From assembly GCF_018977255.1 (NCBI RefSeq), contig NW_024704742.1, positions 125,490,001 to 125,554,000 on the forward strand: a stretch of 64,000 nt of DNA. Reading direction: 5' to 3'. The notes beneath the pieces were generated by a model, which was not told the DNA's origin, made no database searches, and saw only the letters and a list, made by a program, of their open reading frames with translations. The DNA is from Callorhinchus milii (lineage: Eukaryota). Of this stretch, positions 1 through 64,000 are shown piece after piece; the stretch's first letter is position 1; each line of letters opens with the position of its first letter. The position numbers and the translations under genes were made by a program.

Positions 1-1115
1 AATTTTAAGCACATTGAAGTTATTGGAAATGTGAACATGGATTATTGTAGTGCTATAATTAGTAAATTAGCTTTTTTCTTCATAATTTCATAACATGGCA
101 GTTATTTAGGAGTGACAATATCTTCAATAAAACATTCTTCTCCCTGTTTGTGATAGAAGAAATGTATACAGGGGCATCTTCCTTTCCTACAAAGCTCCAG
201 CTATGGGGCGATCTGTCCCACTTAATAATAATAATCCTTGCATTTGATATAGCATCTTATCATATCTTCAAGACGTCTCAAAGCACTTCACAGGATAGAC
301 TGTAAAGTGAATTGACTGTGCATTTTGTGGGCGAAATGCGGCAGCCAATTACGCACAGCAGTGTCCCACAAACAATCGTAGATTGAGTGACCAAATGAAT
401 ATATTTTTTGAAGGGATTATTAACCCTTGTTTTATATAGTTTTTTTGATTAGCCAGGTGTCTGACACATGCAGAAACCCATCACCATGCTTAAGAGCATC
501 CAAACCATATAGTATTTTACTGACTGGCAATGGAGTGATGTGCCTGACCCTTAATTGTTTAAAATCCCATGTGACTGGGGCTGTGTCAGTCTAAAGTGTG
601 CTGATCCGGTTCTGTTACACAGTGGAACTGGGCTGTCTTGTCTGCCTGACTATTGTTCTGACTGTATAGAAATCGCATCAACCAAGCACACTGGTAAAGT
701 TTATGTTGCTGTTTCTGAAGCTGCTGTCTTGAGTGTATAGAGGCAGAATCCACTTGACTTTATCTTGATATCATTACACATTAACCGAGACAGGCTCAGT
801 CAGTGGGGATCTGATTGTGCAGATGTAGACTGCAGCTCCACTCTTTCTCTCTCCCTAACTATTATTCGGCTGATATGTGTAATAAAGCTGAAGCACTTTC
901 TCTGCCTGGCACAAACTAACCTAACTGTACACAGACTGGATGAAGTTTGACCATAAATATATTCCGAGTTTGCCTGACTTCATGTGGTCTCCGTGGACTC
1001 GTGACACAGAGAAGTTCGTCTGATATGAAGATGAACAGGGAATGGAGCCCTTTTTGTGATTCTGCATCGATCTGGTTACAGAGAGCCTCAGACCTGGCTA
1101 CTGTATATTGATCTG

Positions 1116-1119
<4 letters not shown>

Positions 1120-1151
<32 letters not shown>
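1120..1151. repeat. (TG)n microsatellite
   Basis: Direct read. Confidence 0.95.
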
Positions 1152-1154
<3 letters not shown>

Positions 1155-4100
1155 GAAACCAGAGTGGCTTGCCTGACTCTATAGTAATCGGATTATATAG
1201 AGACTGGAGCTGGTGCAGTCTGCCTGACGTTCTGCTGCCCTGAATACATCAGGCTGGACTGCCAACCTCAGTGATCCGATTGGGAATTTTCCTTTAATCC
1301 CATCGCGATCTGCTGTCCCCGCTTCTCAGCTCCAATAACACTAATGCACCGCCCTTATTGGCTGCATTAGACAGATGTCCCTTCTCAAATCCGATTGCCA
1401 GTAATACTTTCACTCGTATTAAACGCAGACACCTCCTTTTACTTTTTTTAAAAAAAATAACATTGATACAGTGGCACACACAGCTGGGCAGTGTTCGTTT
1501 ATTAAAGTGCACAGAGGCATTTCACCCCCACCGCACACAGCGATTCTGCAGATCAAATCCACATCACACCGTTTACTAATGCAAAGCCCCCAAAAGCGGT
1601 CATTTTGTTTCCATGTAAAATGTCGTGGGATATCAGTCGAATACAATTGCTAAATATTTCAATGGCAAAACGCTGGGGTTGCACAAAATACGTCGCAATC
1701 AATACAAACGATTTTTTAAAAAAAATTCTAACAATTACCTGTGTACATATTGCATCTGAATTGGAAAACGCCACTTTGTTATGTGAAATGATGGGATTTG
1801 CTCTCCTCTTAAATCGTGGGCACATTTTACCACATGCAAATAATGTCGTAACTCGTAATGCATCGGATAAACTTCCAAATGAATGTACCAATGGGTAAAA
1901 CAGCGAGACATAGAAGGGTGAGATACATCACAGGGTTTATGTAACAAGAGGTTGCAACGCTTATTATGGTGTTAAATTTCATCAAACGCATTCAAATAAT
2001 ATTTGCTTCCTTCAATCGACAATTTGTGTCTATTTTTTTACAATATGTCTATTAAAATTTAAAAAAAACGTTTATTTCTGCTCTAATCCAACTGGGTCTG
2101 AAATGCAATGGGCTCGACATTTATTGTGTGTGTCTGTGTGTGTATACAGTTCCATCTCAGTGCCACACACGTTATTTTCAGATGAGAAGTGGCACAGTTT
2201 AATTTAATCACTGATGTGCGGAATATTTTGATCGCCCCTCAGTCCTTTTTTTGTAAAATGTACAACACACTCTCACACATGTTACATGTGTGAGAAATAT
2301 TACATTTCTCCTGCATTACATTGAAGTCAGAAAAAAAATCACCAATTACATCGCAGTGGAAAAAAATCTAACAATTTAACGATACAGGTTATTTTTTTCT
2401 CCCTGTGCATTTTTTTTATATCAATGTGGAAGGGGTGAGAATGGGGCAAAATGACAATTTCTCTACAAATTATAAATACAATGTGTAAAATTACAGATTA
2501 CAACACGCGGATTGCTTGACTTTGCATTTATTTTACACTTAGAAGTGAGTCAGGTTGTCATTTCCATACGAATAGTTAACACTACGAAATCGATACCAAA
2601 CGAATCTATAAATCAGCCATTATGTCAACGCAGATCAAAATAACGCGTCTGTTATTACAATCAATAAACTATTTTCAAACAACAGAAAATTTGACAAACA
2701 CACTGTACCGATTGGGAGCGTTAAGAGATTTGTACACTGAGTGTGTGTTTAAAAAAAATATTAATGCACAAACCTACTTTACCAACACTGAGAATTAATC
2801 CTAACATCTTCAATTGATGTTTTTTTTCGGATAAAATAATCCGGTATATGTAACATCGATCACAAAATAATCTAATAAAATGTCAGCTGCACAGTCTAAT
2901 ATTAACAATCAGGCTATTTTGCTATTAATAATGTGATGTTTTGTTGCTGTTCATTTTTTTTAGTGGGAGAGGGGGTGGAATATAACATTCGCAAATGATA
3001 ATAGTAACTATTTCCTTATAATGATGGATTCGTTAATGTAATATTCCTTTCCTGTCCTGGCAGTGACTGGTTAACCCGCACGTCTGAGAGAGAGAGAGAG
3101 AGAGAGAAGGGGAAAGAGAATAGCGTTGGGTTGTACTCCACTGTTAATCCTTTCTATCGCGTGTTAAAAGGACAAAGTAGCAGGACATTAAAGGTACAAT
3201 TTGATCTTCATAGATACAAACAGAAAATACCATAGATCTGCCGTATTTCCAGTGCGGGACTGACAGCTGTCCGCGGGACAAGGAAAAAAAAAGGTTAATG
3301 CAGGATAATGTAGCCATGCACATTCACAAATGAATCTACCAATAATTTATATTTTGGAAAGAGGAGGTCAAGCGACCCGGGGAGGAAGGGGCTTATCGCT
3401 GCTCTAGATAACTCCAACACAATCTGGGCAACTGGCCTGCCTTATCCCAATCCACCTTAAACACGCAGAGTTCTCCTGGTTCACTTTAATGCAAACAAAA
3501 ATCATTTCATCAAGTATTTGCTGCTTCTATTCGCCTTTCATCTGTGATGATTCGGGCGCCTCGCGTTTTGCTCCGCGTGAATAAATGTTAGGCATTTCAC
3601 AAAGCAAACACGTTTTAAACAGACTCCACACGATCCCTGCTTTCTATTGAATTTATTTCTGCACTGGCCCTGCTGCATATCTGAGCAGATGCAAAGCTGT
3701 GTGCTGTATTATATCTGTCAGTGTATTATAAATGAACCTATATGTTCGGTGCAGATTTTGTTTAAATGCAAACCCATATACTTTGATGACACGCCTGCAT
3801 AAAGTGGAAAGCTTTCCAAGAGGGCTTTATTGCGGTTGGGGAGGGAGAAATAAATGTATATTTTACAGCCCTTTCTGCCTTCCGTCTCACAAAGACGTCA
3901 GAGCTGAAAGGCAAAAGCGCTTCTCAAGATAAATCTGCATCCACCGCCCTTTCTCGTCAGCTAATAAAGACTCCACCGACCATCAATGATTAACAAGGAG
4001 GTGACTGGCAACAGCGCCGAGCACAGCGTGGCACTGACTGTGAGGTGGGTGCCCACCCCTCCATCCTCGCTGCAGTATTTTCCTCTTGAAAACATTTGCA

Positions 4101-7100
4101 CACCAACAAAAAAAAAGCCTTTCCTCGGATCAGATTCGAATGATTTCACCTTGCGTTTTTAGCACGTATTCATTTTGTTTTGCACGATTTAACCCCCTCC
4201 CTCAAAGAATCCACAGGAATACAGTGCTTCCGAGGGCGATCGGTTGTCAAGTGATAAGATGGGGTGGAGTTGGGTGGGGGGGGGTGTGGGGGGGTTGGGG
4301 GGGGAGAGAGAGAGAGAGAGAGTGCTGGTTCTCTGACTTTAATTCTAGAATTCCTTCCGTGAGATGATAATGTTTTGCTCAGATGGTATTTGTAAAGGTT
4401 TATTTGTATTCTTGCTCACTAGTATTCGTAGGAAAAGATGAACACACACACACACACACACACACCACACACAAATACCCACTGGGACACACAGACATTA
4501 TTAGCCACTAATTACCCACTGCCTCGGGCATAAGTGGAAATCTTCGCTTAAGGATATCTGAAAAGCTCAAAGTGGAGTCGCTGCTGCAACCAAAGCTGTT
4601 TCTGGTTTAATAACAAAAAAGGAAGACTTGCCACTAAACGGTTTCACCAACAAAGACTGGAAACAACAGTGTCCTGTTTAGACATATGTTTGATTCTTTT
4701 TTTTATATAATTCGCGATTCTTCCTTTTTTAAAAGGGAAAACAAAGCCCATGAATGGTTCACTTCAAACATGCTGTAATTTAAATTGCTATCGAGATCGA
4801 TGACTTAATAGACTGAAAACTCCTTTCAGTCAATAATTCCCATAATCTTTATGATACAAAAGGCCAGTTTGTGTGTGTGGGGGGTTTTAAAAATGGGAAC
4901 CTGCGTTTTATTACTGCAAGAATTCCACAATGCAAAAAGTAAAACGATTTTTATATATTTTCAATTAAAAAAACATATATTGACAGTCTGCCTCGTGACA
5001 ATAATGGTCAAGTTTGTGCCTTAAATTAACTGAAATCGTTTGTATTGGCACGTTTTCCCTTCGTTGCACGAATAAAATAACAAACATTGGTTGCTTTATT
5101 CCTTGTAATGAATATGGTATTTTTTTTAAAAAAATAATAGAGATACAGAGAAGTTGCTTCCTTCATATTTAAAAAAATGCCTCTTTCTCTCTCTCTCTCT
5201 CTCTCTCTCCTCCCGAAAGCAACCTCGCAGTTCCATACCCGCAGGTTTGAGAAATTGCTTTGAGATTAGCCAATTATGTGTCATTAATCACTAATACACA
5301 CAAGTATAAATCACACATATGCTGGAAACCCCACAGCACCCGGCGAGGTTTTACATAGCAACTATCTAAAGAACGATTTTCACTTGTTCATGTAACCAGT
5401 GTAACGGATCACACACCTCCCTCACTCGCTCACAAGGCTCAGGGCGTGTGGATCCACTGGTTAACAGAGAGAGAAGAGAGAATACAGCACTCATACACTT
5501 CCTACAATAACTAGAATCCTTCTGCGGGATTAAGCGATCATTTCCCTCTGAAGGGCTGCGTTGAAAATCACTGTAATATCTGAACGCCACATGCATAGAT
5601 TTGGGTTATTTTCTGGGAAAGGTAATTCCACTGAGACTGGCAGCACAGTATGCTGTTTGGCTTTAGCAACAGTTGAAGTGATCTACACAGTGTACAGTAT
5701 TCTGCTCCTTTCCTCCTTTCTTTTTGCTGCTTTTATTCTACATATGTGTGTGATGGTCTAAGCCTTTCAATTTCAGGCTGGCATCTGCCAATCTTATTGA
5801 GGGGATAAAATAAAAGCAAAGTTAGAATAATCATTATACCACCGAAGGCTGCAAGCCACGCTTAGAATTTAGGACATTTTAGGTGTATTTTTCTTGTTTC
5901 TGAAATGTATCGCCCAGCCTTCACACTTCCTTTGCAAGTATGAATTCAATGCAAACGTACAATCCTACCCATTAACAATACCAGGTCTACCTGTGTAACC
6001 TAAATCTGCATATTAAATGAAAAAAAACCTAATAAAACCTCTATTTCAATAACTGCAATTACAAGATATCTAATCATATATCAAATGTCGCATCAAATGT
6101 CTTAAATTGAAAATAAAATATTGATAAAAACGCAATTATATTATAAATGGAGAACAATTTAATGGTGAAACTCAAAGCGTCCAGCGTGTAATTCAGATTG
6201 GAAACTGCAATAATGCCATGACATGAAATATTGATACAATATTTGTTTTTCAACACAGCACCAACATACCGTCGAAAAGTAAACACAGAGGCAATGTAGT
6301 GAGAGGAAAGATCATTTAACCACAAATATATTTGCATTCCTAATATTTACATTCTGCTGAAAGAAAGATGTATTTACTTTGCCACCTCGCTCGACTGTTA
6401 TAAGGCTCGTTGGTGGGGAAAAAGGGGGACTAATTTATCTAGAAAAACTACCAGTTACGAATGCAAACGCGTTTCATACCTTCTCCTCTGTTGAATAGCT
6501 CCAGCCAGTCCCTCCAAGGCCTGCCATTTCCCAACATTTTGTTGGTGGGTGGGGGTGGGGGTTGGGGGGGAGTGGGGGGTGGAGGAGGGAGAGAATTGGG
6601 GGAAAACACACCGACCTTCCTCTGATTAAGAACCCTTCTACAATTTATTTTGTTCTTTTCTCTCTAATGCAGCCCAGTGCAGGTGGCAGACTCTGCTAAC
6701 ACTGAAGTCTTTTCAAAAGGCTTCCTCCCTCCTAGTCAAGTACCATATAATTAATTTTAAGTTACTCCACGCACCATGTTATTAAGATCAAAATCAAAAA
6801 GCAGTGTCAAAAAGAAGTGATTTGCATAAGGCCCTTTTCCGTCTTTTGTTGTTGTGCTGAGTTGCCAAGGATTATAGCACTAATTGCCAAAGCTAAATAT
6901 TCAGGTTAATGTGCACACGCTACCAAGACTGTATTTAACAATGGGCAAAAATGTACTTAAAATCCCCAAGAAATGTCGACTTGGGTGACAAAGCTCAAAT
7001 GAAAGCAATCGCGATCCTCATTTTCCCTGTTGCACATATTGCAAGTTTAATGCCAAATAGACGACTACTGGGGCGTTAGGTAATAATATGCACTTTTGCT

Positions 7101-8053
7101 ATACCTATGTGGGTCCAGTTTACTTTCAAAAACACGGTTGAGAAACACTGAGTATTAAGATTCACGTCTCTTGTGCTTCTCTTCCCCTTTAGCCGGAGGG
7201 CGAACGGGAAAATAGATGATTCATCACAAAACAATGGTTCTCTGTCCAGTTCCTGCACAGCAGCCTCAGCAAACACTGCTTCAGGTCAAAGGCGACATCT
7301 GATGGACACACAAGGAAATGTATCATCTGTGCTTCTGAACGAGAGATACGGTGGTCTAATGTCGCCCCCTAACGATGGTAAAGCTAAACAGCCACACAAA
7401 TGGGAAGGGCACTTGAAACTGGGAACTGATTCCTATACTAATAACAATCCTTGCATTTGATATAGCGCCTTATCGCATCGTTGAGACGTTTTGATTGTGG
7501 ACTTGAGTGTGTATTTTGCGGGCGAAACGCAGCAGCCACTTGCACGCACCAATGTCCCACAAACAGCCATGGAGTGAATGAACAATTTTATTTTAGGGGA
7601 TTGTCGGCCTGGCCACCTAAACTCCCTTATCTTTTCATATAGTGCCATGGGATCTTTAACATCCACTTGAACAGGCAGATGGGACCTTGATTTAATTCCC
7701 CAATCTCCTCCCCAAATGTACCAAGTAAACATATTCTGTGCTACGAATGCTAAAGTGCTAAGAATTCACAATTATTTACATGACATAGAAATAAAATCCC
7801 AAACCGGTAAAATAAATCTGAAATAAAACCAGAAAATACTGGAAACCCACATCCAGCCAAACAATCTGAAAAACAAAATATAGGTTTGAAAGCAGATATC
7901 TTATACATTTAAAATGGGAAGAATAATGAAGTGAACCCAGAACAATACCTTCTGATAATAATAATAGTAATAATAATAATGATCCTTACACTTAATAGTG
8001 CGCATTTTACGTGGAGTGCTTTAGCACTTGGAATACTGTGTGCAGTTCAGGCC

Positions 8054-8333
8054 AATAATAATAATAATCCTTGCATTTAATATAGCACTTTTCACGTCAG
8101 GAGGACGTCCCAAAGCGCTTCACAGAACACACTGTAAAGTGAATTGACTATTTGTGGGCGAACGCGGCAGCCAATTGCGCACAGCAATGTCCCACAAACA
8201 GTCGTAGATTGAAAATGACCAATTACTTATTGTTTTTGGTTTTTTGGAGGGATTATTATTAGGCGTGTGGAGTAAGGAAACTTGCCCAAGGTTTCGCCCT
8301 GCCTGGAATTGAACTCAGGTCTCTCGCTTGCAA
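8054..8333 (-). mobile_element. tRNA-Ala SINE lacking its 5' end
   Basis: Family match from the tail up to the anticodon loop. Confidence 0.88.
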
Positions 8334-8339
8334 CACAAT

Positions 8340-8853
8340 ATATTGCAATATAAGAAGGATATTACAGCGAATGAAAGGATGCAAAGGAGGGAAACCGAAC
8401 TGATTGAGGGGATGGACGGCCTGGACAATGAGAAGCGATCAGGTAAACTGGACATGTTCACCCTGGAGAAGAAAAGGTTGAGGGCAATATGATTACGGTC
8501 TTTAAGATTCTGAAGGGACTAGATAATGCAGATCATGAAACGCTGTTTTATCTTGTACTGAATAGCAGAACCAGAAGACACGGCCAGTGATTAAAGGGGG
8601 GGTAAATTCAAAAGAAATCTGCGGAAACACTACTTCACTGAGTGAGTAGTATGGAACCGGCTCCCACCGGAAACGGTGGAAACAGTATTAATAGTTTCAA
8701 GAACAAATTAGATAGATTTCTGCTAGAAAATAATATATCAGGATACAGTATATAATTTGGGACACGACATGTCAAGCAACTGCCAAGATATTGGAAGGCG
8801 AACTAGATGGACCTTGGACTTCTTTCGTCTAGCAAATTCTTATGTTCTTATAT
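8340..8853 (+). mobile_element. CR1 LINE 3' end (different subfamily)
   Basis: Degenerate ORF2 C-terminus (LDMFTLEKKRLR-like) and ttcttatgttcttat tail. Confidence 0.75.
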
Positions 8854-11800
8854 TGGTTAGAGCACTCAGTTCAGAAGTGAAAATCTTTTACCTAGCAAAT
8901 TTTTACGTTCTTATATTGGTTAGAACCCAGGTAGAGGAAAACCTTAGGCAAGTTTCCTTAGCAGTAAATAGGAACCCGGTTATTAGTCGATTGGCAGATC
9001 ACTTTCCAGGAGTAATAATCCCTTAAAAAAAGAATAATAATTTAGTTATTCAATCCATGCCAGTTTGCATACCATCATAAGCTGTTTTATCTTGTACTGA
9101 ACAATAGAACTAGAGGACATGGTCTGCGATTGAAGGGGGGTAAATTCAGAACCAATTTGCGATTGGTTAATCAATTGTGCAATTGGCTGCTGCGTTTCAC
9201 CCACAAAATCTACAGTCAATTCACTTTATAGTGTATTCTGTGAATCGTTTTGAGACTTCTCAATGGCATGATAAAGTGCTATATCAAATACAAAGATAAT
9301 TTTTATTATTTTACATCAGGAGATTTGATCCAAGTGCTTCACAGGGTATACTGTAATGCATAGTGTGACTGCGACTGTGTTTTGTGGGTAAATGCATGGA
9401 GTGAGACTGCAGAGGATAGAATGTATATTCTGGAAAGATGAGATTAAATGGGCCAAAGGGCTTTCGTCAAACACACCAACCTTGTGATCTTTTGATATTA
9501 GCGCTGTATATCTAGCACAGGTCTTCATTATATAAAATAGATAGTGCAAGTGAACTCATGACATAGGGCCAAGACGTTTCACTTCAAACGTGTGTGGTCC
9601 ACTCTGCTCTTTGCTCTTAAGTCATTAAAATTAATACCAGATTCAAATAAAATAAAACAAAAAAAATCAAATAAAACTATTCTCCTTTAAGGGGATGTTA
9701 GCAATATGTTCCTCAGGCCGCTGCAGCAAATGTTAGATATAATTTGGTTGCATTTTCCACTAAATAATTATATCCTTAATTACTCTTCAATTTATTAATC
9801 TTTAGCTGCATAAGTAACCTTTTAAATGTTATTAGTTTTACAATGGGGGATTACACTTGTTTGATGCTCTTAGGAAGAATATTCTTGACCTCCTTTGTCA
9901 CTCACTTGTTAGAGCTCCTTCTGCTACACAGTACAGTACTATAGCTCCTGAAAAGGAGCAATTTTAACCAAAGAAAATATGAACAAGAACAGCAGCTTGG
10001 CTCATCAAGCTCATCCCTTTTACAGCTAGGTCAAAGTATCCTATTGCGGATCTCAGCCTTCCTCCCAACTCAATCTCAGTGGAGAACATAAAAATATTTC
10101 CAGAAGATATTGGTAAAATGTGTTTAAAGATATTTCCAGAAGTTCAAACAAAATCAAATAAAAACGCTAAAATATTCATCCATTGGCACCTCTCCTCCAT
10201 ATTCAACATTGATTTTCCCCCAACCTGGCATCATTATTTTTCGAAGGCATTATCTCAGAAACAGCCATGTCCAGTAAATTATTGTATTAACTAATTCTGC
10301 ATCTATTCATATACCCTCCAAAACAGTTCTCAAGCAGATACTTGGCAAACTTTTTAAAGAATGTAATCAACTGCTGATGTTAGGAGGTTGTCCCATGCAC
10401 TGTATCCAATAGTCTGCGGAGAAAACAAATCCTTTAATTTAAATTAAAAATTTAATTTAAAATGTCTTGCCTGAGACTTTTTAATTTGAATCTATGACTC
10501 CAATTATGATCTCATTCCTCAACTAACAACAACTTGTATTTATATATGTACAATATAAATGGAGGGCCCTCTATTTTGTATCCATATTCCACTGTATTTT
10601 TGGTCCAATATGTATTAGATTGGATTTATCTACATAAAAATCAATTCACCACCCCTCCAATCATTTATTTAATTAGTACAGATATTTTTGACTGCTGTTT
10701 TCTTCCTCAAACCTGTATTATTCACTGCTACAATTCACAGTAAAAAATCCTGTGAAGAGCTTTGAGACATTCAACAACGTAACAGGGTGCTATATTCAGT
10801 TGTGTGAAGCATTTTGAGACTATGAAAGACACCATATAGCAAATTGATATTGTTGTTGTTTCTGGGTCGGCAACTTTAACTTTCCTTCTGAAATCTGACT
10901 TTGAATCAGTCCAGATTGATGAGATTGATGAGACCTCTCCTTGCTAGCTGTAAGGTGCAAAGCAAAATTAATTTGGGCAGTCTCAATCCAGCTTTTAGCA
11001 TGTATGATTTCCACAATTACATTTAATTGGCAACCACAGTTGGAAACACTGTAAGGATTGATGGTGTGGGAAATGCAATTATCATACTTGTAGATTTAGG
11101 TGTGCTATTATAAGGTTGGGTTTAATGCACATCAGGTGAACTATTCTATCGCCTCAATAAATTTGCGCAGTGTCACAATATATAAAGTGGTGTGAGGAAA
11201 CTCAGAATAAACATTAAAAGCAGTATAAAAATAGCAATAGCTAAAGTTTATTTGGAAATGTAATGGTTCCATGCGTGCAGTGTAAACCGATCAAATACAG
11301 CATCCCCATGATATGCAGAAGTCACCCAGAAGTTATATTGAATTTGTGCAATTCTGGTCTGACCCACTTGGAATTATGCAACTAAATGTCTGGTTGATGT
11401 ATTACAATAAGGATATTTTGGCACTTGAGAGGGTACAGCAAAGACAACTATATTTATAGCTAGAATTAGGCATCTCAGTCATGAGGTGAGGTTATGGAAG
11501 CTGGTACTATATCATAATACTAATAATATTCCTTGCATTTGATATAGCGCCTTACATTTGATATAGCACCTTGAGATGTCATTGAAACGTTTCAAGGCGC
11601 TTCATAGAATATACTGTAAAATGAATTGACTGTATATTTTATGGCCGAAACGTGACAGCCTATTGCTCACAGCAGTGTCCTACATACAGGCATGGATTGA
11701 GTGACCAAATTCTTCTTATTATTTTTCGAAGGCATTATTACCCCCAGAAAGCGATCCAAATAGTATATCAATATACTATTTGGAAATACTTATTGCATCA

Positions 11801-12469
11801 GCACCAAATACTATTTGCTGCTGATGCAATAAGAAAATATTTGGTTCCTTCTCACTTCAGTCAATCATCATCAACAAATAAAAACTTTTATTTCACAAAT
11901 CCAAAGCAAACACGTTGTTTTTTCTTATGTCATGACTCATATGCTTTTAACACAAGTAGCAGAAGCTATTGACTTGGCTCGTTACGTTCCTGCTTCCTGC
12001 TTCCTCTGACCTTTTGCATTCCCAGACCACAGTATAATTTTTGAACACTAAACCATGCTGTCTTATCAACAATAAAGTACTAACATTAAAGCATGTTGGC
12101 TTGCCACAACTAAATTACAGTGTTGCAAACTATATGATGTGTCATTCTAGCTCATTTGGGAGCATTCTTGCCTCTGAGTCGGAAAGTTGTGGGTTCAAGC
12201 CCAATGTGAGGACTTTGAAACCACAGTCTAGGCTGACGTTCCAATACAGTGCTGGAGGTGGACTGCATTGGACGAACAGGAGAAGCAGTACGTAAAGAAT
12301 TCTGGAAACGTAGAAATATAGAAATCTACTGCTTAGAAGAAGGCCATTCAGGCTATCAAGAGCACATTGGCTCACAAAGCAAAGAGATCGATTCCATCTC
12401 ATTGCCCAACCTTATCCGCATTCCTCTTCAAACCCTTCTCTTTCATATGCTGTCCATTGTTTACTACAT

Positions 12470-12826
12470 GGAGTCCTGTAGTTCAGTGGTTAGTGCACTC
12501 GCCTTGCAATTGAAAGACCTGGGTTCGATTCCTGGCAAGGCGAAATGTTGGAAAGTTTCCTTACTCCATACGCCTCTGTTTACCTAGCAGTAAGTAGGAA
12601 CCCGATTGTTAGTCGATTGGCGAATCGCTATTCCGGGGGTAACAATTCCTTAAAAAAATTGGTCATTTCAATCCACGATTGTGTGGAACACTGCTGTGTG
12701 CAATTGGCGGCCATGTTTCGCCCATAAAATATACAATCAATTCACTTCACAGTATATTCTGTGAAGTGATTTGAGATATCTTGAAGACACGACAAGGTGC
12801 TATATCAAATGCAAGGACTATTATTA
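12470..12826 (+). mobile_element. Longer, older form of the tRNA-Ala SINE
   Basis: Same head and tail, plus an extra internal segment ctgtttacctagcagtaagtaggaacccg..tagtcgattggcgaatcgct. Confidence 0.88.
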
Positions 12827-13279
12827 CTTCCCTCCTAAATGCAACAATGGATTCCACCTCTACTTGTCAGGGCTTTGCACATCCCAACAACTTTCTGGGT
12901 GAAAAAAATCTTTCTAAGTTCTCCTTTTGCTGTTCTTGTCGCGACATTATAACTCTATCCCCTAGTCACTGTCAATGGAAATAACTTCTCCCTATTTACC
13001 CTGTCAAAACCCCTCACAATTTTGTACACTTCGATCAAGTCACCCCTTAACGTTCTCTGCTCCAATGAAAACAAATCCAATATCTCCTATCTCTCCTCAT
13101 AACTGTAGCCTTTCAGCCCTGGAATCATTCTCATAAACCTTTGGACATCTTTCCTGAAGTGAGGTGCCCAAAACTGGATGCAGTACTTCAGTTGTGGCCC
13201 AAAAATAATAACAATAATAATAATTATCCTTGCATTTGTTATAGTGCCTTATCACGCAGTTGAAATGTCTTAAAGTGAT

Positions 13280-13340
13280 AATAATTACTAATTATAATTA
13301 CTAATGATAATAACTAATGATAATTACTAATCAATAATTT
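13280..13340. repeat. Short AT-rich tandem repeat (~12-bp unit ATAATTACTAAT-like)
   Basis: Direct read; about 4-5 imperfect units. Confidence 0.7.
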
Positions 13341-15054
13341 GTACAAATTTAGCATTATTGCTTTGATTTTGTACTTTATGCCTTGTGTTTAAAGCCCATC
13401 ATGCTAATAACTTTCTTTACAGCCTTTACCACCTGCAATGATGAGTGTGTGGATGAGGGTTTCCGCAGCCTAAGGGGTGAGGCAGTGGCAGAGCCGGGCG
13501 ATGTTGCGAAGTTGGGGTAAGGCAAATATCTGCAATGACTAAAGTCAAGGTCATTGATATATACATGGCACACCACTAACTATCTTCCTCCAACTGGAAA
13601 AACAACCTCTTAGCCCTAATCTCTGCTTTCTGTTTTTTAACCCCCCCCCCCCCCCACACACACATCTAACCTTCACATTTCCACTTATTCCCTGTGCCGC
13701 GAGCTTCTCCACCTGTCCAGTGCGGCATCTTTTCAAATGCCTTTGGAAATCCAAATATACTACATCTATAGCATTGCCTTGATCTACATTTTCAGTTACT
13801 TCTTCAAAGAACTCTATTAAATTAGTTAAACATGATCTGCCCTTCACAAATCTGCGCTGACTGTCCCTAATTAACTCATGCCTATCTAAGTAATCACTAA
13901 CCTGGTCCCTTATAATTACCTCCCAAAGTATACCCACAATTGACATAGGCTAGCTGGCCTATAGCTACCAGTCTTAATTCTCATTGACATGCATTTTATT
14001 TCGATTTATGTCAAATGCTGAAGTAAAGTTGAAGTATTTTTGTGTATTTGATGTGCTAAACAAACAGAATGATAGAATGTACAAGGTTTGGTATTCATTC
14101 ATTATTCAAATAAAAAAATTTACAAACTTAATATATTTTTAAGTTTATTAGTTACATGTAGTAGAGATGCTAAAATATCATATACCTTCACAATCGAGAG
14201 GTAAAAATAATCTGAGGAATACAGACAGTCTATAAACTAGTGACCTTTGAAGGCTGACATTATAGTGCTGTGCTTCAGCACTGAAAACCTCATCAGCTAA
14301 ATACATGCTGGTTCCACAAATCTCCCATTATGTTACGTATATTAACCTCATTCACCAGGAGCCATTATGTTTCCCTGAAAGCTTTTAGTGAGCTAAAAGT
14401 TCAGACTGTGAAGTTAGGCCGCAATTTACTTTTGTTTCCTGAAAGTCTTTTTTAAAGTAATTTTGTTCAACTACATTGAATTAACCCAAGCTATTTCTAT
14501 TCCTGCAAGTTCCCTACGATTGGTAAAATCCAAAGACCGTGCATCTGACAGACAGCACATGGCTCACTTGGTCATTGTGAAGTGCTTTGAGATGTTCTCT
14601 CTTTGAGGAAGGTATTTTATTATTGTAAAATGTTGTTTTTATTTCTCAACTTTATTCTTTTCATGTGTGAAAAGTGAACTAAAATATTTACATGTAGCTT
14701 TAAATAAATAACTTTCATTTTATAGAACCTTATCAAACCAAGATTTGCTGCAAACTGTGAGTATTCGACATTCAAGTGCGGTGATGTGTTTTAGAGGCAA
14801 AGTTCAACCAATGAATGATCATTCATCATATTTGTTATCGGCATGCACTATCTTACATTTCTAAGTACTCAGAGCTACTTGCTCACTATCCAGTTGCAGA
14901 ACATTATATATATTTCCTTTTTTTACAAAAAAGCTTTTCCATACAAATAGTCTCAATTCAATTACTGCACTTTACAGCCTATCCCGTGAAGAGCTTTGAG
15001 ATGTCTGCCTGACATGAAATGCTCTGTATCAAATGCAAGTGCAAATACAAATGT

Positions 15055-15502
15055 AATCAGGAGAGGCTAGAGAAGCTAGGATTATTTTCCTTGGAGCAGA
15101 GAAGGTTAAGAGGAGACTTAATAGACATTTTCAAAATTATGAGAGGATTCGATAGGGTAAACAAGGAGAAACTATTTCCACTGGCGGGTGGGTCGGTAAC
15201 CTGAGGGCACCGATTTAAAATAGTTGTTAAAAGAAACAGTGGGGAGGTGAGCAGAACTTTTTTACACATCGAGTTGTTCGGATCTGGAATTCGTTGCCTG
15301 AAAGGGTGGTGGAAGCGATTCGATAACAGCTTTTAAGAGAGAAGTAGATAATTATTTGGGGAGGACAAGTTTGCAGGGCCATGGGGAGAGAGCGGGATAG
15401 TGTGATTGATTTGAATAGCTCTTTTCAAAGAGCTGGCACAGACCTGATGGGCCGAATGGCCTCCTTCTGTGCTGTATAATTCTATGATTGTATGATTCTA
15501 TG
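15055..15502 (+). mobile_element. CR1 LINE 3' end
   Basis: ERLEKLGLFSLEQRRLRGDLI and tail gggccgaatggcctccttctgtgctg..(ttctatga)n; very similar to the copy at 29700-30070. Confidence 0.9.
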
Positions 15503-16921
15503 AAGTGACTCTATTCTGCCAATTCAACTGTAAAAGGACTATATTTAGTATTCTTTCATTATTACACAGGAGCTGAACACAGATATAGTCAGTTCAGAAA
15601 CCTTATGAAGCACTTTAAGATGTTCTCAACATTATCGGCACTTTACCAAACACAAAGATTATTATTTATCTTTTTATTTATTAATGTGTTAATACGTTCA
15701 ACTTATTTTTACTTTTATAATACAAATAATACCATATTCAACTGAATATGTAAAACTCATTGTCCATTTGTTGTTTGTGTGTAATAAAAATAATAATCAT
15801 TGAACTGCCCTAAATGTTGTTAGTATGGTAACCTTACGATATTATTTTTCCGAATGAATTAATTGTGTGTTATGGCTGTTTGTATAGAGATATCAGACTT
15901 AACTGAATATGTTCTCTCATTCAGCATTTGTGTTCAGAAACTATGGAAAATCAGTCAGAGCCTACAGAAAGTGCACTGCATTCCCAATCCGTTTTATTCT
16001 ATTTCTTGCTTCAGCTTTGAAGTCTCATTGGCAGCCTTTTCCTTCAGTACTGATTGGTACTATGCACTGTGAAAGCCAATCTCATTGGGGGCTGATTTGT
16101 AACTCCAGCTATAGCATTATCCCCATTGAGTAATAGTTCTCATTAGCCAATGACAACAAAATTTGGTCTACTACAATGGGAAATTCTGCCACATCAGAGA
16201 ATGTCCAGGAGATGCTGGTCAATCACTGAGTAGCTCCATTCAACTCATCAGGCTCCTATTCTTTGTGGTCATCTAGATTAAGGAAGAATAGTCAGCTGTA
16301 TTCCAATCAGGAATACATCCACAGTCTCTGTCTTCAATGCATCATTAGAACCAATGACCTAATGTTGTGACTGTTAAAGTGAATTACTGTAGGAACAGTA
16401 TGGCTGGCCTAAGATATTACATTGATGACACCATATTAGCACCATTCGCTGATCTTATACTGATAGGAAGAGCATTCAGAAATGATAATTGAAGAATGTA
16501 CTGATCAAAAATTATTTTACTAAAATGAAATATCACTAATAGATGTTAAATGTGATCATTGTCTTAAGCTATGGTACTTGCACATATTTTTGAGTTCTGG
16601 GTATTCCTGAACAATAACAACTAAAGGAACCCTCACTGGGGATAAATATTAAAGCAGAACATAATTCAAGCATAGTTTCAAATGTTGAAGTATGTTTAAT
16701 ATGGCTGCAGCTAGAATATACACATAATTTCTTAGACAATATGCATTATTTAAAAAAGACATTTATCAACACAGAAATGTACAGAGTTTGGGGAAGTTAA
16801 AATTCTGAACCCTTGTGTGTTAAGCTGCTCTTGTGCATGAGGTGATAATAATGTCCTCTTTCATGGTGATAAACTGCTGAGTGGGTATTTCCCTCATGAT
16901 AACATAGTAACAACTAGAATG

Positions 16922-19040
16922 ATAACAACAACAAGGTTACATTTGTACAATGCCTTTCACGCCGGGAGGACATCCCAAGGCCCTGGACAGTGTACAGCAT
17001 TTCGAGCTGGGGTCAGGCAGGGAGAAGTGTGGAGTCCTGTAGCTCAGTGGTTAGAGCACTCGCTTTGCAAGTGAGAGACCTGAGTTCAATTCCAGGCAGA
17101 GGGCGAAACCTTGGGCAAGTTTCCTTACTCCACACAGAGCCTAATAATAATCCCTCCAAAACCAAAAACAATAATAAATTGGTCATTTTCAATCCGCGAC
17201 TGTTTGTGGGACATTGCTGTGCGCAATTGGCTGCCGCGTTCGCCCACAAATATACAGTCACTTCACTTTACAGTGTGTTCTGTGAAGCGCTTTGGGACGT
17301 CCTCCCGACGTGAAAAGCGCTATATCAAATGCAAGGATTATTATTATTATTATTATTAAGGGAAAGGAGGGGTGACCGATGACATGGACGAAGAGGAGGG
17401 TTTAGAGGAGGGACTTGAAGGAGGCTAAGGAGGGGGCGACGCGGAGTGATTGGGGGATGGAATTCCAGAGGTTGGGGGCAGAGTGGCTGAAAGCTCTCCC
17501 GCCAATGGTGGGTCGGGGGACAGGCCAGAGCCGGCTGAGCAGAGGGAGCAGGCGTGTTGGTAGGGGGTTAGGAGGTCACAGAGAGATGGTGAGGCGAGGC
17601 CATGGAGGGCTTTGTATGTGAGGACCAGGATGTTGAACTGGATCCTCTGAAGGATAGGGAGCCAATAGAGTCGGGCGATAATGGAGGAGATAGGGTCACA
17701 GAGTTTGGTGCGGGAGAGGGTCTGCAGAGTTCTGGATTACCTGCAGACTGTGGAGGGCGGGGTTGGCAAGGCCGACAAGCAGGGCATTTGCATAGACGAG
17801 CCTGGAGGTGATGAAGTCATGAATAAAAGTTTCAGTGGCCTGAGGGGTGAGGTTGTGGCAGAGTCGGGTGATGTTACGGAGGTGATGGAAGGCAGAGTGG
17901 GTCATGGCTTGGATGTGGGGAAGAACAGACAGTTGAGGGGCAAACAAGACACCGAGGTTCCTGACTGGCTTGGTGAGTTGTAGTATGCAACTATGGAGGT
18001 TGATGTTGCCAGAGCCTGAGGTGCTGAGGCGTTGGCGTGAGCCAATCAGGAGGGCCTCAGTCTTGTTCACATTCAACTGTAGGAAATTTGCCCTCATCCA
18101 GGACTTGATATCCTACAGGCAGTCTGTCAGGACAGCAGTGGTCCTGGAGTTGAGGGTGGAGTCAGAAAGATAGAGCTGTGTCATCCGCATACATATGGAA
18201 GTTGACCCCATGTCTGCGGATGATGTCACCAAGATATTAAAGAGGAGATGGCCAAGGACAGAGCCCTGGGGGACGCCAGACGTGACAGTGCGGGGGCTGG
18301 AGGAGAAACCATTAGAGGCAACAAAGTGGAGACGGTGAGAGAGATAGGATTCGATCCAGGCAAGGGCAGGTCTGCGAAGATTAAGGAGAGAGGAGAGGTG
18401 GTGCATGAGGATGGAGTGGTTGATAGTGTCGAAGGCAGCAGAGAGGTCGAGGAGGACAAGGAGGCAGAAGGAGTCCTGATCACAGATTTTCAGAATGGAG
18501 AGGAGGGATGGATCCAGGGAAGGTTTTTTCAGAATGGGAGTGATGACAGCTGTTTTTTGGCGGGTGGGAACTGAACTGGTGGACAAGGAGAGGTTGATGA
18601 TATGAGACAGGAGGGGGGCCAGTAGGTAGAGCTGGGAGATGAGGAGAGAGGTGGGGATGGCATCAAGGGAGCAGGTGGTGGGTTTGAGTTTGCGAACGAT
18701 GGCGGTGAGGGAGGAGGGAGAGATAGGGTCGAAAGAGTATAAGGGGGAATGGGTGGGGGGATGGGTCATTAGGGAGAGGTGATGTGTGGGTGGCGTTGGA
18801 CGGGGCAGAGGTGGCTGAACGTATCCCCTCGATTTTGGATTCGAGGATGTCCAGCATCAACTCACAGTTGGAGTTTGAGGAGAGGATGGGCGAGGCATGG
18901 GAAGGCAGACGGAGAAGACGGTTTGTGGTAGAAAAGAGAAGCCTGGGGTTGTCCTCTGCCTCCAAGGTAACCTTGGAGTAGAAGGAGGATTTGGCGGAGG
19001 TAAGAGCGCAGCGGTAGATCTTGGTGTGGTGAAGCCAAAT
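16922..19040 (-). mobile_element. L2-clade LINE, 3' ~2 kb, with a SINE inserted near its 3' end
   Basis: Minus-strand ORFs [39 protein letters not shown] and VRNLGV; (TTG)n tail at ~16922. Confidence 0.92.
17031..17358 (+). mobile_element. Young ~320-bp tRNA-Ala(TGC)-derived SINE
   Basis: Head ggagtcctgTAGCTCAGTGGttagagcactcgctTTGCAa..GAGTTCAATTCC with A/B boxes; L2-like tail and (TTA)n. Near-identical copies occur elsewhere in the window. Confidence 0.92.
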
Positions 19041-19604
19041 CTATGAGGTGCTAATTTACATTTAGCATTTTGGGGTAGAAATTCCCCTAGGTTTAAATTT
19101 ACACTATTTTAGAGGATCCAGCATTTGGCAACTTCTTAAATGTAGTCTTAATTCTGATGCCAGTTTACTAAAAAATTAGTTTAATTTCTTACAGGCAATT
19201 ATTATTTTCCTGACCATGGTAACAATACTGTAATGATCCTTGTATATGATATTTTGCCTCATCATGCTGTCAAAATGTCTCTTTTCTTTTTGAACAGTAC
19301 CATCTGAGGAGGCAGACATGACCTTGGTTTAACGTTTAATCTGAAAGTGGACATCTCTGATAATGCAGCACCACCCCAGCATTACACTGGAGTGGCAACC
19401 TAAACTATGAATTCAAAAGCTCAACTTGGGGCTTGAACCCACAACCTTTTGACTTACAGACAGGAGTGCTTCCAACTGAGACTGGCTGACACATGAATAT
19501 TTCACGTAAATATTAATATACAATATAATTTGCATTTATGCAGCATCTTTCACGTCGAGATGACATCTTAAAGTGCTTCACTGGACTGGATAGGCACCCA
19601 ACCT

Positions 19605-20104
19605 GGGAGTGTGAAGCGCGACCACATCACTCCCACCCTCGCTCGCCTCCCCCAGAGGATAGAATTCAAGATCCTAATCCTCACCTACAAGGCCATTCAC
19701 GGCCTTGCTCCTTCCTACCTCTCCGACCTATTATCCCCCTACTTACCTGCCCGTACCCGCCGTTCCTCTGGTTCCAGTCTGCTCCACATCCCCCGCCCTA
19801 ACCGCCCTACCATCGGTAGCCGGGCCTTCAGCCTCTCAGCCCCTAGGCTCTGAAACTCCATCCCCCAGTGCCATCGCCTTGCTTCCTCCCTTTCCTCCTT
19901 CAAGGCTGGTCTCTAGACCTTTCTCTTCGACCGTGCCTTCAGCTCCCCTCTCGACTCTCTACCCACTCCTCGCTCCCTCCCTTCCCTCCCCTCATCCTGA
20001 CCATTTCCCCCCTGCTCGGGTCCCGACCCAACTATCCAGTGCCTTGGGTTGTCCTCCCGACGTGAAAGGCGCTCTATAAATGAAATCTTGTTGTTGTTGT
20101 TGTT
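19605..20104 (+). mobile_element. L2 LINE 3' end (young subfamily)
   Basis: RDHITPTLARLPQRIEFKILILTYKA..RAFSLSAPRL; tail cccgacgtgaaaggcgctctataaat..(ttg)n. Confidence 0.92.
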
Positions 20105-20719
20105 GAGGAAGTGAGTGGCTACCACCTCTTCCCTCAGGCTGCCGAGACCTTTATCCATCATTTGTCATGTCCAGGTTCCATTATGCCAACTGTCTGCTTA
20201 TTGAACTTCCTAACTCTTCAATCCACAAGCTGCAGACCATTGAAAACTCTGCAGCTCATGTCCTCTCCTGCAACAGGCTCCGTAGCCTATCACCCGCATC
20301 CTTGCCTGGCTTCACTGGTTCTCTAGCCACCAGAGAATCTGGGCTGTAGATTTCTGGATAGTTTGTAGCTTGTGTAGACGCATCCAATTAACAAGGACTG
20401 AAACCTTAATTAACAACTAATCTTTTTGATTTGTTTAATCTGATAATTAAGATCATACGTAAATGCAAATATTCACATGTGGTTCACCAATGATAATAAT
20501 AATCCTTGCAGCCTTGCAGCCTACTATTTATGTCATTGAATTGTTTCTTTAATGAGTTGAGCATTTTGAACTTGACCATCCTTCCTTTTAACCCATCTAG
20601 CTGTTAATAAAAATAATAATTCTTGCATTTGATAAAGCGTCTTTGAGACATCTCAAAGCGCTTCACAGAATATACTGTAAAGTGAATTGACTGTATATTT
20701 GTAGGTGAAAATAGGTCAT

Positions 20720-21692
20720 CTGCGGGGTATACCAGGGCTCCATCCTTGGCCCTCTTCATTTCCTTATCTATGTGCTCCCTCTGGGTGATGTCATCCGCAG
20801 AAATGGGGTATACTTCCACATGTATGCAGATGACATACAAATCTACTTTGCCTCCTCCAGTACCAAATCAAAGTCTGCTGATGTTTTATCAGCTTGTCTG
20901 GCAGACATCAGGGCCTGGATGAGTGTAAATTTCCTATAGCTGAATATGGACAAGACGGAAGCCATACTCCTTTGCTCCTGTCAACATCTTCACACCTGCC
21001 GATCTAAACTACTCAACCTCCCTGAGTTCTCCCTCAGACTCACCGAACCAGTGCGCAACCTAGGCGTCCAGTTCAACCTCCAACTGTTCTTTCTGCCCCA
21101 CATCCAGTCCCTCCCTGACAAAGCTCATCTTCTTCCACCTCCACCACATTGTCCACCTCTGACCGTACCCCAAATACAGCCGAACCCTCTTGCATGCGTT
21201 TGTCATCTCACGGCTGGGTTACTCAAACTTACTCCTCACTGGTCTACCCAGCTCGACCATTCACAAGATCCAGCTCATTCAATGCTCTGTCGCCCACATA
21301 ATGACCCGGACCAAACTTCGTACCCACATCTCTGACCAGGCTCCACTGACTCCCCATCACTGAACGGATCGACTTCAAGATCCTCACTCTCATGTTCACT
21401 TCCCAATCCACCACCCTGCGTCTCCGCTCGCCTGGCACCAGCCTCCTGCTTGTCCCTCGCTCCCTCCACCCCACCATCAGAGGTCGCATTTTCAGCCACT
21501 AAGTCTCAAAACTCTGGAACACCGTTCCTCAATCCCTCCACCTTGCCCCTCTCTCCCCTCTTACAAGTCCCACCTGAATACTTTTCTCTTACACCACCAA
21601 CCCCCGGCTCGGAGTCAGGCTCCACCACTGTTAAACGCTCTGAGACGCTACCCTGCGTGGCGAGCGCTATATAAGTGCAAGTTGTTGTTGTT
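20720..21692 (+). mobile_element. Older L2 LINE fragment
   Basis: KTEAILL..VRNLGV-like peptide remnants and (ttg)n tail. Confidence 0.8.
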
Positions 21693-22604
21693 GAAATACG
21701 GCAGCCAATTGCGCACAGCAATGTCTGTCAAACAGTCATGGATTAAGTGACCAAATTATTGTTATTATTTTTTAAAGTGAATGTTACCTTCAAAAAGCGA
21801 TCCGCTAATTGACTGACAACTGGGCTCCTACTTACTACTAGGTAAACAGAGGCGTGTGGAGTAAGGAAACTTGACCAACGTTTCGCCCTGCCCAGCAAAA
21901 CACATTTAAATATGGTTTTCATGTGGTGTACTAAACGCTAATGTTGTCAGTCTCTCTACAAATGTTCTGCATTAAATCAGTTCAAAAATAGTGACCTCTA
22001 ATTCTCCCAAAAAACAAGTTCCTGCATTTTCTCAACAAATGTCACACTTTATCCACCGAGGTGTGAAGAATTTAAAAATAGATGCAAATTTATTGCACCC
22101 TTCCTGAGACTACTTGCACTTTATACTAAGGGGTTGGATGGTATTTGCTTTCAATATTTCAAACAAAATGTTTCATCTGTTGCAATGTGTCCGAGTACTC
22201 CATAATGTTGTACGTTTATGGTAAAAATTAATAAATGTATTCCCAGGCATCTGGAACACAGGTGCTGTGCTGCCTTTTGAATGAGTCGTTAAATGAGATC
22301 CTGCCGGCTTGTTCAGGTGGGTTTTAAAATGCCATGACACAATAAAATTGGTCATTTACTTCATGACTGTTTGTGGGGCATTGCTGTGCACAAATTGGCT
22401 GTCAAGTTTGCCTACGAATACAGTTGCTACACTTCATAGTGATATCCTGTGAAGATGTCTCGACGAAGTGATAAGACACGATATCAAATGCAAGTATTAT
22501 TTATTGAATGCTGCCAATAATGCAATTGTATATAATAGCCATGGCCATAGCAGCATGTTGGTAACAATTTGTATATGATGGCAAATCTGATGTCATCCTT
22601 CCAG

Positions 22605-23257
22605 AATAATAATAATAATAATAATCCTTGCATTTGATATAGCGCTTTTCACGTCGGGAGGACGTCCCAAAGCGCTTCACAGAATATACTGTAAAGTGAG
22701 TTGACTGTATATTTGTGGGCGAACGCGGCAGCCAATTGCGCACAGCAATGTCCCACAAACAGTCATAGATTGAAAATGACCAATTTAATTATTGTTTTTG
22801 GTTTTGGAGGGATTATTATTAGGCGTGTGGAGTAAGGAAACTTGCCCAAGGTTTCGCCCTGCCTGGAATTGAACTCAGGTCTCTCGCTTGCAAAGCGAGT
22901 GCTCTAACCACTGAGCTACAGGACTCCACAATAATAATAATAAATAATGATAATAATCCTTGCATTTCATATTGTGCTTTTCACGTCTTCTAGACGTCTC
23001 AAAGCACTTCACAGAATATGCTGTAAAGTGAATTGACTGTATATTTGTGGGCAAAACGCGGCAGCCAATTGTGCACAGCAGTGTCCCACACACAGTCGTG
23101 GATTGAAAATGAACAATTTATTATTGTTTTGTTTTGGAGGGATTATTATTAGACGTGTGGAGCAAGGAAACTTGCCCAAGGTTTCGCCCTGCCTGGAATT
23201 GAACTCAGGTGTCTCACTTGCAAGGTGAGTGCTCTAACCACTGAGCCACAGGACTCC
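22605..23257 (-). mobile_element. Two full-length tRNA-Ala SINEs head-to-tail (22605..22927 and 22931..23257)
   Basis: Two consecutive reverse-complement copies of the 17031 element. Confidence 0.92.
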
Positions 23258-23522
23258 ATGAATACCCACCATTCAGACTTCCCATTATAGCATCAAGACT
23301 TTTTTTTAAAAATGAGTATGAAATGTCTAATCATTGCCAATAGAAAAGTGTGGCTGCAATTTTTCGCGGTATCCATCATGAACAGCCCCCCGCTACAAAC
23401 TCGCTTGAAATAAAGCTTCTGCCCCGGGCATTGCGCTGTTTATTTGATGTCACTGTGGGCGGAGCAGCTCTGGACACGCATGTGCGGTGTGTTACAAGCG
23501 GGAAATGGGCTTCGCTCCACAT

Positions 23523-23780
23523 GGTGTGTGTGTCTCTCTCTGTGTGTTTTGGTGAGTGTTAGTGTGAGTGCGTCTGTGTGTCTCTCTCTCTGTGTGCGTG
23601 TGTGTGTCTATGAGTGTGTCTCTGTGAGTGTGTCTGTGTCTCTCCAACCTCTGTATGTATGTTTGTGAGTGTATGTGTGTGTCTCTTCCATGTGTGTGTG
23701 TTTATGAGTGCCTGTCGGAACGTGTATGTGCGTCTCTCTCTCTCCTCTCTCTTTGTGTCTATGAATGTGTCTGTTTCTCC
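23523..23780. repeat. Degenerate (GT/CT)n low-complexity tract, resuming at ~26973..27010 after the CR1
   Basis: Direct read. Confidence 0.85.
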
Positions 23781-23784
23781 CAAT

Positions 23785-26700
23785 TAAATGGGGAGATAGG
23801 CAAAGCTTTAAACTAGTAAGAGTGGGAGGGAGGTTTACAGCTACAGTTAAATGTAAACCGACATTGCAAGGAACAGTCATGGCTGTAGAGCAGAGTAGCG
23901 ACTTGGGAGATAAAGAAGAGTGTGTCAAGTAGGGACAAAGACGCTCAACAAAGGAAATAGGGCATTAACGAATAGAGGAAATAGTAAGACGTCAAAATTG
24001 AATGCCCTCTATCTGAATGCACGAAGCATTCATAACAAGATAGACAAAGTAAGTGCACATACAGACATAAATGGGTACGATCTAGTGGCTATTACTGAGA
24101 CATGATTACAGGGAGACCAAGGGTGGGAGCTAAACATTCCGGGGTATTCGATGAATAGGAAACATGATCGATGAATGTGGAAAATGAGGTGGTGGTGGTG
24201 GGGGGGTGGTAGCCCTGCTAATATAGGATGAGATTAAAACAGTAGAGAGGAAGGATTTAAAATCAGAAAATCAGGATGTAGAATCAGTATGGTTGGAAGT
24301 AAGAAACAACAAGGGGCAGAAAACATAGTGGGAGTAGTTCATAGAAACCAAAACAGCAATTACAGTAGGGTATTAATCAGGAAATTGGAGGAGCATGTAG
24401 CAGGGGGAATACACTAATAGTGGATGATTTCGATCTTCATATAGACTGGGAAAACCAAATTGGCAAAAGTAAATTAGAGGATGAGTTTATAGAGTACATT
24501 AGAGTTTTCAAGAACAATATGCTGAGGAACCAACCAGGGAACAGGCTATCCTAGATTTTGTTTTGTGTAATGAAATAGGGCTAATCAGCAATCTGGAAGT
24601 CAAGGCTCCTCTAGGGCAGAGTGGCCATAACATGATGGAATTTAACATTAAGTTAGAGAGTGATATAGTTGAATCCGAAGCAAGAGCCTTAAATTTAAAT
24701 TAAGCCAAATTTGCAAGTATGAGAGAAAATTTGGCTAAAATAAACTGGTAAATTAGATTAAAAAATATGATGGTAGACCAGCAATGGCAAACGTTTAAAG
24801 ATATAATACATAATTCCCAGCGATCTCATATTCCCTTGAAAAATAAAAATACCACAGGAAAAGTGGTTCAACCTTGGCTAACTAGAGAAGTTAGGGAAAG
24901 TATACAATTAAAAGAAGAGACCTATATTACTGCCAAAAAGAGCAGTAAACCTGAGGATTGGGAGGGCTTTAGAGATCAGCAAAGGAAAACCAAGAAATTG
25001 ATTAAGAGGGAGAAAATGGAATATGAGAATCAACTAGCTAGGAACATAAAGACATATTGTAAGATTTTGTACAAGTATATAAAGTGACTATCAAAAGTAA
25101 ATGTGGGTTCATTGCAGGCAGAGACAGGAGAAATTGTAATGGGGAATAAAGAAATGGCAATCATTAAACAAATATTTTGCTTCTGTCTTCACATTAGAGG
25201 AAACTGAAAACTTACCAAAAATTGAGGGGAACCTGTTTGTGAGGAACTTAAAGAAATGAACATCAGTAAGGCAATAGTACTAGAGAAACTGATAGGAATA
25301 AAAAACAATAAATCCCCTGGACCTGATGGCCAGCATCCTAGGGTTTTAAAAGAGGTGGCTGCAGAAATAGTGGATGCTTTGTTTTTGATCTTCCAAAATT
25401 CCCTGGATTCTGGAATGATTCCCAGTGATTGGAAGGTCACAAGCGTATTTAACGCTGATATTTAAAAAGGCTGGGAGATAAAAAATGGGGAACTATAGAC
25501 CAGTTAGTCTGACAACAACAACAACAAGATTCCATTTATAAAGCGCCTTTCACGTCAGGAGGACGTCCCAAGGCGCTGCACAGCTGACATCAGTGGAAGG
25601 GAAAATTCTAGAGTTCTTAATTAGGGACATCATTGTGGGATACTTAGAAAATCATAACATGATTAGGCAGAGTCAACGTGGCTTTACGAAAGGGAAATCA
25701 TGTTCAACAAATCTTATAGAGTTTTTTGAGGATGTAACAAGCAGGTTAGATAGGGGGGAAACCAGTATCTGTGGTGTATTTGGATTTTTTTCAGAAGGTA
25801 TTTGACAAGGTGCCACATAAAAGGCTGTTGCATAAGATTAGAGCCCATGGAATTAAATGTAATATATTAGCATGGATTGGAGAGTGGCTAACGGGAAGAA
25901 AACAGAGAGTAGGATAAACGGGTCCTTCTCAGATTGGCAGAATGTGACTAGTGGAGTGCCACGAAGATCAGTGCTTGGGCCTTAATTATTTACAGTCTAT
26001 ATCAATGACTTAGATGAGGAAATAGAACTTAGCATATCTAAATTCGCGGACAGTAAAAATATAGGTGGGAGAATAAGCTGTGAGAATGACACACAAAGAA
26101 TGTCAAGGGAAATAGATAGTCTGGGTGAGTGGGCAAGAAGGTGGCAGATGGAGTATAACGTGGGGAAGTGTGAAGTTATTCACCTAGGTAGTAAAAATAG
26201 AAAAGCAGATTATTTTCTAGAGGGAGAAAGACTAGGTAGTGTTAGTGTTCAGAGAGTTTTGGATGTCCTTGTACACCAGTCACAAAAAGTTAGTATGCAG
26301 GTACAGCAAACAACTAGGAAGGCTAATGCCATGTTGGTGTTCGTTGCAAAAGGGTTAGAGTACAAGAGTAGGGAAGTCTTGCTGCAGTTGTATAAGGCCT
26401 TGGTGAGACCGCACCTAGAATATTGTGTGCAATTTTAGTTTCCTTATTAAAGAAAGGACATACTTGCCTTAGAGGTTGTGCAGCGTAGATTCACTAGGTT
26501 GGTTCCTGGGATGAGGGGGTTGACCTATGAGGATAGGTTGAGTAAACTAGGCCTATATTCTCTAGAATATGAAAGAATTAGCGGTGATCTTATAGAAACT
26601 TATAAGATTCTTAAGGGTCTTCACAGGGTAGATGCCGTGAGACTGGTTACCCTGGTTGGAGAATCTAAAACTAGGGGTCATAGTCTCAAGATTAAGTGTC

Positions 26701-26972
26701 AGCCTTTTCAAACTGAGTTGAGGAAACATTTCTTCACTCAGAAGGTAGTGAATTTGTGGAATTCTCTTCCCCAGAAGGCTGTGGATGCTCAGTCCTTGAA
26801 CATATTCAAGGCTGAGGTTGATAGATTTCTAAAGGATAGAGGGATTAAGGGATGTGGGGATAGGGCAGGTAAATGGACTTAGGTTAGAAGATCAGCCATG
26901 ATCTTATTAAATGGTGGGGCAGGCTCGAGGGGCCGAATGGTCTACTCCTGCTCCTACGACTTATGATCTTAT
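23785..26972 (+). mobile_element. Degenerate CR1-clade LINE: end of ORF1, near-complete ORF2 (APE endonuclease + RT), 3' tail
   Basis: GEIGKALN* (ORF1 end), LYLNARSI..VAITET (APE), KSPGPDG.HPRVLKE, GFTKGKSC.TNL and LVRPHLEYCVQF. Tail gggccgaatgg..cttatgatcttatg. Many stops and frameshifts. Confidence 0.93.
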
Positions 26973-27077
26973 GGTCTCTCTCTGTGTCTGTCTGTGTGTG
27001 GTCTCTCTTTGGGTCTGGTCCCCACACCCCAAATGGGCCACCCAGTTTTTGTTAAAGAAGAAATCAATATTTTTTTG

Positions 27078-27525
27078 CAACAACAACAACAAGATTCCAT
27101 TTATAGAGCGCCTTTCACGTCGGGAGGACGTCCCAATGTGCTGAACAGTTGGGTCAGGACCCGAGCAGGGGAGAAATGGTCAGGGTGAGGGGAGGGAAGG
27201 GAGCGAGGAGTGGGTAGAGAGTCGAGAGGGGAGGTGAAGGCACGGTCAAAGAGAAAGGTCTTGAGACCGGCCATGAAGGAGGAAAGGGAGGAGGCAAGGC
27301 GAAGGCACTGGGGGACAGAGTTCCAGAGCCTCGGGGCTGAGAGGCTGAAGGCCCGCCCACCGATGGTAGGGCGGTTAGGGCGGCGGGGGATGTGGAGCAG
27401 ATCGGAGCCAGAGGAACGGAGGGTACGGGCAGGTAGGTAGGTAGGGGGATAGTAGGTCAGAGAGGTAGGAGGGAGCAAGGCCGTGAATGGCCTTGTAGAT
27501 GAGGATGAGGATCTTGAATTCGATA
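27078..27525 (-). mobile_element. L2 LINE 3' end, close inverted match to 19660-20104
   Basis: PARTLRSSGS..RAFSLSAPRLWNS on the minus strand; (caa)n tail on +. Confidence 0.92.
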
Positions 27526-28055
27526 CAATGTAATATGTGTAATTACGTCAAGTTTACTTTTTATCAATAAAGTGAAAACATGTAGGTTGGTAGTAAAATG
27601 TACCTCTGTGCCTCAATGGCACCAATCACCACCTCCCACCACAAAATGTTCTAATTTACCCGCAATTTGGGGCAAAATATATCTGCATTTTTCTATTGGC
27701 CCAATTCATAGGTAGCTCATTCCTCTTATACTGGGGATCATTCTGGTTGCTCTACTCTGCACTGCCTCTAGGGCCGCTATGTCAGGGCCACGAGAACTGT
27801 TTGCAGTCCATTACTTTGCTTTATTGAGGTTTGTCCTCACAAAGCGATAAGGGAGGAGGAATTGAGAGACATCTCCTCAGAGAGGTCCATCACTGTCATC
27901 AACCTATTGATCTCCAGTTCACTCTGATTTTTTGGGAGGTTGCACTTTGGCTCACGTGAGTGACTCAGTTGCGCAGAACTAGGAAGAAATCTGGCAATTG
28001 CTGGAAATCTGAAATAACCAGAACGTGCTGGAAATACACCACAGGCCAACACATT

Positions 28056-28306
28056 GAAAGTGAAAACATGATGATCTGATGGAAGTTCACATAAGGGTCA
28101 TCCCTGAAACTTGAACCGAATTTTCTCTTTGAAATCCCGAACGCTTCCCACAACCCCCACCCCCACCGCCTTTCAGAATAAGATACAATGCAGATAACAT
28201 TTTTATTTTTTGATTGCGGGGGGGGGGGGTGGGGGGGTTGGTTGCCGGTGGAGGAAATAAGCTCTTTGGATACGGTTTCGAAAGCGTAACACTGGAAAGC
28301 GAAAGT
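28056..28306 (+). promoter_or_regulatory. Two IRF-E/ISRE-like motifs
   Basis: GAAAGTGAAAAC at 28056..28067 and GGAAAGCGAAAGT at 28294..28306 match GAAANNGAAA. Confidence 0.6.
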
Positions 28307-28489
28307 AAACGTTCAGGTTCCCCCTCCCCCACCACATCTCCCCACCCAACACACACACAACCCCACCACACATACACCCCCCCACCACCAACACACACAC
28401 ACACACACACACAAAAGGCTCAGGTCTGTTCATTTCTTCTCCCTCTCCCTCTGCGCGCAGCCTAACGTGGCGCAGGAAGGCTGGTGATC

Positions 28490-28565
28490 GACGGGCGGGT
28501 TTGCCAATCACAAGTGAGAATTCGGGGGCGGGGTTAACCGGGGGAGCCGGGCCAGCCAATTGGAG
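28490..28565 (+). promoter_or_regulatory. Core promoter of the DTX3L-like gene (GC boxes and CCAAT boxes)
   Basis: GGGCGG at 28493, CCAAT at 28504, GGGGCGGGG at 28525 and CCAAT at 28556, in a locally CpG-rich patch ~115-185 bp upstream of the ATG. Confidence 0.7.
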
Positions 28566-28675
28566 GAGAGAGGCGCTGTCAGGTTTGGTTGGAGTGCAGG
28601 CGCTCTGGTGGCAGTAGCACTGTCAGCAGTGAGTGGCTACTTTCTCTCCCTCAGCCTCTGCTCACACAGCTCAAC

Positions 28676-28681
28676 ATGGAG
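28676..28681 (+). CDS. DTX3L: DTX3L-like E3 ubiquitin ligase, coding part of exon 1 (Met-Glu)
   Basis: tcaacATGGAG|gtaggt gives a strong Kozak context (A at -3, G at +4) and a GT donor just downstream of a GC/CCAAT promoter. Phase 0 matches the acceptor at 32654. Confidence 0.7.
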
Positions 28682-29696
28682 GTAGGTATTATTGTTGGCT
28701 CTTTGCTCCTGTTTTGTTTCTTTTTTTTGAAAAAAAATTGCAATGACTCTGAAGCAGATGCAATGCAATGGTTGTAGCCTTAACCTCCTCCTTAACCCCC
28801 CCCTCCCCACTATGATTGGGGGCTCAGTAACTACTGGAGTGCATCAGTCTGTTTTATTACCCCATCTTTTATTGTCTGTGTGTGTGTGTCTCCCCCTCCT
28901 CTGAAGCCAGTTATTTCTGGCCTTGTTGACTTCCCAACCAGATCCTATCTGAACCTCCCCTCCCCCACAAATGCAGCTTTAAACAACTTCCTAGGTCAGT
29001 TGTCTGTGTGCTTTTTTTAAAAAAAAAGCAAAAAAAAATTAAAAAATCAATAGCCTAAAACAAGCAGCACAGACCCTGTGCCAATGTTGTTTTGTTAACC
29101 TATGACCGGCTCTTGGGTTTGAGCTGCAAAGCCTGTTTGCACCTGGTTCCTTGGAGCTGCCCGGGGAGGTGTGACCTGGGCTGGCTGGAGGATCTGGCTG
29201 TTTTCAAAGCAAATCATGAGCAGTTTTTCTTTTTTGTGCGTGTTGCATTTTTGACATGGCAATAAGGCTTCTCAAGCAGTATTTCGGTCCGTGTAATACC
29301 TCGTCTGACTGGCAATGGAGCTCCCTGTTGCCATGCATTTTGTTTTTACAATGTGCCCACTCTCTGTAATCACTTAGGAATTTAGAGGTTGCTAAACGAA
29401 ATAAAGACCAAGCTCCATCTAGTTTCGCTTCTACCAACCTGCATGCTACCATAATAGAGAGGTTGGTAGTAATTAATTCTGTATGGATTAGTCTACAACA
29501 GACTGGAAAGCTTTACGTACTTAAGATCCAAAGTTGCCTGGTTCTTCTAAGCATACTACACTTACTATGTGTCGCGTCTCAAATTACTTGTATATTGTTA
29601 TATACAAATATATTATTTTCAAAAATAAATCTTATCTAATTTGAATGAATGAACACTTTCTGCTTGCACCACTTGTTGGGTTTACAATTGTCTTGA

Positions 29697-31160
29697 TATC
29701 ATAGAATTATAAAGCACAGAAGGAGGTACCCAAATCAATTCCACTTCCCCGCGCTCTCTTCATAGCCCTGCAAACTTGTCCTCCCCAAATAATTATCTAC
29801 TTCACTCTTAAAACCACCCTTTCAAGCAATGCATTTCAGATCCGAACACTCGCTGTGTGAAAAAAATTCTCCTCACCTCCCCTCTAGTTCTTTTAACAAC
29901 TATTTTAAGTCGGTGTCCTTGGATTACCGACCCACCCGCCAGTGGAAATAGTTTCTCCTTGTTCATCCTATCGAATCCCCTCATAATTTTGAAAAGTTCT
30001 ATTAAGTCTTGTCTTAACCTTCTCTGCTCCAAGGAGAATAATCCTAGCTTCTCTCGCCTCTTCTGATAACTGAAGTCCCTCATTCCTGGAACATCCTGGT
30101 AAATCTCCTTTGCACTCTCTCCATTGCCTTGACATCCTTCCTAAAGTCCGGTGCCCAGAACTGAACACAGTACTTTAGCTGAGGCCTCACAAGTATTTTA
30201 TAAAGTTTCATCATAACTTCCTGACTTTTGTATTCTATGCCCCTATTAATAAAGGCTAGTATCCCATATCCCATGGAGTCCTGTAGCTCAGTGGTTAGAG
30301 CACTCACTTTGCAAGTGAGAGACCTGGGTTCAATTCCAGGCAGAGGGCGAAACCTTGGGCAAGTTTCCTTACTCCACACGCCTAATAATAATCCCTCCAA
30401 CAAACAAAACAGTAATAAATTGGTCATTTTCAATCCATGATTGTTTGTGGGACATTGCTGTGCGCAATTGCCTGCCCACAAATATACAGTCAATTCACTT
30501 TATAGTCTATTCTGTAAAGTGCTTTGGACGTCTAGAAGACGTGAAAAGCGCTATATCAAATGCAAGGATTATTATTATTATATGCTTTTTTAACAGCAGT
30601 ATCTTCATGTCCTTCCACGTTTAAAGATTTACTTGTATGAACCCTCGGGTCTCTCTGTTCCTTCACTCCCTTTAAGATTGTACCATCAGCTTATATTGCC
30701 TCTCATTCATCCTTCCAAAATGTATCACTTTGCATTTCTCCACATTAAACTTCACTTGCCATGTGTCTGCCCATTTTATCAGTCTATCTATGTCCCTTGC
30801 AGTCTGCTACTATCCTCCTCACTGTTTACTACTTGCCCTAGCTTAGTATCATCTGCAAACTTGGAAACTGTACTCCCTATACCCAAGTCCAGGTCATTTA
30901 TATAGATCAAAAACAGCAGTGGTCCCAATACTGACCCCTGGGGGACACCACTGCACACTTCCCTCCAGTCAGAAATACAACCGCTCACCCATCACTTTCT
31001 GTCTTCCAGCCAATTCTGTATCCATACTGCCACTGTCCCTTTAATGCTGTGGGCTTATATTTTGCATACAAATCTCTTATGTGGCACTCTATCGAACACC
31101 TTTTGAAAATCCATATAAACTACATCAACTGCACTACCTTCACCTTCACTCTGTTACTTC
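29697..31160 (-). mobile_element. 5'-truncated CR1 LINE in DTX3L-like intron 1, interrupted by a SINE
   Basis: Minus-strand ORFs [43 protein letters not shown] and LGLFSLEQRRLR. Confidence 0.9.
30275..30580 (+). mobile_element. tRNA-Ala SINE inserted into CR1
   Basis: Full head-to-tail match to the 17031 element; CR1 sequence resumes on both sides. Confidence 0.92.
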
Positions 31161-32653
31161 ATCAAAAAAATTGTATAATAGTTATCTAAATCCCTATGAG
31201 GTTCCCGTTTGGCTGTGTTAGTACACAAAAATAGTGCTTCGCCGGATGTAAAGTGAAGTGGCTGTATTTTGTGGCGGAATGTGGCAATCAATTTGCACAT
31301 GGCATTATTCCACAAACCGCCATCAAGTGAATTATTCATTTTATCTGGGCCAGGACACTGGGAGAAACACTCTTTGCTTTTTGAATAGTGTTAGGGGATC
31401 TTCAACATCCACCTGAACAGAGGGGATCTCAGCATAATCCGCCTCATTTGAAGGATGGCATCTCCAACGATGCATCATACCCCCAACAGTGGAGTACATC
31501 CTAGCACTATGTTAGAGTGCAAGTCTGGAGTATGTAATAAATGCAATTAGTTGTTGTCATAGGATTGCAGACTACTCTGTGTATTGTCTGGCTTCTGTGA
31601 AACATTGTGAGTGCAGACACTGGATACAAAATTGCCACTAATTTGATAGTAATTGACAATCTGACTGAGAAGCCTAGTAATTGCTGGTGCAGGAATGGGA
31701 AAAGTCACACTGTTGTATTAGATGTTTTGCAACACTTGTTTGGGGCTACGACAAATAACTGGTGCAGAATAAACTGGAATGCTTTGCTCCATAGATGTGT
31801 AGTTAGTTCAAGGTGCTGTGCCTGACTATCGTAGAAAAATGTTCCATTCTCCTTTTACACCCTCCCCATAAGAAAACTAAAGGTAATTTAGGCACTGATT
31901 TCAACAACATGTGTAACTAGTTAGGTCACCTTGGTTAGTGCAGTAGCTATGGGAACATTTGTTGTACAGCTTTTATATTTTTATTAAATCTTGTGAATGA
32001 TACAGTATTACTGATTTTATTTTAAAGCTTCAGAAAGCCTTAGGATATCATAAGTATTTAAAAATAGCTAAAAGTATTTATTGAATGAATAAAGAATATT
32101 CTCTCAACAACAACCTACACTTACATAGCGCCCTTCATGCAGGGTAACATCTAAGAGCACTCAGGAGAATAATTAATGCATAATAATAATCCTTGCATTT
32201 CACATCGGGCGGTGGGGAGAGATGAAAATGAGGGCTTCGAGGGATGTCCTGTAAAGTGGAGTGACTGTATTTTGTGGACGAATGTGGTAGCCAATTTGCG
32301 CACAGCAGTGTTCTACACACAGCCATGAAGTGATTGGCAACCTAGACGTTCTGCTCAGTCATGAGATCCTGCTTCTAAGTGACTTCAGTTCCTAACGCTC
32401 AGCCTTTGAGGCAGTGCCACTTGGGGGTCCGAGGTCTAAATTATTTTCAAGGTCTCAACAAATCCCAGGTAACGGCGTTAGCCAATTGGACATGGTAGAG
32501 TTCAAAACTTAATCATTTTCGCCACCTTCTGCAAAGGTGGCATGAAAGAGGAGACAAATGAATGCTTAATTCACGGTGTATTAAAGTGCTTATTATGTGA
32601 TAAATATTTGCTTGTGGGAATTTTGTATTCATAAAGATTTTTACTACTTCCAG

Positions 32654-33697
32654 GTATTTCCTAAAGTCAAAGCAGTCATCGACTTGCGCATCTTCAAGGA
32701 CAGACATGAGGCGTACAACATTATTCATTCCAATAAAGCACAGTGCAAGATTGGTGCAAATTGTTATGAAGTCACAGGATCATTTCAAGAAATTGATGAG
32801 ATTCACACAAGATTATTGAAACTCAAAGCAGTTTCTTGCAGTGTAAATCCTTCTGCAGCTCTGAGCGCTCCGAATCACCATGCAGAATTATGCATCGACA
32901 AAATATACTTTGACTACATTTCAGCCATTTGCAGCAACCAGCTACGAAATATAGAGCAGGAATGTAACGTTGCCATTAAAAAGACAGAAATAGCTGGAAC
33001 ATGTAAGATTGAATTTCATTCTGTATCAAAAAGCAAAATGATGTCCAGTGCTGCAAAGGACAGATTTATAACTCTGTATCAACGCGTCGCAACAAATTTT
33101 GACTTAAAGACTATAGAACTTCGTAATTTTAGCAAAGAAACAACAGAGAAGGGGATAAGGGCATTCCTTCAAAAGGAATACCCAAAAGTTGTGGTTGAAT
33201 TTAAGGGTCCAAAACTCACTTTAGCTGGAAGCCCCTCTGAAACAAAGAGAGCTGAGATAGCCCTGCTTTCCAACAAGTGTCAGGGTAATCGTTTGAAGTC
33301 AGCAACGAATGCAGCAGCCTCTAACATGGATATCACAGATTCAAGCACAAAACCACTTTCATCACCAAGTCACCACAAAACCAAATCAATTTCTGCTGCA
33401 GCGAGTAGCAAACTGGACTCAAAAGCTGAAGACAAAACCTGTCCAGTTTGCTTAGATGAAATCAATGAGCGAGAGACCTTAAAAAAATGTAAACATTCAT
33501 TCTGCAGGGAATGTATAAAAGCGGCTTTTAGAGTCAAGTCGGCGTGTCCTATATGCGGAGAAGTGTATGGCGAGTTAATGGGTAATCAACCTCAGGCTGG
33601 GACAATGAAATCCTATACCACAGGCATTCACCTTCCTGGCTATGAAAAGTATGACACCATTGTGATAAATTATGCCATACCAGATGGCATACAACAG
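32654..33697 (+). CDS. DTX3L: DTX3L-like exon 2 (348 codons): KH-like region, C3HC4 RING (33440..33556), start of DTC domain
   Basis: Lies within the 373-aa ORF, with acceptor ttccag|GTATTT and donor CAACAG|gtgagt. RING CPVC..CKHSFCREC..CPIC is followed by the Deltex-type YGELMGNQPQAGTM..LPGYE..IVINYAIPDGIQ. Confidence 0.93.
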
Positions 33698-35197
33698 GTG
33701 AGTAATTCTGCTACCTAGTAGCATCTTGCTGAATTGAAGGTATGGGACTTTTTGGTCAGCCCCCCAAATAGATTTCCTTGATTGAATATTGATTGATGGC
33801 CACACCATAAACATCACCAGTCAGTAGCTACTGGAAACGAAACATTGATTTAAAACAGACTCACTTAAGAACTAGTGAGAATGTTTGACGGCCACTTCAG
33901 GCCCAAGGGCCATGGCTTGAACTAACCACTGGTTAGAACATTGTACTAGTCAATATGCAAAGGGAGTTGTGAAACTTCTCCTGCTTCATAAAATAATTTT
34001 GTTGCATTGCTTGATTCCATTTCATTAGAAGTTTTACAGCTGTTGACTCATTGTATTTGTTGGTGGCACTTTCTCTGTAGCCTTCAATATTACAGGGGAA
34101 GCCTGTTGTAGCCTCTTGTCAGGACTTTGAAGCCAGATAGTTTATACTGATCCTCTTGTACTGGGGGTATGCTCTGGTGGCAGAGGTGTCGTCCTTGGAT
34201 GAGATGTTAACCAAGGTTCTGTTTGCCTGTCAGGTGCATGTTAAAGATCCCATGGCACTTTTTGAAAAGAGAAATGTGTCCTGGCCAACAATCCCCACCC
34301 CCCAATTTGGTTATCCACTTCATGGGGTTTGGTGGGACATGTAATGTGCAAATTGGTTGCTTTGTTTGCCTACCACTGAATGACCAGTTTAATTAAGAGG
34401 ATTGTTGACTAGGTCACCAGGAGAAAGAAAACCTCTTCTCATTTCAGTACGTCATTGATTGCATTCCACCAGTATACACAAAAATCATCCATTCACCCCT
34501 ACTTTTAGCCCATAAAATTCAGTCACTACACTTCACAGTATATCCTATGAAGTGCTTCGAGACATCTTGATGACGTGATAAGGCACTATAGCAAATGCAA
34601 GGATTATTATTGCTGTCTGCTTCCTTAGCAATCAATTGTTGAATCTGCAAATATGTGCAAACTAGATTCCGTCACGTATTTCATTCCTGTAGGGAGTACA
34701 CAGTGGGGAGTATTGGCACATTCAAAACTGTACCAACGATGTGATGTTGAGTGATGATTCATGAGTGCCAGATATCACATGTTTTAACTTTTTTATGTGC
34801 GCACACAACCAAGCCTGCTGTACAAAACAGCAGTTTTGCACAAAAGTAATCTGCTGACTTTACTTTTCGAGATGTGGCGCTACGTAAGGGAAAGTGAGTG
34901 AGCGTATTGGTACGGGAGCTTTATCGCACTGCATGTTGGTGAAATCGATGCTTTGGTTGGTGCAGTTTTTTTTTTGTCTTGTGCTGGGAATTGATTCTGA
35001 AAGATAACGTTTCCGGCACAAGATGGAGTGAGAAGTGTTGGTCTCTCTTATTCGATTCTGGTACAGAGTTTTTTTCAGACTGATGCAGAATTTATTGTCT
35101 GGAACATGTAGTACTGTTATTCGCAGTTCATCTTTTTTTCTCCCCTAAATTGAACACTTGTGTCCTTGGGCAGTCTTGGCATCCTGGCCACAAATGT

Positions 35198-35516
35198 GGA
35201 GTCCTGTAGCTCAGTGGTTAGAGCACTCGCTTTGCAAGCGAGAGACCTGAGTTCAATTCCAGGCAGGGCGAAACCTTGGGCAAGTTTCCTTACTCCACAC
35301 GCCTAATAATAATCCCTCCAAAAACCAAAAACAATAATAAATTGGTCATTTTCAATCTATGACTGTTTGTGGGACACTGCTGTGCGCAATTGGCTGCCGT
35401 GTTTCGCCCACAAATATACAGTCAATTCACTTTACAGCATATTCTGTGACGCGCTTTGAGACATCTAGAAGATGTGAAAAGTGCTATATCAAATGCAAGG
35501 AACATTATTATTATTA
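35198..35516 (+). mobile_element. tRNA-Ala SINE
   Basis: Full-length match to the family. Confidence 0.92.
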
Positions 35517-35659
35517 AATCGGCCAGAAAAATTGATCATTCCCTTCATCCCTGTCTGTGGGACTTGCTGTGGGCAAAATGGCTACTGGGTCTTGCCTAAG
35601 AAAAAATAGTTACTCCACTTGCAAAGCACTTTGAGATGTTTAATGTTAGTGTTCCTCCC

Positions 35660-36178
35660 TCCACAGGCTGCAGATAGATCATCCAGAACTCTGCAGCCTG
35701 TGTCCTCTCCCGCACTAGGCTCCCCGACCCTATCTCCCCCATCCTTGCCATCACACAGAGGATACAGTTTGAGATCCTGGTCCTCACCTTCCAAGCCCTC
35801 CACAGTCTTGCTCCCCCCACCCCCTCTGCCACCGCCTAACCCCCTACCATCCTGCTCGCTCTCTCTGCTCAGCGGGCTCCAGCCTGATTCACGTCCCCTG
35901 CCTCGCTTGCCCCACTATTGGCGGGTGAGCATTTTGCCACTCTACCCCCACCCTCTGGAGCTCCATCCTACAGTCCCTCCGCCTCAACCCTCCTTTGCCA
36001 CCTTCAAGACCCATCTCAAGACCCTCCCCTTAGACTGTGCTTTTGATCTCCCTGTTTTCTCCCTCCACTCACCCCGACCCTCAGCTCGGGTCTGTAACTC
36101 TGTCTGTAACAGCGCCTTGGGACGTCCTCCTGACATGAAAGGTGCTTTACAAATGTAATTTTGTTGTTGTTGTTGTTG
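35660..36178 (+). mobile_element. L2 LINE 3' end in DTX3L-like intron 2
   Basis: FKTHLKT-like remnant; shared 3' stem gggacgtcctcctgacatgaaagg and (ttg)n tail. Confidence 0.82.
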
Positions 36179-36700
36179 TACAGGACAACACCATTATACC
36201 GTGCCTGCTATAACACGGATTATGAAAATCAAAATTGTGCCATACAAATCCTGTTGTTGATAGAAATAGCACCGACTTTCTGATTGCTGCTATCGTCATT
36301 TCCCGTGTGCCATAGTCACCCACTCTGAAGGAAATGCAGTTAATGTCACTTCTTGTGCACTATTTGCAGGATGTTGAACTAGCACATCTTCGTGAAGGAA
36401 GTGACATTAGCTGTGCTTTCTCGACATAATCTACACACACACTTACAACATGCAGGAAGTGATGACACTAGGGACCCAGGAGTTTAATATTTTATTGTGC
36501 CTTTATGATGTGGGCCTTGAGACCTTGGACCCAGAAAATGCTACAAGGAAGTTGTTTAGTAATTTATTTAGGGGGAATTTATTCAGTCATCATATATTGT
36601 TGTAGCTAAGTTTCATTTTAGTCTTGCTTATCTTCATGCTTTTTTATTTTTAAGTTTGTATTGCTAGATTGTTAATGTTGTGTTTTTTTGTATATGGTAG

Positions 36701-36955
<255 letters not shown>

Positions 36956-37983
36956 TGATCCTTTGCTGTATTGCATAGGAAGGTAATTTGCACAATGTGG
37001 CTATTATTTAGGCATCCCGGCACTAATCTTTGCCAGCAACATCTCATGAACAGGAGCAAAATGATTCAACAAATGTCACACCCATTTTGGTCCATTTGGA
37101 TGAGGGAGGAACATCAGTCAGGCTCGTAGGAACCTGCTCATTTAGAATATTTATCATCTACCTGAACAGGCAAATGGGACCTCAGTGCCATTGTCCAATT
37201 GGCAGAATGCTAATACAGTACGATATTCGTGCTGTTATGAAGAAATTGTCAAGTATTACTTATTCTGACCACAAGAGGGCCACCTGCTTCATCAGATCTG
37301 TGACGGAATCACTCACTTCACTTTGGTTGCTTTCAGTCGTATAATAAATCTTTCCCCAAAAATTGGGTATTTTGGAAAATATTGATGTTGGACACGTGAA
37401 ACTTTCTCATGCAATGGTAACCTAGTTCTATTCAGATCATGCCAAATTCTTAATCATAATTTTGATAGGCATTTTCTGTTAATTACCACAAAAAATGTCT
37501 TCAAAGTCAAAGACGGAATTCAGCAATTTACCAATTTCAGGACATTTAGAAAAGCTACCAAAATAGAGTAAATTTAGACCCAAGAACAATTTCTTTCAAT
37601 TTTATTTACAGGCCTTATCTCCTTTACAGGCTGTTCGCATATCTTCCAAACAACAACTTGCATGTACACAGCATCTGTAACACAGGACAGCATCTCCGAC
37701 CATGATTTAACCGTTTTTTTCCCATTTGGTTGCCTTCAATCTCTATGGCATAATCATTCATGGAGGCTTAGGTGATTAGTTTTTACTGAAAGAGTGGTGG
37801 AAATGGATTCAATAACCACTTTCAAAAGGAATTAGACACGTACTTGAAAATAAAAAAAATGCAGTGGTATGGGGAAAGGGGGGAGGGGAGTGGGACTAGT
37901 TGGATAGCTCTTCCAAAGAGCTGGCACAGGCATGATGTACTGAATGGCCTCCTTCTGTGCTGTAATATTCTATGATTATATAA

Positions 37984-38297
37984 TCCTGTAGTTCAGTGGT
38001 TAGAGCACTCGCCTCGCAAATAAGAGACCTGGGTTCGATTCCCGGCAGGGCAAAACCTTGGGTAAGTTTCCTTACTCCACATGCCTGATAATAATCCCTC
38101 AAGAAAAAAAACAATAATAAATTGGTCACTTCAATCCACGACTGTATGTGGGACACTGCTATGCACAATTGGCTGCCGCGTTTCACCAACAAATATACAA
38201 TAATTCACTTTGCAGTATATTCTGTGAAGCACTTTTGAGACGTCTAGAAGACGTGATAAGGCCCTATATCAAATGCAAGGATATGATTATTATTATT
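37984..38297 (+). mobile_element. tRNA-Ala SINE directly after a CR1 3' tail (~37790..37978)
   Basis: tcctgtagttcagtggttagagcactcg head, with family body and tail. Confidence 0.88.
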
Positions 38298-38451
38298 ATC
38301 ATCACAGGGTTATACCTAGCACAACTGGAATGTAAATAATTTAATCTAATCTATAATACGGAATGAACTTTTTGACTCCAGATACTTATTTTTGCATTGT
38401 GGCGAGATGTAAATTTTTCTTTTTAAGAACTATTTCTGCAGGATGAATTAA

Positions 38452-38556
<105 letters not shown>

Positions 38557-39060
38557 AATACTCCAAATATGAACGCTCTTGAGCAACTTAATATGATGAT
38601 TTGTTCTGGGAATTATTGTTGCTCAATTTTCCAGGATGCAGTTAAATTAGAAAATTTACTGCCTGAATATTGTAAATTTGTAAAGTACTTAAATGGATAT
38701 AGTGTTTATCACAATACTGTTATTCATTTATTTGTATGATTGTGTAGCAAATATTTAAAAACCTAAAATGTCTGAAATTCCACCGACGTCTCAAGGTGTC
38801 AGATCAATTTTGCCGTAAAATTTAAGATCGAGCGTGGTTTGTGGAAAAATACTTGAATTCAGTATTCGTTCAGAAACCGTTTTTTCACAGTTCTTAATAA
38901 GAAACTTGGATTCCAAATTGTGATTGAATTGAATCATACACAAGACAGAATTGCATCTAAAATTGATCTCAGACATTCCGATTCTTTGCAGGTGAGTGTT
39001 CAGGTCTACACACAGGCAAGGTTGTACAATAAGTACTGAGATTGATGAGCACCAAAGAGG

Positions 39061-39066
39061 AATAAA
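39061..39066 (+). terminator. Candidate polyadenylation signal of the DTX3L-like gene
   Basis: AATAAA ~500 bp after the stop codon, followed by T/CT-rich sequence. Confidence 0.45.
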
Positions 39067-42000
39067 ATTACATTAAACTATCAAGCAAAATGCATGGATT
39101 CTCTGGACTTTCTCTCAGGACTATTGTATTGACCCTGATGCTTTAATCCTAGTTTAATTCCCTCCTCTTCATGTGTCCTTTTTGCAGTGCTGCCTCTTCT
39201 TCCTTCAGTGCTCTTTCTCCTTCCTGCTGTCTTTCTATGTGAATTTTCTCTTTTTTCTTTCCCTCCCATGTAGTGTCATATAACCATAGAGGTCTCCTCA
39301 TTGTACTAAAACCTGAGATTCCTCAGAGAATCGAAGACCGAGCATGATGTCTTGACTGGATCTGCCACAGGACATGAAAAAAAGTTGAACCAAAAGACAA
39401 TCTCTTCCCCCCGCCCCCCACAAAAAGAAGTAAATTAACTTTAGGCATTCCAGGATAGAGCAAAAACTTGATCAAAAAGGTGATTCCTTTTGTATAAAAG
39501 ACTTGACTTGCATACTAACCAATATTCCTGTGGGCTTCTTGGTAACTTTAGTATAGGTGACTATAAATCGGAACTATTGTATTTTCTGATGTAATAATGC
39601 GTAGGAAAATGATTCCAAAAAGTTCAAGGGAAAATTTGCAAACGGCTGCAGACTCGGAAGGAAAGTGCGTTCGTGATCTGGGAGCACCAGTGGTCTGACA
39701 ATCTTAAAACATTACCAGAAAATATGTATAAACCAGGATTTTACATACAAAAAAGTATAGTTATTATTACAAAGCATTGTGAGGTCTGTTTTGATTTGGG
39801 GATACATTTTATTAGCTTCATGTTGAGTGTTTGCTGCATATTGTCCATCGTTCTTTGTGGTATCTCATAGTATTTCATAGATAATAGGTGGTTACAGGCG
39901 GATAATTCAATCCCTCAAAGTGTTCCTCGTTGCTGTTGATGCTTCCCATAATAACTGGCATAGCAACAATATTAACTACATTTCAAAGCAACTTTTCTAC
40001 AACATTGTTGTTATCCTGGGACTGAGTTACTGTTTTAAATGTGCTATCAGCTATCTTTATTTTACATGAAATGTCTTCTTTATTTAATCTGTTTTGGTAG
40101 ATATTAGACCTGAAGCTATGTGACTCGAACTATGGTACTACCAGAGATTATTCACTTTATCAAAGTAATATGAATCCCCACAGAATCCTCCTTTTCAAAA
40201 ACTAGTTACGCTGAAAAATGTGAAGAGCAATAGTTATCACAATGTGGGATATTCAATCTTTTAGACTCCTATTGGATAACAGTAGATAAACCTCTCTCTC
40301 TCCCCCCCCCCAATGCCACCAGTGGATTTTAAAGATAATAAATAATAACAATCCTTGCATTTGACATAGTGCGTTTCACATCTTCTAGACATCTCAAAAC
40401 ACTTCATAGAATATACTGTTACGTGAATTGACTATTTGTGGGTGAAATGTGCTGCCAATTGCACCCAACAGTGTCCCACAAACAGTCATGGATTGAAGTG
40501 ACCATATTTTTTTAAGTATTATTATCCCCGGAACTCCATCCATTTAAACTGATTTTTCTCTGATGCAAATGGACTCCAGGAGCAAAGTATCCCACAATGT
40601 GGTAACTTGTCATATTATCATTGTTTTGCATTCCCAGTATTTCCTTGTGGCAGCAAGGGAGTGTGTTCAGGTAGAGGAGCTCTGTTCGATCCACTTGGTT
40701 TGAAGTCTGGGTCAGTGTGCTGACTTTTAGATTCTGGCCAGAGCTGTAGACTGCAATCCCAATCTCTTGAGATGCTGTATGCTCTCTGTCTCTTGCCATT
40801 ATGTAAATCTGTAAGCATTTCAAAGGGAGATTGATAAATCTCCAAATTAGTGCTTTGATCTTTAAGATTTGGCTCGAAGGTTTTTATACATTTCTAAAAG
40901 TGGGTCCAGTTCTTATTTCTGTCACCAACCCATTTTGCAGGATTAACCTGAGCAGAAATACTGGACGGTCCAATAGAGGGGAAATGATTTAAGATTATTA
41001 CATGCAAGTTCTTTGCAAAGTTACTTTAAGAGCCCACCGGGCAGGAGCATTGTGCTTTCAGGTTTATAACCTGAGATTCTGTATCGTAACATTAAATTGG
41101 TGTGGTAGAATGTGTGAGATGACCAACCATCACTTTGTCAAGACTATACAACTTAATTGAATAAACTGCTTTGTGTGGTTGAATTGCCACTGTAAGATTC
41201 AACCACATGGTCCATTTACTGCTCTTGACCCAAAGCTGGTGTGTAGATGGGAATCCGTGTCCCATTTTGTTAACTTCCAAAGCTTCTCCCCCAGAGAAAT
41301 CAAACTCTTTTTGGACTGGTGATAGTGGAATCCTTCAGCACATTCAGCAGCTGCTGTGGCTGGGGTTTTCTTATGTGGGGTTATTCGAGGTCATGAAACT
41401 CTTACGAACTCGTATCTTTGCCCTCCTCTACTCTATGGATGACCCTTCAGTATTCTCTGGTGCAATAACTGAGTACTCGTATCTGCCCATGGTATTGATC
41501 ATTATTCCGTTCTCTCCTCTTACCCTGCACCCCCACCAAACCTCAGTGTTGTGGCTTTTACCGCTACACTATTTAACATCCACCATATATACCAGCCTCT
41601 TCAATCCCTGTATGTCATTTTCGAATGATTGTGCATTTCATGTCTAGCAGGAATACTTTCCAACGTCTAGTTTGCAGCAAAATGTAGGATTCCCCTACCA
41701 CCATCAATGATATTTAGGTGATGAGAAATAATTATTTTGTAAATCGTGCTTTAGGATTGGTACAATTGCATTTTTTTACACTCTATGGAGTTTTGTTACC
41801 CAGCTTGTGGGGATTTTGACCTGTCTCCAATCATACTATTTGAAGAATTGCTCCAATGTTGATCTGAAGTTCTGTTACGCACTATAAAATTATTGAATTT
41901 TCATTAGGGAATAAACACTGAGTGATCATTGCTTTTCTCTTCCTTGTTTGTTTCTCCCAAGTCTCAAATACATCAATATTATTATCTCCAAACTATTCCC

Positions 42001-44166
42001 CACACCCTATGTCTTCCTCAAGACCATGAAGCTTTTTGCTCTGTGCAGACTTCCCTTCTAACTATGGGCTTAAAATGCCAACTTGGTAACATTGCTGCTG
42101 TGCAGAGCGTGAGGATGATTGTAATGTTAGAGGGATGTGATTATAACAAATGACTAGAATAAACTAGGGCTTTTCAGCATTAGAAATGTCTCAGTTTGGG
42201 TACCTTTATAAGATTCTAAATAACATTAAAAAGAATAATCCTTGCATTTTAATATAGTACTTTTTACATCTCAAATTGCTTCACACGATATACTGTAAAA
42301 TAGTGACTCTTTTGTAGGTCAACAGAGCAGCCATTTTGTGCACACCAATGTCCCACAAATAGCCATGGAGTGAATATGGAGAAAGTGCAGAAGAATTCGT
42401 CCAAATCTGACAAGGCAGCAGAACATGAGATAAGACACTATATCAAATGCAAGGATTATTATGACACAGGTTCAGGGTTGTATAGGACAATTTGAGGCCA
42501 GACATGAGGAGGTATTTCTCTCACGGTAACGAATGACTGGACTTTATTCTGAGTGAAAACTTTTCATATTTGGTGTAGAAGCACTGCTTCAGTCCTGCAA
42601 TGTCTCCCTTGCTTTCTTCAAGACCCACCTCTTCAACTGTGCCTTCGCCTACCCTCCGCCCTCCCTGATCCCACTCACTACCCCACTCCAGTCCTAATCC
42701 CTGATTATTCAGGCCTTGGGACATCCTCCTGATGTGAAAGGTGCTTTACAAATGTAATTTTGTATTGTATTAATAATCCTTGCATTTGATATAGCACCTT
42801 TCATGTTGACAGGACAATTTCATGCACTTCACAGGATTTACTGTAAAGTGTAGTGACTATTTTGTAGACAAATAGATCTTTGGACTCTGACAGTACAACT
42901 GGATCACACACGCATGCAAAGTTTACACAAAAAAGATTTGATCACATTTTTAATTAAGCATTTACATCAACTACAGACCATAAACTGATCAAAAACAGCA
43001 AACCGAACTCCAGGTAAAGAGAGACGTAAACACACAGCAGCAGGAATTGAAAGTCAAATTCAAAGCATTGTGAACGGAGTACAGAAAATATTTGGCCTCT
43101 GAATTTTGGCAATATTTACATCATGTACATTGATGTCTTTGTTGACAGTATCTTATATTTCTAAGGCACTGAAAGCTAAGGTACTGAATTACAATTACAT
43201 CCATTAGCATACGACAGCTTGCCCACGTTTTGTCTTCTGAACGTCTTACACCGAATGTTGAAATGAATGCACCAAAGATGCATGAAAATGAGCAAAGTTA
43301 AATTCGAAAGCAGCAAGTTGCTTTGAAATGACGCTGGAAATCTCTGATGTGTGCATTTGTGTTCGGTTCAAACGCTATATGCTCCGCATTTAACTTTAGC
43401 ACAGGGTGTTTGCAGTTAAACGGCCAACACCTAGTAGAGACACTTTTTTAAAAAAAGTTCTTGAATTATGGAAAAACTTCAACTGTATGACTGCGACCTG
43501 AAATTCCACCCAATCTTAGCCTGTATTTTGCCCTTAATAATGCAGAATTATCTGAAATTCTCACACCACTCAAAGTCTTAATTTGGAAGGCAATTTCTTT
43601 TAAGAATTGTGGAAAAACAGCTAAATTAAGGCTGAACTTTAGAATTTGCCATGATTCTGTTTGCCTGTAAATATTAGTCAAAATAATCTTACAGGCCAAC
43701 AGTAGGTAGGATTTTGGAACTCCTGGCATCCATTAATCCCTAAAGACATCTTTTAAAGGCATTAAGAAGGCAAAGATGAAATTACTCATGACTCAGAATT
43801 AAATTAAAACAACTGAAGATTCCTTTTGTGAAACAGAAAATAACTTCATGTATGAAGTGAGGGAACTGTAAATGATCCCTGATTTGCAGCATTTAAACAG
43901 ACAGGCAAGGTATGAATCATCTCCTTATGGAATATAACTGCATCTCACCACAAATGGCCATCTTTTATCCCATCAATCGCAAGGCAGCCTCCAATTTGGG
44001 GCTCTAAAAAGAAAGTTCACATGTCTCCAGTCTCCACACTCCTTGGAGTAAAATAATGAAAAGGCAGGGGCAAAATTGTTTATTTTGAAAAGTTCACGTG
44101 CAGAAGGATAACTCCACAAATTGCATGTGTTTTATTCCACTTTTGGTGTGAATTTAAATGATTATA

Positions 44167-44368
44167 GGGGAGAAATTCGACTTTGGGTCTAGATTGATGC
44201 TAAGGAGCATTTCAGAATGTCCAAAATTTGGCAAAATCTAAAATAGTCTTAACTTTGGAGCTGGTTTTCTGTAAATTGGCTTCAAAGATCAAGGCTGCTT
44301 TCAGCAATTTGCCAAATTTTTATGCTCCAAAATGCTTAGAAATACTGAGACTGAGTAAGTCTAGATGC
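44167..44368. mobile_element. Palindromic MITE-like element (dispersed family)
   Basis: Starts GGGGAGAAATT; perfect inverted repeat AAAATTTGGCAAA 44223..44235 / TTTGCCAAATTTT 44308..44320, with further pairing outside it. Confidence 0.65.
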
Positions 44369-45491
44369 TGGAAGGATTGCTACGCGTTTGTGGGGCGGGG
44401 AGAGGGGAAGAAGTACAATGTACTGCGCCAGTGTTAGGTCACCTTATCCCCCCCACCTCCCCCTTCCCCTGATTATGTGACATTGTAGGTTTGGTGGAAA
44501 ACTCAAGATGGATGCAAACAAAATTGCAAATGAAGTAAAATGAAGTATTAAAGAACAAATAATTTTTTTCTGTTTTTACTTTCCAAATGGGACATGAACA
44601 TTATAATATCAAGGTACACTGACCCTTTTTTTCTGAAAACATTACCCTAATTGAACAAAATCGCTCTCATTCACAAATTAACTGTTTTTCGATTTTTTAA
44701 TCGAGTTTCCAAGTGCGTATCCAACTGATTTGGGAATTATGCCATTTAAGTGCAAAATATTGTTTCATGAAATAGACATTAGCTGCCCACCCCACAGCTT
44801 GGGTCCCGAGCCAGCATGTTAAGTGCTTGAGACATCCTTTCATTGTGAAAGGCATCATATACATGTTTATTGGGCGTTTTGCTCACAAAATATACAGTCA
44901 ATTCACTTTACAGTATATTCTGTGAAGTGCTTTGAGATGTCTCGAAGATGTGATAAGGCGCTATATCAAATGCAAGGATTATTATTAAATGACTAAAATG
45001 TTACTTATTTTCTGATGTGTACCTTTGAAAGTAAATGCTATTAAGATGAGAATACTTAAAACTAATAGTCTTGTTTCCTTGGATCTTCAATGGATAAAGA
45101 CCGTAGCAAAAGGTTCTTCTTCTCTCATACCATATCATAGCACTTTGTCTGCAGGAGTTCAAACTCCTTGCATTTTGATACAACACCTTTCATGTTAGAA
45201 GCACATCTCATAGCACTTCACAGTATATATGGGTGATTGTATTCTGTAGATGAACACAGCAGGCAGTTTGCACACAACGTTCCACAAACAGCCATGAAGT
45301 GCATGACCAATTTTATTTATTGGCAAGGACCACAGGAGAAACCGTTCGCCCCTGACCTGTCCCCAATCCATACCATATTATAGCACCTCCCCTGCAGGAG
45401 TTCAGACTTATGATGACAATTTAGGAATGGGCATTACTAAATACCAACATTTTACTAAAAACAAGTGTAAGCAGCTACACCATTATATATA

Positions 45492-45604
45492 TGAGGTCAC
45501 CAAAAAGTCATGATACCATTACAATGTCTAATAAGTCTTAAAGAAATTATGATTTTTTTTCTTTTTAGATAATAGGGTAGCTTCATGACTTTTTGGTCAC
45601 CCTG
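45492..45604. mobile_element. Tc1/mariner-like MITE, ~113 bp
   Basis: 22-bp terminal inverted repeats (18/22 match; right TIR reads CAGGGTGACCAAAAAGTCATGA on -), flanked by TA on both sides. Confidence 0.7.
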
Positions 45605-48600
45605 TATAATAGTAAGAAAACATGCTACACCATTACATCAAAACTTGGTCAAACTCCTCCCTACAACAGCCCCGCTCTTCACGTTTCATCTTAGACTCTA
45701 ACGTTTCAAGTGTAAATGCACGCTCACATCTTTGCGAGAGAACATCATGCAAACCAGGTGGGGAAAACAATTTGAGGAATATTGAATGTGCTTCGCAAAT
45801 GGTCAGTTGGAATCCCATAAGGTGTTAAAGAGGCCAGTGGCAAAGGGGTGCTAATGACATTGTGGGGACTGTTTAAAGGGGAAATAGCTGCACAAAGGGC
45901 ATCGATCACTAAGCAGGGGAGAAAACCTTTAGTCTGAAACTATTCTGTCAAAACGTTTTGTTACCTTTTTCAGATGTGCATCGAAAAAACTTGTCGGTCT
46001 GTAGCAACGTCTAACTGAGCAGAACATTTTAAATGAAATAAATTATCCTTGAATGTGTAAGAAAAATTGTGAAAAACATTAATGGCGAATTGCTGAATGA
46101 ATTAACCCAGCTAAAACTCCAAATGTTGGTAAATAAGTCATATATACATAGAAAATGGTGAAACATAGCAAAATAAGTTGATATTGCAAGAGATGTGAAA
46201 TCTTTTCTAAAAAATATACAATCTATAATCCTAGCTCAGGATTTATCAATGAACCTTATGCAATGCAATTTGAAATGATGCACTGAATGTTACAATAGTT
46301 AAATTAACTTAAAATACTGAGAGTGAGCTAAACTTATAATCCCACAATCCTGGGGAATTAGCATGTAGAGATCACCAAGAGTTAAATTAACAAATGATCA
46401 TTGTAGATTAATATTGAAATAGTTTCACTTGAGGTATCTCCAAAATAATGCAGCATTTAGTAAAGCAGTTATTTGACCCTAATGTTTATTTTGCCACTGA
46501 GGTTCCATTTGCAGCAGAGAACAAGCATGAAAACATCAATGTTAACTGCTACGCTTCACCACTTAAGGAAACACCCCTTAAAGAAATTCCTTCTGGTCTC
46601 AGCCTTGAAACTATTGTCCTTAAAAGTTAACATTGCGCAGAATTTTGGAAAATTGTTAAATTCATCCCAAACTTGGCTGGTTTGCTGCAGTTTTCAAGAA
46701 AGCTGAGAACAGGTTTCAAAATTTTGGCTGAACTTAAATGTATGGACCAAGATCTTAAGGCTAAGACCACAAGAAAAGATGGGGATTGGCTGCAACTGTA
46801 CTTTTTCTTGTCCTCTCTCCACCCATCCCTTAACATGAAGAAGAGTCAGTTGTGAATGATGCTCTGGTAGCCCAATAACTCCAACACAACGGAATTAGAC
46901 TCAGATTCAGGACCTGGGTTGTAATCCTGATTGTTGTTTGAATTCAATCCAAGCTTTTCCCAGCAAACCAAGGGCAATTAACTTGGGTTCAGCCAGAATG
47001 GTAAGGAAAACTGCAGCACAAGACTACGCCGTCCTATAGGTGTGTTGGGAGGGGAAGATGATCTTGTAGAAGTCATACTCCTTTTGTCCATTCCAGCATG
47101 GCACTCATGCCTACTGTGAAGCAGCTGGCTTTGGAAGGCACAGTGGCAATAGTAGAAGTCTAACTAGTGAATGGAGTTGTTCCCTCCATTAGTTTTAAGA
47201 TTCTGTCCTGAAATAGGAGTATTTAAATGGAAGAGTTGTTCTCAACCATTAAATCATCCCCTTTTCGGTGGAATTTATTAAGATAAATGTAGCAAATGAT
47301 TACACATCCTCAAATAATAGGTTTTGGTGTCACAGGAGAATGACTTCTCTGTATCAGTCAGTATAAACGAAGCAAAACAGAAATCAGCACTCTCTGTAAC
47401 AGGTTTGAACACTTTGATATTGTGTCTATGAAGTACGGTAATGGGCATCCAAACCAGTCCACAACTGGACCATTTGCAAATATTGTATGAACTGGAATGC
47501 ACCCATTTATGTGTCCAGTTTTCTAAACAAACTGCTGGATATTGAATTTCCTTTGGATCTTAAGTGATATGTTTGTGCCAATGTCTCTAAAAGTGAAATT
47601 CTACACATTTATATAGAGATAAGGGTGAAGAAAATTCATATCAACAACTTTAGTCAACATCAATCTATACCTTGCAATCTTTTCTGGTAGAGCCAGAAAC
47701 TCCTGTTTGGACGAGCACTTAACAAAAAGGGTATATAAGAATTGTTCGCTCCAGCGTAACCTACAAGAAATTTAAACAATGTAATGCATCATATCTGGGG
47801 AGCACGCTTGCTCTATTAGACTATGACATGGAGTGCGTGGGCCTAACGTGCTGCCTGTGATGCTTCACATTGGGAGTGTCAGACATCCACATCAACAGAG
47901 TAAAGTGCAGAGCGAAGACCAGGAAGGGACAAGCCACTGCACGTTACTCTCAGTGCCACCTAGTGAGAGGTGACAACATCGCATTGACAAAGACCCAGGA
48001 AGAGAGCACACTCATTCAATCATTCATTCACTCAGCTGGGTGGGGGGGATGAAATGTAGAGAATATTATATATTAATGTAACATATTGCTATGTCCACAA
48101 TACATCTACTAAAATAAACGATTCATAAGAGGCAGTATTTATCTTATATCTGAGGATACTCACCACAACTAGGTGATAAGTAACTGATGTGAACAACTGG
48201 ATAAGCTAGGCTATTTGGCCTTGAAAAGAGGCATCTCAGAGAGGCATTCTGCAGAAGTACATAAGATACTATGTTCATAAGATTGTGGAAGCAACATTTT
48301 CAGATGCATCAAAGCAGCAGGCTGCACTGAGGATAACTCTTTATGTTGCAATGGTGCTTTCAGGCGATGCTGGGAGTAAGTTTAAATCAGTGGAGAAAAA
48401 TACCATGGGTTTGGTTTAAAGAATGAGCTACAGCAGAAATGGGCAACAAAAAAAATGTAGTTCAACAAATAACAAGAGTGCGATTGAAGAGCAGTAAATA
48501 GGCGTGCTATTCAGTGCTGATGCATCAAAGCTGGGGCAGTTGATTTCTCATCTCTCTACCATTATCAATTTAGTAAGAAAATAGACTTGCGTGCCTGTTA

Positions 48601-50152
48601 ATGTCTATAATATTTGTTACAAGAAAAGTTTTACTCCCAAATTGTACCTTTCAAGCTAAAACTTGTTGCCAGTGATGATTATTTGCAAACTGAATAGCCA
48701 ACCCCTCACAAGGTAAGGGACAAAAGTTTTTTTTTACTTTGAACAACTTTCACTTACAATCGCGAACTTCATTCTGTAAACTTATTTGATCCATACCTGA
48801 TTATGTTTGTAAACCATCTGAAACTAAACTCAGGGTCACTGAATGAATGGAGTCAGCAAACAGGAAGTGAAGCTGGGCACATTTTGTGACAAATTCCAAA
48901 ATTAGAACTCTAAACTCCAGGTTGACTCTGGACTGTTTTTGATAAAGAAAGTGGTGCAGCAAGTGTCCCAAAGTGTCTTTGTGCTTGTGTCTCGGTTACC
49001 TTCTTTGACTCGGAAATATTTTTAATGAAAAATACATAAACTGCAATGCTCTCTTCGTGTTACCATCCCTTTTCAGCACAGTTTGAACATGCGTACAGTA
49101 ACATGGGCTGAATACATCTGTTCAGCTGCAGTTCCTCTGCAATTCAATATGTCCACACAATATTAAACATGAACCTGTTTTTTCTCTTCCACCCCCCCAA
49201 AGCGCTGAAATAAGAGTAGTCATTAAAATTATCATCATTCATACATGGTGGATTGCAAATGGAGTTGGATGATTCAAATTGACACTTCATGTTGCATACT
49301 TCATTACAATTGGTTCTTGCAAAATGAATTTGTTTGAAAACAGAAGCCAATTATTCCGTTGCGTGACGATGATGCCATCAAATCAATGTCACCTGGTCAC
49401 ATTCACATGCTTTAGTCAAAGATCATATAATATTAGATCAAAATAGTTTCTAAAAATCTCATGGGCGTTTTTTTATTTTTTTGTTCTTTTTTTTTAAATA
49501 ATACCCATCCCCCCCAAAAAGCCAGCATTCAAATCTCAATGTAGAAATGTAATCAGTCGGGAGTTCATCAGTGAGAGAACTGAAAAGGTTTAAGAGCGAG
49601 TGCTCTCTTGATTGCATTTGTCCCACTGAGAAAACTACAAAAGAGTGTGCTGTCTGCAAGGAATATGCTTCATCAGCTGGATACAGTGGTAAAACAGTCC
49701 AACCGTACCATAACTTGTTCCTTTCCATTCGAAGAGTTAGCATTGAAGACCGATTCCTTATTTTCTTCGAGCAGAAATATGTCACTTTCTTCAAAAATGT
49801 TTTAAATCATTTCAATATATCAGAATTCCCATTTTCGTTGGTGCCGTCTCTGTGTGCTGGAATCCGGTTCCGTACTCCGCTAAAAACCAAGAACACTGTG
49901 ACATTTTGCATACCTCACTTCGGCTTCTTACATACGCTACTGGCCCCGGTTTTACTACTCTGTTTTTAGGAGTGATGGCTCCTGTGTAGGACACAGCTTA
50001 AAAGAGAAAAATGTAAGTCTCGAACGTGAAAGTTGGCCTCGCCAGAGCCCATTAGATGGGGTTTGGTTCAAATTAAGCTGCACTCAAAGCACCTCAGGCA
50101 GCTATTTCATTTAAAAATAATTTTTTTACCATTGTAGATTATGATTTTAAAA

Positions 50153-50158
50153 TTTATT
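50153..50158 (-). terminator. Candidate PARP8 polyadenylation signal
   Basis: TTTATT on + (AATAAA on -) ~670 bp past the stop; an alternative lies at ~49472. Confidence 0.35.
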
Positions 50159-50820
50159 AAGACACACGTAAGACCATGGTTTGGCTGGCACAGCCAGGAT
50201 ACTATGGCACACACTGACTTTAAAAGCACAGACTTCTGTTCCCAAAGGGACACTATATTAGCAATTCCAAAACATTTTAAATAACTGCGTAAAAAAAACT
50301 TTCATAAACAGTGGGAGGAAATGACTCATTAAGTCACTTCGTGCTTGTGGTACATCATTCCTCTTCAGTGTTCCTACACGTCAGATCAGTGGATACGTAG
50401 CGTTGTAAACTGCATTTTCAAGTCAATTGCCACAGCTTTTACATTGCTCTGCGCTTTGCCAAGACTCTCGGGTTCACCAAAATTAGCACCAGAGCATAAC
50501 TCGGCCACTACTCTGCCGATCCTGCTCTCAATTTTCCATCAGTGCCTATGCTGAATAAAACCGGGGCCACCCATCTTTTCCAGGAGATCTTACTGTAACA
50601 AAGTCTTATTGAATGTTGCGACAACACCGCCACGTTGAGACGTGTCAATTACTAAAATGGTTCAGACAAGAGATCTGGAAAATGAAAGTAGTGCCTTATT
50701 CAAAACCTTATGTTGTGTGCAATTGAAATTAGGTTGTTGTTACATTTTGTTCAAAACTGCACTGCAGCTTCAAAGCCAGAAAAGGTGTTCTGATCCAGTC
50801 AGTGGTGGCATGTGATTCTT

Positions 50821-50923
50821 TCAACCTGTTGCTGTCTGATTTCCAATGACCCGCAGGATTTCTTTATGAATGCTGGATTCCTGTGTGTTTATATTGGTGT
50901 CGCCCACTTGGCCGTCTTCATAT
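50821..50923 (-). CDS. PARP8: PARP8 terminal coding exon (V)YEDGQVGDTNINTQESSIHKEILRVIGNQTATG*
   Basis: tttcag|A...TGA; C-terminus GNQTATG recognised as PARP8. The 10 exons total 771 nt, in frame. Confidence 0.95.
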
Positions 50924-51324
50924 CTGAAATGAACCATACAATGGGGGCTCTTAACAACCATGGAGGTATCATCATTTAATGTGTATGTGTGTGACGGGCG
51001 TGTGTATGTGGGTGTGAGGGTGTGTGTGTTAGCGTCAAATGAAATTGGACCTGAAAAAATCTACACCAATAAATAATTTAGGCCATTTGGATTTAGAATG
51101 GCTTGGAAAAGCAAAGGGCTTTAATTTACACTTATAACAGTGATCAGGAACTGCAGCCAGAACTGCACCATAGGCTTATGTCAGAAAAATTCCCTTACAA
51201 GCTAACAGACACCAAGCACTGTTTCATCCGACCATCTGGGCTTGATTTTAAGACAGGTACGAGAAGCTAAAGCAGAGAGTGCAAACTTTCTCTGTCAACA
51301 CCACCAACGATTTGCATTCACATA

Positions 51325-51782
51325 TAATAATAATAATAATCCTTGCATTTGATATAGCGCTTTTCATGTCGGGAGGACGTCCCAAAGCGCTTCACAGAAT
51401 ATACTGTAAAGTGAATTGACTGTATATTTGTGGGCGAACGCGGCAGCCAATTGCGCACAGCAATGTCCCACAAACAGTCGTAGATTGAAAATGACCAATT
51501 TATTATTGTTTTTTTGGGTTTTTTGGAGGGATTATTATTAGGCGTGTGGAGTAAGGAAACTTGCCCAAGGTTTCGCCCTGACCTGCCTGGAATTGAACTC
51601 AGGTCTCTCGCTTGCAAAGCGAGTGCTCTAACCACTGAGCTACAGGACTCCACTTGGAGGGATTATTATTAGGCGTGTGGAGTAAGGAAACTTGCCCAAG
51701 GTTTCGCCCTGACCTGCCTGGAATTGAACTCAGGTCTCTCGCTTGCAAAGCGAGTGTTCTAACCACTGAGCTACAGGACTCC
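51325..51782 (-). mobile_element. tRNA-Ala SINE with tandemly duplicated 5' part
   Basis: Full copy 51325..51651 plus a second 131-bp head copy ending at 51782. Confidence 0.92.
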
Positions 51783-52035
51783 ACATAGTGCCCTGCAGGT
51801 AGGACAATCTCCCGCAGCGCTTCACATGGTGGAGTTTAATGCCGAGATAGGAGGAAGGAGCATGGACAGGTGACTTTAGGTGTAGTTGAAGAGGTAGACT
51901 TTCAGATGGGATTTGAAGATAGATAGAGAGGGGGAGAGGCAGAGAGATCCAGGGGTTGGATGCATAATCATTCAGTACATAAGATTCTTTTACTTTACCT
52001 CCAAAACTTAATGTGAAATCTAGATATTTACTTAC

Positions 52036-52120
52036 ACAAAGAAGAACCTTGTGCAGACGTGTTCTGTTTGTGGAACTACCCAAATTTCTCCATGTTTGTG
52101 CAAATCTGGTGAAGTAATTG
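52036..52120 (-). CDS. PARP8: PARP8 exon (A)ITSPDLHKHGEIWVVPQTEHVCTRFFF(V)
   Basis: ttgcag|CA...GT|gtaagt, 85 nt; GEIWVV places Ile at the third triad position (H-Y-I, mono-ART type). Confidence 0.94.
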
Positions 52121-52666
52121 CTGCAAAAAAAAAGAATCTTTCTTAGTCTTTAGGTTCTCTTCATTTTAAATATAAATTTTCTTCACTTTTCTCATTGTTT
52201 TCTTCCCTTTTCCCCCTCCTTTCCTGAGTGCAGTTTATGTGGTGCTCTCTGGCCGTGGGAATTATTTGATACAGTACAATTTACATTTATATAGGGCCTT
52301 TCGAAGCATATGTGGCTGGAGCCAGGGTGGGGAGGGAGCTGAAGAAGGTGGGGAGGGTAGAATGACCAAAAGTGGGGTGAGAAATAAATCTCAAGGAGGA
52401 CTGTGAATGTGGAGAGGAAGGGGCAAGTCAAAGTGACTTCAGTATGGAAGTCTAGAGAGCAGGGGGCAGAAAGTTCACTTGCCAATGGTAGGGTGGGTAG
52501 GGCAGGGGACATGAAGCAGGTTTGAGGTTTGGTAGGGTTTGGGGAGGTTACCGAGGTCGGATGGGGCAAGACCGTGGAGGGATTTGAAGGTGAGAGTGAG
52601 GATTTTGAACCTAATGGACATTCAGTGTATTGTAGCAGGTTTTGTGTAAAGCTAGGAATGTCGTAC

Positions 52667-52736
52667 CTTCACATAAGGCTATACACTTCAGGTTACGACT
52701 CTGCAAAAACTGGGGCTGCTGTCCTTTTTTCTGTGA
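52667..52736 (-). CDS. PARP8: PARP8 exon SQKKGQQPQFLQSRNLKCIALCE
   Basis: gtccag|TCA...GAAG|gtacga, 70 nt. Confidence 0.94.
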
Positions 52737-52937
52737 CTGGACAAAAAAGGAGACAGATTAGTTTGATTCACAGAATGTTACCCATAGACTTACAAAGAAC
52801 ATTATAGGATGGAAACAGGTCATTCGGCCCAACTTGTCCAACCCGTGCTAGTGTTTATACTCCACACTTTCACCTCTCCTAATTCCCTTTCTGATATTCC
52901 TCTCATTCATCTCCTGGAACAAGTGAGTGAGTCTTAC

Positions 52938-53011
52938 CTGCAAAGTGGCTGCTTTATTGTTTGAAGGTTGTTCATCCTTGGACGCTACCTTCTGCTGCTT
53001 TTTATTCATCC
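52938..53011 (-). CDS. PARP8: PARP8 exon (G)MNKKQQKVASKDEQPSNNKAATLQ
   Basis: cttag|GG...CAG|gtaaga, 74 nt; GMNKKQ..KDE is PARP8-like rather than PARP6-like. Confidence 0.9.
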
Positions 53012-54922
53012 CTAAGTGGAACAAAAGGCAAAAGCATTTCAGACACAGCAAAGCAGGTATCACCACTCAAGCAGTCTTCAAACCAATGAAGCCATTCTGG
53101 TTTCCAATACAATTATATGTTTACGAATTCTAGGCTTTCAGAAAATGTGGACTCCATTACGTCAGCCACAACTGCTTATAAACTGTAACTACGATACAAT
53201 ATAGCACCGTTCACATCAGGAGGACGTCTTAAAGCATTTAACATTGTTGTCTGGGCACCTGTGCTCAGGGTGGAAAGGGGCAAGTTGATCAGAAGTGCAG
53301 TCGAAGAGTTTTATTTTGAGTCGAGCACTGTAGCTCTTTTGGGCTGAAGTGTCTTCTAGCCCAACACAGCAGTGCGTGCAAAGTGCCATCATGCAGCAAC
53401 TACAAGAACAACAGTTTGCACTTATACAAGCACTTTTCACATAGCAGAACATCTCAAAGTACTCGACAGAGACAGCCTGGGAGATAGGCGTGGGTGGGAG
53501 GGGAATGAGATAGGTGCAAAGTGGCAAAAGGTGCAGTCAAAGGAACAGGTTTTTAAGATGGATTTTGAAAGCAGAGAATTTCATTCAACAAATTCAGCTC
53601 ACGAGTTCATAAATTGAACCCCAGCATCCATAAGTCACTGAGATCATGGCTGGATCTAGAGAGATTAAGGGATATGGGGATAAGGCAGGCAGATGGAGTT
53701 AGGTTAGAAGATCAGTCATGATCTCATTGAATTGTGGGGCAGGCTCGAGGGGCCGAATGGCCTACTCCTGGTCCTAATTCCTATGTTCCTATCATGAAGC
53801 AGTTCAATACAGTGCACGAGAAGAAAGCTGGGAGGCTCCACCATTGTAAAAGATCCCTATCTTAACCTAAAGCTCCCACTGACCAGTCAAACAGAAGGTG
53901 CTTCTCTTCACAATGGGGTCATACCTAGAACCATAGAAATTGACTACACATCATGTCTCTTTAAAGAACAATTCTTTCAGTCCCATTTACCTACCGTTTT
54001 ACCCATACCCATGTAGTTTGCTCCTTTTTAGATAACTATCTAGTGAAGAACAGCCAGTCTGGTGAGATATTGGCAGATGGCTGTAGCTCAATGTACTATG
54101 AGCCAGCAGGAGAAGGCGCATTTAAGTAAGAAGGGCAGAAAAGTGGAAGGAAATAAAAAAGGTAGGAGCCAGTACATAAACCATAACATTCAGTGCTCAA
54201 AAGTGTTTTTGGGAGGGGGGTGAGGGGGGGGCCTGAAAAGGCCCAAAAGGAGTAAATTGCAGGTTTGGGATTTACTCTAATGATGTATTTAATGATACTA
54301 ATGATAATTTCACTCTCAAAATACAGTCAATTCACTTTACTCTATATCCTGTGAATCACTTTGAGACATCTCAATGACATGATAAGGTGAAACATCTAAA
54401 AGTACAACAGTTTGCACTTTTCACTTAGAAGAACATTTCAAAGTACTTTACAGAAACAGAGATGGTGGTGGAGGGGTGGGGGCGTGGGGTGAGATAGGTG
54501 CGAGGTGGCCAAAGGTACAGTCAAAGAGACAGGTTTTTAGATGGATTTTGAAAGCAGAGAAGTTCATTGAACTGATTCAGCAACAACAACAAAATGACAT
54601 TTGTATAGTGCCTTTCACATCGGGAGGACGTCCCAAGGCGCTGGACAGTCAGAGTTTCGGACCCAAGCTGGGGGGTCGGGATTGGGAAGGTTAGAGGGCA
54701 GGGGGTAAGCCGGGTGATCGAAAGCATGGTCGAAGAGGAGGGTCTTGAGATGGGTCTTGAAGGACGCAAGGGAGGGGGCGAGGCGGAGGGCTTGCGGGAT
54801 GGAGTTCCAGAGGATGAGGGAGCAGAGTGGCAAAAGATTCAGCTAACAAGTTCACAAATCAAATGCAAGGAATATTATGTGAGTAAGAATGGACTGTCAC
54901 ATTCAACCTCAATGATACTTGC

Positions 54923-54992
54923 CTGAGTAACCAAAAGAAATACTTGACAATGGGCTAAGGTAGATGCCATTTCCATACACTGCACCATGGAG
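54923..54992 (-). CDS. PARP8: PARP8 exon LHGAVYGNGIYLSPLSSISFGYS(G), followed by a GC donor
   Basis: ccacag|CTC...CAG|gcaagt, 70 nt; contains the GIYLS motif of the ART fold. Confidence 0.92.
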
Positions 54993-55632
54993 CTGTGGAA
55001 ATCAGGGAAACAAACAGTTATAAAATAGATGAACAAGAAAAATAATTCTTCAGATTATTGGATGGTACTTTGAATTATACATTCAAACAGATATATAACA
55101 AAATAAAATGACCTTTTAAGGCTAGAACAACAAGCTATTATTAATATTAATAACAACCTGCCTATATATAATGCCCTTCATGTAGGATAATGTCTCAGAG
55201 TGAATTACAGCGGAAGTTTCTTTTTGGTTAGCCGGGTGTCTGACACCTACAGAAATCACCACTCTAACCAAACCAATCTGCGAATTCCACGCATCAAACC
55301 TACACATAGAAATTCCAGAGGTAGATTGTTGGAATAGAATACACATTCTCTCCTTGAGGGACAGATCCTGCTTACCTAATTCTGGAAAGTATTAGGCGCA
55401 GGTTGGCAGGAGCCTTGGCTTGGGGTCTTCAGAGTTGGGCATGTTGGGGTCGCTGGAGTCTAACCAGCTAAAACCACACAGCTTGCCATTGATAGCACTG
55501 TCTGGCAAGCAATCCCACCGCTTGCCCAGCTAGGATCACCCTACCCCTCAGAGCTTTGGCTTGCAGGGTTAAAAGGAGGTCAGTGAGAGGATATCCTGCC
55601 CATATTGACTGGTTTCCCCTTCTAAGTCCTGA

Positions 55633-55954
55633 TAATAATAATAATAATAATAATAATCCTTGCATTTGATTTTGCGCTTTTCACGTCGGGAGGACGTCCC
55701 AAAGCGCTTCACAGAACACACTGTAAAGTGAATTGACTGTATATTTGTGGGCGAACGCGGCAGCCAATTGCGCACAGCAATGTCCCACAAACAGTCATGG
55801 ATTGAAAATGACCAATTTATTATTGTTTTTTTTTGGAGGGATTATTATTAGGCGTGTGGAGTAAGGAAACTTGCCCAAGGTTTCGCCCTGCCTGGAATTG
55901 AACTCAGGTCTCTCACTTGCAAAGCGAGTGCTCTAACCATTGAGCTACAGGACA
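55633..55954 (-). mobile_element. tRNA-Ala SINE
   Basis: Near full-length reverse-complement match to the family. Confidence 0.92.
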
Positions 55955-56314
55955 GGATGATGAGCAAGGTGGCTGTACTGCCATCAGCAGTGTCCTGGAA
56001 TACTGTAGATCTGCCTGGCACAGGAACCGGGAGAGGAGTAACACATGAACTCACCTGTTCATTATAAAGTAGTCAAGGATACTTTATGAGATGCTGAGCA
56101 CAAATGAATGAAATAAGTGAAAGACTAAAACTTGAGGCCCTTTGAGGGCTCCTGAATAACAAGTACGACCACTACAACATCACCTCTAAAGAAGGAAGGT
56201 GGTGCAAAGGTGTAGGTGTCATGTACCAATACATGATTGAGAACAGTATCTAATTTGTAAAGAACTAACTGAGCACTTTGCTCATACAGGTTTCAGAGCA
56301 CGGTGTGTCCTTAC

Positions 56315-56387
56315 CTGTAATCTTGTGTTTGATGCAACAATTAAACCGTTCCTTAAAATTGAGTGCCAGTTCTCTATGTGTGAGCCA
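56315..56387 (-). CDS. PARP8: PARP8 exon (H)GSHIENWHSILRNGLIVASNTRLQ
   Basis: ccacag|T...CAG|gtaagg, 73 nt; PARP6/8 signature HGSHIENWHSILRNGL. Confidence 0.95.
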
Positions 56388-56843
56388 CTGTGGACAGAGC
56401 ACAAACACAGTCAGTATCTAACAAGCTTCTGCTTCAGAACTGTTTTAGTTTGGCCGTGTTGTAACACGTCCCGTTGAGAGCGCATCCTTTAAAATACATG
56501 TGTCTTGAGGGCACGCAGTTACCCAAAACCTGCTACAGTTCCAGCCAGTCAGCCACGACCTGTTTCACGAGTGGTAGAAATACTTGCAAGAGCAATCGCG
56601 ACTGATCTGTCAGCTTTCTGCGCGCTACACTTATGCATAGGAAGCCAGCGAGTCTGTGCTGGAAGCTATGTTAGCAGCAACCTAATATACAGTATTTAGT
56701 AAATAGGTCAATATCATGAGTCCAAATATATATATAGATATGCATATATGGACAAATTGTAGAAAAGGCCGGAGAGCAGAGCTTTTATCCAGGCCTACGG
56801 GAGAAGCCGTCTTACGTCTTCAAAGATAAAAGCAGAAACTCAC

Positions 56844-56956
56844 TGAAATGCAAAGGTGCTCCCGTAAAGTTTCTTTGCTGCCCTGAAATTGGATTCTTTG
56901 GCCGGTGGACTGCTGAGGAGCAGGAACTGATGCGGGGTGTGCATGAACTTCAGTTG
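56844..56956 (-). CDS. PARP8: PARP8 exon QLKFMHTPHQFLLLSSPPAKESNFRAAKKLYGSTFAF(H)
   Basis: cacag|CAA...CA|gtgagt, 113 nt; the catalytic His codon is split across the junction. Confidence 0.95.
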
Positions 56957-58090
56957 CTGTGTGAAAGAGGAACGTGAGAACGTTACAATACAGCCACTAA
57001 ACTCACTACAGCACCAAGCAATTGGCACAGCTGATCATTCTGCACTGGCCACTCCTGCCTCCCTCCGTGTGTTAAAATCTATGTTTAGAATAATCCCTGC
57101 GTTTGATATATCGTCTTATCACGTCATTGAGATGTCTCAAAGCTCTTCACAGGATTTTACTGTAAAGTGCAGTGACTGTGTATTCTGTAAGTGCTATACA
57201 AATGTAATTTGTTGTTGATTGTTTTTGTAGGCAAATGTGGTAGCCAAAGTCCCACAAACAGCCATGAAGTTAATGACCAAGTTATTATGGAGGAGTGGTG
57301 GCCAGGACACCGGGAAAAACACCCTTCTCTTTTCGAATAGTTGGGATCTTGGGATCATTGTATAATTTCTCCCAAAACACACTTCTGTGGTGTTTTAGGA
57401 AGGATGACACAGGGGTGGGAGGAAATCTTAGTAGGAACCCACTGCTCAAGTATATCACAATGTCACTAACACTGCATTTGTCATGCAGTGTAACAAGCTT
57501 GTAGCTTTTTTGTAGGACTTCTTTGTTGCTTATGAACCCGGCTAATAGATTATTTGATATCTTATTCGGTGTTTTGATCGCAACTGGGTGGTTGAAAGTG
57601 CAGTACAGTACAATGCATCCTAAATTATAACACTAATAAGAGAGGGGTTTTGGGGTCAGCCGGATGTCTGACACACAGAAACCCATCACCATGTTGAAGA
57701 ATATCCAAACCAAACTCCTGAGATATTTCTATCTGTCTGCTATGGACACTCTCTCCTTGGAGGGATACACCTTGCATTACCTAATCCTGGAAAGTAACAT
57801 GAACAGGTTGGCAAGAGCCAAGGCCATAAACCCCAGGATACTGCCGGAGTTTAACCAGCTAAAACCCAGAAGCTTGCCATTGAGAGCACTGTTTGATCTC
57901 AGGTGGTCTACTTGGAACGAAAGGGGGGGGCGGTGCGCGGAATATAGTTGAACGTATCAGAGTTGGAGTCATTGCGGTATTTAAGAATATCGCATAAATT
58001 GTAGCTCACACAAAATATTTAATTTAAGAAACACTTAAATTCACTTTTACATGGAAGCAAATTGTCTGCATAGCACTGAGCGAGACTCAC

Positions 58091-58139
58091 CCTATTTACA
58101 GGTAACTTTACAATGTGGGACCTGTTACTGGAAATAATC
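58091..58139 (-). CDS. PARP8: PARP8 exon (W)IISSNRSHIVKLPVNR
   Basis: cactag|G...AGG|gtgagt, 49 nt, phase-compatible with neighbours. Confidence 0.93.
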
Positions 58140-58619
58140 CTAGTGGGAAAGAGACATATTAGTGTTACTCTGTATCCTTGGAAACAAATTTCTGAAATTC
58201 CACTTTGAATATTCAGAAACAGATTAACAAGTCTAAAAGATTTACTGGTTGTCACTGGTGAATGAGACACAGGCAAAGTGTGGCTGAACATAATGGGTTT
58301 TTAATGAAATCTGACCAAATAAAATCAGAAATGCTGCATGGTTGGAGAGATCAGCTCTGGCTGTCATAGAGGAAACAACACATAAAAAACACAAGCAAAT
58401 CTTCCAAATAGAAAGGAAAAGACACACTAAACTAGATACATTGATGATATCCTGTTAGAAACCATCTACTCCCATCCTTCCAGAACATCCACCTTACTAT
58501 CTCCCCGTCTCAGCATCAAGCTGTGTTTTTAAATGAGTCCAGTATCTTAACCTCAACCACCCATCCTGGCAATACGTTCCAGGGATTAATTACCCTCTGG
58601 GAAAGAAATACTTCCTGGA

Positions 58620-59222
58620 ATCCCTGATCCAAGCTTTCATTATGTCCTGGCTTGACTGCGCCAACTGCCTGTTCACTGGACTTCCCAAATCTTCCCTCCA
58701 CAAACTGCAGATTGTTCAGAACTCTGCAGCTTGTGTCCTCTCCCGCACCATGCTCCGGGAACCTATCACACCCGTTCTTGCCCGGCTTCACTGGCTCCCC
58801 ATTCCTCAGAGAATCGAGTACAAAACCTTTGTTCTTACCTTCAAAGTCCTCTACGGTCTTGCTCCCCTCTGACCTCATAACCCCATATCAGCCTGTCCAC
58901 CCACTCTGCTCGGCAGCCTGGTTCAGGTCCCCTACACTTCCCACCCCACTGTTGGTAGTCAGGCATTCAGCATCTCTGCCCCCATACTCTGGAACTCTAT
59001 CCTGCAATCCCTCCATCTCACCCCCTCTCTTGCCTCCTTCAAGTCCCATCTGAAGACCTTCCTCTGACCGTGCCTTCGGCCACCCTCCTACCCTCAACCC
59101 CCTCCCCTCCTCCCCTTCTGACACCAACGCCAAGCTTGGGTCCAAAACCCCTGATTATCCAGCACGCTGAGACATCTTTCCGACGTTAAGGGTGCTATTC
59201 AAGTGCAATTTGTTGCTGTTGT
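58620..59222 (+). mobile_element. L2 LINE 3' end in a PARP8 intron
   Basis: LQIVQNSAACVL..ITPVLARLHWLPIPQRIEYK. Confidence 0.88.
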
Positions 59223-59578
59223 AATCTGTCCTGAAATTGCCATTTGAAACTCTAAAGTAACGCTATAAAACTACGTGAAGACAGACATTAGGAAAAATTG
59301 GCAATGAAGATCAAAGCTAGGAGCTCCAAACAGATAACAGCATTCACACTTGCATCATGTAAAACAAGAATTGGTTAGATGAGTATTCAGTACTGTTGAG
59401 GTCAATGAATGAATGTGATAAGGATAGACTTAAGTAGAGGGCCCATTATGAAAGTGCGGGTTATGATAATGTGAACGGCATGCTTTGGATGAGAAAGGAA
59501 TGAGAGAGACAGAGCACAGGAACTTGCTTATTCCATCTTACAAGTTGTGAATGGTGTTGAATATTTCAATAGAAATAC

Positions 59579-59646
59579 CATTGTAACAAAGGATGTGCCA
59601 GAGGATCTTGCTTATCCATCTGCTTCTTGATTTCCAAGTATGGTGC
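59579..59646 (-). CDS. PARP8: PARP8 exon APYLEIKKQMDKQDPLAHPLLQ(W)
   Basis: AG/GT boundaries, 68 nt, phases 0 to 2. Confidence 0.93.
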
Positions 59647-61099
59647 CTGTCAAAACAAACAGCAAAACGTCTTTCCCACTTCACTGGAAGTAATAAATTA
59701 AAATTGAGAGCACAATGTTACAAGAGCCCTCTGTCACAAGCGTGCCACATTATACGGGGCTACTGAGGATATATCATAACCGGCTATAAATTAGAACTGT
59801 ACTACTGAGTAATGGTTAGATTGCTGGATGAAAATCAAACACATGTGGTGCAGAGAGCTGTGATATTCTGTTTCACATGGAAGGTGAAAAGTGCAATGAG
59901 CTACAGGAAAGGAATAATGTGAATAATGTGATGTGATTCATCAAATCTATTATGAAGCATCGCATTTTTCACCCCTTTATTTCTAAAATTGTTTGGTTGT
60001 ATTTTATGCATATGCAGTAAAGCCCCATTATAAAGCAAAGTTTGGGATCCATCATATCCCCACCCACACACAGTATATATCCCCACCCACACACAGTACA
60101 CAGTGTTTGACTGCACACACAACAGCTTGTTCGCTCCTAACACACTGTCCGATTCAGCGCTAAAGGAAGAAATGTGTGTCTTCTGTGTCAGTGAGTCACT
60201 GACAGCCTACAAATGTTTCTTCTACGAACACATAGTCACTCCCTTCACAGTAGAAATCCTGTAAAGTACTTTGGAATGTTCTCTCAATGTGAAAGGCGCT
60301 ATAAAAACTGCAACAGTTATTATTCATAATAACTGGCTGACTTCCCAGTCATTAGGCCATCACCGTCATCATTTCCTACTTTACACAATGGATTTAAAGA
60401 TCCATCAAAATGTAATAAACTCGTAGAATAGTCTCCAAGGGCTAAATGGCCTCCTTCTGTACCTGGTTTCCTATAGTTCCTTGGCTCTTGTCAATCTGTC
60501 CTTAACACTTTCTGGAATTAGGTAAGTAGGGTGTGCCCCTCAGGTGCGCACCTTGGAAGGATGTGCAAACTTCATTTCATGCAAAGGGAAATTTCCATAT
60601 GTAGGTGGAACTCTCGGTCTGATTTGGATACCTTAAGCGTGGTGATAGCCTTTCGTATGTGTTGACTGACCAAAAAATGTATAATAATCCCTGCATTGGA
60701 TATAGAACCTTGTCACACTGTCGAGAGGTCTCAAAGCGCTTCACAGGATTTCTGTCAAGTGCAGTGACTGTGTTTGTGGACTAACGCAGATATCAATTTG
60801 CACACAGCAATAATAATAATCACCCTTGCATTTAATATAGCGTCGTATTATATCTTCGAGACATCTAAAAGCACTTCAAAGAATATACTGTAATGTGGAC
60901 TGACTGTTTATTTTATCAGCGAAACACAGCAAAGAGTCCCACAAACAGTCATGGATTGAGTGACCAAATTATTATTATTATTAGGTAAACAAAGACGTGT
61001 GGAGTAAGGAAACTTGTCGAACATTTCGCTCTGCCCGGGAATTGAACCCAGGTCCTCTCGCTTGCGAGGCGAGTGCTCTAAACAATATGATACAGGACT

Positions 61100-61320
61100 C
61101 CACAAACAGCAATGAAGTGAATGACCAATTTTATCTAGGGTGTTTGTTGGCCAGCATACCAGGAGAAAACTCCCTTTTCTTTTCAAATAGTGGCATGGGA
61201 TCTTTAGCGTCCACCTGAACAGGCGGACGGGTTCTTGGTTTAATGTCTCATCCAAAGGATGGCACCTCCAATACTGCAGCACAACCCCAGCAATCCATTG
61301 AAGTGTCAACCTAGAATGTG
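61100..61320 (-). mobile_element. Older Deu-domain SINE (AmnSINE/SacSINE-like); related pieces at ~7440-7700, 12150-12270, 19290-19490, 31240-31500 and 34130-34370
   Basis: ggatgagacattaaaccaag..ttcaggtggacgctaaagatcccatgccacta on the minus strand recurs in diverged form at the listed positions. Confidence 0.7.
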
Positions 61321-62044
61321 ATTTTGGAGTCCGGACATATAATCATTGATAAGCACAACTGCACAAAACATACTCAAAAAGAAGAAATAACTTAAAACAT
61401 ACAAAATAGTAATATGTTTAAGAGTTGTGATAGATGTAGTTTGTAGCGCGTAGCATGTACCAGAAACCATCCAATGCAGTGATTCTTTGTAAGAGTTGGA
61501 AATTACACTGTATGATCCAGAGAGTGAATTTCTTAATGTGGATTGGAGCATTGTTCTACTGCAATCATTTAATCTTGCAAGTTTTTCCCGGAGAGCTTAT
61601 GAACAATTGCAATCCAATTTTAATGTATGAAATAAGGTTATGTTTATAATGTAACATTATTTTTAAGTTGGAATTGCATGACATTATTTCTGCAAAACTC
61701 ACCGAACGGAGATGAATAGTGCCTTGGGCACATTAACAAACATGGAGCAGAACAATCAATAGTTGGGGAGTTAAAAATAAGTATTGCACTTCATATGTTA
61801 TAATAATATTCCTTCATTTTATAAGTGAATGACCAATACATTTTGCATAGCATCCAGAATTTGGCAAATTCTTAACACAGTCTGAATTTTGAAGACGTTT
61901 TTCTGTACGTTTCTTTAAGAACGATGGAAAAACAGCTTCAAAGTTAAGACAGAATTCAGAACTAAAGTTCTGAGCTCCCTAAATTGCTACATAAATAGAG
62001 TAAATCTAAATCTAGGTGGAATTTCGCTCCAAAGTATGTCTTAC

Positions 62045-62110
62045 CTGGGTCATTTCCCTGATGGATGTGATGCTATCCAGTGCTTTAACTAAACGTTCAT
62101 AGTCTTTTTT
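62045..62110 (-). CDS. PARP8: PARP8 coding exon KKDYERLVKALDSITSIREMTQ (most 5' exon found in the window)
   Basis: tacctag|AAA...CAG|gtaaga on the minus strand; 66 nt; peptide recognised as PARP8. Confidence 0.92.
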
Positions 62111-62692
62111 CTAGGTAAAAAAAACAAGAAAATAGCAGTTTAGCAAGGAGGTTACATTAGATACTGTGTAAACAGAAACAAAATGCAATGCCAGCTTTCC
62201 AATGGGTATGAAACATTCAGTGAAATGACATATGGATGTCACCAAACTTGAACCTACTGCATAAAATTGCCTCTAATCTACTTTCTTGCTATATGTGGTT
62301 TCAGAATAAATCCACTTAGGAATCAATTAGAACTTATATCTGTATACATTAAAAGGTTAGCATTTGAAACAAATTAATATCCCTCTGATGCCACCTACCA
62401 CGTTCCTTCCTTTCTCAAAAGGCATAAGAACAACTGAGACTTTTGAGAAAGGCATAAAGTTCATTATGCCTTTCGGATAAAGGATATCAGAGTATCCATG
62501 CCAAGAAAGTCTTGGAATTAACAATGGAATAGTAGTTCCCACGACAGCCCAGTTCACATAATATTAAAGATAGAGTTAAAATGGGATACGTGAAAACATT
62601 TCTTCAGACAGAGGGTTGTGAGAAAGTGAACTGCACTGCCCCAGAATACCGCAGAGTCAATTGGGATGTTTTGAAGGGAATTAGACAGATAC

Positions 62693-63260
62693 AACAACAA
62701 CAATTTGCATTTATATAGCGCCCTTCATGCTGGGTAGCGTCCCAGAGCGCCTGACAGCCGGGGTGGGGGGAGGTGACTGTAAGTATAGTCAAAAAGGAAG
62801 GTCTTTAGGTGGGCTTTGAAAGTGGGGAGGGAGAAGGCAAGGTGGAGAGATTGAGGAAGAGAGTTCCAGAGTTTCGGGGCCTTGGGACTTCCTCCCGAAG
62901 TGAAAGGTGCTATACAACTGTAATTTTGCTGTTTTTGTAGTGGCTGAAGGCATGATTGCCGATGGTGGAGCAGAGGGGGCGAGGGACGGACAAGAGGCTG
63001 GAGCCAGCCGAGTGGAGGCAGCAGGTGGTAGAGTGGGGGCGGGGGGGGGGCTAGCAAATCGGATAGGTAGGGAGGGAGGTGCGAGGGCATGAAGGGATTT
63101 CAAAATGAGTGAGAGGATCTTGAAGTCGATCTGTTTGGTATGTGGGAGCCAGTGCAGCCTGGCAAGGACTGGTGTGATGGGTTCCGGAGTTTTGTGCGGG
63201 TGAGTATCCAGGCAATGGAGTTCTGAATTAATTGAATTTTGTGTATGGTAGAGCTGGGGA
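62693..63260 (-). mobile_element. L2 LINE 3' end with a small nested insertion
   Basis: LWNSLP..FKAHLKTFLF on the minus strand; (caa)n tail at 62693. Confidence 0.82.
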
Positions 63261-63744
63261 GATCAGCAAGCTTGTGAAGTAAGGGTATTAAAGGGTATAT
63301 AGAGAAAAGGCGAACATTAGATGATCTGCCACAACCCAATAAACTGGCAGAGCTGGCATCATAGCCTGAATGGTCTCCTCCTGTTCTTATGTTCCAAATG
63401 GCACTTGAGCACTGAACCACACAGAGCAAAAGGCTTCTCTTTGTTAGTCAGCTGATTTCAGTCATGGCAACTCGGGCTGATTTTTCCCTTAATTACATCA
63501 GGTGATCGAAGCTGATTGTAGAGTCGCCACTGAGATCAACCAACTTAGAGCGGAGCTGGATGTGAATTTGTGATCTTTGTATGGCATAGTACTGGAATAG
63601 GAGATTCCCACAAGCCCATTTCAGAGAGCACGGTGGATAGATCATAGATGATTTTTGTAACCATTTTACCTTGTAACACCAAGTGATAGTTCAGAGAGCT
63701 GGACATTATTTTACATGTTAATAACAATCCTAACCAACAACCCA

Positions 63745-64000
63745 AAAATATTACATTTATAGAGCGCCTTTCACGTCAGGAGGACGTCCCAAAGTGCTGA
63801 ACAGTCTGGTGTCGGGACCCGAGCATGGGGGAGGGGTGGTGTAGGGGTGAGGGAAGGCAGAGAGGTGGGAGGGTGACCAAAGGCACGATCGAAGAGAAGG
63901 GTCTTGAGACCAGCCTTGAAGGAGGCAAGGGAGAAAGTGAAGCGAAGGGATCGTGCGATGGAGTCCCAGAGTGTGGGGGCAGAGAGGCTGAAAGCCCGGC
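63745..64000 (-). mobile_element. L2 LINE 3' end running off the window
   Basis: atttatagagcgcctttcacgtcaggaggacgtccc tail shared with the other L2 copies. Confidence 0.82.

What the first reader, a model, noticed from the sequence alone, without database searches (positions are those of the whole stretch)
28676..62110. Deltex E3 ligase tail-to-tail with PARP8 instead of head-to-head with PARP9
Seen: an intact RING-DTC Deltex gene on + converges on PARP8 on -, with stop codons ~12.3 kb apart. No macrodomain/PARP9 exons were recognised in the 28 kb upstream. Known: mammalian DTX3L shares a bidirectional interferon-inducible promoter with PARP9 and works with it; RING-DTC modules bind and ubiquitylate ADP-ribose; PARP8 is a poorly characterised H-Y-I mono-ART; human PARP8 has no Deltex neighbour. 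Inference: this may be a separate Deltex paralog lost in mammals, possibly marking another ART-writer/Deltex-reader pairing. Adjacency alone does not prove a functional link.
Basis: partly seen in the sequence, partly recalled or inferred. Interest (0 to 1): 0.8.

Follow-up and report, generated by a model that had tools for sequence, protein, structure and literature searches.

The report
Short fish Deltex ligase beside PARP8
This is a separate, shortened relative of the antiviral ubiquitin ligase DTX3L that sharks and many bony fishes keep next to PARP8 and land vertebrates seem to have lost; nothing yet shows that the two neighbours work together.

Summary
Observation confirmed. The window is Callorhinchus milii DNA. 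An intact four-exon, 445-aa Deltex gene converges on PARP8, with 12,264 bp between the stop codons and no PARP9 nearby. It is probably not canonical DTX3L, despite NCBI's label. It belongs to the group named si:dkey-3h3.3 in fish and lacks the RRM and one KH pair. Another chimaera gene (C27) groups with DTX3L (94/93). Records of 21 other fish species put it on the same contig as PARP8, 10 with consecutive identifiers. Only 1 of the best 120 hits to the lungfish orthologue is a named tetrapod protein, and that is a long DTX3L. So it was probably lost in tetrapods, not only mammals. The ADP-ribose-activating His-Glu pair is invariant in 46 of 46 sequences. A trout orthologue is virus-induced; PARP8 is not in that list. 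Most likely it is an inducible Deltex E3 held beside PARP8 by ordinary ISL1-PARP8 synteny. A dedicated PARP8 partnership is untested (about 12%).

The parts
28295..28306 (+). Perfect match to an IRF-binding consensus, 381 bp upstream of the Deltex ATG (candidate interferon-response element)
Evidence: Only match in the 64-kb window; 17 of 100 shuffles give at least one somewhere in the window.
28676..28681 (+). Deltex coding exon 1 (Met-Glu)
32654..33697 (+). Deltex exon 2: D2-like alpha/beta domain, two KH-like domains, disordered linker, C3HC4 RING and start of DTC
   Evidence: covered by spliced contigs
36701..36918 (+). Deltex exon 3: DTC core with His412 (equivalent to DTX2 His582)
38487..38556 (+). 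Deltex exon 4, coding part: Glu438 (equivalent to DTX2 Glu608) and stop
38557..40370 (+). Minimum Deltex 3' UTR
   Evidence: The spliced contig X2 record 1 runs from exon 2 to 40370
40371..45530 (.). Middle of the gap, largely covered by unstranded contigs (40475-42154, 42940-44904) that cannot be assigned to either gene; broken by SINE-like repeats
45531..50820 (-). Minimum PARP8 3' UTR in run X4
   Evidence: X4 record 22 covers 45531-50923 and goes on for 1067 letters past the 5' edge of the last exon
50821..50923 (-). PARP8 last coding exon with stop
52036..62110 (-). PARP8: nine further exons (62110-62045, 59646-59579, 58139-58091, 56956-56844, 56387-56315, 54992-54923, 53011-52938, 52736-52667, 52120-52036) encoding the helical extension and ART domain
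   Evidence: The spliced product equals P0311 residues 621-876; Pfam PARP

Best explanation
The gene is a distinct, short DTX3L-type Deltex paralog (the si:dkey-3h3.3 group). It has stayed between ISL1 and PARP8 since at least the ancestor of sharks and ray-finned fishes, survives in coelacanth and lungfish, and was probably lost on the tetrapod stem. Mechanism: the RING recruits E2~ubiquitin and the DTC binds ADP-ribose. His412-Glu438 activate its 3' hydroxyl, so ubiquitin is put on ADP-ribosylated proteins or nucleic acids (inferred from DTX2; the residues are shown, the activity is not). The N-terminal D2-like domain probably drives self-association and the single KH pair binds a partner or nucleic acid (inferred). 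The gene is probably switched on by interferon or infection (shown only for a trout orthologue). It reads ADP-ribose made by whichever ART is active. PARP8 is its neighbour because the ISL1-PARP8 block has stayed intact in slowly rearranging fish genomes, not because the two form a dedicated unit.
For: Paralog: five DTC loci in the genome. C27 groups with 12 long DTX3L-type proteins at 94/93 while the window gene does not. AU tests reject tetrapod-type DTX3L (p=0.005) and DTX3 (p=0.0001) as sisters of the lungfish/coelacanth orthologues. The linchpin is Gly in 46 of 46 family members, against Gln in C27 and Gly in only 4 of 65 DTX3L-clade proteins. The protein is colinear with a long DTX3L minus the RRM and one KH pair. 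A review lists si:dkey-3h3.3 apart from zebrafish dtx3 and dtx3l (PMC8961608, passages). Synteny: 21 of 21 comparable species share a contig length, 10 with consecutive identifiers; an ISL1 gene lies 187 kb upstream. Activity: His412 and Glu438 are invariant in 46 of 46 and map to DTX2 His582/Glu608 (PMC7615817, passages). Induction: trout ENSOMYG00000033909 rose 6.0-fold (padj 9e-13) in one line after VHSV (PMC12648952 supplement); one IRF-type site upstream.
Against: The shark plus bony-fish group has only 66/85 support from RING-DTC. A tree forcing the shark/chimaera genes together with DTX3L and excluding C27 is not rejected (p=0.065). C27 has a frame break in its large exon in this assembly. 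Tetrapod loss rests on the best 120 of 1339 hits. Trout induction was only 1.6-fold (padj 0.067) in the other line, and the second trout copy is not in that table. The IRF-type site is weak statistically. The only documented ISL1 enhancer I read of lies in a 1.4 Mb desert, and the paper never mentions PARP8 (PMC7530604, passages), so regulatory constraint on this side is not shown. Synteny is inferred from identifiers, not coordinates.
Confidence: 0.7

Rival explanations
1. A real PARP8-Deltex unit: the pair is kept together because PARP8 writes mono-ADP-ribose that this ligase ubiquitylates, or because their long convergent 3' UTRs or shared elements couple their expression.
For: Adjacency inferred in sharks, rays, bichirs, paddlefish, gar and eel-group teleosts. 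Spliced contigs leave at most 5.2 kb unassigned between the transcripts, most of it also covered. PARP8 is predicted to carry E2-like RWD domains (PMC10450202, passages). DTX3L-PARP9 linkage correlates with co-expression (bioRxiv 10.64898/2026.04.23.720386, first two of eight parts read).
Against: A tail-to-tail layout gives no shared promoter. PARP8 is absent from the trout ISG table that lists the Deltex orthologue and PARP9 and from all 10 supplementary files searched (names may be missing there). The two proteins evolve at very different rates. PARP8 stays 80-84% identical in tetrapods. The paralog PARP6 has no Deltex in the 30 kb at its 3' end. The chimaera DTX3L-like gene is far from PARP9, so Deltex-PARP function in fish does not need linkage.
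Confidence: 0.12
2. The window gene is the older, longer form of the DTX3 lineage: DTX3 arose from it by duplication and N-terminal trimming, so tetrapods lost the locus but kept a descendant.
For: The group is sister to DTX3-like proteins in all three trees, with weak support (42/81). Both have a glycine linchpin (PMC7615817). No DTX3 proper was found in this assembly. The DTX3 N-terminus scores weakly against the family's KH profile (E 6e-4).
Against: DTX3 (P0032) as direct sister of the lungfish/coelacanth genes is rejected (p=0.0001). Teleosts carry both genes. An unnamed DTX3-like protein (P0036) branches below P0032 and the goby DTX3-like unit, so DTX3 may be equally old.
Confidence: 0.1
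3. The window gene is simply the chondrichthyan DTX3L orthologue, as NCBI labels it, and C27 is a decayed or separate copy.
For: NCBI name. Colinear domains with DTX3L. AU p=0.065 does not reject it. Frame break in C27.
Against: C27 sits in the DTX3L clade at 94/93 with a Gln linchpin. Ray-finned fishes carry both a PARP8-linked short gene and separate DTX3L-type genes. The chimaera gene shares architecture and neighbour with the short gene. A similar one-base slip sits in the DTX1-like gene, which suggests assembly errors.
Confidence: 0.07

Closest known systems
si:dkey-3h3.3 (ZFIN ZDB-GENE-060526-299; NCBI usually 'E3 ubiquitin-protein ligase DTX3L')
   Same: Same family by full-length similarity, tree and PARP8 neighbourhood; the name appears on the Conger member and on trout genes.
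   Different: Only listed, not studied: one main-text mention found. I found no paper describing its age, its PARP8 linkage or its tetrapod loss.
DTX3L of tetrapods (DTX3L-PARP9-PARP14 system)
   Same: No WWE; D2-like and KH-like domains ahead of RING-DTC; same His-Glu pair; orthologue induced by virus in trout.
   Different: 445 aa against about 750 aa. No RRM, and two KH-like domains where DTX3L's D3 has four; the segment after the first pair, where the PARP9-binding strand is modelled (PMC10955461, passages), is replaced by a disordered linker. Not beside PARP9. Outside the DTX3L clade. Gly linchpin.
DTX3
   Same: No WWE; glycine linchpin; weakly supported sister group in RING-DTC trees.
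   Different: DTX3 lacks the three-domain N-terminus (no KH_DTX3L hit); teleosts have both genes.
DTX1/DTX2/DTX4
   Same: RING-DTC fold and ADP-ribose pocket (6y22, 6y5n).
   Different: They have WWE domains and different intron positions in the DTC.

Membership tests
Deltex E3 ligases | RING directly followed by a C-terminal DTC domain | tested here: met
   Pfam RING 265-303, DTC 312-444 at 205 bits; model matches 3pg6 at rmsd 1.4
Deltex E3 ligases | His-Glu pair that activates the ADP-ribose 3' hydroxyl | tested here: met
   His412/Glu438 align to DTX2 His582/Glu608 (offset worked out by me); invariant in 46 of 46
Deltex E3 ligases | Ubiquitylates NAD+/ADP-ribose in vitro | not testable with these tools
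   Needs an enzyme assay
canonical DTX3L | N-terminal RRM (D1) | tested here: not met
   No RRM hit in P0001, present in long P0039; the alignment starts at P0039 residue 140
canonical DTX3L | D2 alpha/beta oligomerisation domain | tested here: met
   Residues 1-60 align to P0039 140-200, its DTX3L_a-b region; the Pfam model itself does not hit P0001, and oligomerisation was not tested
canonical DTX3L | D3 of four KH-like domains that binds PARP9 | tested here: not met
   One KH pair only; P0039 residues about 373-510 have no counterpart
canonical DTX3L | Head-to-head with PARP9 | tested here: not met
   Not diagnostic in fishes, where the locus is reported absent
canonical DTX3L | Falls in the DTX3L clade | tested here: inconclusive
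   The best tree puts C27, not this gene, in the clade (94/93); the forced alternative has p=0.065; for the lungfish/coelacanth orthologues it is rejected (p=0.005)
canonical DTX3L | Interferon-inducible | tested here: inconclusive
   Trout orthologue 6.0-fold in one line, 1.6-fold (not significant) in the other; one IRF-type site in chimaera
DTX3 | Short N-terminus without the KH_DTX3L array; member of the DTX3 clade | tested here: not met
DTX3 | Glycine at the RING linchpin | tested here: met
   G304, 46 of 46
DTX1/2/4 | Tandem WWE domains | tested here: not met
   No WWE hit
si:dkey-3h3.3 group | D2-like + KH pair + RING-DTC, about 420-540 aa, beside parp8 | tested here: met
   tree support for the whole group is only 66/85
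Linked ART-Deltex pair of the DTX3L-PARP9 kind | Shared bidirectional promoter | tested here: not met
   The genes are convergent; PARP8's first exon lies about 190 kb from the Deltex ATG
Linked ART-Deltex pair of the DTX3L-PARP9 kind | Co-expression and physical complex | not testable with these tools
   No stranded, quantitative RNA data or interaction data were available

The most novel reading that the evidence does not exclude
Jawed vertebrates began with a second Deltex-ART module: an inducible short Deltex that ubiquitylates ADP-ribose written by PARP8, whose long 3' UTR nearly meets its own. Tetrapods dropped it at about the time DTX3L moved next to PARP9, leaving mammalian PARP8 an orphan. 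Fish would then offer a direct handle on PARP8's unknown function.
Probability: 0.12. Interest if true: 0.78.

Novelty: new member of a known kind. Interest (0 to 1): 0.42.

Why it matters
The Deltex family is usually described from its five human members. Fishes keep at least one more ancient member that databases label DTX3L. That can mislead orthology, fish interferon-gene lists and evolutionary studies of DTX3L-PARP9; I could not see whether the 2026 preprint separates the two, because its figures and supplements were not visible. The gene is a natural deletion variant of DTX3L (D2-like domain kept; RRM and one KH pair gone), useful for asking what those parts do. Its D2-like domain in a chimaera also questions the statement that D2 emerged with amniotes (PMC10955461). 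If the PARP8 link proved functional, it would open the function of one of the least understood human ARTs.

Tried and rejected
Complex prediction of the whole Deltex with two structured parts of PARP8 (residues 165-312 and 505-876): verdict 'no answer', score 0.00, alignments not used; it carries no weight either way. Sequencing-run search: no RNA holder listed on record; contig depths were not used to assign segments to genes. Contig ends near poly(A)-like hexamers (42158 on +, 42949 on -) come from one study and coincide with repeats, so they do not fix the transcript ends. A second promoter IRF-like site at 28056 did not survive a strict pattern. Deltex beside PARP6: the one weak hit has stop codons in the frames read. 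A genome PARP-domain search gave 19 matches, none on C27, C23, C10 or C8, but it also missed PARP8 itself, so it is uninformative. DTX3 proper and DTX4 were not found in this assembly; this may be an assembly gap. Supplements of a turbot and a lumpfish poly(I:C) paper held none of the search terms; a trout IPNV paper names only 'DTX3L-like' loci that I could not assign; a fish ISG review does not mention Deltex. The journal version of the zebrafish ISG paper is not held; the preprint calls dtx3l an ancestral ISG without naming this paralog in the passages seen. Earlier findings of the scan: nothing returned. The 74-row careful tree did not finish and its quick version was used; the 40-row careful tree left out the long-branch C23 gene. 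Five of the 172-row set's candidates were dropped for lacking a usable RING-DTC. Dropped from the synteny count as not comparable: Latimeria (no contig given), Chiloscyllium plagiosum (shared record), Acipenser ruthenus (two PARP8 copies; lengths 117.4 and 120.3 Mb do not match), Protopterus (no PARP8 record seen).
Full report
Observation. The window is chromosome-scale contig C1 of the genome G000, bases 125,490,001-125,554,000; the protein database names the organism Callorhinchus milii. Four exons on + splice to exactly XP_007890397.1 (445 aa) with three GT-AG introns. Ten exons on - splice to residues 621-876 of PARP8 XP_042191283.1. The stop codons are 12,264 bp apart. None of 28 Macro matches lies on C1, and PARP9/PARP14-like exons find no coding match in 58.7 kb upstream. 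The next landmark upstream is an ISL1 gene, 187 kb from the ATG (ISL1 rather than ISL2 rests on the PDB match and recalled human gene order). I did not survey the whole 187 kb for other genes.

Anatomy. The AlphaFold model (mean pLDDT 82.7, 46-sequence alignment) shows three small alpha/beta domains (about 7-57, 80-149, 152-212), a disordered linker (215-259), RING and DTC. Foldseek matches RING-DTC to DTX1/2/3L structures and the N-terminal part, weakly, to KH proteins (E about 2e-4). Against a 751-aa DTX3L-type protein the family aligns from its D2 region through the first KH pair, skips the second pair, and resumes at the RING; the RRM is absent. His412 and Glu438 correspond to DTX2 His582 and Glu608, which are needed to put ubiquitin on the 3' hydroxyl of ADP-ribose (PMC7615817, passages). 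Both are invariant in 46 of 46 aligned members; among all 120 hits the His motif is in 120 and the Glu motif in 119.

What it is. The genome has five DTC loci (a lower bound): the window gene, two WWE-type genes (C10, C8), a long divergent gene (C23) and a long KH-RING-DTC gene (C27). A macrodomain-KH-WWE-PARP gene facing two PARP14-like genes lies on C6; I call it PARP9-like from its domains and recalled gene order. No Deltex hit falls in 120 kb of gap-free sequence around it. This agrees with a preprint that dates the DTX3L-PARP9 locus to after the lungfish split and never mentions PARP8 (10.64898/2026.04.23.720386; first two of eight parts, one methods section and passages read; figures and supplements not seen). 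In a 40-sequence maximum-likelihood tree of 182 RING-DTC columns, C27 joins 12 long DTX3L-type proteins at 94/93. The window gene joins sharks at 98/96, and sharks plus bony-fish short genes form a group at only 66/85. Of the long proteins only one (Thamnophis) carries a species name; my 'tetrapod-type' and 'fish-type' labels for the rest come from the tree and domain layout. DTX3 was recognised by the first residues quoted in PMC8961608. AU tests reject tetrapod-type DTX3L (p=0.005) and DTX3 (p=0.0001) as sisters of the lungfish and coelacanth genes. They do not reject shark genes plus DTX3L without C27 (p=0.065). The linchpin residue is Gly in 46 of 46 members, Gln in C27, and Gly in 4 of 65 DTX3L-clade proteins. 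One member is named si:dkey-3h3.3, which a review lists as one of eight zebrafish Deltex genes.

Distribution. With the lungfish orthologue as query, 1339 proteins scored and the best 120 were listed. Of these, 104 carry a species name: 103 are fishes in the wide sense (sharks, rays, chimaera, ray-fins, coelacanth, lungfish, one lamprey) and one is a snake's 761-aa DTX3L with 50% cover. The 16 unnamed hits are each 57-89% identical to a named teleost or ray protein. Tetrapod loss is therefore likely but not proven. The lamprey protein's place is unresolved.

Synteny. I could not read other animal genomes, so I compared record identifiers and contig lengths. In 21 of 21 comparable species both genes lie on a contig of the same length. 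Ten have directly consecutive accessions or locus tags: Chiloscyllium punctatum, Mobula birostris, Scyliorhinus canicula, S. torazame, Polypterus, Erpetoichthys, Conger, Albula, Gymnothorax and Synaphobranchus. Four are close: Mobula hypostoma, Cetorhinus, gar, and paddlefish on one 218-kb scaffold. Seven share the contig only, three of them with distant numbers (Carcharodon, Pristis, Hemiscyllium); the chimaera's own adjacent pair also has distant numbers, so distance does not refute adjacency. Four species were not comparable (see Tried and rejected). Orientation, lungfish, coelacanth and all cyprinid, salmonid and spiny-rayed teleosts were not tested. The linkage is thus at least as old as the split of sharks and ray-finned fishes.

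Expression. Contigs from two of four runs join exon 2 to exon 4 with an exon-3-sized insert, and one runs on to 40370. In another run a contig carries PARP8's last exon and 5.3 kb beyond its stop (four runs, two studies, unstranded, RNA status guessed). At most 5.2 kb is left between them, mostly covered by unassignable contigs. Whether the 3' UTRs overlap is open. The only perfect IRF-type consensus in the window lies 381 bp before the ATG (17 of 100 shuffles give one somewhere in the window). In trout head kidney after VHSV, an Ensembl si:dkey-3h3.3 gene rose 6.0-fold (padj 9e-13) in line B57 and 1.6-fold (padj 0.067) in AP2. It is filed as a conserved ISG under the family name DTX3L. PARP9 is in that table and PARP8 is not (PMC12648952; passages and supplement rows; one supplementary file was unreadable).

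How it most likely works. Shown: intact gene, spliced form, RING-DTC with the catalytic pair, ancient position. Inferred: a Deltex E3 that ubiquitylates ADP-ribosylated substrates, probably in antiviral responses, self-associating through its D2-like domain and lacking the KH segment modelled to bind PARP9 (PMC10955461, passages). The PARP8 adjacency is best read as inherited gene order in the ISL1 block. ISL1 has a large regulatory landscape (PMC7530604, passages), though that paper does not mention PARP8. Convergent genes share no promoter. PARP8 is 81-92% identical across five fishes where the Deltex is 42-56%, and it remains about 80% identical in tetrapods. PARP6 has no Deltex at its 3' end. 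In favour of a link are the age of the adjacency, the near-meeting transcripts and PARP8's predicted E2-like RWD domains (PMC10450202, passages).

Novelty and verdict. The gene is annotated, but under a name that hides its status. Four searches of the paper library found no description of its age, linkage or loss; the library omits most subscription papers, and preprint supplements were closed. It is a new member of a known kind. Interest 0.42; a functional PARP8 pairing is about 12% likely and would deserve about 0.78.

Noticed in passing
G000:C23:9140336-9144640 (L022): A long (over 1100 aa) divergent KH-RING-DTC gene. The His and Glu of the catalytic pair are replaced (Pro and Ala in my spliced reading) and the RING is irregular: possibly a Deltex that no longer acts on ADP-ribose. 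The neighbour looks like VAT1 (recalled).
   Followed up: partly
G000:C27:3977510-3979387 (L060:2510-4387): A 626-aa open frame with DTX3L-type KH-like domains but no RING-DTC found in the 15 kb behind it; a myosin light chain gene follows (recalled).
   Followed up: partly
G000:C27:4933704-4935960 (L015): The likely true chimaera DTX3L orthologue. Its large exon has a frame break near 4934130, either an assembly error or decay. The next gene looks like SPRYD3 (recalled; no Pfam hit).
   Followed up: partly
G000:C6:10667000-10740000 (L033-L040): PARP9-like gene head-to-head with two PARP14-like genes and no Deltex between them; the PARP9-like gene has a WWE hit (27 bits).
   Followed up: partly
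window 32654-32830 (Deltex residues 3-60): A D2-like domain, including the start of its first strand, is present in this chimaera paralog, whereas PMC10955461 states that D2 emerged with amniotes.
   Followed up: partly
P0011, P0164 (Chiloscyllium punctatum, Hemiscyllium ocellatum): The 720-aa models carry an internal duplication of the KH pair and a RING-like stretch in two related sharks.
   Followed up: no
P0044, P0061, P0109; second unit of P0342: A further group of very short RING-DTC proteins sister to DTX3 (96/84 for two of them); one goby model fuses such a unit to a DTX3-like unit, suggesting a tandem neighbour of dtx3.
   Followed up: no
G000:C8:6999845-7000005 (L047): One-base slip in a coding exon of the DTX1-like gene, probably an assembly error.
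   Followed up: no
window 54922-53012: PARP8 has a GC-AG intron here.
   Followed up: no
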